From: Raillietiella orientalis
Lineage: Eukaryota
Assembly (NCBI GenBank): GCA_036172245.1
Contig: JAYWIR010000021.1
Location: 1,116,001-1,180,000, forward strand
DNA: 64,000 nt
Reading direction: 5' to 3'
Shown: piece after piece, positions 1 through 64,000 of the stretch
How positions within the stretch are numbered: the first letter of the stretch is position 1
How the letters are laid out: the number at the start of each line of letters is the position of its first letter
Program-made: the position numbers and the translations under genes
Notes under the pieces: model-generated
Seen by the model: the letters and a program-made list of their open reading frames with translations, nothing else
Database searches by the model: none
What the model was told of the DNA's origin: nothing

Positions 1-800
1 TCCCGTCCCCCTATGAGTGTTGTTCGGGTTCTGGGAAGCTTTCCCCTCGGTGGGATTTTGGACAACCAACACGGGCCTGCTACCGCGCCTCGCGAGACCG
101 CTCAGGACTCCGAAGAAACTCTTCCTACATCATTGGGAAGAGGAGGAGCTGGATCCTTCCGCAGCGCGGAAGCTGACCTGCCAGATCGTGGACGTTAGCA
201 AGTCCATCGTGAGATGCAGAGCGACGCGGCTGGGGCACGAAGTCATGCTGAAAGACCTTGCTCAGGGCCAGTAAGAAAGGTGGATCGAATTCCTTGGAAT
301 TTACCAGTAAGGAACTCTGATATCCCGGTGGCTATCACCAACATTTCCATCCTTTCCCGTCTCTACCAGATCACTACCATCTTGCTACTGCGCCACGGCC
401 TCCCTAGAAACGGCTTCTGCGGGAACGATTCCAGGAAAGCGAGTGCTCGGAATCGCGAAAACCTTCCTCCGCACGCGCTTTTGGAATGTTGTCCAATGTG
501 CAGGACTGGAAGCGCCCCTTCAGGGAGCCAATAATCCGGAGATGCCCCCAGGAGATGTCTGTCTCGGAAGAGCGTTCACTTCTTAGGGTTTACCAGATGC
601 TTCTTCCGCGGCCATATTCAGTCACGCTGCGAGCAACGCCTGGTGATCGGCGAAACGGAGGAAGGGCGCGTGACGGTCGGGTCGTTCGCAACCACCACCG
701 CCCTCATGGTCCGACCTGGAACGTGCAACAAAAGAAACCGCTGTGGTCAGACCAACTGGACACCTGGGAACACACCCTATTCACTCGCTCGCGTCCATAG
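1..800 (+). mobile_element. Degenerate RLE-group thumb/C-terminal remnant, truncated by the window start
   Basis: 'KKLFLHH..', 'AEADL', 'IVDVSK', later 'QDWKRPFRE..RRCP..EERSLLRV', in thumb-to-knuckle order. Confidence 0.38.
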
Positions 801-2352
801 CCGGCACGAATCCTCTTCATCACGACCCATCCCATTTCTGTTTACTTGTTTCTTTATTCGATCTGGCTCCTCACCCTCTACTCCCTCCTCGGTTTTGTAC
901 CCACTGAGGGACCTCAGTGGGTGCAAAATCGGAGCCTTCGCTTCCGACTGGCACACGTGGGGACCTTTCCTATTTCTTACTGCGAATGAGGCGCTGTGGA
1001 AATGCCCTCCTCTCGTTTTCCCGGACTGTTCCCTGACTTTCCCAAAATTTATTTGCGCATTTTGAATGGAAGGGCTGGCGATCCGGGACGAGAAGGTTCG
1101 TTGCAAAGGACATCTCGATCGGTCGTCTCCACTTGCGGGCGAAAACCGAAATCGCAGCAGCGCACCTGCGGCGCGATCCGCACGCGCGCCTCTGTTGAAC
1201 GCTTGACCCAGCCTTTGCTGCGGGAGCTCGGCGCCAAATTAAAGGTCAAGTCGGCTTCCCGGTTTCCGGCCCATGCTACATTTGCAGCGACATCTTTATC
1301 GGATTCATCCCTACGGGACAGTTGCTCTTTTTTAAGATCGCCTTATCCTGGGCGGCGGTGGGGAAGATAATTCTTCCGAGGAGGAGTGAGGCACCGATAG
1401 CTGGGGGTACCTAAGGAATGGGACACATAAACGGATAAGTAATTCTGCTCTATTGACTTCTCGCGATATCACATAACGCTTGGATTCGTTTTCCGCCTGT
1501 CCACGTGGTACCTTTATGAAACGAGCACGGCTACTAAGGAGCGGCGATTGGCAGTGCAGCGCTGGCTACTGCGGAGGGTGTCTGGGATCCTCCTGCTGCA
1601 TTTCTGACGCGGGATGCTCGCGGGAAGAGCGGCGCGTGAATGTGGGAAGGATGCGAGAGAGGGTGATCTCGAAGCCAGCAAGCTGTCTGGTGATGAAAAA
1701 TGAGGTGATGTGTTCCAAGAAAGAAAAGGCATGCTGACTGCGACCAAAGCGTCTTAGCGTTTTCTGAGATGAGGAATTCGGACGATCCCCCTATCCGTGA
1801 TGGAGGGAACTGGCTGGCTGGATGCTAGCTGGTTTTCCGGCGCAACATTAGCGACCCCTTAGTTCTGGCAAGTGCAGATAAAGGAGGAGGGAGGAGATCA
1901 TGAAAAATGAGGAGTGCGCTGTGCGCAGCACTGAGGAGGAGGATGGAATGCTCAACTCAAATCGACCGCTCTACCCCTCCTTTACCTTCGCTGGCATGGA
2001 CCATTCGTCAAGGGAGAACAGTTCGAGCAGGCATGTGATCTTCCTCGGCTCGCCGGCTCCTCGATCTGCCACCGTTCCGGGGGGGGGAGGGGGGAAGGGG
2101 AGAAAGTCAATCATACAGTCACAAATTCGTGATGTGCGTTCATCCTCCATGGAAACGTGCTTCCAGTGACGCTGTGGAATTTCTGCGCTCATTGAGCGCC
2201 ACGAAACTGGATGATTCTTCTGGAGACTTAGGGAACTGTTCCCTTTCTTTCTTGGGATGGCTTCGGTTCTGTTATTCCCTTCCGCTAAGTCTCACCGAGT
2301 TGTCTGTTGTCACCCTGAAGTCATGAAACCCTTTGAAACCATTTCGAAAGAT

Positions 2353-2850
2353 CTAGGCAGGCTCTTTCACTGAATCCTCACGAGAGGCCCATGTCTCCTT
2401 GTGAGGATTCCGTGTTGGGGTCTTGCAGTGGAAGTCCTGAATGCTGAGGTCAGCGGACAAGCTTCGTTGAGGCTCGGCGGTTTCTGTCGCTCGGGGAACC
2501 CACCAATTTCTGAAGATGGGGTGGAAAGAACTGAAGGCTGCTGGCAGGAGGGCGACGTGGTGAAAATTTTCCACGAGGAAGCTGGAGATGGGTTGCGTCA
2601 AGTCGAACTCAGAAGGAAGCTTCTCGAGAGATAGCAGGTCTCCTTTTGCGCCTCCAAAGTGACCCCTCGTTCTCTCGGCGGGAGGGCACTTCCAAAAATG
2701 GAGAGAGATTTCTTCCTGAAGAAGGAAAGTTCCTTCCAGAGCAATGAGTTGTCCGAATCCTTCTTTATGTAAACCTATCAGCAAACCCGCTGTTTTCCAG
2801 ATCCTCAATGTACATCTCTCATATGAAGAAGAGTCTTCGACGACGTTCAT
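2353..2850 (-). mobile_element. Possible degenerate RT-end/thumb remnant
   Basis: The 165-aa ORF has 'AGLLIGLHK..TFLLQEEI..SEFDLTQP'. Only loose similarity. Confidence 0.28.
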
Positions 2851-3449
2851 TTCTGTTTTTGTTTGTCAAGAAACCAATGTCCAATGAGGATGCAGGTTTG
2901 AGGAAATTCGCCTGATAGTACGTGCCTTGGAGAATTTCAGTTTATGCGGGAATGCATAAGTTTCTTTTGGGGGTGGGTCAGACCATCATCAACGTGCTCT
3001 GTGCCGCAACTCATATCTGTTGCGTCGACCGAAAGCCTCAAGGGCTGCCTGAGCTGCCCGTCCTCCGTGGAAGCGTATTTGCGTGCTGAATTCCAGAAAA
3101 CTGACAAAAAAAAAAAACCCCCCCTAGGGGATGTGAAAGTCGGTTTTGGTCTTCGGGAAATTTCTCCTCTTTTCAAAAGGTCGAGGACGATTTTCTTGCA
3201 CATGAACTTCATAGCAAGAAATATCAGAAGGAAAGCATCAAATGATTTTCTTTATTGATCGGCATTCGTTCATACCTCAGACCAGCAACATCCAAGATGT
3301 CCACTTGCTCTCTGCCTGTGCATGGACGAATCCACCAGCATAACTTCTGCTCAGGGAACCGGAAAAGAGTCAGGAAATGCGTCTTTTTGTCTCAACCTTA
3401 CTTACGATGGCACTGGCCTTTCCATCGGGGATAATCCTCTTGTGATAAA

Positions 3450-3880
3450 CACCCAGCGTCCGTCAAGTTTTAACTCAGCATATTACTGAGAAACATGCCT
3501 TACCCTCCCCTTGCAGTGCTCTGGACGTGTTCTGGGTTCAGAAGAATTGACGGCCGTTGCGCAGGTCCCGATGAACAAAAACGATGCCAGCTTGCAGCAC
3601 AAGTGCAATCCACAGTCTCCGGGAGCTCACTGATACATGGACGACCGCTTTGGTTCTTCCAAGAGAAAGCTGAGCAACTGATGGAACGTCGAGCACGCTT
3701 CCAGAAGGTGGGCAAAAGACCGCGCTATGCAACAGATCATGGAGGCTCGATCAGCTTTCCGAAGGCAGTCAAAGAAGCAGAAGGAATAAATCTCCAGATT
3801 GGATTTGAAAGCTTCCAGATCATGTTCCAGAATCCGGTCTTACACGTTTATTTCCCATCCATGTTATCCTCTTTTCCTTA
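3450..3880 (+). mobile_element. Degenerate NeSL/Utopia-like thumb/linker remnant
   Basis: 'GPDEQKRCQLAAQVQSTV' and, in another frame at 3682, 'WNVEHASRRW' (W..AR.ASRR-like). Confidence 0.4.
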
Positions 3881-5899
3881 GTTCTCTGATTCCCATCATT
3901 CACGCCTGATCAACACCTTGGAAATTCTTCTGATCGACGCAGCGCATTCTTTCGCGACAGAACGTTCCCATTTGGAGAACGGGAGCAGACGCCGGGGGAA
4001 GAGGGCAGTGCAAGAACGATTGTTCCGTCTGGTGGTTTCCTTGCCACCCGAGCTGAAACTGTTGGTTTGCTGACTGAGCCGCTGCATGCCCGTTCCTCTC
4101 ACTCCCATAAGATGCACTGCGTGTCCAGAAGAAAGTGGGAAACCTCGCGATCGTGGCAGCCGAGGACATCCGGTTTCTCCGGAAAAGATGAACCGAGATT
4201 TTGGGGTTTTCGCTTTGTTCCTGAAACCTTACGTCGTTTTCGGCATTCCCAGAATCACACCGACCTCGGCGCGCCTGCCGCTGGCCTCAGGATAAGAATC
4301 CCTGCAGGCCTGGAATGCAGTCAGGAACACCGCACCGTTGCTCCCTTCCGAATCCGTACGAAGGGAGCGGCGGTGTCTTCCGGTGTCTCGCAGCTCCTTT
4401 TCGATCCTCTCAAATCGTCGTCTGCAGGACATTCGAAAAGAGTTATGCACGCTGCGTTTAGAAACAACCCCCGAAGACAGCGAGCTACCCAAGTTTGGGG
4501 GGAATCCGAAAGAGAAGTGATCCATATATGTATATGTATATATTTGTAAGCAACAAAAAATGAAAAGCGCTTTCGAGAGGATTAAAAGAAAATCAAGGGG
4601 AGCAAACGCTGCATGAAATCTCCAATAAGAATTGCTGAAAAATCGGGGGAGGAAAAAAGCAGGCGTAGGTGTTTGCGGAAACGACTCTTCACTCCGCCGC
4701 CTTCTACTGAGCAACGATACTCTTCTGATTCCTTCCTGGGCGTTTCCCGTTCCCAAGAAGGTGGTCGAAAAGGTCCGAGATGAGGCCGGCAAAGCCCATT
4801 GGCGTTCTGGAGACTTCACTTTGTTCGGAGATGTTTGGTTTTGCCGTTCCGTTGGCAGACAAGGAGGGTCTTAAGCAGGTCCAGACGAGGTGGACGTCCT
4901 TGGTTTACCATTCTCGATAACCGCTCACCTTTCCCTCAATCCCCGCTCCAGAACGACGAACATTTGCTCTTCGAATGGACGAGATGCTTAGTTCGGATAG
5001 ACGGAGGAGAAGACACATTTCCACTCCAGATTAATGAAGCTGGAATTTCCATAAGTCCAATTTCATGCTAAACGGTAGTTTTCAGACGCAGATGACTCCG
5101 GAAGTCGGATGTGATTTTGCTGCTTCCCGTGTTTTCCCTAACCTCAGTTTTTTTTTTTTCTTTCACTTTTCCTCCCCCACCCTCTCCACAGCGAATTGCG
5201 CAGCACAATTTTGCTTCCTCGCGCTGCTAAAAAAAAGTGTCTTTGATGTCTTTTTCCTCTCTCCATTCACGGCACTCATCCAAGAGATCCGTGCCTTCGA
5301 CAGGATGAGTGTCCGGGAGTTTCTTCTTCTTCCCCTTCCGCAAACCAACACTACGGAAGATTCGTGACTTGGGTCTGCTTGATCATATTGATCCGAAGGG
5401 CTGTCCGAAACATTAAATCGTTAATGAAGAAGGATTCTGTAGTTTCTTCCCCGATTCAGACTCTCCTCGATGGGAGGCACGGGACGGGCTTCACTCGAAA
5501 ACATCCGATGATCTTTTATTCCTCCATAAACTCTTCCTTACCAACTTCCGGCGCGGCTTGCTCTCCCGCAGCATCTCCCATCTGAGCCGGACCGAAACGA
5601 TCTCTGGTTTTCCTCCAAACACGCGCGCAGAAATATTCATATGTTTTTCCTGTTTTGTCGCCGCGCTTCTCCGAACACGCGTCAAGCCGCGCCTCCCAAA
5701 ATCCTCTCTTCCCCTGTTTAAAGACTTGTGTTTGCGAATTTGCTTTCTGGTTCCTCCCTGCCATCTGGGGGTGCCGTTCATCCTTTCCGTCTTAAAGGCA
5801 GTTTTCCGTATCGATAATCCTTTCCACGTTTTCGGTGCGCCCTTTCGCAAACATCTTCTGACCTTATTAGATATGTGGTACACATGTTTCATCCGCAGG

Positions 5900-6400
5900 T
5901 TCGTCTTCCGCCGAGATGCGCATCGTCACTTCAGACACCTCGCTTTCCTCAGCTCACTTTCCCGCTTTGGTTCACGACTCGTTTATTGCCCATCATCCTC
6001 GCAAGTGGATAATGATGAGGAATATTCCTCCGCCCGAAACTCGCTGCGCAGGAAGGGTAAACAAGGAAGGAAGGTCTCGTTCGAGAGGGGCGCAAGATGC
6101 GCTTCCATCGAGTGGCTTCTTCCTTCAGCGCCTTTGCTGGACCACCTGCCAAATCGCGGACCAGGCCGCGTCCGGCTCCGCGGGCACCGCCCCGGAGTTC
6201 CCGAAAATTTCGGCGCGGTCCCTTCCCCTCCCGGTCGATCTTTTCCGAGGAGAACGTGCCGCTTCCAACGCTGATGCCCAGCTTCACAAGATGTGCTCAC
6301 CTGGATCCTTTCGGCGTCTTTCCAATAGATGCATCCGAAACTTCCTTCCGGCGTTCTGTCTATTTCCAGACTGCTTAAGAGTTTTCCTTGAGAGTTTCCG
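5900..6400 (+). mobile_element. Possible degenerate RT core remnant
   Basis: 'RGAQDALPSSGFF' (GVxQG.PLS-like) followed by 'APLLDHL..VRLRGH'. Confidence 0.33.
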
Positions 6401-7849
6401 GGATGCGTCGACCGCTCTTCCAGCATCAATCTTTCAGACCAACTTTACCGTTTTCCGATCGAAAGACGACGTGAAACGTACATTCTGTACTCTGTCATTA
6501 GACTGAACGATCGTTAGGTGACGACTCATTCATAAGGGCATATTAATAAGCAATTAATTCTCTCATAACCCTTGAATTCTACGATTGCGCTTAATCGTGT
6601 CGGCATCCATCTCGCAGGTTCAAAGTAAATACAATAAACGAAACGCGTTGAACTGTACGTTTCTAACGAAACATTTATGACGTAACATTTGAGCTTTCGT
6701 GAGCAATTTTTAAAGCATTGAGTTTCAGACGTTTTTTAATCAAGCAGTTTGGACCCAGCTAATTACGAGAGACTGGATTATGCTAATCCAATTTCTAATT
6801 ACTGTTATAATTTATTAATCTTAGACAAAAAGCTTTTGCAGCTAATCAGCGTTTCGCATGCCAGTGAAGAGGCATATCTTGTTCTGAAAACCGCAACCGG
6901 AGGAATGGACCCCGCGCCCTTCAGATTGTTCAGTTGTTCTCTGGAATTGCCCAACGGCGGCTGTGGGTTGCAAAAAGCACACGCACGAAAGGAAGCATAC
7001 GTGTGAAAAGGCAGTACGTGCTTTGCACACGCAGCCTTCCGCGATGTCCCGCACGCTCGCCACGACGTGGACCACCGGATGGACGGTCACTCGCCGCTGG
7101 TGGGCCGCGACGTGCGAAAGAAACTGCCAGAACCCCTTTGCCTCTCTGTCCGATCACTTCGGATGTCTCTCCAGCCCTGAGCGTTTCCGAGGGAGATTCC
7201 TGCTGAAGATCCTGGAAAGATCTTTCAGCAGAGAAGCCAAGAGCAAATGCTTCCTAGATGCTGGATGAAACTGCGAGGGAGTACGGAAAGCACGCTGCAG
7301 AACGAAACATAAGGTCAGAACAAGTCCGGAGGAAAGGTCACTCACTCCCCGTTTCGGATTCAGGCGAAGAGGCGGGCAGATGATTCGCATGTCTTCATAA
7401 CGCAGATTCACGAATCATTCTTGCTGCGGATGAGGGACACCGTTCATGGCAACGTAACTCCTCGTACTCTTGCTGCTTGCTGCTTCGCTTCTGGAAGGAA
7501 AAGCAGCTGAGATGAGAAATGGAGACCTCTTCAACCTGCACATTTTTGGGGGGTCTCTTTCTCGTGGACATTCCTCCATTGTGAATTCCCTTTCTTTCTC
7601 TCCGGTTATTTGACTCTCTCCACCCGAGCATCTTCTGCTCGATTCTTGTTCCAAATGTGCAAATGGACGCAGACGTGGGATGCGTTTCGGGACAGGAGAT
7701 GCTTTACGTCCTGACAAAAATGCAAGCCATCGCCATTCTTCGTTCGGAATTTGCAGGGATCTTCACGCTCAGCAGAGAAGCAAACGAAGCGAACAGGGCA
7801 GTTGCTGAAATCCCAGAAGTCCCAGAAATGTCCCAGAAGGATGGAGAGC

Positions 7850-8420
7850 GCCAATCAAGTCGAAACTTCCGTGGGAGCTCTCGTAACTCCGCGCGAAGAG
7901 AGAGGACCGAGGACGTATCTCGTGGTCTCGAAGCGGAACGCTTTGCCACCATCCTGAGCTCAAGAAATTCCCATCACGCGGCGGCGAAAAGAAGCCCAGG
8001 GGTTCCCTCCCGTGCCCTGGCAGTGCATCGGAAGGAGGCATAAGAAGCGGAGAAGAAGGGAAGAATACTTCGACCCCGCCGACCAACAGCTGGACGTTGC
8101 GAAGGGCATCCGCGGTGTCGGCAGGGACGTGTCTCCTGGTGCGAAAGTACGATGAGGAGCAACCACACCGGGAAGGAAGGAAAAGGGAATAAAAAAGGAG
8201 AGGCTGGAAGAGATGGAGGCGAAGAAGATCTGGATCCTGGAAACTGCCGACGAGGTGCTGGACTTTGGCTGAGCCCTCGTGACAGGCGGACGGCGTGTGA
8301 TCGAAATCGAGGATACGGTCCGAATGTTCGAGTGACATCATTTTCCTTGGGAAAACGACACATCTGCACTTCACTGAAGCAACGATTACCAACGACGGGA
8401 GGCTGGTTACACGTCATCTG
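7850..8420 (+). mobile_element. Possible degenerate RT core remnant
   Basis: 'RFATILSSR', 'KIWILETADEV' (LAYADD-like position) and 'TSFSLGKRHI', in order. Confidence 0.35.
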
Positions 8421-9699
8421 CTCCTACGTACCTTTCGATTCATTTATGTTGACTATAAATCGAGAAAGGCCATCAGAAAGCAATTAAGTTAATAAAAAAA
8501 AATAACTGGCAGCTCCCGTTTCCAAAAATGGCCGTACAAGGAAATGCAAAGTCCGAAGTGGATCCTTAAGGATGATGATTCCTCCTGCCTGAAGGTTTGT
8601 TTCCTTTCGGCAGTATAAACATTTCGGATGACTAATAAATGAACGAAGCTCAGTGGATGCTCCACGAATGGCCTCCTCTGACTTCTTTGTAGCTGAAAGC
8701 GAACATCGCGCAAATAATTAACGGATAAACGGCTCATTTTGGATGATATCTACTCTGTTTCATGTCGTGCACTGGAAGCTGGCTTCTTTCCTGCTCATAA
8801 ACACCATCTAACAATCTCGCCAAACGTCCTTTCCGTTCGCCGTGCAGGAATCGGGGAGTCGACATGGCATCAGTGAGATCTTAATGAAAGTTTCCTCAAT
8901 AGCTTGGAACAGATTGAGTTTCCGTAATAAAGATTCAGAAATCCGCGTAAGATGAAAACCTTCCATAACAAACCGTCGGCGATAAGATGGAAGAACCGGA
9001 AGATCGAAGCTCTTTCCCGGCGTACAACCGACGCACAGACGTGTACCTAGCCAGTCTCTCAACCACCGTCATCAATCCATCATCAAAGATTAAAGGCACT
9101 TCGCTTGCAGATCCGGGAAAGAAATCACCGAAACTGAAAGCGATATGCGAATGGCACCGAAAGAGCCCCGAAGAGTGAAATTTGAGTCTCGAGAATCGCG
9201 CCCATCCCCGAATCGCGTCTCCCGAGAAGGATGGAAAGGTGCGGACGGAAGGGAGAGCCGCACTGTAGGGAAAGCCGCTTCGTCCCGCGGACGACGTCCA
9301 CCCGCATCCGAGAGAGATGAGCATTGCGGAACTGCACTGGACCGAGGCATATCCTCTCTTGGAACGCGGAGGAGATCGTGACGTCCTCCAGGAGACCGGC
9401 GTTCCATACCGATAAGGTCCGCAAACTCCCTCCGAGCGATGGTGAAAATTTGGCAGACCGTTCGGAAAAGATAAGGCAGCGCTCTCCCTGATGTCTGCGA
9501 ACAATTCCCGAGCTGCTGAATAACGCAGGGAGCGCGGAGCACGCGTGTTCCGATTGCACGCAATGAGAAATGTGTAAATCCTTAGAGATGCGACGATGGT
9601 TAACAGTTGGATAGTTTCTTTAAGTCGCCTCGGAAATTGCTGGTTCTCCTAGAACAGCGTGTTCCTATTAATGGCGCGAATTATTGATGGAAGGCTAAC

Positions 9700-10300
9700 A
9701 GCGCTGTCCTGCAGCGGAGGAGGTTGTCCATGAGACGAATGCGGCCCAGGAATCTCTTCCTGGGAGAAGAGTGTCAACATGTGCACGTGGAACAGTCGCC
9801 TCTGCTCTTCCTCTGCTTACCGAGGATGCGCTTCTGATCGATGAGGTTGCAGCGGAGGATGCCGCGAGCTCATGGAATCCACTACGAGACGAATCCGACC
9901 TTTTGTCATCCGCGTCTCGCAAGAAGAGGGGCACGTTCGTGAGGCTGCGACCCGAGAGAGCATTTCCCCTCACGCTTGGATGTGGCCACGAGGAGTTCCG
10001 CTGCTTCCCTACGAATGCTGCGAGAAATTTTCGGGAAACTTTGCTTGCGAGCGAGCCTTCTGGTACTTGAGATGCTCCCACCTCAGCAGGCTGCAATGGG
10101 CAAGCAAGGCATGCAAGAGAATGGGGACGTCCCGCGAAGAGGAACCACCGGCAAACCACGAATTGCCTTGGATACCGCAGGCGTCTCACCTGGGCAAGCG
10201 CGGTCCCATTCCTCATTGGATACCGTTCGTCGCGATGCCAGATGAGGACGGTGCCACGGCCCGCGAGGCGACGACAAGACAGCTCTGCTCCGTCGACCAT
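9700..10300 (+). mobile_element. Degenerate NeSL/Utopia-like thumb/linker remnant
   Basis: 'SQEEGHVREAA' and 'WASKACKRMG' in ORF 9872..10339, paralleling 'SDSVREAA' (~59745) and 'WNVEHASRRW' (3682). Confidence 0.4.
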
Positions 10301-10899
10301 CTGTTTGAGAAGGAGAAAAGTTCCCTTTCCAAAATCTGATTCCAGCCTTCCGCTTCCGGCTTATTTTTTCACATCATAAATCACCTGTCTCGGCTCCTTG
10401 AATGGTCCTCCATCCATGGTGTGTTCCTCTCTCATACCTTACAACTTTCGAGATTCTTTTCTGGATTACTTCCACTCTTAAATTTTAATGGGAAAGGCCG
10501 ATCTGTGTTAATTCTCAGGAAATTTCATTCCCCTTAAGGAGATCCATGAATTATTCCAGCGGATGCCGCAGAATGATCTGGAATCCCGATGCCCACTTGG
10601 GTTACTAATTCATCTCGTTAATTAATTTAGGCGATAGACGATCAACAGGTGCGCGCTTGCACGTTCTGGTTTCACTATAGGTGAAGGGGGCGCACCCCGT
10701 GGACACGGGTGCCGCCCTGACATCTAAGATGGTTTCCCATCCACGGAGGATTCCTTCTCTGCACTTGCACCTGATGTCCAAAGGGAAGCGATTTTCAGAG
10801 AGTCGCCTGCGGCTGGGGCAACAGGAAGACGAGAAGGGTTCGGTTCGTCCTTTCGATCGGATGCTGGAAACGACTGTTTTCTTTTCCTTTCCTTCCGGT

Positions 10900-11650
10900 T
10901 CACAAATGCGAAGGGAGCTGTCACGAAGTGCGTTCGGCTGATCCCCGAATTTGGACCCGGAGAGCGTGGTCGGGTATGCGACGACGTAGTCTGGAATCCA
11001 ATGCGGACCCCAGCCCCCCGTGGCGCGGACTTCCTCGAGCGCGGAAGATTCCAGAATTGCAGTCTTTCCTGCGCTTCAGGTCTTCCTTTCAAGAACGTGC
11101 GAGAAGACTCTCCAAAACAGTCTTTTCGAGTATAGCGAAAACACGTTTTCCTGGATACAGCCGGCGGGTTTCTCGTTGCTGGCAAGCGCCGGGGACGCGG
11201 CAAAGAGATGAGAACCCTTCCCGCACCTTCCCTCACCCCTTTCACAAAGAGGAAGCGTCCAAGTCCAAATGTCTGCGTGCCTCGTGGTAGGGAGACCGAG
11301 TTAACAGGCAGCCGAAAGCTCTCCAAGCGCGGCTGCGTCCTTGGCAATCAATCTTGCAAGATTGTCTTATCCAGCCCCAGGCGCAGGCGCATCGTTGTTG
11401 CATCTGCTCTCCACTTGAATCCCGGAGCATCCGGTCCACAAAGGCCAATGAAGAAGTTTTCCGCGGATGCTTTTGATTTGCTGGCCCCGCTCGAGCGCAG
11501 CAGGTGAGGCACATGGTACGAGACCGTCTCGGAAGGGAGATTCCCGACACCCCGGTGGCCTCCGCTCAGAACGCCTCAACGACAAATAGGTGTGGCTCAG
11601 AAATCGCGACGCTAACGAGAAATAGGCCTCAGCATCTGCAGAGCAAGGTC
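10900..11650 (+). mobile_element. Degenerate RT core remnant
   Basis: 'KTVFSSI', 'SKRGCVLG..KIVL' (GVKQGCPLS-like), 'FSADAFDLLA' (FADD-like) and 'REIGLS', in order. Confidence 0.42.
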
Positions 11651-11827
11651 TCAAGAAGCTTGAAACCTGCCTTCTGAGCCAAGATTTCGGAGCGCACCCT
11701 CCCCCGAGGTTAGCTCGGAGAAAAGCTATCCGCCTCTCACCTTGGAAAGTGTGAACTTTTCACAGGATGCGGGAAAACGCATCTTGGAGATGCTGGGCGC
11801 GCCCTGAAGAAGGTCACGAAATTTAAC

Positions 11828-12494
11828 TCAAATTTGGTGCAGATGATGCACGTTCGGAAGGTCCTTCGCAAGCCCCCAGCCACCTGACCACCCAGTTCGC
11901 AGCCTCGCCGGCAGTTGCCCGTCCTGCCCGGCGACCCACGGCGTACGGCCAGAGCATGCTTCCGCTCTGCTCCACGTGGCCGCGTACCTCTTCGTCTTCT
12001 TCTTGGCGGCTGTCCGCCGTTGCGCTGTCAGTCGCGACTTCTGCCAGCGACCACGTCTGCGCTCTTCGGATCACTGAGCCACCAGCAGGGAGTGCTCCCG
12101 AGGGAGCCGTTGCTCCAGGGCGGACGTAAAGGAGGGGGCGCTTTCGCGTGTTTGGTCTTCCGGTACCGCCGCCGAGTTCGCAGACGGGAGGGCAGCGCAA
12201 GAGAGAGGACCCCACATTCGTTGTCGAGAACCGGGTCCGGACGAAGTGTTGGGTCGCTTCCCAGGCGTGGTTGGCTGCCCTGCTCCTGGTGGCTTAGGTC
12301 GAGCGGACGGTCGTGCCTGTTGACGATGATGTCGGAGTTGGGCGCGCGGAGACTCAGGACGTGCGCCAAGGTGTCTTCCCCGGGCGAGCACATTCGGTGC
12401 GCCCCTCTTCCTGCGGTCGTCTGCGGAGCGGCCAGAGGATTGCGTCTTCTGAGGAGGCAGCCGGAGAATCGCAGGGTGGTATCTTGGATACGGG
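11828..12494. repeat. Copy 1 of a ~670-bp near-identical direct duplication (partner 18090-18759)
   Basis: Same sequence at offset 6262 and near-identical ORF translations. Differences seen: G/A at 11836/18098, A/G at 12200/18462, and a 3-nt indel near the right end. Confidence 0.97.
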
Positions 12495-14000
12495 CAGTGG
12501 CTGGACGCACGATGTCGTCCAGCGCAGGTCACGGCTTCCCCTTGATCTGGGAGCTTCCCAATGAAGGAGCGGGTGGCCACGCCTCTTTGCGCTGAAGTGT
12601 GTCCACCTCAGAGCAAAGTTTGCCTCTCGAAAGGATGCCTGCGAAAAGCGAACTCTCCTGTTGTGGTTTCCGGTTCGCCGTCTTTGAGGATCCAGCGCTC
12701 TTGGATTCGTCCGGATGCTTGGAGACGTACCGTCCCAGCAGGCGGCAGCAGTACGTCCCGGAGGTCACACGCAAGTCACGGATGCACGGCTGACATTTTT
12801 TCCCTCAGTTCGTCCACGCTTCGCCGTGCTTCGTGGACGATGGTTTTTCGCGAGTGTTGGGTGATGTGGCGGCGCGATGGCGCGGTGTTGTGAGTGACGC
12901 GAGACGAATCTGCACGGACGAATCCACCACAGCGGACTTGCGCGCGCACGAACGTGTGCGCGGGAAAGCAGGAAAGAGGATCAGCTGATCCGAGTCACCG
13001 CGTGCAAGGAGCGTTCGGCGCTGACGTCTTGGGGAACGCGCTGCTGGATCGCACGCGAGCTGCGAGGATGCAGTTCCCTCAGCAAGCCGATTCCTCTCCG
13101 GTCTCCATTGGCGGAAGCAGCTCTTGCTGGGAGTTCCGCGGAGACCTCGGAAGCGCTGGCTGAGAGACACCTCAGCTGGATTGGGAGGCGTGCGGCTTCG
13201 CAAACACGTGACGGACACCTACGGCGGCTGCTCGGAGGAACGGAAATTACTTTATTGCGGCATTAGTCCACCTGTCTTTGTTCTCACGATCCTGACGATT
13301 CGCTTCCCATAATTCAATATTGACCGGACTCACGTTTCGTTGTTTGAATGGTCAGCTCCGAGTAAACTCTGAAACACGAGTCGTTCTCGTCAATCAGAAC
13401 TTCAAGAAACGAGCTTTTAATGGGGAAATGTGGACAGACGGATAGACCCTGCCGGGGTCTCCGGATTCAAGTTCCTCCGTGTATGATGTAGGGCGCGTAG
13501 GGTGCAATTACTTTATGCATACGAATGAGTTCATGTGGGGGAGGGGAAGAAGGGAGAGAGACGCACTGCATCCGCATTCGAAAGATGACGAACGGATGAT
13601 TTCGGATGCGCCCGTTCCAGAATGAAATTCATTCACAGATGCTGAGTGGAATCCCTTGGAAATCCCGATGAACGTCCTCACGATGTCCACGAACGCCATC
13701 GGCTCATTTCAGCCGAGGGTCCGATCCTGCTTGCTTCGTGAAAAGCATGAGCAATGAGGTGGTAATGCCCTGTGCAGCATGTCGTGGACACGTTCCACGT
13801 CGTTGCTAGGAGGCTGATCAGGCTGATCCTATGCATCGTCGGAGGAGAATCCAACGTGGGTCTCCGTAACTTCCAACTTCCATCAGCTTCCGGAAACGCA
13901 TCTTCGCCGCTCTGCTGGCAGAGCCCACCCGCTTTCGTTTTCTCGATCACAGGAACACTTCCAGACTCGGCACACAATCATCCTCAAAGACGGCCATGGT
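11850..14000 (-). mobile_element. Degenerate RLE-type non-LTR retrotransposon (NeSL/Utopia-like): RT, thumb, CCHC knuckle and RLE remnants
   Basis: Motifs occur in the expected order on the minus strand across frameshifts. RT-like: 'CCTGHYHLIAHAFHEASRIG' then 'AFVDIVRTF' (~13680-13780). Thumb: 'AVVDSS' (~12930). Then 'KLPDQGEAVTCAGRHRASSH' (ORF 12071..12580). Then 'RMCSPGEDTLAHVL..IIVNRHD..LRPDPV..GSLGS..ADVVAGRSRD' (ORF 12028..12510), matching the knuckle, RHD and PD nuclease layout of R2/NeSL-group elements. Confidence 0.8.
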
Positions 14001-17000
14001 GACCTCCCGCTGCTTAAGAAGGTTGCACACGTGGGACTTTCCAAAGGCGGAGCGGTCCCTCTTCACAGTTTTTTTTTTTTTTCCAGAACCGGTCTTACAG
14101 AAACGTCGGCCATCAAAGACAATCTGCGGGCTTTTCTTTTCCAGTCTTTTCCGTCGGCCACTGCGTATTTTTTTTTTCTTTTTTTTACAGAATGGGACTC
14201 TTTGGAGTGACTCCCGGTCGCAGCGTCTGCTTCCGGAAGGTCACATCGGAGCGCCATCGACAGTGCGAGCAGATCTTTGCGTGCGTCTGCTGCGGATTTT
14301 CAGTGGACCCAGATTGCATGCGGCTGGCTCGCCCGAGCTGGAGAGCGTGTCCCTCCCTCCCGTTCAGCGATGTGGTGAGACCTCGTTTGGTGGACAGACA
14401 GAACTCTGCGGACCGTTGCAGGTCGTTCCCGTCACAAGGCGGCAGGAAGCCTGGAAAAGAACCTCTCCTCGAGTTCTGTGGTCTGCAGACGAGTCCCCTG
14501 TCCGAAATCCCGTCCCAGAACGCCATGGCGGAGTTTCCTGTGGGTTAGGCCCCACAGTGGTCTTTGGGTCCAGGAGCAGCGGGATGAAGCCGCTGCGATC
14601 TAGGAGCACTCGGAAAGCGGTGGCGAGCCAATTTGCTAGGCTTGGTTTCCTTGGTGCTTCCACAAAACTTGCTCTCCTTAGGATCTCTTTTTTGGTTTTT
14701 CTTTTCTCCAGCAGGCGGAGGACTCCCTCTTAATGACCCTAAGAGAGTTCTGGTGGAGAGAGTCCTGAAGCCGTCAGCGGCATGACTTCCTCATATGTCT
14801 CGAATAATCCACGTGTCCTCCTGCTTTCTATGGGATGAACGATGTAGCCCTTTCGGTTTCAGATTGTCTGGGCCTTGATCTCTTTTTCTACTAGAGGAAA
14901 GTACTTTTGAGAAGGCCGAGGGATTGCACCTTAGACCAGCGGACAGGAAGGACGGTTGGACGCCTCACCAAGACGCCACGTCTATTGGAAAAAAACCGCA
15001 GGCTTGCGCGAGCCGGAAGCTCGCTTTTCGAATGAGAGTTCTGAATCATCCCCAAGCCGCCCCAAGCATCCTGATCAACAGGTGGGAGTGCACCACTCCG
15101 CTTTCCGTGGTCAACCAGACCCTCACAGGAGGGCACCTGCTGACCTCGGCGGAAAGTTGAACCGAGGAGCGACGAGTCCCTTCCGCTGGATTTGGCGGTT
15201 TCCCCGATGACAAAACCTCGCACTCACTTGATGCTGCAGAGTCGTGTCTTTCCTGTACCGTGGTCATCTTTTGCAGTTGGGGTCATCCTTTCTGCAGGTA
15301 AACGAAACAGTCGGGTGCGATCTATTACCAGGTTAAGTGATTCGAGGTCATCCAGAATGTCCTGGGTTTCTTACCTGTGTCCCAGTAGCTACACAGAGGA
15401 GTTGTGCTTTTTGTTGTGCACTGGTTTTCTGGTCGATAGCGGTCACCTTGTGTAGCCGCATGTCCTCTGCGCGCAGGAAGCGAAGCTCATTACCGAGAAA
15501 TCCGTTTCCTGGTGCATCCGTGTAACGAGGCAAGCGGGTGCTGTCGCTAAGAAAGCAGAGCGAATCCCTGCCATCGACTCCCTGTTTATCGCCGGGCAAT
15601 CCAAACCCTACGCCAATGGCCAGCACATTCGTTAATCCTCTTCCAGATCCTGGTTTCCCGAACTCCTCATTCGTGCTGGCCTCGAGCCCCCCCCCCCCCT
15701 TCCGGATTTCGACTCTTTAAAGAACCAACGCGCGCAGGGGTGAGTCGAGTCCTCGCGGTCTCTCTTGCATGGAGACATCGGACGGAGCGCACAGACCGCT
15801 CCAGAAGCCGTGCTGCATCCCGTGTGCTGATCTGATGAGCCCGGGAGTCACCTCGGGGTAGCTGTGGGGCTCTGCGGAGCCCCGAGGTGATCTTTTCGAT
15901 CGCCGTTTCGCGCTTCATCTTCGCTAATTTTCAATTCCTTTCCTTCCGGACCACCGCCGCACTCCCCGAAGTACTCTTCGCTTGCTCGTTTCCGAGGGAA
16001 CCCTCAGGATGTGCGTCTCCGTGCGTTCCGTTTCCGGCGGGATGCAGAAGAAAATCCTTGTTTCTCTCTACTTGCAACGTTTCTTTCGGCTGCAAACACG
16101 CTGTTTTTTTTTTTGTTGTTTTTTTTTTTTCTTTCTCTTGCTGCGAGTTTGCCTTGTCTACGGCCCCTTGTTGCATTTCCCTGACAAGTGGGCAAACTTT
16201 GGCCCACGGCCAGATGGCCGCGGGGGGAAAACGAACGCGTCGGCCGACGCGTGCGCTCCCGGAACGCAAAACAAACGCGCGCCCGCGCTCCCCAAAGCGG
16301 ATTTGTGCTTTTCGGGTGTCTCCTCGGTGGCGGACGTTCTTCCACGAACGTTCCAGATCGTTCGCGCGCGCAATTCGAGCCGTCCGCAGGACCGCGTTGG
16401 ACGGCGGTGCGCGCGTCGGCAGCGTTTCCGTCGAGGAAGCTGCGCGGGGAGATGCGGAATCGTCGCTCCGCATCGAGAGGTACCCGGCAAGTCAACCGAA
16501 GCGATTCGCCTGGGGCTGCCAGGAAGAAAGGGACTGCAAGGTTTCCGACCCTTGGCAGGGACGGGAACGCCGACCTTCTCAGATCGCGAACCTCGGATGC
16601 GGTGCACCTCTTCCGCAGTTGGTTCCCCGAGACGGGTGCGGCGGGCCCGCGGTGCGTGCATCCGACCCCAGCGGCACGCGTTCCACGGTTCGCCGTTTTC
16701 AAACAGCTGATGAAGCGCTCCATCTTTCCAGAACACTCCGCCCTGCCATGCTTGCTGCAAGCCCCCAACGGTAGATTGACGTGGCATCGAGCGGTGTTGA
16801 CTTCCTCTGAACTTCCCTGCCACTTCAGCCGCTTCGAACGGCATCTTCCACCCCGGTCCCGACACACACACAAGCCCTGCTCTCACGCAGCACACTCTCG
16901 GCGTCTCCTTCCTTTCCTGCCCTCGCACGTATCTGGAGGCGGGCTCGAAATTCCCCATCTCGAAGCAGTCTCGAAACGGTTCCATTAGAGAATGAGTCCC

Positions 17001-17369
17001 CTTGACCCTCGATCAAAGCGGCGCTTCGTGCTCGGAGCGTCCGGGAAGGAGGCGCGGGGAGGGCAGGGAAGGAAACTTCCCCGCAGCCGCGGCTGAATTT
17101 TCCCGTTGCCTCGAGCGAGCACAGATCGACGCGACGGGTCCACCCACCCCACGTTTCGTTGGAGAGGGAGCGTTCCTTGGGCTTCCCGGATGCGGCGGGG
17201 AGTCCACAGTGAACACCCAGCAAGCAGTGGCGGGGCACCGGGTCCTGTCGCCATCCACTGCACCACGAACGTGCCAAGATGCCGGTGCGCAAGCTGGAAA
17301 CATCCAACCTGGCAACGGAGTGGAGTGGAGCAAACAAAAGGAAAACAAAGTGAAAATAAGTAGATAAAT

Positions 17370-17386
17370 ACACACACACACACACA
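17370..17386. repeat. (AC)n microsatellite
   Basis: Directly visible. Confidence 0.9.
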
Positions 17387-17599
17387 AACCTGGAGGGGGT
17401 TTCGGGAAGGGAACACCGCCCTAGTGGAAGCTGGAGCATTCCAGGAGACGAGAACGCGTTCCCAAATTCTTCCGGGCGCGCGTGCGTTTGGCGGTTCTCC
17501 CTCGTCCTCTCTCCTCGCACCGATCTTCTCTCACGCACTTCACGTGAAGGTGGACCTGCTGGACTGCGCCGCGCACTTCGGACTCCGGCACGGCGAGGT

Positions 17600-18085
17600 C
17601 ATCGTGCCAGTTGGACTTGGCTACCCAGGGTTGAGATTAGCACTCCGCACGACGGGTGTCCTTCCCGGGTGTCCCTTGCAGTCTGGAAACGGCTCCTCCT
17701 GCTCAACGGCCACACAGAAGACCTCTTTTGAAGGAGAATCGCAGTGGCACAGTAAGATAGGGCGAGATGCACGTGACGCAGTGTTCGGTGGTGTGCCGGT
17801 GAGCGTTCGGTTTCGTGCATTTCCTGCCTCGAAGGAGGGAATGAGAGCGCGAAGGAATGCCTAAGGAAGGAAGGCCTTGAGGATCCCTGGCTGCCTCTGA
17901 GAGAAGCGACCTTCCTGGTGAAACTTTCTGCCCACTTCCGACAGCACCTTGCTCTCATTCCGTCCACATGGATTCTTCTTTCAAGAATCACTAGCACGCG
18001 ACCAGTGAAAAGGCCGTAGATAGCTGCTGCAAAAGAAGGCATCCCTCTCGACCTTCGAAGTAGGAGTTCAGCTGCTCCGCAAATT
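17600..18085 (-). mobile_element. Possible degenerate RT N-terminal remnant directly downstream of duplicated copy 2
   Basis: 'AIYGLFTGRVL' (IYKLF-like) and 'GILKAF'. Weak. Confidence 0.3.
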
Positions 18086-18089
18086 GAAT

Positions 18090-18759
18090 TCAAATTTAGT
18101 GCAGATGATGCACGTTCGGAAGGTCCTTCGCAAGCCCCCAGCCACCTGACCACCCAGTTCGCAGCCTCGCCGGCAGTTGCCCGTCCTGCCCGGCGACCCA
18201 CGGCGTACGGCCAGAGCATGCTTCCGCTCTGCTCCACGTGGCCGCGTACCTCTTCGTCTTCTTCTTGGCGGCTGTCCGCCGTTGCGCTGTCAGTCGCGAC
18301 TTCTGCCAGCGACCACGTCTGCGCTCTTCGGATCACTGAGCCACCAGCAGGGAGTGCTCCCGAGGGAGCCGTTGCTCCAGGGCGGACGTAAAGGAGGGGG
18401 CGCTTTCGCGTGTTTGGTCTTCCGGTACCGCCGCCGAGTTCGCAGACGGGAGGGCAGCGCAGGAGAGAGGACCCCACATTCGTTGTCGAGAACCGGGTCC
18501 GGACGAAGTGTTGGGTCGCTTCCCAGGCGTGGTTGGCTGCCCTGCTCCTGGTGGCTTAGGTCGAGCGGACGGTCGTGCCTGTTGACGATGATGTCGGAGT
18601 TGGGCGCGCGGAGACTCAGGACGTGCGCCAAGGTGTCTTCCCCGGGCGAGCACATTCGGTGCGCCCCTCTTCCTGCGGTCGTCTGCGGAGCGGCCAGAGG
18701 ATTGCGTCTTCTGAGGAGGCAGCCGGAGAATCGCAGGGTGGTGGTATCTTGGATACGGG
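18090..18759 (-). mobile_element. Copy 2 of the duplication, carrying only the knuckle/RLE 3' part of the NeSL/Utopia-like element
   Basis: ORF 18290..18655 'MCSPGEDTLAHVL..RHD..LRPDPV..GSLGS..SRD' is near-identical to 12028..12510. Confidence 0.88.
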
Positions 18760-18899
18760 AAGTGCTTTCCCCGGCCCCGCTCGCGGTAGTGTGAATTTAT
18801 TCAACCAACGGAACGATGCAAACAAACGAACAAACACTGTCGCTTTGGAGATCGGTGGTTGCTTGTCATGTCCGTGCTGCCCGCACTGTACCGTTCTAG

Positions 18900-20100
18900 C
18901 CCTGCACTTCACTATCCTTAAACGGTGGAGGAGAGTCCAGGAAGGTCCTCTGCCGTCAAGCACGAATGCCGATTTCCTTCTTCAAGAGTCCTCGCAGGAT
19001 CTCCAGTTTCGGTGCGGTGACCACTCTGATGGCCTGCCGCACCATTTTCCAGTCCTGGACAAGGGCGCGGCAGGTGTAAAGATGTAGGTCATCTTCGATT
19101 GACCAGCATGCCGGGCACTGGTTGTCGTCGGGGTTTCCCGGTCCAGCATCGGAGTCTCGTTTCGCATGGGTGCCTCCGTGGTAAAACATGAGGAGACAAT
19201 CCTGGATCTCCAGAGACAACGAGGATCTCCAGATGGCCTGCGGGCTAACTGCCGGTTCACTGGACCTGCCCCGCGTCTTGATCAGCACTTCCTCTGCAGT
19301 GACTATGACTGGCATATGCATGTTGTCGGCTCCAGCCCTCGTTCTGGACCACTGCGTGCCCTGGGCTTGTCAGATCTCTAGGGTCATGTGGGCTACCGAC
19401 CTTTGCATTAATCCTTTGATGCGAGGACTCACACGTCTGTGCCTTCATGGACCACAAGCGGTGGTATTTCAGGTGAACTGCATGGCAAAATGTGGAGCAC
19501 CAAGAAAGGACTGAATACCCTGGTTGCAACATGACCGAACGAAGATCTTCAGGACAACAGAGAGGGGTGTTATTTGGTACACCAACCCCGTGTGCCAAAT
19601 GACGGCACACCAAGTGGGGGATTGGACAAAGAGCACTTCGACTCAAGGACACCGAGAGACTTCTCAAGAAGGCGTGGAGAAGCAGACTGCAGACAGTTCT
19701 CATGCCGGTGGTTTCTGATTGTGGAACCGAAAGTAACGTGCTGAGTGCCATCAAATGATCCTGGAACCGTCCAACCGCCTTCGTGTTTCCTGTGAACTTC
19801 TCGTGCACACGATCGGCTGTGAATTCCCTCTCTCGTTGCATCTTCTCGGAGAAAAGTATCTCTACCGAGATACTTTTCTCCGAGAAGCGACGGTCTGCCG
19901 CCTCGAAAACCTCGAAGAACTCTTCGGTTCGTCCAAGAGCGGAAAACCGTGCATAGTCCCTTCCTCGGTCCCAGGTGACGGTCGCTTGGCTTCAATGGCC
20001 TCCATGCATGGTCTCCAAAAGTTGCATGTTCGAATTCCGCCCGGGGAAGGACCGACCCACTGGCAAATGGGTGCGTCGGGAGTTCGAGTTCCTCCCGCAA
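18900..20100 (-). mobile_element. Degenerate L1/Tx1-like LINE ORF2 C-terminal remnant (end of RT, thumb, zf-RVT-like zinc knuckle)
   Basis: 'EKYLG' (~19860); 'LVCRHLAHGVGVPN' resembling LCxP..GGLG.PN (~19590); 'IWRSSLSLEIQDCLLMFYHG..CPACWSIEDDLHLYTC..W' (ORF 18956..19321) resembling the zf-RVT pattern W..H..CP.C..E...HL..C. Confidence 0.6.
19842..19887. repeat. Perfect hairpin, 21-bp stem and 4-nt loop
   Basis: CTTCTCGGAGAAAAGTATCTC-TACC-GAGATACTTTTCTCCGAGAAG. Confidence 0.97.
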
Positions 20101-20109
20101 GATGACGCT

Positions 20110-20600
20110 TGTTAGCCGATAGACTTCGGGCCCAGAAATGGGGGCAGGCAGCTGGAAACCGGATGCCCCCGTTGACTGGCCGGGATTGGAAGTTGACCCC
20201 CGGAGTCCTTCCAGGAATCGAGGAATCGAGGGGCCCTTCGAAGTTTTCCTCTGGTCATGAAAATGCCTTCCGGGGGAACCTTCCTTCGTGTACTATGGAG
20301 CTAGTTGGTGCCTCTCCAGAGTGTAAGGGCGCTGCCCCCTTCGGGGAGCGCCCTTCCAAGAAATTGGGAAGCGTCCTTTCAGAGTTGGTCTTCAGAGGTG
20401 GAGGAAACCAGGAGCGGTTGGTTGCCTTGAGGGTTCCCTCTGGAGAAGAAATTCCAGGAGCAGATCCTTCCTGGATTCCCTCCGGACAAGAAACGAGAAG
20501 CAAGTCCCCTCCAGGGGTCCCTCTCGAAAAGATAAGGAAGAGGTTCCCTTCGGGATTCCCTCTCAAGCTTGAAAAGAGCGGAGCCTTTCCTGCGGAGTCT
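20110..20600. repeat. Diverged dispersed repeat, homologous to ~49570-50050 in the same orientation; probably a retroelement thumb remnant on the minus strand
   Basis: Shared blocks such as CCGGATGCCCC.GTTGACTG.CC.GGA.TGGAAGTTGACCC, ATGGAGCTAGT and CCCTTCGGGGAGCGCCCTT. Confidence 0.85.
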
Positions 20601-21199
20601 TCCTGGATTCACAGGGTGGTCCCTCCGGAGTTACCGCCCCCCCCCCCCCACCAATAGCTGGAAGAGTCACACGCACCTCGGGTGACGTGAACAGGGTCAA
20701 AGAACAAAGAGCGTCTTCGTGAGTCCCCCCAAAGGGGTGGGGCGGACGTCTCCGCAGCACGTGGCGCGTTCCTGCGTTCGGATGAAAGCCCGCGAGAGGC
20801 AGGAGCGCAGGCTGCAGTCACTTCCAGGCGCAGTTCGTGTCGCGAGTGACGTGATGCGTGGAAGACGAGGAAAACGAAAACGGGAAAGAAGGGGGATGCG
20901 AGGAGGAGGACCCGACGCTTCTTCCAAGCGCAGAGGGGAAAAAATCCGAGGAGCGCGCGACGTCACGAGCGAGCAGGGATGCATCCTCTGGATTCCACCC
21001 GAGAATCCGGCGACGAAGTCGCGGAGGAACCCGACTGCTCCTACAACACGTGCGAAGCGGGAGGGATCCAGGCAGACTGAGGAAACAAATCGGGAAGCTT
21101 CCACTGTCTCTCCACAAGGAAAACCAATTAGAATGGCTGCGCGCGAGGGCTGGATAGGGGTGAAATGAAATTTGGATGCCAGATCTTACCGGGAAACTG

Positions 21200-22200
21200 A
21201 CGGCATTGCCATCAAGGACGAATATTCCCTTCATCACAAGATAAAACCGAGCGCGAGGAAGGGAAAAGCGGCTGCGATGCTGCGGCCCCGGGATGCTGCC
21301 TGCTTGCTTCCCACCGAGGCGCGCACGCTGCGGCGGGTGGAGGGGGCCGAGCTGTTTAGGAGGGAGGCTGGGGCGGAGCGCCGGAGGGTCTCAGCAGGAA
21401 GGTGTGTGACGGCAGGGAAGGTCCGAGGCACCTCGACCCCGCTCCATACAACGCCCTCCCTTCCGGGAGGGCAAAGGGTTCGGATCGGTTGCGTGCGAAC
21501 GGAACGAGAGAGGGGCTCTAGTCGTCCGAGGCGGGGCGGAAACAGGGTGCCGGTCCACGCACGTAGCGGAACGGTCGCACGCACCGATCAGCCACCGGCG
21601 ATCGGTGGACAAGGTGGAAGCGTTCCCTTGTTGCAAAGGGTCTCACTCCCTGGGATCGGTAGGGTCGGCTCCCGACGAGACCCCAGCTCCGAGCCAGCAC
21701 CTCGTATTGCGGTGCGGCAGCAGAGCGGAACCCGTTGGAAGCTGTATCGCTCGGACAACGTAGCTTCAGATCCGAGGGAGGAGACAGCAGATGGGACGAA
21801 GGATAAAAGACGAGGCGACCGGACGCAGAAGCTACAAGGTGGAGAGCACCTGGCAGCCCTGCCGCGAGAGCTCCTCCTAAGAGGAGGAGACGCTAGGTGG
21901 CAGCCCGCGGAGGACATTCGGCGGATGCAGCGAAGGTCACACACGTGGCGCGCTGCTTGGGAAAGGCAGGGAGACCGGACGTCGGGTGCAGGGAGGGGTG
22001 CAGGCGAGGAGATTCACAGATGAAACGGTGACGGAGGAAGAGTTAGACGCTCGCGCGCGGGGCTCAGGGAACTGGCTGAGGGTCCTCCCCGGGGCCGGCA
22101 CCCGGAATGGTTCGGAAGAAATGGTTAGGGCAGCGCTGCAGCGCGCTGCGAGAATCGCTTCCTCCCACCGACCTTTTGGACGAGGCTCCGCAGTGGCGCC
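21200..22200 (+). mobile_element. Degenerate RLE-group RT-end/thumb remnant
   Basis: 'ADAAKVTHVARCL' at ~21921-21960 (thumb-like). DNA 21871-21987 is a diverged reverse complement of 24611-24724. Confidence 0.45.
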
Positions 22201-22749
22201 ATTTTGCGGCGCGGAACAGGAGGAGCAGAGGGGTTAAAAGGGGAGGAAGAGGGAAATCGGAGGAGAGGTGGAGCGGGCATCCGCAGGGACGGTCGCGAAG
22301 CGTACTTCGCTTTGCCCGGGGAGGTGTCACTGTCCGGCACGGTCCCCCCTACCGCCCGCGCGCACCCAGCAGGCTGGTGTGCCCCCGCACCCGGTGCCGC
22401 GCAGTGACCCCTGCCAGTCTCCTCCCACCGCTTCTGCTCGCGGTCTCGCCTCGCCCTTCGCCGATCCGCGGCAGCGGCCCCCTCTCGCGCTGAGAAGCGC
22501 CCCACAGCTCTCCTCCCTCCCTCCCTCCCTTCCTCCCCCTCCCCCCAACTCCATCGCACGCCCCAGTGCGAATCAATACGAGCTCTCCCGCATTATCTCG
22601 CAAGTTTTCTTAATGGTTGTGATTGAGATTTATCTGTCTGCAGAAGTATCTTTCACATTTTTCATCGCCCGCTAATCCATTTTCCCTTCCTCTTTCGTGG
22701 GCCCATTGTCGGCGCCGATCCTTCTCTTGTCTGCGAGTGAGAAATGGTT

Positions 22750-22769
22750 TCATCATCATCATCATCATC
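22750..22769. repeat. (TCA)n trinucleotide repeat
   Basis: Directly visible. Confidence 0.88.
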
Positions 22770-24399
22770 TTCTTCCTCTTCTCCTCCTTCCCATTTGGCT
22801 ATCGGCGAGCGTCCCGAAGACGCTGCAAGGAAGAAAAGGAAGATGAAGAAGAAGGCGCTGGGCGCACCAATTGGGCGGGAATGTGCTCAGGAGGTCATCC
22901 CCTTCCTCCCCTCTCTGGTCTTCGGGTGGACGCACGGGCGAGTTGCGTAAAGTGGGGAGGTTTTCGTCTCCTCCCGGGAACGCGGCTTTCTCGCGTAGGG
23001 AACTCCCGAAGGACGTGGGCGCCGAGGAGGAAAAGCTGAGATCTCGGGTGCTCTTTTTCGGCTGCCGCTGGACCGACCGCGCTCTCTGCCGCCGCAAAAG
23101 AAGTAGGCGGGAGCGACACGGTTCCTTCGCCTTCCACTGGAGGAGCGGCCCTCTCACTGAAAGCTCCCCCTCCCCCACCCCCGAGAAGTCTCCACGCATG
23201 GGTGGAGGGCTCCTGGGATGAGGACAGAGGCGGGGGCGGAAGAGAGGTACTAGGGGCGATGGGAAGAAGCCGGTCCGACAATCCCTCTCGGTCTCACCAC
23301 ATGGGCGGCTTCTGCCTCGGTGCCCCCCGCGCCCGTTGGCCAAGGTGGCCGGGGAGCCGTATCTTGCCCTTCTGCATGGGTTCTTCTCGTCGGGCCGCGG
23401 ACGCCCATGCACCCTTGGTTTTGTCCCTCCGGAGTCTCAGCAGAGCTTCCCTCGAGGAACAGCGCTCTCCTGGTCCTTCGAAGAAGGGGGTGTGGGCGAG
23501 ATGGTGACGCCCTCTTCCGCAAGCCCGACCGCTCGCGCCTTCTTCGTCCACGGGGTCTCCTCGAACGCAAGCTCCGTCGACCTCGACGCCTTCGGTCCGA
23601 GGAAATGCAGCCCCGGCCCATTTTTTTCCCGAAAGACCTGAAACTTCCCTGAGGAGGGATATCGGCGGCCGAACTCGCGAGGACGCCGTCTCCGCGGAAG
23701 GCGGGGCACTCTCGCGCATTCTTCTTCGCGTCCTTCATCATCGCCAGGGTGAGTTAAGGGCTGTGAGAACGGTCCCCTTCTGCCCTCCCTGAGGGTCGCC
23801 TCTGCGGAGGGGGGCAGTTTTCTGGAAGGGGTTACAGAGAGAGACTGTCGAAACTGACACTGCAGAGTCAGGTCCGGCGTCCTCTTTCTCGCTGCGGCGA
23901 GCGCGCTGCCGACGGCCCAGTAGCTCAGCTCCGGCGCCCTGCGACCTGAGACGCGCTCGCCAAATCAGGTCCCCGGCCAGAGAGCAGCCCAGGAGCACCT
24001 CTCAGGACTCCCTCTGCGCCTTCCTCAGGCAGTAGATGCCGGAGGATAGCGAGCAGCCGGCCGGCTGCTCTTGGAGTGCCCCTGCGGCGGTGCACTTGGC
24101 GCCTGAATATCCCTGGTCGAAGCTCGGAACGGGGGCAACGCTCACGTGCGGTGCGGGGAGCTCTGACCGTGCGCCGCCTCCCCACCTCTCTCCTCCTCTT
24201 CGTCTGGACTTGAAGCCGCCCCTCTGGTAGGAAATCGGAACCGACTCGCGCGTGGTCCGCGGGGGGTAAGAGTCTCTCCGAGGCCCCTAGACCCCGTCTC
24301 GGATCTCCGGACCTTCGCGATGCGGCTGCAGAATGCGCGCAGTTGGGTCGAGCAGCCGATGACGTGAGCTCCACGGGGAGTTCTGCGGAGGACGGGAAA

Positions 24400-25430
24400 C
24401 GCGGAGAGCCAGAAAAGAGCGGCTGAATCTGGGCAGGTGGTGGCGACGTTCCGCGAGCGGAGCGGAGGAGAGCAGCAGGCCGGTAGTGTTCGCAATAATC
24501 CAATGGGTTGATGCAGAAGAGAGCATCTTCCTTCTGGAAGCGAGTGATAGGTTTCTGCTGCTGCAGTGGCTAACCTGAACGGTTTCGGGATGTGGACCTC
24601 TGTGGCTTCTACCCGACGTCCGGTTCCACTGCCTTTCCCAAGCCGCGCGCCACGCGCGTGGCCTTCGCTGCATCCATCGGGCGTCCTCCGTGGGCCGCCT
24701 ATCGTCTCCTCTTCGCAGGAGGAGCGGGAACACAGTGAGAGCTTCGTGCGCGTCCACGTTAACCGCCGAGCCGGTTGGGCAGGGGCAGGTAGAGCGAGCT
24801 CGCCAGCCTCCTCCGAAAGAGGGAACCCCGTGCCGTGGGCCGGAGCCCTCGAACGGGAACGCGGAGAGGGGAAGGGAGGCGGGAGAAGAGGATTTTGCGG
24901 AGGGCGTGCAACCCGCCACGAATCAGGATGGAAGCAGTTGCTAAGGGAACACGACCTGTGCCTCCAGGTGTCCTGGATCGACGACGGAGGCACATCCGGG
25001 ACGCGAAAGTGCGTGACATCCACCAGAGCAACGGGGAAAGGGCCGACTGCCGGTGCTTCCTGAAGATAGATTTCGAACTCTCGGAAGAGGGAAGCAAAGC
25101 TCATCAACTTCTTCATCGCGTGCTCAAAAAGCTGCCCTTCACGGAAGGGCAATGCTCTACGTCCTTCTCTCCGTTTGCTCGTTGCACCTATTCTGCGCAA
25201 AATCTCTCGTGGTCACTGCCGACCTGGTGCTCTCACCGAAAGGGCACGAGCAGCGGGACTGACGCGTACTCACGCAGAGTCCGCCTTTTGCTGACCACGG
25301 TCTGAGGCGACCGAGGTCGTCGGCTCACGGTGCTTCCGACCGCTGTAGCCCCAAATCGTTCTCTTCCCCTTGATTCTGGTCTCTGTAGGCGTGGTCTCCA
25401 GGAAACGCCAAGATCAGCTGCGGGATTCGG
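24400..25430 (-). mobile_element. Degenerate RLE-group RT plus thumb remnant; includes the left arm of the 363-bp inverted repeat
   Basis: 'DLGVSWRPRL..ERFG..VVSKRRTLREYASVPLLVPF' (RT subdomains 1-3-like), 'REILRRIG', then 'DAAKATRVARGL', homologous to ~21921-21960. Confidence 0.5.
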
Positions 25431-26300
25431 ACTGTGCACATAAAAGAAGTAATGCCATCATTAATATAAAAAGGAATTACTAAGAGCCACACCTAGATGC
25501 TGAAGAATCCTTGGATCTTCTTCCGGCCAGCTAGTGAAAACGTCTGGCGTCCCCTGGGACCAGCCCAGAACTGCTCTGTCCCGTCCAACTCACGGCAGTG
25601 CCCTGAAGGAGACAGGACAGGCAAATCCCTGGTTTCCCGGCGACTTTCACGGGCTTCCGTCTGCACGCCACTAGCGTCCATCTATTCTACTGATTCAGTT
25701 GCCTACAGCTTGGGCTCAGCTAGCTGGAGACAAACCCAAACAAGTTTACTCTTTCCTACTGCCTGCCATCATCCCGAAAGTTTGACAGGTACGAGTTGGC
25801 CATGGCATCTTCGAGTAGATCAGTCCGAAAGCTGCTTGCAAGCTGCCGAAAACGCAGCTCTCCCTTTGAAAACAGAGGAATGCTCCCTGTGTGGCGTTCA
25901 GATGAACTTCTGGAAGCGGCATTTGAAGCAAACTTTACCGAACCCCGCAGCTGATCTTGGCGTTTCCTGGAGACCACGCCTACAGAGACCAGAATCAAGG
26001 GGAAGAGAACGATTTGGGGCTACAGCGGTCGGAAGCACCGTGAGCCGACGACCTCGGTCGCCTCAGACCGTGGTCAGCAAAAGGCGGACTCTGCGTGAGT
26101 ACGCGTCAGTCCCGCTGCTCGTGCCCTTTCGGTGAGAGCACCAGGTCGGCAGTGACCACGAGAGATTTTGCGCAGAATAGGTGCAACGAGCAAACGGAGA
26201 GAAGGACGTAGAGCATTGCCCTTCCGTGAAGGGCAGCTTTTTGAGCACGCGATGAAGAAGTTGATGAGCTTTGCTTCCCTCTTCCGAGAGTTCGAAATCT
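25068..26300. repeat. Inverted repeat: arms 25068-25430 and 25938-26300 (363 bp), 507-bp spacer
   Basis: Arms are reverse complements (coordinate sum 51368), with one mismatch seen near the inner end. Mirrored ORFs 25053..25262(+)/26106..26324(-). Confidence 0.97.
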
Positions 26301-27250
26301 TCTGACTGTCCCGGCTGGCGCCATCGAATCACCGCATTTTCCACTTTTGATAGCGATGGAGACTCAAGCAAAATGGAAGATCCTGGTGAGAAACCAAGGG
26401 ACATGCAGTCGTGGTTGCGAACTGACCTCCTCCTGTGAAAAGAGAATAGTGAGTGCATCGTAATACCGGGCACATTCGAAAGTGCGACGACAGAGCCCAA
26501 GAGGGCTCTTGAAAAAAAAATAAAAAAAAGGGAAAGTAGTGAAACCACGCGCTCTGCCTTTCTCTCTCGGGAATCCGAGTTCCAGTGCAAGAATTAGAGA
26601 TCCCAGGACTCCAAGAACGACGATTCCCTGCAAGAGCTGGCGATCACAAGAGCGCGCGGGGACCAGGTGGGCAAGCTGCTCACGTTGCCCAAGATGCACA
26701 ACAGCTGGAACACATACTTAGCACGCGGATCGCACCCTCTCCAAGTGACCGAGAGCACACCTACACGGTCGAGTGCCCACTGACCTTCAGATCAGAGCAG
26801 CTCCAAACATCAGGCGAGCAGATTCGGGATAGCGGCGAAAACTCCCGATGCTAGAGAAGGTGGAGATTCTGGAGCGAGGAGGTGAACTCGTCCGACGATA
26901 CCCTCTCATCTTAACACCTCTGCATCCCTACTTTTTGAATACCTTCCGCAGGTCAGTTCTTCTACAACGGACGTGGCATCCTCATGAGCACGGTCGACTG
27001 AGAAGGGCTGGCATCTCTCGCCTCCCGAAGCCACAGCAGGCTGAACACCTTTGGCCACCCTGAAGCTGAGGAATCCTTGGATCTTCCGGTCAGTGAGTGA
27101 CAATGTATGGAGCCAAGGGGGCTACAGACACCTCGGGTCAGCCTAGAACTGCTTTGTCCTGTCTAAAGTTTCGAGATAGTGCTCCGAAGGAGATAGGACA
27201 GGACCTCAGGAAGTGGACAAACTCCTTCGCCATGCTTCCCCTGCCCCAGC
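25938..27250 (+). mobile_element. Degenerate RLE-group RT plus thumb remnant; includes the right arm of the 363-bp inverted repeat
   Basis: Same RT-like motifs as the left arm, then 'KPRDMQSWL' and 'QDAQQLEHILSTRIAP' (I..S.LAPWQ-like). DNA 27060-27205 is a diverged direct homolog of 25497-25622. Confidence 0.5.
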
Positions 27251-28449
27251 ACTGCCTTCCCTATGGGAGCGTGATGAAAGTAGCCAGCCTACGAGGAGCC
27301 TGCTTTTCTTCGCTTTTTTTCCTCACTTTGCATCCTCTTCCCTAAGTGTGCCTGCTTTTCTTCGCTGCCGACCTGCATGTCATCCTACCCTGCATTGTAT
27401 GTATAAGACATCCCTTTTATGTATGTTTATTTAGTGTTCAATAAAGGTGATCGGATTACACGTTAGCACCGACGCTGGGCGGATTTGGATATGTGCAATC
27501 AGGAGGGCATCCAGCAGCTCTCTTCCACATAGCAAAGTGACAGACTACTGTAGGGATATGGGGATGTGGCCCTCTGGTTTGGCGGTTTGGCGCCTCCGTG
27601 AGGATTGCGAGATCATTCGAAAGCAAAGAGATTGGGGTGCTTTCCTTTGTTTGCCGTCACAGAGCCGGGCGGTAGCGCTTGAGCTTATCCTCCGCGCCAG
27701 CTGCGTCTCGAAGAGGTGCGGCTCGTCGGAATCACCCAGCTACCCTCTTCCCGGGGGGTATTCACTCCTTTCAAGGTGATGCGAGCTCTGTCAGAAGGAA
27801 GCCAGCATCCCTTGTGGTGAGTCCCGATTGAAACAAAGAGTGGATGGAAGACAGTCGTTCGCGCGCGGCAGAGCAGCGGGAGGAAGTACCCACGTTTCCT
27901 CCCGCTGCTCCAGTACTTCCTTCTTTGGGCGCTCAGAGACCCCGGTGAACTCTGGAATGTCCAGGAAGGTGACGAGGACGTCGAGCTGTCTTCGTCCTCG
28001 GTTGGGGGGCCAACGAAAAAAGGGAAAAACGTAAAGGGAGGTGGGGGAAACCCCCATCACTTTCAGCACAGTGCAGCAGTGGGCGAAGAGAAACAAATTG
28101 GTGATGGTCTACTTGGACGCAGTCCCGTTTCCTTTTGCTTCCCAGGAGAGGATCATTTTTCAAGATGAAAAACAAGCAAAAGAAGAAGAAGAAGAAATCT
28201 GGCTGCAAAGCTCAAGTGAGGATTCTGGCGCAAGAATTTCTTTCTTCTCCCTTCAGAGGCGCGAACCGGCTGAAGGATTTCCCCTTCGTGCTTCAGGGGT
28301 TCCCGGAGTGAATCGAATGAAACCTATGATTCCACTACAGAAATAGAAAGTTCTGTAGGAAAAATGAAACTTCCTTTGGAGGAGGGGTGGGATCTTTTTA
28401 TCTGTGAAGGGGGATCCTTGAGCACTGGGATGGAGCGCCGGGAAGATGC

Positions 28450-29200
28450 ACACCCACTGCCTTCTGTGCCGCCATCGGGATACTGCTGCTACCGCTTCCT
28501 GTAGCTCGGCAGCCCAGTAGGTGGCGCCGTCGCTCTCGCTGCCTCTTTTTCCAGGAGAGGGCAAAAGGGCAGGAGACGAAGGAAAAATAGGGGAACGGGA
28601 CAACGGCACCGGGGATGCTCCGGACTCTGCAACGCACCCAGCACCAGATGGAGCGCCTCTGGGAGCTCGCGGAGCTTCCCCTCGAGGAGCGAATGCCGTC
28701 GCTTCTTCGTCCGACACTTCCCGACAGGGACTCCTCCGGAGGGAATTCACTCACTTTCGTCCACCCCTTCTTGCGGGAGGTTCTCTCGGAGCCCCCTCTC
28801 AGGATTCGAGGGATTCCTTGGCAACCCAACCCCAGCTTGCTTCCACCCAGCTCTTTACTGCGGCCCGCAGGTTCCTCCCGCGAGTCGGATCCTTCCCGAT
28901 GCCCGCCAGTCGCGAATGTGCGGCGGCCATCGTTCTTCCCACAGTCACCTTCCATCTGCCTCAGGGTCAGACCCTTCCAGGAGCTTCCTGTTCTACCTGG
29001 CAAAGCGGGTGCCGAGTCCAGGTTGCTTCCGCCTCCTTTGGAACGGCTTCGGGTTCCACGATTCCTCCGGAGATTCGTGTCGGCTCGCAGAAATTGGTTT
29101 CGATGGGTTTGGGCCACCCAGAGATTTTCCCTGCTGCTCCTCAGATTTGGGATTGTAAATAGATGCCAGTTGCCTCTATTGCTGCTCTGGCCCGGTTGCA
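28450..29200 (+). mobile_element. Possible degenerate RT-end/thumb remnant
   Basis: ORF 28615..29223: 'QMERLWELAELPLEERMPSL..RIRGIP..PPVANVRRPSFFP..LPVLPGKAGAE', whose spacing fits RT 6-7 plus thumb. Confidence 0.33.
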
Positions 29201-29818
29201 TCTTCCTTATTATTAATTCTTGAGAAAGCGAGGACCATCTCCTTGGAAAAGGGGGGGAGGGAGGGAGAGGGAAGATTCTTCCTCCCATATCTGCTCGAGA
29301 ATATCGGAAACGTAGGCAACTTCAAGGGTCTGACATTGGAGTTCCAGGAATTCGTCTTTGAGGAATCGAGAGGCTGAGTGGGGTACAGATTGCGCGTCAC
29401 GCTGCAGGCGGGCAGGTGAGCGCCCAGTTGGACCGTCCGGCAGCGGGGCCACGGGAGAGAAGGGCTTTCTTTCCATCTGCCCATTTCGGGGCGTTTCGGA
29501 AAGGCGCTCCAGGATGCGCCACCGAGCGAGCGCGCGCGGTTCCACCCCTCGTGGTGTTCCCCCAGGTTTTTTTTGCCTTCCGGCTGAGGCGGCAGCTTTC
29601 GTGCGACGACGGCAAAGTCGGCAGAGGTGCATCGTGGACGACCTCCCGGGTCACGAGACTTCTGCCTATGGACCAGACGTGCGGAGGCATTCATCTCACC
29701 AAAAAGTTTCCGACGGATAAGCAGACGCTCCAGCAAGAGCCCCCTTCACCGTTTTAAAAGTTCGCATTTCTTTCTTGGCGCCGCCATTTTCCAGCCCCGA
29801 AGGTTTGGTGCGCTTTTC

Positions 29819-29844
<26 letters not shown>
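29819..29844. repeat. Poly-T tract
   Basis: Directly visible. Confidence 0.9.
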
Positions 29845-29851
<7 letters not shown>

Positions 29852-32800
29852 CTGAACGGTTGTGGTTCCGGGCGCGGCACACGTGATTGCAGGATGGAAC
29901 CTTCGGGAGTTCGTTCCCGAGAACAACATGTGCTCTGAAGCTTCCGGGGGCTCCACAACCACGTTGATCTGCTCGAGTTTTGTTTGGTTCTCCCCCTCCC
30001 TCCTGCGTTTTCCATCCTGAGCGGCGGTTTTTACCTGAATCCGAGGGTCGCTCCCCCCCGTCTGCGTTCCTCTGCACGAAACTTTTCCTCTGGATTTCTC
30101 CTCCACGCTTGCGAGTTGCCATCTCGATTTATGATCTCCTCTTCTACTTTTGACGGAGATCAGGCGCATCTGTAATTCGAGCCGCTCGCGGGAGAGAAAA
30201 ATGCGCGTCTGCTTGTTCATCAAATTAGTTCCCTCTCTCCTCACCAGGTGCGCGGAGCGGCCGCCGCGCGTACCGTCCGGAGGGAGGCGCTCTGCGCGCC
30301 AGCAGCCGTTTGCGGTGGTTTCCCGCCATCGCTGGTTCGGCACGGCGCCAGAAAAAGGTTTCCTGATGTCCGAAAGCTTTGGCCGTGCCGGATGGGGTTT
30401 AAGGCCTGCTCAAACAGATCGTTTCTACGCACCAGATCACGGGATTGCGGGCTGCCGCAGTCGTCCCGCAGCTGCGGATGCTTGGCATCGAAATTGCTGT
30501 TGGTTTTCCTGCTGCTTTTCCTTCATCTGTGCCTTCTTTTCCTGGACCATTCTTCAGCGGAATGGGTCCCTTAGCCATGGACTTCTCTGCCCCCACGGCC
30601 TCTGATTAGTCAAATGAGTTTTCTTTGCGTTGTTTCTGACACGCGAGGGAAAAGGGGAGGACAGCGTTGCTTTTCATCTGTGGGGCACGTCCAGCGTGCG
30701 GCAAAAAAGAAAAAAAGGAATTCCTGAGAGTTTTCCACTGTGGCTGCTCCGTAAGCTCCCGATCTGTCGAGAGCGCGCGCTCTCTCGCGAGTGCAAGAGA
30801 AACCTTCAGATCCATTGGCTGCAGGAATGCGCGAGGGGCGTGCAAGCACGCAGGTTCCCTGCCCTCCTAGGTCCGCAGGAACTTCCGGAGAAGGAAATCC
30901 AAGTAGGGCTTTCTTTTTCCTTACGTGCGCGATCGTAGCTCCGCTTAGCCATCCCGAAGAGATGATTCCACAGGCCAATGGACTGCAATCGAAGCGAGAA
31001 CTCGAATCTCCTGGCCGGCAGGCGTGCAAAGAAAACCGTAGCAAGCAGGGGACCTGGTGTTCCAGGACGCGGGAGAAGCACTTCCACTGGGGACTGCCTG
31101 CCCACACGTGAGTACTCGGCAACGACTCTTGAAGAGGAACGGCAAGCGAAGGAAGCGAAGATGGAGGATTGGCTTTGCTCCTCGTGACCAAAGGAGCGGC
31201 CGCTAACTTAAGGGTTCTCTGAGACCTTGTGATCCTGTGAAAGGCAGCGAGGCGTCGGGGTAACTGAAGATTCCCAAGAAGCAGACGGTGCACGCCGCAA
31301 GGGGAATGGCGTCGGGCTCGAGCAGGCGGCGCGCCGAAAGCACTGCACGCCTGGGGCCACCCCATCCGTAACGGAAGAATCCTCAAGGGGCAGGTCCTCC
31401 TCTTCACGAGGTCATGTCCGATGAGGACAGGGTCAGGAGGCAGTGGTCCGGATCCCGAAGTTTCATTTGTCTGCACCCGGCCCGAATCCCCATCGCCTGG
31501 CGGGCGTGCAAGAGAAACCGGCCGGCACGCAGGAGGCCTGCCGAACGCGAGTGTCACCGGCTGGTCCTCGTATCCTGTTCACCCGGTGAATCCAGCCGCT
31601 CGCCCGCTCCCGCCGTCTTCTTGGCCCGCAAGGACGGCAGGCAGTCGCGGGGGAGGGGGTGGGGAAGCCGCTCGCCAGGCCCTGCCGGTCGGTCCCACGA
31701 AGATCCTCAGCAAGCAGCGAATCGATCCAGGTACACAGCGGGCTTTCCACCTGGCTGTCACATCTCCAGGTGTCCCGGTATCCAGGAGAGGCAGGGAATC
31801 CCCACATCGGGAACCGACACCCAGCGCACTCCCGAGAGAGTCCCCTCAAACCGACCTGCAGCCTCCCCCTCCTCCCCCGAGCGGGAAGGGAGCTCTGATG
31901 CGAATGCGGCTGGCATAATCCAGCATCTGATGAGAGGCGAGCGGGGGACCTGCGGATGAAGCGGGAGTGCGACCCGGATCCCCCCGGCTATCCAGGGAAA
32001 GGTCAGCAGTCAAGTTTGGAGGGATCGGCTCGTCATCCCGCAACGGATGGGGCCCGGCGGTGGTTTTCCACTTTCCACTTTCATCGAGTTGCGCGCCCAA
32101 GCGGGAAGCCCAGGCGGCGACGCGCGAGTCCCGTGCGCCGCGGCGGCGCTGCTCGGCGGCGGATGGAGAGCCCGCGGGGGGCCTCCCTACTGCTTCGGTC
32201 ACGGACCTGCCTGCCTGAGGCGTTCCCCCAGCCGGTGGGACTGCGGTGGATCGCGGCGCCGTCGCCTAGGTGAGGAAGTGGAAGAGGGAGGGACGCCTCC
32301 TCTGGGTGAGGGGGATCCGATCGATCAGAAGGGAGGAGGATGGCCGAGGAGACCTCCCTGCCGAGACGGAATTGGGGGGGGGGGGGGGGACGAGCTGCCG
32401 CCGGGACGCTTCGTCTCCCGGACGAACGAACGAACTCTGGCCGCGCTCCGCAAGGGCGCCAGCTCGCGGCTTTCGCACCGGAGAAGGTGGGGTTGTCCGG
32501 CGCGCGCGAGGCTGGTCGGATGCCCTCCGGAGAACCCGTGCAGATGCTGCGGCCGTGGACAGCGCTCTGCAGACGAAGGACACAAATAAATAAGCAGATC
32601 ATCATCATCATCAGCGGCAGGCTGTGCTGCATGGGATCACGCGCGTCGGTGAAAAGAAGAGAGGACGGGGAAGGAGAGAGCCCCGTCTCCTTGGAAAGGA
32701 GGGAGTGGCGGCGTCAGGCATCGGAGATGGGATGAGAGTCAGTCGAGAGCGAAAGAAGAGACAGACAAACGGGAAAGGGGAGGGGGGGAGGAAGTTCATC

Positions 32801-35800
32801 TTTTGATCGCCTCGGGTCTTCCGGGATGGCCGGCGGCCGGTACTTTGACCGTCTGCGCGTTTTGACACGGAGGAAGACCCGATCCGGGAGCTCTGGCAGT
32901 AGTGCGCGGCCTGGGCGCGATTGCGCCCCGAATCCAGGGAGGGGAGAGAGGGGGGGGGGGGGGGAACCCCGGCCGTGGTTGCGATAGGGTCTCTCTCGAG
33001 CGACCGCGGCATCCCTTTCACTGGCGGCGGTCGCCGGAAGCGGCTATCCCGCCGTTGGCTCTCCCGAGGCAGGGAGAGGCGCGTCTCCCGACTTCTCCCG
33101 AAGTTTTTCCCGGGAGGCGAGAAGGAATTGCCCGAGAGAGAGAGGAGGGCGCGGAGGAAGAGAAGCCAAAGGTGCTCTGCAGACGCTGAGTGCAAGAGGC
33201 ATCACGCGGCGACGCGCGGCCGACCCCCCAGCGAACGGAGGGTCGGGCTCGGGGATTCCCGATCCCCGGGCGATTTCCCTCGGGCGAACACGCGGGACGC
33301 GTCGGGGATTGCGGCGTCCGTGCGTGAAGGCGGCAGCAGCTCTTCTGGCGGCACCCTGCAAAGCGTGCCGCAAGCTTCGGCGAGGGAGGGGGAAGAAAGG
33401 GTTTCGTAGCAACGCGTGGAGAGCAGCGTTCGGGCAGCATCAGGCAGGCACTCCCAGCGGCGCCCTCGGGGCTCGCCGACGCTTTCGCGCCTCCGAGGCG
33501 AGTCCCCCGCCTCGGAGGGACTCCTCCGGGTGATCCAGGGATGATGGCGGCGCACCGCGCCGGCCCCACGGCGGTCCAGAGAGACACGGAGGCGGAAATA
33601 TCGGAAGCGGAGGCGGCTTTCTCCTCTCGCCTCACCCCCGGGGGTGGAGTGACCCCCTTGACGTGACTGTCCTCTCCCTCTCCTTCCTCCCCTCGCCGTC
33701 GCTCCCGGAAAGCGGCGCTGCTGATTCCAGAGGAAGGAGCAAAGCCCCCACTGCGCTCGCCGGGTGGGTGTGGGGTCGGGGCCTAGCACGATCCCGGGGT
33801 TAATCTTCCCGGGTGAGCGGGAGGGGGGGGGGAGAGGAGGGGCCATCCTTCCGCCCTCTCGGAATAACGGGAGTCCCTCCGCGCCACCGGAGATCCCCGA
33901 GCCGCTCCTCCTCAGGAGCGGGTCGGGGCTGCAAGGAGCAAAGCGCGGAGGATCGACGCGAATCCCTAGGGATTCGGTAGCAACGGTCGGTAATGTCCCT
34001 AAGATGTCACTCGAAATCTCCATGGAAGCCGACGCGCGCAAACAGCCTTCCCCCCCCCCCCCTCCCCTCCCCTCCGTTTTTGAAGAGAAATCCTCGAGCC
34101 CATAAGCAATTAATGTATCCGTTCCGTCCCTTCGGACGGCATCCCTCCAACCCCTCCGGCGACGGCGGGGACGTCAGCAGCAGAGGCGGCGACCGCAGTT
34201 CGGCCGCGCGCCCGACCGGCGGTGCGCTCTTCCTCCCTGAGCCACCCCACTCCCCCGCCCTCGCGGCTTCCCCCCCTTCTGCGGATGGGGGCGGCTCGCA
34301 CAGCGCCTTCGAGGATCACCACCACCACCGCTCCTAGGGCAGGCAGGCTCGCGAGGGAAGCGACTCGCCCCCCAGGCGGTGTCCCTTCCCTTCCCCTCTC
34401 CCTAATGGTCAACGTCACGGGAAGAATCCGCTTTCTCTTTTTTCCTTTTCTTTCTTTTATCCTGCTCGAACCCTTCTTTTCCCCCCCCCTCCCTCCCTTC
34501 CCACAAATCCCCCCGCGTTCCCTCTTCCTCCCCCGTTCCCGCTCCTTTCCCCCCTCCTCGCTCTCTCTCCCTCGGGCGGAGCGGCCTCCCCGTTCTCTTC
34601 ACCGTTCGCTCGGCGAGTTGGAAACTTTTCGCGTCCGGGAGGGCCCCGAAGCACTTTTTCCCGGAAGGGCACTGCCCTAATTGGGACTCTCTTCTGCGGA
34701 ACTCTTTCTTCCCGGCCCGCTTTCCTCCTCCCTCCTGCCGAGGCGCCGTCGTCTGCTCACGTGACCGACGCGCGCTCCCGAAAGCGTCCCGAGGAGGACC
34801 GCGTCGCAGAGTCCTTCCGCCGCTGCCTCCCTCCCCCCCGCGCCGCGCCGCGCTACCGAAGGGCGCGCGGGGCGCCACCGGCGCTCCTTCCTCCTCCCTC
34901 TCTCCCCCCGCTTCGGGGGCCGGCGAGCTCCACCGCTCCGGTTTGCCCCCCTTCCCCCCCCCCGCGGAGGAGGAGGGACCCAACCACGTTCCTGCTTTCC
35001 GCGGCGGCCCCGCAGGACTGCTCGAGAGGCTTCGAAAAAAACAGCCGCCCACGCACCCGTGCGTCCAGGGAGGAGGAGAATCAGCAGCGGGAGGAGGAGC
35101 GATCTGCGTTTGGCTTTCCCATCCAGCATCCGAGAGAGCAACGCTTAGGAGGAAAAACTGCCACGGGGGATGGTTTCTAGGGGCAATTCTTTCCGCCCGC
35201 GTGTTCTTCTCTCCCCGCCCCCCCCCCCCTTTCCTTCCCTTCCCCCTCCGCTCGCGCGGGGACGCCGACGAAAACAACACGCCGCGCGCGACCTTGGGAG
35301 CGCTCCGCATTCGCCCGGGATGCATGCGTCCTCCTCCTCCCCCTCCCCCCCTTCAGCTCCTTGGGGAGGTTTCCCGCTCAGGGAGAGGGGTGGTTGAGAG
35401 AGTCCTTCCATTCCAGTAGCGTCTCCCCCTCGCCCTGGCGCAGCTCCCGCATCCTCGAGAGGGGCTCCCCGCAAACGAGACGGCGGCCACCGATCAGCGC
35501 TGCCCCTCACCCGGGATCCAATTTCACGCTGCATCTCGCGAGGCCCTCGCGTGTGTGCTTTCGGGATGGGATTTAAGGGGGGCTCCGGAGATGGTTGTAG
35601 GGAGGGAGGAGAAACCGGGAATCTCCCTCCACGCGCGAGGCTAACCTACGTGATCCGCTCGCGGGTGCAGCGCGCACTGCGGCGCGGGAGAGAACGAAAA
35701 GAGAGACAGAGAGAGGAGAGGGGAGGGGGAAGGCGGCGCGGAGACGGGGTCGAGGAGGGGAGGGGCCGACGACCCCTCCGAGGAAAAAGGAAGACACGAA

Positions 35801-38599
35801 GAAACGAGGGCCTTCCTCTGGAAGCCCTGCGCGCAGCGCGGGGAAGGGCATGGCCCCTGGGAGATGCCGCTGCTGCTGCTGTAAGGAGAACGCAGGCGTT
35901 CTCACCCACTCGAGAAGACCCGCGGCCCTTACCGGGACCGCGCCTCCCGGGGGAGCCCTCGTGGACTGGAGGAGACCCTATGCAGGGCGACCGGTCCCTG
36001 CGCTCCTCAGAGAGCGAGCATCCCGGTGGGGACGGCAGGAGACTCCCATGTCCCCTCCCCCCCTCCCTCCCTCTCCTTTGGAAGCAGTAGAAGGATGCAA
36101 GGGAGGGGATAAGGGACTCTAAACTTCCGCTTAGGGAAAAAGGGGATGAGACAGCTCCTTTTTGAGAGTTTTCAGAAACCCTCGGCGTCTTCATCTCTCC
36201 CTTTTCTCCCTCCCTCGAAACGCAGAGTTGCCTACGCGGCTAGGGAGCTCGCTGTCACCCTCCCTCCTCCCTTCCACTCGTCCACCTGAAAGGATGGGAG
36301 TGAGGGGTTGGGGAATCGCGCCGTCACAGGACTCCGCCGGAAGGGTCCTGCTGGAGGGGATGGGGAGGCTTCCAGGACGCTGTTGCCGCCGGCCTCCATG
36401 GAGATGCTGAGAGGAGGAGAGACGAGGACTGGAGATTCCTGCGGTCTCAGTCCCACCTCTTCCCTGATCCCGCGGGCGCGCGCTCCCATGAAATCTCTGC
36501 TGCACCTTCCAAAGGAGGGCATTGCCGACTTCATCCGTGGCTGCTGCTGATGGCGAGCCTCCCGCCCCACGCGTCGCCCGAGGCGTCGTCCCTCGTCACT
36601 CCCCCCACGGAGGACAGGCAGGGAGGCCTCCGCGCCCGACCTCCGTCGACCCACCCACGCGCCCCCTGCTTCCCTCCTCCTCCCTACTTCCACCTCCGAA
36701 CGCGCCTCTCCCACCCGAAAACCTCTTAGCCGCCGCACTCCGTTCCCGGGTCGCTGCTGAGTCTCCCGTTTGCCCAGAGATGCTCGGGGTCCGGAGGGAA
36801 CGCGTCGGTGCGCTCCCACAGGTTTCACCTCTGGGAAGGTTGCCACTTTGGTGGAATGCAGAGGGGAGCGGCGCCTCCTCCCGGATCCCACCCTCCTCCC
36901 TTCCCGTCTCTGCCTTCTGTCGATGTTCCCGGCGGGATGCTTCGTGGGACACCCGTGGGCGCTCTGCGGACGGCAGGAGTGGCCCTACGGATCCCGCTTC
37001 CTCGGAGGGAGGAGCCTCTCTGATTGCTCTAGGCGACGGATGGGATCGAGTCCCCAGGGCCGAGGGCAAGGGTCATCCTTCCCCTGCATAGAAGGATAGG
37101 AGCTGTCCGTAGGCAGACGGCTCTTTCCGTTCGAACGAGGGCATCGGCCACCTTTCCAGGAAACCTATTCCTGGCTAGCTCGATGGGTTCCTCCACGAAG
37201 GAGGTCGGGAGGGAGTCCTGGGGGGGGGGGGGAATGAAAGCCATTAGCGCAGAGACTCTTCCTTGCGACGATCCCTGAGAAAAAGGAAAGCTTTCTGGGG
37301 CCTCTGGCGAGGAGCGAACTCAGTTGGGGTGGGGGCGGCGATCTCGGTAGCATCCCTCGGCGGAACTATAAGAAGCTCCCACCCCTCCGTCAGAGGGAGA
37401 ACAGGAAATCCTTCGGGAAGGAGCCGAAAAGGATGGACCTCCACGAAGATAAAGTTTCGAGAGAGCTCGGATTCTCAAATTGCCTCCGGGAAGAGGAGGG
37501 GAAAGAGGAGGAGAACTTGAAAGATGCCGTCTCGCTTCCAGGGAGCGCTCTCAGGAATGCGTGACCCCGCGCTGGAACCGACTATAGGACTCGCGGAGGA
37601 TCCGTCGAGTTCACGGGGCTGGGAAGAGGACGCGAAGGGGACAGAGTCGCACGCGGACACGTTGACTGAGGACTCGGGTCAACCCCATGCCCAGCAACGT
37701 GCGCGCGTGATCGTCACGAATCGGGGGACGCCGGGAATGGGAGCCCCGGACTTACACGATGGCCACGACCTGAGCGGAGGTCGCGGCAGCAAGCGAATGC
37801 GCTCTGCCTCGTAGGCAGGGCGTTTTGGGAGCAACGGGAGCATTCGGGAAGAGGCCAGCGGGGAGAGGGGGGGCAGCAGCTCTGGCTTCGAAAGTGCGGG
37901 GGACGTCTCTGCTGAAGGGAGGGATCATGTCACCGCAGGGACTTCGTATCCCAGCTTCCTTAAAAGGGAACGCGGGGATGACCGTTTCCAAGGTTACCGA
38001 AAACAAAATTCGGTTCAAGGTGAAACAAAGTTCGTGCCGAGGAAAGGCGGGCCACAAAGGCAAGGCAAACGGTTTCCTCCTGGTTCCTCTTTGAAAGACG
38101 CGTTACGCCTGTAAGCTCCGGGGCGACAATCCTTCAGCCCCATCCCCAGGTCGCCAACCACAAAGCCGTCGCAGATCCCGAGGAACCCCCACAGCTCGTG
38201 TCCTTAGAACGCGCATGGTTGAGCGGGATGGCTCCCGAAATCCCTGCTCCAGCTCCCTCATCTCCCGCTAGAAACTTGAAGGCTGAGGGTTGCCTCCGCA
38301 CCGCGCCGGTCCAGGAATCCCTCAGGGGATGACAGCTGATCACCAGGAATCCTCTCGCCCTGCCTTGCTCAGGGATGGACTTCGTGTGGCATTGGCGGAG
38401 CGGCGTTTCCTGTCCTCGTTAATCTGAAATGATTCCCGTGACCCTCTGAGCCGGGTCTTGAGTGGAACCGGCCGTGGCTGAGTCCTTCGCTCCCCCAGGG
38501 CGTCCTAAGCCTTGCGCCAGCACGGGACGCGATAGGCGCGGCAGGGACCCCCCTCTCGATATACCCATTCAGTCAGCATCCCCAGAGAGTTAGCCATCT

Positions 38600-39410
38600 C
38601 GAGCTCCGCGCTCGCTCGCAACAACCTCGGAGTCGCCATACGACTGCGTCTGTGTCTTGGATCCGCGCGTACGTCGCTAGGCGACCTGCCGCGCGCTCAA
38701 CGCTTCGAGTCCCGCTAAGACGGTGCGCGCTCCTGAGGGAAAATCGCCTCCTAGGACACTTCCCTCGAGAGCCGAACCTCTCTTCAGGCACCCAGGAGGG
38801 AGCGCGCTGGGACGCGGAAGCCACCCACCCCCCTTCGCTACAGAAGCGAACTCCCGGAATCTCCGAGAGAGAGACCCGAAGGATCGGATGACCTTGCTAT
38901 TTCACACGCCTGGCGGCCTGCTTCCACGGTGCGCTGTCGAAACTTTCCGGTCGGCAAGGTGGGAAGTCACCTGCAGGGTTGCAGGGGAGGGACAACCTCT
39001 TGGTGGGTGGTTATCAGATCAGCTGACCGACGCTGCTAGCCACCCAGGCGCTCCGCCAAGCGGGCTCCTCTGGGCAGAGCTCCCGCGAGATGCCTCCGGA
39101 AGATCTGAAGCTATCCGCGGCGGCAACAGCGGACAGCTTCACCCCTCCCTCGAGTGGCGCTGGCTGCAAATTGCACCCGGGTCTCGCAAGCAACGCTCGC
39201 TGTCACCACCGGACCACGCGGGCGCGATGGAGTCAAGCCCTCCTCTCACCCGCTGGTGGACTGCGCCTCCAGTTCCCGCAGGTGAAGAACCGCAGAAACG
39301 TTCTTGGGGGCCTCTTCTTGCAGGATGCCCTCTGACGCAAGCCGCGTCGTTAGCAGCTGCTTGCTGCCTCTTCGGGATGGTGGCGGCCCAGAGCGGCACC
39401 GAAAGAAGTT
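38600..39410 (+). mobile_element. Degenerate NeSL/Utopia-like thumb-to-knuckle remnant
   Basis: ORF 38723..39412: 'TLPSRAEPLFRHPGGSALG', 'RSARWEVT', 'LEWRWLQIA', 'GAMESSPPL'. Confidence 0.4.
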
Positions 39411-40049
39411 AGCACGATAGGGACACTATCCACTTCGCGACCCAGTGCATGCGGTCCCAGCCAGAAAGAAACATCCCGGAGGAACTCGCCTGCATGCTTC
39501 AGAGGACATAGGCAAAACATTTATTTATTTGTTTTCTGCTTTCCTCCCCACTGCTCCCAGGTTGGACCTCGTCAGTCAACGCACCGGCGTCCTCTCCCTC
39601 GGCATTCGAACGGAACAGGACGTACAGAATAACAATTCCTGTATATTTATTGTTTTCGTCGATCAGCGCCGAAGAGCAGTCTGGTGAAAAACAAAACCCC
39701 CATTCCATTATGGGGGATCTCCTTGCACTAGGGTTCGTTTCGTAGGACCTGCAGTTTACTGGTGGGGCTTCCCTGGAAAGCCACGCAGGAACTGCAAGTC
39801 TCCTTGTTTTCCTCTCGAGGAATTCAGGAGTGCCCTCCGGTTGGGTCACTTTTTGAAATGCCTGAGGCAACGAGCTATGCATGAACGGCACGGCATCTTC
39901 ACTGGGTAGAAACCTGTCGCGATCCATTGGATGGGAGGGGGGCTGCAGCCGCAAGAACAAGGTTTCAGAACTCATCTTCGGAACGCATCCTTCATCTGGC
40001 AGCCACGTTTCCGCATGGGTGACCCGCTTGTCCTCGCGACCTTTTCACT

Positions 40050-40600
40050 TGACGTGCAGCAGGTGACTCTTCGTACCTTCGTCTTTTTTCCATGACCTCT
40101 GGTCCTCAGTCCTTTGGAACCTTTTTTCCAACGAGGGCTCCCAGATGAAAGGAAGAGCAAAGGGGAGTCGTGCACCACCGGAAGCTGCCCGTTTCCAGTT
40201 CGCAGTGGCCGAAGACCACGGTTGCGTCCCGGAAGACCAAGGCACTCTCTGTCTTGTCGAGAGGGTATAGCTCTAACCTCTTTTGCTCGAGAACCTTACT
40301 CCTGACCATTCTGAACTGTGTCGGAAGTGCTAGGGAACCGGGAACCGTCAGTGAGCTCAGTTGCAGCAGAAAAGACCGAGCACGTGGTCGGAGTGCTCCA
40401 GAGAAATGGTGGGAGTGCATCGAACCCAAGCCAAGTGCAAGGTTTCGCGCGTGCAAAAAGCCAAGAGTGGGAGGAGAAACGCATCAGAGCAGAGAAGAGT
40501 GGAAGTGTTCCTTCTCCGACCAAAAAAGTGTCCTCGTGAGATTTCCACCCCAGATTTCCTCCACGAAGGACGTCTTTGCGAGAGAAGTGACTGTGCTCTT
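40050..40600 (-). mobile_element. Possible degenerate RLE remnant
   Basis: 'LYPLDKTESALVFRDATVVFG' resembles PD....IDVTV.F. Weak. Confidence 0.28.
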
Positions 40601-41779
40601 AGATGGAACCTTGCATTCCTCAGAAGGAAATGTCTTTCCTCATTAGTGGTCTTCAGGTTTCAGTGGTTCCTGTTTTTTGTTGGTTTTTTTTTTTCTTTCG
40701 GCTTTTTAAATCCGTCCTTGGCTGGTGCTGCTGAGTTTGTCTGCTGGGAATTTCATCCGTATCGGTCAACCAACCAATTGCTTCGTGCCGCAGTTCTTAT
40801 AGGTAGATCCACCTCGACAATTTCAGCAAAGAATCTTGGAGTTCTGCGAGGAATGGAATCTCCTGTGAAAGTTCCATCTGCTGCAGGGGTGCCGAGCTCC
40901 GTGGGATTTCCAGCATCGAGAGAAGATTATAAAGAAACGATCAAGTGGCTTTTTCGAAGAGATGAACCATGCGGTTGCCACCAGAGATTCTGAACTACCT
41001 AAACGTCACCGTGGCGGCATCTCAGGACGGACGGAGCCGCACCCTGAGGCTCACTGACATCACGTTCTCTCGAGGTGTCTGCTTTTGGCCCGAGCTCGGG
41101 TCGGAGTGCTTGGTGGATTGCAACGCCATTTAGCAGGACAAAGGAGAGACCAGGAAACGAAAGGCCTCCCGACGTTGCTCGCATCGGGAGTCCTTCTTCT
41201 CCTTTTCCAGGAGCCCGTGCTTCCCTTGAAAGGATTGAAGGAGGAGAGGAGGAGGAGTCTTGCTCGCAGAAAAAGATGACGAGAATCGGCAAGCGTGCGT
41301 TCTGACGCTCGCGCGCGCGCGTGATGGTTTCTTGTCGCGAAAAGCATTTTTTTTTTTTTTTTTTGAAGGGCAAAAGTCCTGGACAAAGCCATCGGGGCTG
41401 CGGCAGATGACAAACCTGCGTGTGGCCAGGATCTTCCTGCTCGAAAATTCCCCGCCTGGTATCTTTGTGTGAGAAGGTGCAGCGATGCGACTCCGGCAGA
41501 CACGAAGCGAAAGGCAGCCCGAGACCCCGTGCCCTTCAGATGCCTCTCCCGAGTCAGCTGGGATGTAGCTGCCTGCCTCGTAGACAGCACGGGGGAAATG
41601 AGTATAAATCGTGATCTTTCGTAGGAGATCAGCAACATCTCTGGAAGTTGTCAGCTTCGCGTCCGCTGCTTTGCGACGCTTCTACCTTTCGTGCCGCCCG
41701 ATGCTGAGAGCTCCCTGCATTCACCGCCACTCCTGAGGCACGATCCGGGGAATCCCAGCCGCGGCGAGGACTCGCCTTC

Positions 41780-42150
41780 CCCCCTTAATTAAAAATTATC
41801 GAGCAGCGTGTCCTGTTCAGAGTGCTCCCCTAAGGAATGCCAGGAGCAGAAGGACAGCGTCTGCAACGCAGAAGAGGTTCGTGGCGCGAACTCCAACAGC
41901 GGTCGGAGCAAGTGGTCCCACTGCGACGCTGTCTTCCGCCATCTTGAACGCGATAATCTGCAGGAAGGCTGTGGGGCGAGTCCCCCTACGGGTGTTCCGC
42001 GCGGTCTCGTGCCACGTTGCTCCGGAGGCGGTTGCACCGGACACCATGGCGGCAAGTCCTACGTCCGAACATTCCGTCCGGGGTGCTTCGTTCAAGCGGC
42101 AGGGATTCGGGACGAAACCTTTCGTGACTGAGGGAGGAGGAGAAGTGCAA
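41780..42150 (+). mobile_element. Possible degenerate CCHC knuckle/RLE remnant
   Basis: 'SVCNAEEV..SHCDAVFRHL..VPRGLV' fits C...E / RH.AV...L / RPDLV spacing. Confidence 0.33.
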
Positions 42151-42900
42151 GAGCCCTGAAGGCACTTTTATTCAGATCGGGAGCCATCTGGAAATCACCT
42201 TGATGGTTCTCGCAGTCGATCGATCTTGTTTTGATCCCCAAAACGAGGAACGGGTTCCCTATTGTCCAGTGGCCTTCGAGAAGGCCGGGAACGCTTCCTT
42301 GCCCGCCAGTGTCCATCCTTCATGTAAGAGTTGTCATCTGAAGTCTTGGAGAGATTAGCGGGTGGCTCCTCTTCCTCTTTTTCTTACCCTTTCCCTGAGG
42401 AATGAAGGGCGGGAAGTCGCCTCGCGGAAGGAACGGATGGCGTTCCCATTATCGCCTCGGAGCGCGTCCCGATCGGCGCTGATGATCTCGCAACCCTCTG
42501 TTTTCTATCGATTAAAAGCATCATCCAAGTGCTCCAGGAGCGCCGTCTCCCGTGCCGCTCCCAAAGACACGACCAAGTGATGGTTAACGAGGACGCGCGA
42601 TTCGGCGGGGTGCCGCCGGTTCCTCGTCGGCTTGAATACGTGTTGGGGGTACTACGTGTTTCCACCCCTCCTCCTCCCCATCTGCGGGAACGAGATGAAT
42701 TGTATTTACTCATGATAATTTTTTCCGGCCGCCCTCTCCCACGTACGTGGAAATAAATAAGGGATCGCTAATGACTTCCAGTCGGAGTCAGTTGCCTGAG
42801 CTTTGCGTGAAATTGTTTTACTATCCTCCGAGGAATTATTTCCCCGAGATCGCACAAAATCTCGCCTCTGTCCCGTCCCTCCGGGTCCCTCTATCCCATC

Positions 42901-42935
42901 ACACATACACACGCACGCACGCACACACACACACA

Positions 42936-42986
<51 letters not shown>

Positions 42987-43054
42987 GACGAATTTTTCCT
43001 TTTCCTTTCCTTTCCTTTCTTTCTTTCTTTCTTTCTTTTTTTCTTTTTTTTTTT
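42901..43054. repeat. Compound microsatellite: (CA/CACG)n, then (GA)n, then a (CTTT)n/poly-T tract
   Basis: Directly visible. Confidence 0.97.
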
Positions 43055-43949
43055 TAGAGTTTTCCACGGTGAGACAAAGGTCTTCAGAGACTCAGAGAGA
43101 GCGATCGCCAGGGAATCCTGGGAGATGCTGTTCCTCCTCCTCAGCAGCAGCCTCCTCCGCGGAATCCGTTCCACAAATATCATATGATATTTATGATATT
43201 GTCTAAGGTGATCTCCGTTTCGTTTCCCACGCCAGCGGAAGATGCACACGTGAACCCAAGACAGGAATGCAGCAGCCAAGGTAACGCCGTCTCACGTTTC
43301 GCTGCTCGTGTCAATTTACAGAACATCTTGCGTAACCGAAGAAGATATTAGTCAACACTCCTTGATGCTGCAGCTGGAAATTTATGGAGTTCTGAAAAAG
43401 AAACTTCAGCAATTAATTGCAGAGCAGCGGATGAATTAAGGAGGATATTTGTGCTTGGTAATTAAAGAAATTCCCCCTCCTCCTCCTTCATCTTCCGATC
43501 AGCATCTCTCGTTGCTCCCCATGATTTTTGCATAGACGAATGGTCCCCAGTTATTTTTGGTTGTTCGGGATGCATCCCGGGCTCGAAGGCTTCCGGAGCG
43601 AGTGATGAAAAGATCAAGTGGCTTTTCTGAAGAAACGAGGAAATCCTCGATTTAAAAGCTCGTTTATCCAAGTGCACCGCTCGCCGAATCGAGTGCACGA
43701 TCTCCTGGAATTTCCTCCGTTGCCCGGCAACCAACCGGTGCGCGCTCTTGGAGACTCCGGTGCAAAACAGGACGCCGACTCCCCCGCGCGCGTAAATCAG
43801 GGAGGGCGTCCGCGCTTTCCGAGCGCCGCACACCCGGTGGTAAGACGGGGGAGGAGCCGGTCGCTGGTGCACGCCTAGGCGCTGGAAACAGCCCTGAGGC
43901 GTTCCGAATGGTCTCGCGCCCGGCAAGAGACGGGAGGCGCTCCTGCGGG

Positions 43950-46000
43950 TCGAAGGTGGGTCGAGACCTTCATCAGTAGTAGCACCTTCGAGAGGCGAGG
44001 AGTTGGGCACGTCGTGAAAGCGGGGAGGAGGAGGGCATGCGGGTGATGCTCTGAGAAAACCCGCCGAAGAGACAAGGTAGAGAGGGAGCCGGACCCAACA
44101 GACTAGGGGCACCCACGCGACCCCGGTGATGAGCAAGCCGCCAGGGGTCGTCAGGAGAGCGGACCTGCTCTTCCTTGGGGGCCGTCGTAGCGAAACATTG
44201 CCATGATGCCGTCGACATGCGCGCGCGACTCGTCACCGGGAGAGGAGGACCGATCCGATGACATGGAAACCAAGGCGATGCTCCGGGTACTCCGGGACGC
44301 GATCCCGTTCAGGGAAACAAATCATCGCCGTGCTGGCAAAGATGAAAGGCAGAACAGGAGTGAGAAGCGAGCCAGAGCGCTCGAGGGTACATCTCCGAAC
44401 CGACATCCCGTCTACCCCTGAGTTCTCCCAGGACTCCCGGACGAGAGTGCAGCCGGTGGGAACGGTAATCGCGGAGGAATTCCGCCAGGGGAGCGTCGCC
44501 GCGCATGCTACTGGATGGGAAGAAGCGCTGCTCGCAAGCGATCTCGGATGGGTCGCGCGGACCGAGTCAGCGCGGTCACAGCTGCCAGAGCTGCTGGGAC
44601 GCAGCGGCAGCATTCCGGGGGGGAAAAGAGGAGAAGGACGGCGAGGAAAAGAGGGGAAGGCACAGGGAGCCTGTCCCCCTGTTAGACAGCGGACGAGTGC
44701 AGGGATGCGCCGGGGCAGTAGCGGCAGTCTGAGGCCCGAAGAGCAACGAGGAGATGCTCACCGGCAGCCCCTGGCCAGGACCAGGTGGGGCGCAACTGCA
44801 TCGCCAGGACATATCCCGGGTCAGCAGACCGAACTGCTGCCGGAGAGTCCTCGACGGAACCTCGAGGTGGTCAAGGCCTTGCACAATCACCCTGCCGTCT
44901 ACCGCGAAGACTAGGCGGAAGATGGGGAACTTCCGGGGAGATAAGAAAGGAGAGCTTTCCGCCACGAGGTCAAGGGTCCTTCCTTCTGCTGCTCTCTCGG
45001 CCTCTCCAGGAAAGACATCCTGTTGGCAGCTTCCCTTCTCCACAGAAGCACCGCGAGGGAAGCGAGGACGGACAACAGGGAGGACAATGCAGCTGCTTTC
45101 TTCGTCGTCATCCCCTCCGGCGGCCAAAAGCCCTCTGGGAGCGCCGAGGGAGCCGAAGGATGGAGCCTCTGCTACGAGAGAGAGGATTCTCGGTGGACGG
45201 TGGGGAGGCGGACGCGCGTTCTTCAGGGAATTGCGGACTGGGAGCAAAGGCCGGGATGCGGGTGCAGTGCTGGGACAGCCAGGGTGTGGGTGGCCGCTGG
45301 GCGCTCGCCGTTCCGTCCCCGTTTCGCGCTGGTCGACCGGCTGGCTCGTCCGGGGGCGAATCAATCGGATGGAGTGAGGATGGGGGGAGAACGCTGAAAT
45401 GGGGGCGGCATTCCTACAGGTCCGCCCTGCGTTTTTCTCGGACCAACCGCTCGACAGGAGGGGGGGGGGGACCCCTCAGGACGCACCACGCGACCTCTTC
45501 CCAGTGAAGGGCTGCAAAGGTTCCAAGACCAGAGTCCCCTCTGGTTCGATCCCTCCTTCAGGCGTCGGTGCTCCCAGCAACGGAGTGGCGGAAGTGGCGC
45601 CCCTTGAGGCGCCACTCCCACCCGCCGGCTTCCCCCAACCAAGCGGAAAGCAAGAGGGGAAGCGAACGTGGGCCGTTCAGGAAGAATTGCCTTCTTTGTT
45701 GTCGAGGCTCCTGGCGCTCTGGGCCACTAGTGAGAAGGGAGGAAGGCGGAGCAGCTTCTTAGTCCGAGGACCGCGTTCCCCTGGGGAGGGAGGAAAATAT
45801 GCGGTCGAACTTGCGACACTGGGAACTCGAGAAAAGCAAAACGGGAGAAGGGGGGAGAGGCACGACCAGAGGGATCGGAGTAAGGAAGGGAGGGGAGGGA
45901 GACCCTCGCTTTGTCCGACCCGCATCGAGGTCTCTCGGGTCATCGGGCGGAAGGAGGAGGCAGAAAACGCCAAGGAAGTGCCAAGCGTGGAGTATCCTCC
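43950..46000 (+). mobile_element. Possible degenerate RT-to-C-terminus remnant
   Basis: 'HDAVD', 'TKAMLRVLRDA', 'ALLASDLGW', later 'VELATLGT' and 'IEVSRVIG', in the expected order. Confidence 0.33.
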
Positions 46001-47699
46001 CATCATTGCCTTTCCACCCCGCTGAGATCCACGCTCGGCCTCCTACTTCGGGTGCACATGCGGGTCTGCCCTCGAAGTAGGAGGGACGCCTGTGCGACCA
46101 GAGGCCTGCGCACCGACGATGCTGCACGAGGGGAGGGAGTGGTCCGCCGCACGGGGATTCGATGTGGCTGAGTGACATACCCGTAGGAAGGGGAGGGGAT
46201 CGCTTGGATGCCGTGTGCTCTGGATGTGGCATCCCGAGGCCGCAGGATACCTGTGCATCCGCAATGCTCAGGCGTCGGCGCTACTCGCTCTGACCTCGAG
46301 CAGAGGATTCCCGGGAGGAGACCAAGGCGTCCCTTCCCGAGTCGGGAGGAGTTGCCGCTTCCTTCTGACGTCGCCTTTCCTTGACGAGGGCTCCCAGGAC
46401 TAGACGGTTTCCCCTGTCCGCCGGACTCACGATCCACAGGAACACGCGACCGAAGTCCGCCCACGCGCGCATTCCAGTCGTTCTCCATTCCCACAGGAGA
46501 CGGAAGAGAAAAGAATCCACCTCTCACTCACCCCACTACGCCTCGAGGGGAGCAAAAAGATCGAAGGGGAGCGCGCCCACCTCTCCCCTGCAAGGCTGGG
46601 TATGCAACGGCAGCGACCCCACCCGGATGCGTCCTGCTACTGCTGCTGCTGATACCATCCCCATGGAATACGATCCTCGAGACCTTGCCCCCGGGGGGAC
46701 ACGGTTTTCGGAACTCCACTGAGCCCTCTTCTCGCTTTCTGCCTGACTTCGACCGGAGTTCCGCTCCCCGAAAGGCCAGCAGACCGGCGGGGACGCGGGT
46801 AAGGAATTCCCTCTTCCTGGCGCGTTCGGCGCCGGGAAGAGGAAACATTCCGCTGGCGGGTGAGGGAAGCAATAAGCTGTCGCGGGACCCCGTCCGCAGA
46901 CCCCACCTCGGGAAACGCGACCCTTAGGGGAACACGGGGAAAAGGGACGCTTAGCCGGCTCCAGAGGGGCACGGTCGGCAGCGGCTCAGGGTCGGCTCTG
47001 CGCCGCGTTGCTGCTGCGCGTATGCGGACGTGAGGAGGGGAGAAGAGGGGAGAAGGGGGATGGAATTCAGGACTGCCTGGCCCCTCGTGACGTGCCCAGC
47101 GGCCCGTCTTCGAAAAAAGGGCGCGCATCCTCTTCTGAGCTGAGGATGGATTCACTCGCGACCTCACAACCCTTTGGTGGAGGCCTGGGTAGCGACAACC
47201 GAGCGGGCCGCAGGGTAGTCCAAGGAATGGGAGGGGGGGAGCACCCTCCGTGTGGGAGTCGCCCCATGAGCTCCCAGGGCGACCGCCACCTAGAGAAGGC
47301 TGCCATTCTCCTCCCCCCTGTTTCCCCTCCCTTCCTTGCCTCCTCCTTTTCCCTTTCCTCTCGGGTTCGTTAAGGGGTTGCGGTCCTCACTCGCGGAGCG
47401 CGGCGGAGACTGCGCCTCCCTGCTTTATCTGTTTGCCTACGTCGACTGCCGAGTGAACCCTCTCATCTCTGCAAATATCTGCAGCGAAGATGTGGATTAC
47501 AGAGAAGCAATTCATTGATATTAGAAACATGAGGAAAGCAAACAGAGATAACCAGTTTCCGTTTCCTGGAGCTGATAACGGTGCAGTGGCATCCGCGAGA
47601 AGTCGGTTCATCTTTCGCGGCTCCCCCGAGTAATTAATGATCATTAAGAGCGTGGGGCATCCGAAGATGGCAGCACCGCGCGGGCTGCACCGCTCCTTC

Positions 47700-49100
47700 G
47701 CAGCGCGTGAAACGCAATGCTCGGGAGCGGCGCGGAGGAGGAGGGACGCCCCGGAGCAGGAAAAAAGTGGGGGCCCCGGGAGGGATGAGAAAGCTGTGTC
47801 CCGGAGAGGATCGTCTTCACCCGGGAAACCGGCCTCTCCTCGGCTGCACAAGCTGATTTTCGGTCGCCTCTCGCATCCAAAAGGAAGAAGTTCCGAGGTC
47901 ACTCCGGAGTCACATGCGCTCACGTGAGGGGAAGTCCTTCTGGCTGGGGCACGATGGGAGAGGCCGGGAGAGGTCTCTTGCAAAGCCCTGCGCTCGTCCG
48001 GCCCCAGCTTGGGCGCCGAGCTGCATCCTTCCGCCCGGACCCAGCAGGGAGCAGAGGAAGTGGGGAGAAAGAGTTCCGCTCCGACTTCCCGGTTTCCACC
48101 AGGGAGGGGGGAGAAAAGGAGGGGGTATTCCTGACGGGAACCTGGAGGAGGGAATTCCTTTAGGAGCGAGGGACGCGGCGACTGCGCTTTCCCCCCCGGC
48201 TGCCAGGACCAGAGGGGCGTTGTCTTCCTGGCAAGAACGTCCCAGGCGATCCTCGAATTTCAGTCCTCCGGTGGTGGCTCCCCTGCACGCGCGTAGGTCG
48301 GGTCCCCCGCACCCTCGAAAGCCGGGCAGCCACGGTCGCGGCCGCGAGATGTTGAGCGCAGGGACGAAAGGCGCGCGCCATCACGAAAGAGTCCCCCTCC
48401 CCTTCTATGGGGCGGCAGAGGATGCCACGAAGCGACGCCGAGGGCTGCACTTCCAGGAAGTTCCCCTTTCTGCTGGGCGGCGCGTACCCGCCAACTTCGA
48501 ACGGGGAAGGAGCAAGGAGAGACTCTACCCCCGGCCCGGCGGCGGGCAGCGAGCGCGCTCACCCCCGCGAACTCCCCCTAGCACCTGATCGAGTTGGACC
48601 AAAAGCTGCTTGGACTCCCTCGCGTTTCCGAGGGAGCCCCCTGCCGGCTTCCCACCGCGGCCGGTGACGGTGAATGGCGAAGAGCTGGCGGCAAACAAAC
48701 GATGCGCGGGCGCCACGGGAAAAAGGCACCGGGGCGGCAGGAAAAAGTCCCGAGGCAATATCCTTCGCTGTTCGCGACCCCACTCCTGGAGGCTCTGGAG
48801 TCTTCGAGAATGGAGGAGTCTCGAGGGCAGGCCACGGGGCATCCCCCTCTGGAGGCGATTTATCCTTCGACGGAGGAAAAGGGGCGACACGGTGGTCCAC
48901 TCCGGCCCCCCTTCCTTCCCAGGGTCCCCTGGAATTCATTCCCGCGTGCCTGAGTGCCCTTGGCCTCACGTCCTTTGCCACCACCGCGCGCAGCCTCGGG
49001 CAAGTTCGGCTGCCCACGTGGATGACGAAGGAAAACCACGGGTTTGTAGAGGGCCGTCCCCGGAACGAGAGTCTCTGACTCTAGCCGCGACCCGTTGCTC
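47700..49100 (+). mobile_element. Possible degenerate RT plus thumb remnant
   Basis: 'RLHKLIF', 'TALSP', 'AEDATKRRRGLHFQEVPLS' (GL.FN..KC-like), 'KLLGLP' and 'LEAIYPSTEEKG', in order. Confidence 0.35.
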
Positions 49101-49449
49101 TGGGCGTTACCTTCCTCTCCGGGGTCTCGCCCCAAGGAGCGAGAGATCCTCCGCTCCTCCTCCGTTCTCCCAGCCTGGCACCCGCAGGCGCTTGGCCATC
49201 GATCCCTCCCAGTGACTTGTCTCCTGGGGACGATGGGGACTCGACAAACAGAGCAGGAGGTTTCCTCGTTCCCGTTTTCCGTCTCAACGTCTGGACCCAC
49301 TCGACGATATATTCTTTCAGGAAACCCCGGACTCGAGGAACCCCTTCGGTGAAAGTTTCAGCAAAGGTCCTAAACGGCCGTGGACAGTTGATGACCCGAA
49401 GGCATCGCACCGCCTGCGTAGGAGGCCGTGCGACTGCGGCGATCTCCGC

Positions 49450-50830
49450 GATTGACACCGACCGTCGAGGGTTCTAATCCTTGAGTGGAGGAGCAACTCC
49501 AGAAGAATGGGTGATGCGTCGTGAGTTTCGAGTCTTCCTCAATGTGGCGCTGGTTGTCCTCGAGTGGCTTCGGGTGCGGCACTCGTGGAAGCCGGAAATC
49601 CCCGGATGCCCCTGTTGACTGACCAGGACTGGAAGTTGACCCTCCGAGGTCCTTCCGTGGATCAAGGAGTCCTTCTGAGTTCTCCTCCCCCCTTCCAGTT
49701 GTGAAAATGGAGCCGTCTCCCCCTTGGAGGGACCCTCCATCGCGTGCCATGGAGCTAGTCGATACCACCATTGGGGGGCTGCCTCTCCAGAGTGTCAAGA
49801 AGCGCGCTGCTCCCTTCGGGGAGCGCCCTTTAGAGAAATCGGGAAGCATCCCTTCGTGGTTCGTCTTCAGAGGAGGAGGAAACAGGGAGGGTTTCCTCCG
49901 GAGAATAAATTCCAGGAGCGGATCCTTTCCGAGTTCCCTCCGGAGAAGAAACGGGAGCGCCCCCCACAAACTGGAGGATCCCTCTGGAGAGAACAAGGAG
50001 AAGGATCCCTTAGGGATTCCCCTCCCAATCGCAAGAGGAACGGACTGTTCCTCCGGAGCCCTCCTGGACTCATACGCACGGGGTAACTGACTCTCCACTC
50101 TGCCGACAAAGGAGCACCAGCACTCGTCTCAGGAGTCTCAAGACCATGAGATTCGGTAAACAACGAAGCCCTGAGGGAACCGAAGATCCCTAAGCAATGG
50201 ACATTAGGAAGGAAATGGCGTGCTCCAACCGCTCGCGCCACTCCTGGACCTACTGGAGGATCGGTTTGGGTTGCAGGCTGGGGTGAAGGAGCCCTCGAGT
50301 GCCTCCGACCTCGAGTGGAAGACGAAATGGGGAGGACGGAGAAGCAGCAGAGAGAGTGGAGCGCTCCTACGTCACTGGTTGTCGTTCCTGGCGCGCCATC
50401 TGTAAAAGCAGCACGAAGAAACCTTTCGTGCGGATCCTTGAACTCTGGATGGATGCAGAGGACGGAGAGGCGACGAAGTCAGAAGTGAAGGGACGTGAGC
50501 ATCGCATCCATGAGCCCCCGTAAGTGCTTTTTCTTTCATGGTTTTGCACGGAGGTGCATTTCTTCCTCTTCTTGTTTTCCTCGGCAGGTTAGAGGTCATC
50601 AGCCCTCCCATCCCACTTCACCTTGCGAAGTCCTCTTGAATGGCAATGCCCCTTCTCCATGTCTCCCGCTGATCCTTTTTCGCTCCAGATGCAGCGACTG
50701 CGGGTATGGTTGGGGCTTTCCTTACATGCCCTTCCACCATTTCTTCCTCACCTCGGTTTTCTTCCAGCTGCCGGATGAAGAGACCGTCGAACGGACAAAT
50801 CTGAAAGTGCACGGGTCCGCCTAAGTCTTC
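49450..50830 (-). mobile_element. Degenerate RLE-group RT/thumb remnant
   Basis: 'TKGFFVLLLQMARQERQPVT..TLSAASPS' (RT 2-3-like) and 'TDPPVGPGVARA' (resembling the approach to GVxQG). Block 50178-50443 is homologous to 52821-53092. Confidence 0.45.
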
Positions 50831-50999
50831 ATTTGAGTCAGCGGCAACGTGAAACTCGTCTCTCTCGCTTTCTCCCCCACGTGGTGAGTACTCGCCGGCG
50901 GCGAGGTCGCGAGCGCTCAAGCTGCTCGTGAGCGGAATCTCCTCTTCGGCGAGGGGAGAAGGAAGGCCATCCAAAGACCGCAGCAGAAGAGGGAGGAGT

Positions 51000-53100
51000 C
51001 TCGGGTGTCTGAAGAGTGCCGACACTCGCCCCCACGCCGAGGGAGACAGCAGGTCAGCTCGTTTCTTTTTCTTGTGGCTGGTCCCGTCCGGGACACCCCT
51101 CCAGAAGTCGGGGGAGCAGGCTCGCTCAGCGTCGTCGTCTTTCTATGAACTTTGGCGAACCTGAGCGTGTCCTGCTCTTTTCGAGGTGGCGTGGGTTGTC
51201 CTCACCGTCTGCTCACCCACATCGCGGAGAGGCGCCCACCGCTGACACGACGATGAGCCAGGAAACTGAGGGACGCCGCTCCTCGCCCTGTGAGGGAACT
51301 CACCACCCAATCCATCAAGGAGGGAGCACATGGCAGAAGCCGAGGCACTGAAAGAACAATCTTCCCAGCCTTCGCAGTTGCTCCGAATAACCCAGGAGGC
51401 GTCTCCCAGTGGCCGCTCCGATCGCAGCAGCACCTCCGAAGAAAGTTTTTCGACGGGGGACCTAGTGCCGGTCGCATGGGTGCTCTTTTGATCCCTCCCG
51501 TGGCTTTGGGGCCCGACCAAAAAGTTGCCTCCTCGAACGTCCTTTAATATGATTCCTGTTCCCGCTTTCTCCTTTTCTCATCCTCGCTGCGGTGATTTGC
51601 AGAAATTGAGGACAATTTGAGCAGGAAGTCTGCGCGATCGATTCGCGGGCAAGAAAGGAAAGTGAGTCCAGGAAACGGGCCCAACTCTGTTTCGCAAATC
51701 TCGTTAAAGAGGGAAAAATGGGGTTCCCTTGCTCGCCGGGAACGGCAAGCAAGGGAAAATGCAAAACACGCCGCGTGTGTGATCTCGGAAGAGGAAGTTT
51801 CGAGGAACAGGATGGGGAGCTGGTTGAATATGCTGCTGTTCCGTGTGCGGGAGTCCCCCAGCCCTCCGATGAGCGTGGAAACAGGTGGGAGAGGCCCTTC
51901 TGCTTTGTGGAAACTTACAGTCGATAAAACCGTGGAAAAAAGCCAGGCGCAAATGTGGGAAGAAGAGTGGTGCACACCACAGAGGAGGAAGGCAGGCTGT
52001 TGTTAACGGAGAGTCCAGGAGGAAGTCTTTCAGGGCACTCGGAATAAAGAGAAGCGGAAGCAAACGGCAATCTCAGTTTCTTCACGTGGAGAGTACTTGC
52101 CGGCGGCGATTCGAAGTCGCGAGCGCTCAGGTTGTCCGTGAGCGGAATCCCCTCTTCGGGGAAAGGGGAAGCAAGGACGCTGTTTGTTCGCTCCTTTCGG
52201 GGATTCCGAGTTTCTCCGTCCGGCGGTCTCTCCATCCAACGGCTGGAAGAAAAGCGAGATGAGGAAGAGACGGTGGAAGGGCATCCTCAACCACACCCGC
52301 AGTCACTGCATCTGAAGCGAAAAAGGATCACCGGGAGGCACGGCGAAGCGGATTCAGCTCGAATGAGTGCAGCACGGAAGACCTCCACACTGCTGAAGAC
52401 AGCTCCGATCTCTCGCAAAGTCCCTCCGAAGAAAATCCATGGTCTTCGGAATTCTTCGTTTGCAACTTACCGACCGCTCGAAGGAAGCAGACGAACTCTT
52501 CTTGTTCACGTCTGAAGCACAGCCAAGCAGATGCCCATCAAGGAAGCAAATGGATGCAACCATGGCCTGCGAATGAAGCCAGGACCATTTCAGTCTGCCT
52601 TCTGAAATCTGCACACGACCCCAGTGGCACCTGAGAAGTCATTTGGTTGGCCAACTTCTCGTTCCCTAAAAAGGGAAGCAGACAAACGTGCAAAGACGAG
52701 CCAGCACGCTCACGTGGAATCATTTCTTGAACTCACCGTTACGTACAAGCAAAATGTGAATGGCTGCAAAGCGCATCGATTCCACGTGTCCCAGATGCTG
52801 AAGGACTTTGTTGGCAAGGTAACCGAAGATCCCTAAGCGATGGACGGAGTACATCAGGAGGGAAATGGCGTGCTCCAACCGCTCGCGCCACTCCTGGACC
52901 TACTGGAGGCTCGGTTTGGGTTGCAGGCTGGGGTGAAGGAGCCCTCGAGCGACCACGGCCTCGACTGGAGGACGAAATGGGGAGGGCGGAGAAGCAGCGA
53001 AGAGGACGGAGCGCTCCTACGTTACTGGTTGTCGTTCCTGGAGCGCCACTTGTAAAACCAGCACGAAGAAACTTTCGCGCGGATCCTTGAACGCAGACTT
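51000..53100 (-). mobile_element. Degenerate NeSL/Utopia-like element (RT, thumb, C-terminus) with an internal inverted block
   Basis: RT block 52821-53092; ORF 51704..52063 'LKDFLLDSPLT..PLFFPHLRLAF..FHAHRRAGGL' (thumb-like); then 'RDQKST..LGDASWVIRS' (ORF 51143..51520). Confidence 0.5.
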
Positions 53101-53322
53101 CCGACTGCCAGAAAGTTCGCTCGGCATCTTCCTCCTCCCCTCCCCCCTTCCTCTTCCAGCTGCATTGAAATGCATCTCGAGCGGAAGGAATTTACATGGA
53201 ACCAGTCCCATACAAGAGGAATCGCACCCTTAGGGTAGCGGCGCTGACACGAAGCTGCTCACGTGACCAATCCCATTAGGCGTTGACTGGGGCGAAGAAT
53301 TCCCAAGTTTTTTTTGGTATGC

Positions 53323-53341
53323 GTGTGTGTGTGTGTGTGTT
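53323..53341. repeat. (GT)n microsatellite
   Basis: Directly visible. Confidence 0.9.
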
Positions 53342-53949
53342 TTTCCTTTCGACGAGAGAAAGCTGTCTCAGCAGCGGTGGAAACAAAGGCGACGAAGTGC
53401 AAGAGTCGAACTCGGAAGAGCGTCGGACAGTGAGAATGAAGCGACCCAGGAAATCGCTGCTGAAGTGAACAGATCCGATCTGCGGCAGCAGGGAAGCTCA
53501 CTTCACAGTGAAGCTCGCGGTGCTGTCGCCTGTCGCAACCCAGTGAAAAGCTCGCGGGGAAACCAAGCTCGGCCTCTCCACCGTCTAAGCCGCTTCAGCA
53601 TCTTTTCGGATCATAGCGGGACAGGGAGCTGGAGGTGCTGATAAAAGGCTGGATGGTAATCCGAGAGATCTTGAATACCCAATCATATCTTAAGGCGCAG
53701 GCGGATAAAAGCACCGATTCTGGGGAATTGGCCCCGGATCATTTGAAGTACCTCACGGTCGGCGTGGGACGAGGTTTTTTAGAGGAGCTCTTTGTTTCTA
53801 TTTTTCAGAGTTCTCGGGATAATAGAAGGAAGACGGTGACGCCTCCTGGCGCGTGTCAGCATCTGCACTGCCACGCTACCCCCAGCGCTTTGAGAAAAAC
53901 GTACCCAATGGGAAAATCATTCTAGGAACCGGATGGACTGAGCCACAAG

Positions 53950-55050
53950 AGACTCGAGCTGCTAGCCACAGCACAGGAATTATACCTTCGAGAGGCGCCT
54001 CTTTCTGCTACACTGACCTAGCCTAAATCGAAAGTCACAGAAAGAGGACGATTGTCTCTGATGCTTTTCTCCGTGAGAGCTCGTGTCAGATGGGACCGCT
54101 TTCGGGTTTGTTTGCTGCCATCCGTGAAGATGTAAAGGCAGAGCATGAGATTTTTACAAGCAACCGACGCTTCCGGAGCTTTACCGGGAGCATCTCTCGG
54201 TCGCGAAAGATTTCAGAAACACCCTCATAGGAGTGGAGAAGGGCCGATCTAACCGCAGCTTCCAGTCAGTGTCGGATCAGCAGATCCATATTACTGGCAC
54301 GGCACCTGAACCGTGTTTTAAGTGTCGGACTTTCTCGTGACCGCGGTTGCATGGGGCAAAGTGCTAAGGCAAAGTGCCGAATCCGTAGCCACGAGGAGCA
54401 GCATCTCAGCAGGAGTGGTCGTCGCACATTCTCCTTCTTACCGGAAGTGAACTCAGATGCGACAAAAGCTGCAGACTTCATCTGCTGAGCATCCGGTGGA
54501 CCGGTCGATCCACGAGTGGAACCACCATCGTGGACACCGCAAGCGGAGTGATGGTGAATTCGATCCAGGGAATTCCCATTCGCCGGGGTGAGACGGCACA
54601 CTGGCCCGTGAAACGCCTCCTACGCGTCTGGATGTGTCGGAACGAGGCTCAATAGAAGCTCAATACAAGCTGTCCAGGTACCTTCATCTGGAGACGAGAC
54701 GAGCCATGGGTCATCATCCCCCACGTACTGTCTGCCGCCACCACTCCGTCTTTACGATTTGGATAAAGGGTGGTGGTTGTCAGTGCTCTTCTGTGCCCTT
54801 CCTCGCACGACTGCATGAAATCGGCACTCAGAACCTCACGGAACTTTACATGACATGACGTGTCACTGACGAATACGAGCACTTGCAGGATAGGACGCAC
54901 ACATCCCAGCAGTCGGTAACGCCTGTCACCGGCGTCTCGCATGCCGTTGCGAGATACTGACCTCAGAACCCAATGGGGCGATGAGTAGGTCCTGGCCACA
55001 AGTCGCGAAACGGTCACAGGGTGAAGATGTGGAAGTATGCGAATAGAAGA
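53950..55050 (-). mobile_element. Degenerate non-LTR thumb/C-terminal remnant
   Basis: 'VRPILQVLVF..TLYPNRKDG' (LY..RK.GG-like) in ORF 54649..55116, then 'PPDAQQMKSAAFVASEF' in ORF 54266..54601. Confidence 0.4.
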
Positions 55051-55189
55051 AACAAATCCGAGTGGAAGGTGGCTGTTAGATATTCCTCCCCCCCTCCCCT
55101 TCTGCAAAGGGATCAACTTTTTCCCTATTCACGTGTAAGTGACTTCATTCTCAACACGGAGCGTTGCCATAGCTCTCGATTATTCTTGT

Positions 55190-55420
55190 GAAGGAGGCTG
55201 TGCAGAGAATAACTCTTGTCCCTCTGTCGTGTAGAAAAACTTCGCTCCGAGGTCCCGCGATTGCGTCTCTAATTGAAGTCGTTAAGTGCATTCGGAAGGC
55301 ACTTCCACCTCAAAAGAGGCTGCCTTTGTGCCCTATTCATGAGTATCGTGCCCATTTCTTGCAGAGTTTAAAAGGTTCTGCTTCTTTTAAAACTGGAAGC
55401 ATTTGTCATTGAAATTAGAC
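55190..55420 (+). mobile_element. Degenerate RT N-terminal remnant
   Basis: 'ITLVPLS..RGPAIASLI..ALPPQKRLP..HEYRAHFLQSL' resembles T.L.PK / RPI.L / L.P.QKGF.P / EH...LQ. Confidence 0.4.
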
Positions 55421-57029
55421 AACGACTAAATCAATCTCGAATTTCAGCCTCAACTCTTTTGCTATGAATCTGCTGGCCTATTCGTTTTATTATCATTATC
55501 GCCTATCAATGGGCGGATTCCTTGCTGGTGGCAAATTCAATTTTAATCAGCCCAGTAATTTTCACATTAGTCTTTCAGAGACGCTGGCAGGAAGCGTTTC
55601 CAGAGATGAATCTCCAAAAATGCAAACAACCCCCTGCATTCAAGGGAGGGTTCCCTTCAAGATCATCAAAGAGACCATTCTCATTTTGATCTTGCTTTCT
55701 TCATCTTCCTGTGAACTTTCTTTTTTCCTTCCCATTCCTCCCACTTATTTCCTGTGCAGTTTGATTTATTCAACACGTCTTCACGATGAATCGGAAAGCA
55801 CATTGACCATAGTTGACTCGATTCCCTGAATCCTTATTTTCCTAATTCCTTATTTTCACTAAAGTGCTGCAGCGACAAGTCTGTCTGCCGCAGACTCCTC
55901 ATGGCAACGGATCACGAATTTCAAATTCTGTGGATGAAGCGGCTGTGTTTGCTCAGAAGTCCTGAAGAGTTCATCATGAGAGTGCTTCATAGTAGAGAAT
56001 TTTAAGAGCTTCATTAGCTTCACAGAACTATCGGATGCAACCATCCTTGGGTGGCCTCCGATCTTTAAGATTCTCCTCCCTCCACTAATCCAATCGATGG
56101 ACGTGGGGTCACATTACAAAATGCGCATGTATATACCAATAGCTGTACCAATCCCGAAGCATTTTGCTGCAGCCGCACAGGATCCTACGTGGAGCATCGT
56201 TCCGATTAAGTCAGGAGAATTTTTGAAGATGGTGCGCGGAGGCGCGGAGCTGCTGCCCGATCGCAAGCCGCTCACCTGATGTGATGGTGGAGCTGCGGGG
56301 ATGCTGCCCTCGTCAGGTACACTACGCTACAGCTTAGTGCACCTATCTGTGCGCAACTGCAGTAGTAAGTTTTCAAACGTCCAGCGGTGTGAGGAGATGG
56401 TGGCAACACTGTGTTTCACACATAACGAGTGGGCTTTCGAGGGCTTCGCAGCTGCATCATACTTATCCGGGAAGGAATTAATTAACCGACTGATATCGGA
56501 ATTAGGTGTGTAATGAGAAACAGCGTGCCTCGTTTTTAGCGTCTCCGTTCCTGCAATATGCTTCGCTCCCCATCTGCAAAGGCCCTCGGACATCGAGACG
56601 AGTGGCCGTGACGTTTTCTGCCAGGAATGGCCCGGGGAAAGCGAGGCATTCTGAAGCGCCGACCCAGATCGCGAATCTCAGGCAAGAAGAACCGTTTCCT
56701 CCCGTTTCCTGGCTTCCATCCTCGAGCTCTCCCGCCACAGAAGCTCGTGAGCTCCAGCTCTACTGAAGTGCTGAGCATGCTGGCGTTCCTCTGCATCTTC
56801 GGCAGCAGCGCGCATTCTGGAGTGCATTTAAGAAAAGCCTCCACGGAAGCATGTGGACACGGCCTTGGGAACACCTCGACTCCTTGGAGCATTTTTCGTT
56901 ATCGCAAAAGGAAAGGAGCGGGGGATGGATGAATCTTCCCGCAATCGAACCGAGCTGTGCGAAAACAAAATCTGTGAAGCAAACCCTCCGACCACAGGCA
57001 AAAGCAGTCGCGAGCCCTGATCGCCGTTG

Positions 57030-57700
57030 CTACGCGAGAGGGTGACAACGTCAGCTGTTCATCAGCTTGCGGATGCCTTGGATATTTGGTGTTCCAGTAA
57101 GAACGGATCATCCCCAGGTTTAGATTGCTTCAGTTGGATCTCCAGACTGTCAACTACGGACTGTTGGAATGTTTGGGGAACTTGTTGACTCTTCTCAGAG
57201 TTTGCCTATTCTGTCCAGGAGCATAGATGGTTGGATTCCTAACTATAGGAGGAATCGATCGCTGCCTTCCCTTCTCCCTGGTGCAAGGTCCGGCTCCAGA
57301 TTCGAATCTGTCCCTGGGACAGGCTACCTGGAAGCTCCTGGCTACCAGCATTCCAGCTCTCTTGATGCGAATCTCCAGCTCTTCATGTCTTCGTTGAAGC
57401 TATCCAGAACTTCAATCCAGTACTTGCAGTTCCAAGATAAAGATCTAGGATGATGTCCCGAACCGTGTGTCCAACATGCATTCCTGCTATGCTGTGTATC
57501 CATGCACCAATCATGCGACTAGCGAGTTTGGCGTCCGTGAGAGAGTCCCCAGTTCCCGTGGAACTTCACCATTCTTTGGATCCCTTGATCCAACTGCTAA
57601 CGCCCGGACCAATAGCTTCAACCCCTGGAATAAGATATCAGGGCCGTTCTTTGCTGTATCTCCTCCAACACTGCCTCTGACGTTCCGATGGGACAGCAGA
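57030..57700 (-). mobile_element. Degenerate NeSL/Utopia-like RLE/C-terminal remnant
   Basis: DNA 57255-57395 is a diverged reverse complement of 60288-60435 (the RLE core). Minus strand reads 'WIHSIA', 'LEPDL', then 'IRKLM' and, after a frameshift, 'ADVVTLSRS'. Confidence 0.55.
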
Positions 57701-58099
57701 CAGCAGGGACAGAGATTTGATTCTTCTCTGAAAGTGGCAGGGCCTGATTGGAGTTTGAGCCGACTTCTGGGATAGATTGGATCCAGGTGGGACAGCAAGC
57801 CTCCGCGAGAACCGTCCTCTTCCTCACCCTTAGGAGCTATCCTCGGCTAGCGATGTTCAAGAAATAGGATCGGACGTCGTTTGCAAACTCGTCAAAACAC
57901 GCATTCAACCCACCTAACGGGGCTGCGCACGGGTGAATGCGCGCCGACAGGTGAAAGGGGCGACTCGGCTTACTCTGCTCACCCGAAGAGCTCCGCGATG
58001 AGTAGCCGCTTCAAGCTTTTCATCTCTCCGGAAGCGCGAGCGATGAAGTGATGAGAAGATCCATGAGGAGCGGTCTTCACCGACACCTCAGCGACTCGG

Positions 58100-58830
58100 A
58101 AGAACGAACGATCATTCGTGCTGAGGCCAAGGGGGATGTTTCGAAGGTGACAGCCAGAAGTCCTGAGATGTTGACTCGTCCCCGTGAATCCACGGAAACC
58201 ATCCAGGAACGTCTTCCCATGCGGTGACCAGAACTGGTTCTCCTTTGCTTAACCTCCTTCTCCCTCGTCCAGCATCCGACGCAACCTGGGCATCTAGTGA
58301 GAGCACACCAGCTGGGTCGCTTCCCGAACGTCCAGGCACACAGATCCACGAAGCCAAGTGATCAATGACCCCAGGCATAGTGCCGGGAAACCAAGCAAGC
58401 ACGCTCGGCCGGTTCCCAGCGGCCGGCCGGCCGAGGGTCCAGAAGGCGGAGGGTGATCCCGTCCGACATAAGTCCCTACCTCGACAGCAACACCGCCCAC
58501 TCTTGAACGCCTGCTGCCGACCAGACCTACGACAGCGACGGCGAAGCTGGACAGATCGAGAAAGCGTGGAAGCTGGTGGGAGACGTGGAAAATCCTCGAC
58601 CCCCACCCCTCCCCGCCGCATTTCCTTTCGTGAACCTGAAATCATAGCAATGGAAAAGGAGGAGCACCTGAACGCGTACAGCCCGCCCTCCCTCCCACGC
58701 GTGTCGGTCGCTCCCTTCTACTGAGAACAAGCTTAGAGAGATCTGGGAGTGCTCCTATGGCATCTCGCAGGTTGCGGCGCATCCCGAAACTGGTGAACGC
58801 ACCCATTTGCTCCAGAGACTTCCAGGAAAG
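58100..58830 (+). mobile_element. Degenerate RLE/C-terminal retroelement remnant in the left arm of the large inverted repeat (mirrored at ~61823-62553, minus strand)
   Basis: 'CCRPDL..ISFREPEIIAMEKEEHLNAYSP..VSVAPF' (ORF 58365..58724), followed by 'PKLVNAPICSRDF', similar to the terminal RKL..SD.I..SRD motif. Confidence 0.5.
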
Positions 58831-59579
58831 AATGCCCTCTGGGCCTTACATGAAAGGAGCGCAACCCACAGTCAGTAAGATCGTTGGTCTTTGTCTTTTC
58901 CCCGTACACTCCTACTATTAGGAAAACCGAAAGGAAACAATGAGTCGCAAAGAACTGTCCTTTGCACCATCACATTCCGCACGCGCAGATGGAGCCGCTC
59001 ACGACTTGCCCCCTCTTATCCTTCCTGCCCCGGCGCGACCGGGTGAGAATACTCTTCCACTGCCCGCGACTTCATCGACACTTCCAGCATGGCCACCGAA
59101 TGTCTGCATTCTCGGATCTTCAGCACGAATTTGGTCCAAAAGTATCGTGAAGACGAAGAAACACCGAAACGAAATTTTTCCAGATCCAGAGGAATTCGAA
59201 AATAGAGAACGGAAAGCAAATGACTGATGGGTGACACTCATTCAAAGCCCACCCTAAGGTGCATTGCGTTTCCATCTCTTGTTTTCCCTCTCATTTCAGA
59301 AGATACGAAGCCACTGCATCCCTCTGAATGAGTGTGCTGCTTGATCGGATGGTGGTGCTTTCGCGGTGGCCGCCTATCAGCAGCTTCTACTCGAACGGAT
59401 GGAATGGCAAGGCGGTTTTAACAGAGTCCTCAATGAGGTGCCCGGAAAACCCTCGCTCTCCTGGACGTATATACGAATACCGACGGGACAGTGACACAAG
59501 TCGGCCTTTCCGGCCCCGGTCGGTGCCTGGCTGGGGGACCCCAACTCCCATGACCCCCGTGTCGCTTCTTTGACCCGGT

Positions 59580-60620
59580 CGGCCACATTCCTCCCCGTTC
59601 GAGATCACTGTGGCCCACGCCGAATGCGATGAAGAGGGAGTTTCTCTCGGCGGCGGTCGCCTCGCGCGCCAGGCAGATGCGGCTGCGGTGCGCGCCGCTT
59701 CTTGCAGGCGCCGCCCGAGTGGGCGGTAGGCTTGGTGAGCGACAGCGTCCGTGAAGCGGCAATGGGAAAATCGACAAGGCATTTCCAGCACCCCTTTCGC
59801 CCATCATGAGATGGATGCTGACTATGGCGACATGGTGCACGGTACATGAGGTTGCTTCATGCAATGAAGGAAGTTTCCTTGGTAGTAATGCTGAGAATGT
59901 AAACGGAAGTCGAAAACGAGTTTCCCACGCAAGATGAAGCTGGGAGACTGACACCTCGACAGGAACACCGTTCACTCTTGAACGTCTGCTGCACGTTTGG
60001 GAAGCTTCGCGTCTGACATGAACTTGACGAACATCAACCCCCGTCCTGCGCACGGTTTCACGCACGGCACTTCTGATCAGGAAGAATTTCAAGGGAAGAC
60101 CGCGTCCTGCATTGGGCAGGGCACTTCGCATTCCACGGTGAACACCTCAGCTTTGAGGACTACAAAGTTTTTTCGTTGCAGCACTACTGGTTTCGAGGGC
60201 GCTGCCCACCAGGAATGGCGTCGATCGCGGATGCAAGAGGCAATGAGAGGAATCAGCAGGATCACCGTGGCAACAAGCAATCCATGATCAATGAAGACAA
60301 GAAGAGCTGTTGACTCGGATCAAGAGCGCTGGAATGCCGGTAGCGACGAGCTTCAAACCAGCCTCTGTCCCAGGGAAGATTCGAATCGGGAGCCGGACTT
60401 TGCTTCAGGGAGAAGGGAAGGCAATCGCCATCGATCTCGCGTATCCCCTTTGGGTACTCAGCAACGGCACTACAAGAGCCCGGAGGAGCACACGAAAAGG
60501 AAATCACGTGCCAGAAAACTGAGCACTCCCAGGATGCATGTATGATGCATCGAATAGGTCACCGTCCACGATGAAGGTCCCTCAGGACTCGCGATCTTCC
60601 ACGAGGGTAAGCCTAGGCCG
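59580..60620 (+). mobile_element. Degenerate NeSL/Utopia-like thumb-to-RLE remnant in the spacer of the large inverted repeat
   Basis: 'LARQADAAAVRAA' and 'VSDSVREAA' (thumb-like), 'DQEEFQGKTASCIG..SH' (PDQGK-like), and 'REPDF' followed by 'KAIAIDLAYP' (PD..D nuclease core), in the expected order. Confidence 0.6.
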
Positions 60621-60699
60621 AAGAGGGCGCATTCAAATAATCGCATATTCCTGAGTAGGTATCGGAGGGTAAATTTTCGCTTCCGGACCTCTCTGGGAG

Positions 60700-61100
60700 T
60701 CAGCTGAGGAGATCACAGGAGACACGAGGATGACACCACTGCCTAGCAACCCTATGATGTCATACGCAGGCATACTGAACCACGATGGCGGTATGCCTGC
60801 GCAAGACATCCACCATGCTCTTCTTATGGCCGTCCACTCCTCGCTCGCTCTTTGTCATTTGATGCAGATCTTTTGGTTAGTGTCGTTTGAAACTGAGCAC
60901 GCCCTCCTACGGAAAGAGGCCCGAAGGAGAGGATCCTGATGTCTCATGAGAATCCCCGAGGCATTCGGCAGGATAAAGGTCCAAAATGAAAGGTCCATAA
61001 GCCTTTTAGTCCGCAAACCCAAAGAAAGAAGTAGAGGTTCACAAGCTGCTGGACATCCTCCTGGTGTAAGAGCTTGCACGCGACCGTCTTACACATGCGA
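60700..61100 (-). mobile_element. Possible degenerate RT N-terminal remnant
   Basis: 'LTPGGCPAACEPLLLS..ASFRRRACSVSN' loosely follows L.K.G...RPI.L / GF...GC. Weak. Confidence 0.3.
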
Positions 61101-62674
61101 GGAAAAAAATTTTTCTGCGAAGAGAAAAGTCACTCGGATGGGAAATTCATTGACGTCATCACTGTCCCGTCGGTATTCGTATATACGTCCAGGAGAGCGA
61201 GGGTTTTCCGGGCACCTCATTGAGGACTCTGTTAAAACCGCCTTGCCATTCCATCCGTTCGAGTAGAAGCTGCTGATAGGCGGCCACCGCGAAAGCACCA
61301 CCATCCGATCAAGCAGCACACTCATTCAGAGGGATGCAGTGGCTTCGTATCTTCTGAAATGAGAGGGAAAACAAGAGATGGAAACGCAATGCACCTTAGG
61401 GTGGGCTTTGAATGAGTGTCACCCATCAGTCATTTGCTTTCCGTTCTCTATTTTCGAATTCCTCTGGATCTGGAAAAATTTCGTTTCGGTGTTTCTTCGT
61501 CTTCACGATACTTTTGGACCAAATTCGTGCTGAAGATCCGAGAATGCAGACATTCGGTGGCCATGCTGGAAGTGTCGATGAAGTCGCGGGCAGTGGAAGA
61601 GTATTCTCACCCGGTCGCGCCGGGGCAGGAAGGATAAGAGGGGGCAAGTCGTGAGCGGCTCCATCTGCGCGTGCGGAATGTGATGGTGCAAAGGACAGTT
61701 CTTTGCGACTCATTGTTTCCTTTCGGTTTTCCTAATAGTAGGAGTGTACGGGGAAAAGACAAAGACCAACGATCTTACTGACTGTGGGTTGCGCTCCTTT
61801 CATGTAAGGCCCAGAGGGCATTCTTTCCTGGAAGTCTCTGGAGCAAATGGGTGCGTTCACCAGTTTCGGGATGCGCCGCAACCTGCGAGATGCCATAGGA
61901 GCACTCCCAGATCTCTCTAAGCTTGTTCTCAGTAGAAGGGAGCGACCGACACGCGTGGGAGGGAGGGCGGGCTGTACGCGTTCAGGTGCTCCTCCTTTTC
62001 CATTGCTATGATTTCAGGTTCACGAAAGGAAATGCGGCGGGGAGGGGTGGGGGTCGAGGATTTTCCACGTCTCCCACCAGCTTCCACGCTTTCTCGATCT
62101 GTCCAGCTTCGCCGTCGCTGTCGTAGGTCTGGTCGGCAGCAGGCGTTCAAGAGTGGGCGGTGTTGCTGTCGAGGTAGGGACTTATGTCGGACGGGATCAC
62201 CCTCCGCCTTCTGGACCCTCGCCCGGCCGGCCGCTGGGAACCGGCCGAGCGTGCTTGCTTGGTTTCCCGGCACTATGCCTGGGGTCATTGATCACTTGGC
62301 TTCGTGGATCTGTGTGCCTGGACGTTCGGGAAGCGACCCAGCTGGTGTGCTCTCACTAGATGCCCAGGTTGCGTCGGATGCTGGACGAGGGAGAAGGAGG
62401 TTAAGCAAAGGAGAACCAGTTCTGGTCACCGCATGGGAAGACGTTCCTGGATGGTTTCCGTGGATTCACGGGGACGAGTCAACATCTCAGGACTTCTGGC
62501 TGTCACCTTCGAAACATCCCCCTTGGCCTCAGCACGAATGATCGTTCGTTCTTCCGAGTCGCTGAGGTGTCGGTGAAGACCGCTCCTCATGGATCTTCTC
62601 ATCACTTCATCGCTCGCGCTTCCGGAGAGATGAAAAGCTTGAAGCGGCTACTCATCGCGGAGCTCTCCGGGTGA

Positions 62675-62715
62675 GAAGAACGGATGACAGATGCAAGATC
62701 TGTCATCCGTTCTTC
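62675..62715. repeat. Perfect hairpin, 18-bp stem and 5-nt loop, abutting the outer end of the large inverted repeat
   Basis: GAAGAACGGATGACAGAT-GCAAG-ATCTGTCATCCGTTCTTC. Confidence 0.97.
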
Positions 62716-63899
62716 CTACCCTCTGTCTTCTGTCTTAAAGTGTGCATGTCCATCACAGCTAATGTACAAAGCCCAAATTCCAATTTCTGTAGACTTTTAG
62801 AGTGTACGCAATGACTGAAATCAAAGTGAATTTGCGAATGAACTCTGACGCTCCTCCCTCAGGGTGGTCGGATTTCCTCGGTTTAGCTGTCTTTAGCTGC
62901 TTTTTCCCCTGAAGACCGCCATTTTCTCACAGGTGGACTGTGACCACGGGCTTCCCAAATTTTTCAGGAAGCTGCAGAAAGTCAGCAGGTTTCCCCCCAC
63001 AGGCCGGGTGGCTTCCATTTTTGGAACCTCCACGCAAACAGCGGAAAGGGAAAACTGAAGAAAAAACGTCCTAGAAGAGGCAAAAGCACACAGGGACTGC
63101 AAGTGCATTCGGAACGTTGCCATGGGGAGGAGGTGAGGCCGAGAGAGGGGGGGGAGGGAGGAATGTTCCAACAAGCCGGTGTTTCCCGATTCCTGTGTCC
63201 CCTAAGGACTCTTTCTGGCTCCCTCCTCCTTCGGGCACTCGGCGCTCGAGCCACGTGGATTTTTTCTTCGATTCATTCTTCGTGGCGAGTTGGTTGCAGA
63301 ACCACTGAGTGGTCTCTAATCGTCCACAGCCTATTCCCTTTCGGGCTGCTGTTGGCAGCAAACAAATTTCCCTGCCCTTGGAGTCATTTAGCACGTGATC
63401 ATCTGCTTCTAAAATTTGGAAATCCGTTGTTGACGCAGTTCATTTCCAAATGAAGAGGAAGGCTGCTTTCCGTTGTTTTTCTTTCCTCCAAGACATTTGC
63501 AAATAAGCATTTATCTCAAGCAAACAAAGGATTAAGAGTAAGTAGGCTTTTTCTCGGGAGGAAGCGCAGGACCATTCATTTCACCCGTGTGATCAGAAGC
63601 ATCCTATCGTATCTCAGCAGCCCGATTATCTAAAAGGCATCGAAGACCTCGAGTTATCTTGGAAGTCAAGGTCTCACGTACTTCCGAAACAGCTGGATGG
63701 GAAGCCACTGGAACCACTCTGCATTCTTCACAACAACTCAACGAGCGCCTCTATTTAGACAGCAGCACATGGAGATAAAACAGATAACTGGTCCGTCGCA
63801 AGGAAGACGAAGTCCCTTCTCGTGATCCTGAGCATGAGGAACCATATCCCCGTTTTGCTCCTTTTATTCCCAAGTCTTCGTCGGGATCGATTTCCAGAT

Positions 63900-63977
63900 C
63901 GTTGTTGTTGTTTTTTGTCTTTTTCGTTTATTTGGTTTCTGTTTTTGTTTTTTGTTTTTTTTTTTTTAAAAAAAAAG
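63900..63977. repeat. T-rich low-complexity tract (GTT/GTTTT) ending in T-run/A-run
   Basis: Directly visible. Confidence 0.85.
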
Positions 63978-64000
63978 AGGAGATGGTTCTTTGTTTTGGC

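Follow-up and report, generated by a model that had tools for sequence, protein, structure and literature searches.

A 64-kb stretch of the Raillietiella orientalis genome (contig JAYWIR010000021.1; the whole stretch is referred to as the window) had been described in an earlier note as a near-continuous graveyard of a single Utopia/NeSL-like retroelement group, which raises the question of how much of this DNA such elements occupy and how they came to be there. LINEs of the Utopia type, which encode a restriction-like endonuclease (RLE), normally target U2 RNA genes. Using a frameshift-aware profile of clade-A Utopia proteins from the same genome, we detected 8 segments scoring at least 32 bits in the window, 4 on the plus and 4 on the minus strand, compared with a mean of 0.18 and a maximum of 1 such match in 11 control sequences of 64 kb, bearing out both the earlier family call and the presence of the elements on both strands. 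An initial codon profile that used a single global background had been discarded, its controls outscoring the window in most settings, and later codon-profile runs used a local background. A DNA profile recovered 4 of the 8 firm segments at E<=0.012, with none at E<=0.5 in reversed controls. When 7 Utopia ORFs or parts of ORFs from the genome itself served as queries, plain tblastn gave nothing below E 0.05 in the window. With 121 Utopia-like proteins, plain hmmsearch reached no better than i-E 0.005, at 12.3 and 18.6 kb, and the best window ORF (12031-12528, minus) matched none of 1,544 protein-database candidates and nothing in the PDB, and had no relative in Atlas (best 0.82).

The fossil at 12131..12820 on the minus strand spans thumb/linker, PDQG, zinc knuckle and the start of the RLE (columns 535-780 of 846; 61 bits forward, 68 Viterbi, 4 frameshifts). 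It has DNA matches to 7 clade-A loci and, 90 kb upstream on this contig, an 82% paralogue; because the training set included this paralogue, the DNA-profile match of the fossil is inflated. The segment at 18081..18764 (minus; 37 bits), holding the zinc knuckle/RLE part of that fossil, was shown by self-BLAST and its junctions to be 98.8% identical to 11819-12499, and is thus a local duplicate, not an independent insertion. Two plus-strand fossils comprise the RLE domain: 26278..26742, reaching the C-terminus (columns 685-846; 43 bits forward, 48 Viterbi; DNA profile E 2e-4; aligned RLE-domain piece 26350-26726), and 30922..31323 (columns 693-830; 34 and 36 bits; aligned piece 31051-31287), which the DNA profile missed. 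The remaining four form one cluster. A minus-strand fossil at 57446..58053 (core 57453-57885) runs from zinc knuckle/RLE to the C-terminus (55 bits forward, 59 Viterbi; DNA profile E 7e-8) and lies head to head with a plus-strand piece of the post-RT region at 57711..58207 (columns 405-570; 41 bits; DNA match to locus L111, E 4e-4), which may represent the 5' part of a single insertion, inverted. The other two are 59437..60011 (minus; columns 566-766), the lowest of the firm set (32 bits forward, 30 Viterbi), and 59978..60578 (plus; columns 572-796; 40 and 34 bits; aligned RLE-domain piece 60090-60450), within which self-BLAST found an inverted local paralogue of 60288-60435 at 57254-57397 (83%). 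With one segment a local copy and four in a cluster, the 8 segments amount to about 5 events.

Seven of the 8 firm pieces fall within the C-terminal third of the protein, the RT core is present in none of them, and the window yielded no 5' part of Utopia; LINE copies truncated at the 5' end would look like this. Roughly one residue in three agrees with the profile, and each piece carries 1-6 frameshifts. The alignments contain the zinc knuckle and RLE that follow the RT in Utopia, and the clade-A profile outscores that of clade B (61 vs 36 bits at 12 kb; 55 vs 32 at 57.4 kb), supporting the Utopia/NeSL identity of the fossils. Single-protein profiles named no nearest subfamily (best, L110, 35 bits). 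The intact own-genome relative L061 carries YADD, PDQG, RHN and RPD, and its best structure matches are R2 (E 1.6e-65, vs 3e-18 for L1). In a FastTree phylogeny, which lacks Repbase-named Utopia, NeSL, HERO, R4 or R5 sequences, the own elements group together (0.78), with tick, aphid, spider and crayfish proteins as neighbours; the proteins P0043 and P0034 are from species in which Utopia has been published. Utopia is expected to have N-terminal zinc fingers and no Myb domain, the Myb criterion being that of the available part of PMC13188248; the window fossils were assigned by profile score only.

The family extends far beyond the window. Genome-wide, 1,215 candidates were found, 121 were scored, and 127 matches lie on about 50 contigs (hand count), with 35-82% protein identity among the genome matches. 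A background sample of 30 loci of 10 kb at round coordinates, 300 kb in total, yielded 6 matches of at least 32 bits, with 1 in reversed controls, which extrapolates to about 4,000 detectable Utopia fossils in the genome (95% range 1,500-9,200). Against this background the window is 3-6 times denser, above the sampled genome level; the earlier note had the trap idea fail if density equalled the genome average and small RNAs showed no enrichment. The excess holds for raw counts (8 matches in the 64-kb window against 6 in the 300-kb sample, p=0.001) and for events (5 vs 5, p=0.019). Since both comparisons place the density above the sample, the excess may have a local cause.

Local duplication is one visible contributor. 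Self-BLAST revealed two inverted duplications, at 25068..26300 (363-bp arms, 99.7% identical), for which a genome search gave no full copy elsewhere, and at 57974..62679 (1,521-bp arms, 99.8%), whose spacer contains two Utopia fossils and whose genome matches are local only. Three genome DNA searches with window pieces, using a tool that ignores common words, returned almost only same-contig copies within about 120 kb, and the surrounding 200-kb region holds 6 duplicate pairs at 98.5-99.8% plus a ladder of older pairs.

The 3' ends of relatives elsewhere in the genome reveal how this group chooses its targets. The tally of 3' ends comprised 54 rows, or 50 after removal of 4 duplicates. All 20 of the U2 loci examined (of 46 matches) begin at nt 39 after an A-rich tail, with an RLE ORF ending just upstream in 10 of the 20, and decayed U2 junctions are scattered over many contigs. 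Among the 11 clade-A 3' ends sampled, 3 continue into U2 starting at nt 39; at L104, L111 and L114 the AATAAA tail keeps the same spacing to the ORF end, 147-151 nt, and non-U2 DNA comes after it. A sister NeSL-type family outside the window, which nests among the Utopia-like proteins in the tree, sits antisense in 28S rDNA. In the window, neither U2 snRNA nor a U2 flank was found by Rfam, BLASTN or a U2-tail profile of the own lineage, in agreement with the earlier observation that no target gene is visible, and the sampled flanks likewise held no remnant. When U2 pieces were planted, 20 at each level of substitution, the U2-tail profile recovered 19 at 20%, 14 at 30% and 4 at 40%, so that remnants decayed to the last level would mostly be missed.

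These observations (family identity, decay, 3' bias, no U2 here, off-target clade tails elsewhere and abundance genome-wide) are, in our judgement, likely to reflect genome-wide off-target scatter of clade A combined with local duplication. The window pieces would be old, 5'-truncated, dead-on-arrival clade-A copies. Because the clade-A endonuclease, while still favouring the U2 site, would often cut elsewhere, thousands of dispersed copies could have been inserted throughout the genome through target-primed reverse transcription (TPRT), an established mechanism that we infer for these copies, as we do their off-target insertion. The local excess would then be the upper tail of this scatter, raised by short duplications (0.1-1.5 kb, either orientation) of nearby dead DNA. 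The earlier proposal of a lineage with relaxed specificity and a large expansion stands for the whole genome, not as a property of the window.

An ancient array of U2 genes, or of another lost target repeat, that site-specific Utopia once filled and that later decayed and was rearranged where it lay, would account for the membership of the pieces in a U2-associated clade, and the uniform junctions at nt 39 and the spread of decayed U2 junctions over many contigs are in line with it. Nevertheless, such an array is unlikely: neither the window nor its sampled flanks contain a remnant of U2 or of a U2 flank, orientation is mixed and spacing irregular, and the separate fragments have no DNA in common.

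In the earlier note the group seemed to occupy most of the window; here the greater part remains unassigned. The firm set covers 4,126 bp (6.4%), and all 29 segments of at least 24 bits, if real, would cover 9,773 bp (15%). Because the 29 compare with 8.1 in controls, and 21 matches at 25 bits with 8 in the reversed window alone, the real pieces can reasonably be put at some 13-20 at most, near the roughly 20 segments first counted. The recurring motifs cited for the family do appear in order in the 12199-12736(-) alignment (W..GR.ASRR-like, PDQG, TL.HVL, RHD, RPD). Window-wide, most are at chance level: WRP (17 observed vs 17.0 expected), ASRR (17 vs 17.4) and RPD (17 vs 21.0) occur at or below expectation, and RH[DN] (10 vs 10.2) and LP.RA (10 vs 11.0) near it; ADD[LIV] (7 vs 1.4) and [ED]TL.HVL (2 vs 0, one in the duplicate) exceed it, and exact ETL.HVL, W..AR.ASRR and RKL..DV..SR have 0 occurrences in the window. 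Reading short motifs from GC-rich six-frame translations thus identified the right family and overstated its coverage several-fold.

Nor is this a single retroelement group. A Tx1/L1-like LINE of the APE type (not RLE) is represented by its 3' part at 18781..19492 (minus; tblastn E 3e-14; 94-110 bits), and an older Tx1/L1-like family, family B, by its 3' part at 38944..39551 (plus; nhmmer E 5e-49), with further family-B pieces at 133-358(+), 17306-17422(-) and 26978-27295(+) (E 3e-6, 5e-3 and 3e-9). A profile from 22 copies located a high-copy SINE-like repeat with a tRNA-type head and A-rich tail at 19814..20766 and 49251..50215, both plus; its tail matched the 3' ends of neither Utopia nor Tx1 elements, SINE copies aside. 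Together these interleaved elements occupy about 3.9 kb, about equal to the firm Utopia cover, and bring the bases assigned to TEs to about 12%. The DNA at 38.9-39.7 kb, considered as a Utopia 5' region, was rejected as such and belongs to the Tx1/L1-type family. No Pfam domain scored above cut-off in the 45 of 214 long ORFs tested, a test that short host exons could escape; ARAGORN found no gene in the window, and all 11 Rfam matches at E<=1 were under the gathering score, 9 of them on one simple repeat. The window is apparently gene-poor, neutral, GC-rich DNA with dead retroelements of at least 3 kinds.

It is accordingly quite unlikely that the whole window is a continuous Utopia pile decayed to recognizable islands. 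The excess of weak matches at the 25-bit cut-off (23 vs 3.7 in Markov and reversed controls), the excess of ADD[LIV] and the increase in detection at each step that brought the profile nearer to the own lineage would all fit such a pile, and the remaining 85% or so of the window could be Utopia decayed past detection, or 5' halves beyond the profile. However, even the full set of 29 matches gives low coverage, with inconsistent profile columns in many, and searches with the 5' region of each of five clade-A loci recover only SINE and Tx1 pieces in the window.

A trap of the piRNA-cluster type, gathering Utopia fragments and keeping the family silent, is very improbable: the raised density, the pieces on both strands, the lack of Pfam domains in the ORFs tested and inverted repeats that might yield double-stranded RNA would suit it, but it is unsupported because the window holds neither a U2 remnant nor a young insertion, with no young copy of any sampled family despite 3,358 RT candidates and many long open frames genome-wide. 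The best BLASTN matches between the window and 57 Utopia loci, 44-85 bp at 73-82%, are too diverged for silencing guidance, SINE and family-B densities match the background (3.0 vs 3.5% and 2.0 vs 1.7%), the left and right 50-kb flanks hold 0 and 3 firm matches, and the excess stems partly from local duplication. The even split between strands lacks the bias of uni-strand clusters; dual-strand clusters need none. In piRNA clusters and the trap model, TE fragments lie on both strands in gene-poor DNA, as they do here; the window differs in its low recognizable TE content and lack of recent insertions.

Returning to off-target scatter, we lean somewhat towards a broader history in which Utopia left a low-copy U2 niche to become a major dispersed LINE (thousands of copies, 1-2% of DNA), one branch kept U2, a sister branch switched to a single, exact antisense 28S site, and the window represents an old stratum. 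By itself the window is ordinary debris, and its value is as a pointer to this radiation. If the history is correct, U2-faithful, promiscuous and 28S-antisense branches could be compared directly for target choice, and their long open frames would allow the residues that set endonuclease specificity to be mapped; RLE retrotransposons are under development as site-specific insertion tools, according to the available part of PMC13580325.

In the accessible portions of the literature, target-specific clades each include non-specific families (PMC5035012). R2NS-1_SMed and R2NS-1_CSi (PMC5035012) and BLAG of Blattella (PMC7650587) are likewise RLE LINEs without target specificity, but they are young members of the R2 clade with a 28S origin, whereas the window pieces are ancient Utopia fossils. 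LIN24_SM and LIN26_SM, planarian elements of the R5/LIN branch of NeSL (PMC4640811), sit antisense in 28S like the sister family outside the window, with a 3' junction about 70 nt from its own. A close parallel is the weak Utopia specificity that Kojima and Jurka (2015, PMC4640811) published for crocodilians, turtles and some ants, where a U2 junction is not required; shared are the RT-zinc knuckle-RLE protein, a 3' end joined to U2 at nt 39 in some members of the clade and old copies away from U2 genes. The available part of that source gives no copy number comparable to thousands. The R. orientalis elements differ from those cases in comprising thousands of fossils from a deep in-genome radiation, and in the coexistence of strict, loose and retargeted branches within one genome.

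A Pfam RVT_1 search of the genome (491 contigs, 210 Mb) returned 3,358 candidates, and all 30 loci fetched were APE-type and Tx1/L1-like; the open reading frames (ORFs) of the window were too decayed to serve as direct queries. The 46 matches of a U2 search pointed to RLE elements whose reading frames are long and open; one of these, locus L061, has a 924-aa ORF with R2 proteins as its best solved-structure matches. Searching the genome with the L061 C-terminus yielded 1,215 candidates, with 127 matches on about 50 contigs, and column alignments were built from 50 further loci found in this way. In a FastTree phylogeny of the C-terminal part, which contained no named Repbase element, two own-genome clades were apparent, A (including most U2-flanked copies) and B; the closest named Utopia-like proteins are mostly from arthropods (34–42% identity). 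Profiles were applied with a frameshift-aware aligner, which scored codon emissions against a local background in Viterbi and sum-over-paths modes and was calibrated on reversed and Markov controls.

At a cut-off of 32 bits, the clade-A profile detected eight segments in the window, compared to a mean of 0.18 and a maximum of one in 11 control sequences, in support of the NeSL/Utopia-like assignment made in the earlier note. These lie at 12131–12820 (−), 18390–18764 (−; a 98.8% copy of the former), 26278–26742 (+), 30922–31323 (+), 57446–58053 (−), 57711–58207 (+), 59437–60011 (−) and 59978–60578 (+); a DNA profile recovered four of the eight. The recurring motifs described previously do occur in order in the alignments at 12 kb, but most of the short ones are at chance frequency; at other sites, the profile alignments revealed RLE-domain pieces. 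Because counts at weaker cut-offs exceed the controls (29 segments against 8.1 expected at 24 bits; 21 at 25 bits, where reversing the window gave 8), there are perhaps 13–20 real Utopia pieces. The pieces are decayed and on mixed strands, and the C-terminal third of the protein holds seven of the eight firm ones, the RT core none, as expected if they are, as seems likely, 5’-truncated products of target-primed reverse transcription that were never under selection. Two head-to-head pairs are present (57453–58207 and 59437–60578), the first of which fits a 5’-inverted (twin-primed) insertion, a structure familiar from L1 but not known to occur in RLE elements.

Utopia covers 4,126 bp (6.4%) of the window firmly and 9,773 bp (15%) at most, far from the near-continuous cover by one retroelement group proposed at first, and other repeats are interleaved: a Tx1/L1-type LINE 3’ end (18781–19492), an older Tx1/L1-type family represented by four pieces (family B; 1.27 kb in total), and two copies (1.9 kb) of a SINE-like repeat with a tRNA-type head and an A-rich tail (19814–20766 and 49251–50215). 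This repeat, about 750 bp long with A/B boxes recognized by eye, gave 17 matches in 200 kb of random loci (3.5% of bases), and no partner LINE was found for it; SINE and family-B coverage is the same in the window as in the random sample. A young Tx1/L1-like family forms head-to-tail arrays elsewhere, its units spaced approximately 5.5 kb apart and its longest ORFs reaching 1,810 codons (L065 and L066 on contig C71; L004–L033). Altogether, about 8 kb (12%) of the window is assigned to any element. Rfam gave no match above gathering score and ARAGORN no gene in the window; of its 214 ORFs of at least 120 aa, the 45 that were scanned against Pfam yielded no domain passing the cut-off. GC content per 2 kb is 49–68%, with TpA but not CpG depleted; the GC-rich domain around the window extends over 200 kb or more, and GC across the genome ranges from 0.34 to 0.67 per 10 kb (loci L119–L158).

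Using one profile and one cut-off throughout, we compared the eight firm segments in 64 kb with five in 200 kb at 20 loci on other contigs (one in reversed sequence), one in 100 kb at 10 other loci of the same contig (C21), and none and three in the left and right 50-kb flanks, respectively. The raw excess over the sample is real (p=0.001). However, because the 18-kb piece copies the 12-kb piece and four pieces form the two head-to-head pairs within 3.2 kb, these represent about five events rather than eight, and counted as events (~5 versus 5) the excess is modest (p=0.019), which is unremarkable among ~3,300 possible windows of 64 kb. Extrapolation from the random sample gives approximately 4,000 (1,500–9,200) detectable Utopia fossils genome-wide, or 1–2% of bases. 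The first reading had the family right and the scale wrong, and the local excess is real but modest. What is unusual is the Utopia radiation across the genome, of which the window gives an ordinary sample.

As the earlier note observed, no target gene is visible: Rfam, BLASTN and a tail profile built from the own lineage detect no U2 in the window, and that profile recovers 19/20, 14/20 and 4/20 sequences at 20, 30 and 40% decay. In all 20 U2 loci examined across the genome, an A-rich tail precedes U2 sequence that begins at nt 39, and in 10 of them an RLE ORF ends just upstream; this is the published Utopia junction (PMC4640811). These loci (L038–L057, many contigs) uniformly lack nt 1–38; many have 100–270 nt of 3’ flank in common, and a second, inverted partial U2 follows ~200 nt downstream in five or six of them, suggesting that disrupted U2 units were dispersed or that a U2 array collapsed. 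A search pattern describing the undisrupted site matches twice in the assembly. Among 50 distinct 3’ ends, three run into U2, eight into antisense 28S rDNA, and the rest into neither. For clade A, the proportion adjoining U2 is 3/11, including L059, chosen for that reason, and off-target tails occur in this clade outside the window, consistent with an endonuclease that would be only loosely target-specific. The clade-B tail is AATAAA-type, followed by antisense 28S rDNA at one site (L061, L064, L076, L079, L082, L090, L091 and L096, on C81, C83, C31, C33 and C72; partial in L071 and L072), in elements 63–82% identical to the L061 protein.

With ~85% of the window DNA lacking assignment, there is room for a lost U2 array, which we consider unlikely, and for a continuous, fully decayed Utopia pile, which appears somewhat less likely still. 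A piRNA-cluster-like trap is very improbable, given that it needs recent or near-identical transposon sequence, whereas the window contains no young copy from the families sampled, and when it was compared with 57 Utopia loci by BLASTN, the best matches were 44–85 bp at 73–82%.

Under the favored reading, dispersed insertion would have been followed by local duplication that multiplied the Utopia pieces. In three genome DNA searches with window pieces, nearly all copies were on C21 within ~120 kb; one 66-bp match was on C22. The surrounding 200 kb contains six pairs of 0.36–1.5 kb at 98.5–99.8% identity, including those at 11819–12499/18081–18764, 25068–26300 and 57974–62679, along with older pairs down to 67%; three at 80–88% have no element assigned (21870–21987/24611–24725, 50174–50443/52817–53092 and 50649–50966/52083–52351). 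Seven near-identical pairs, one of them from a random locus (L143:2479–9329), show 17 differences in 280 terminal bases versus 23 in 6,173 inner ones and no homology past their ends; extension by chance produces an end with mismatches in 8.6% of cases. Such crowding would fit both template switching through imperfect microhomology and conversion of the pair middles, and the near-identical duplications may be assembly errors.

Utopia is strictly specific in oomycetes and wasps, whereas reptiles and some ants have weakly specific families and old copies at off-target sites (Kojima and Jurka, PMC4640811), and R2 derivatives without target specificity have been described (PMC5035012, PMC7650587). 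We found no invertebrate Utopia expansion this large in the literature searched on Utopia, NeSL and specificity loss, which is weak evidence of novelty, with subscription journals and Repbase reports thinly covered. The planarian elements LIN24_SM and LIN26_SM resemble clade B in lying antisense in the same 28S region, but at a site ~70 nt away from the clade-B junction.
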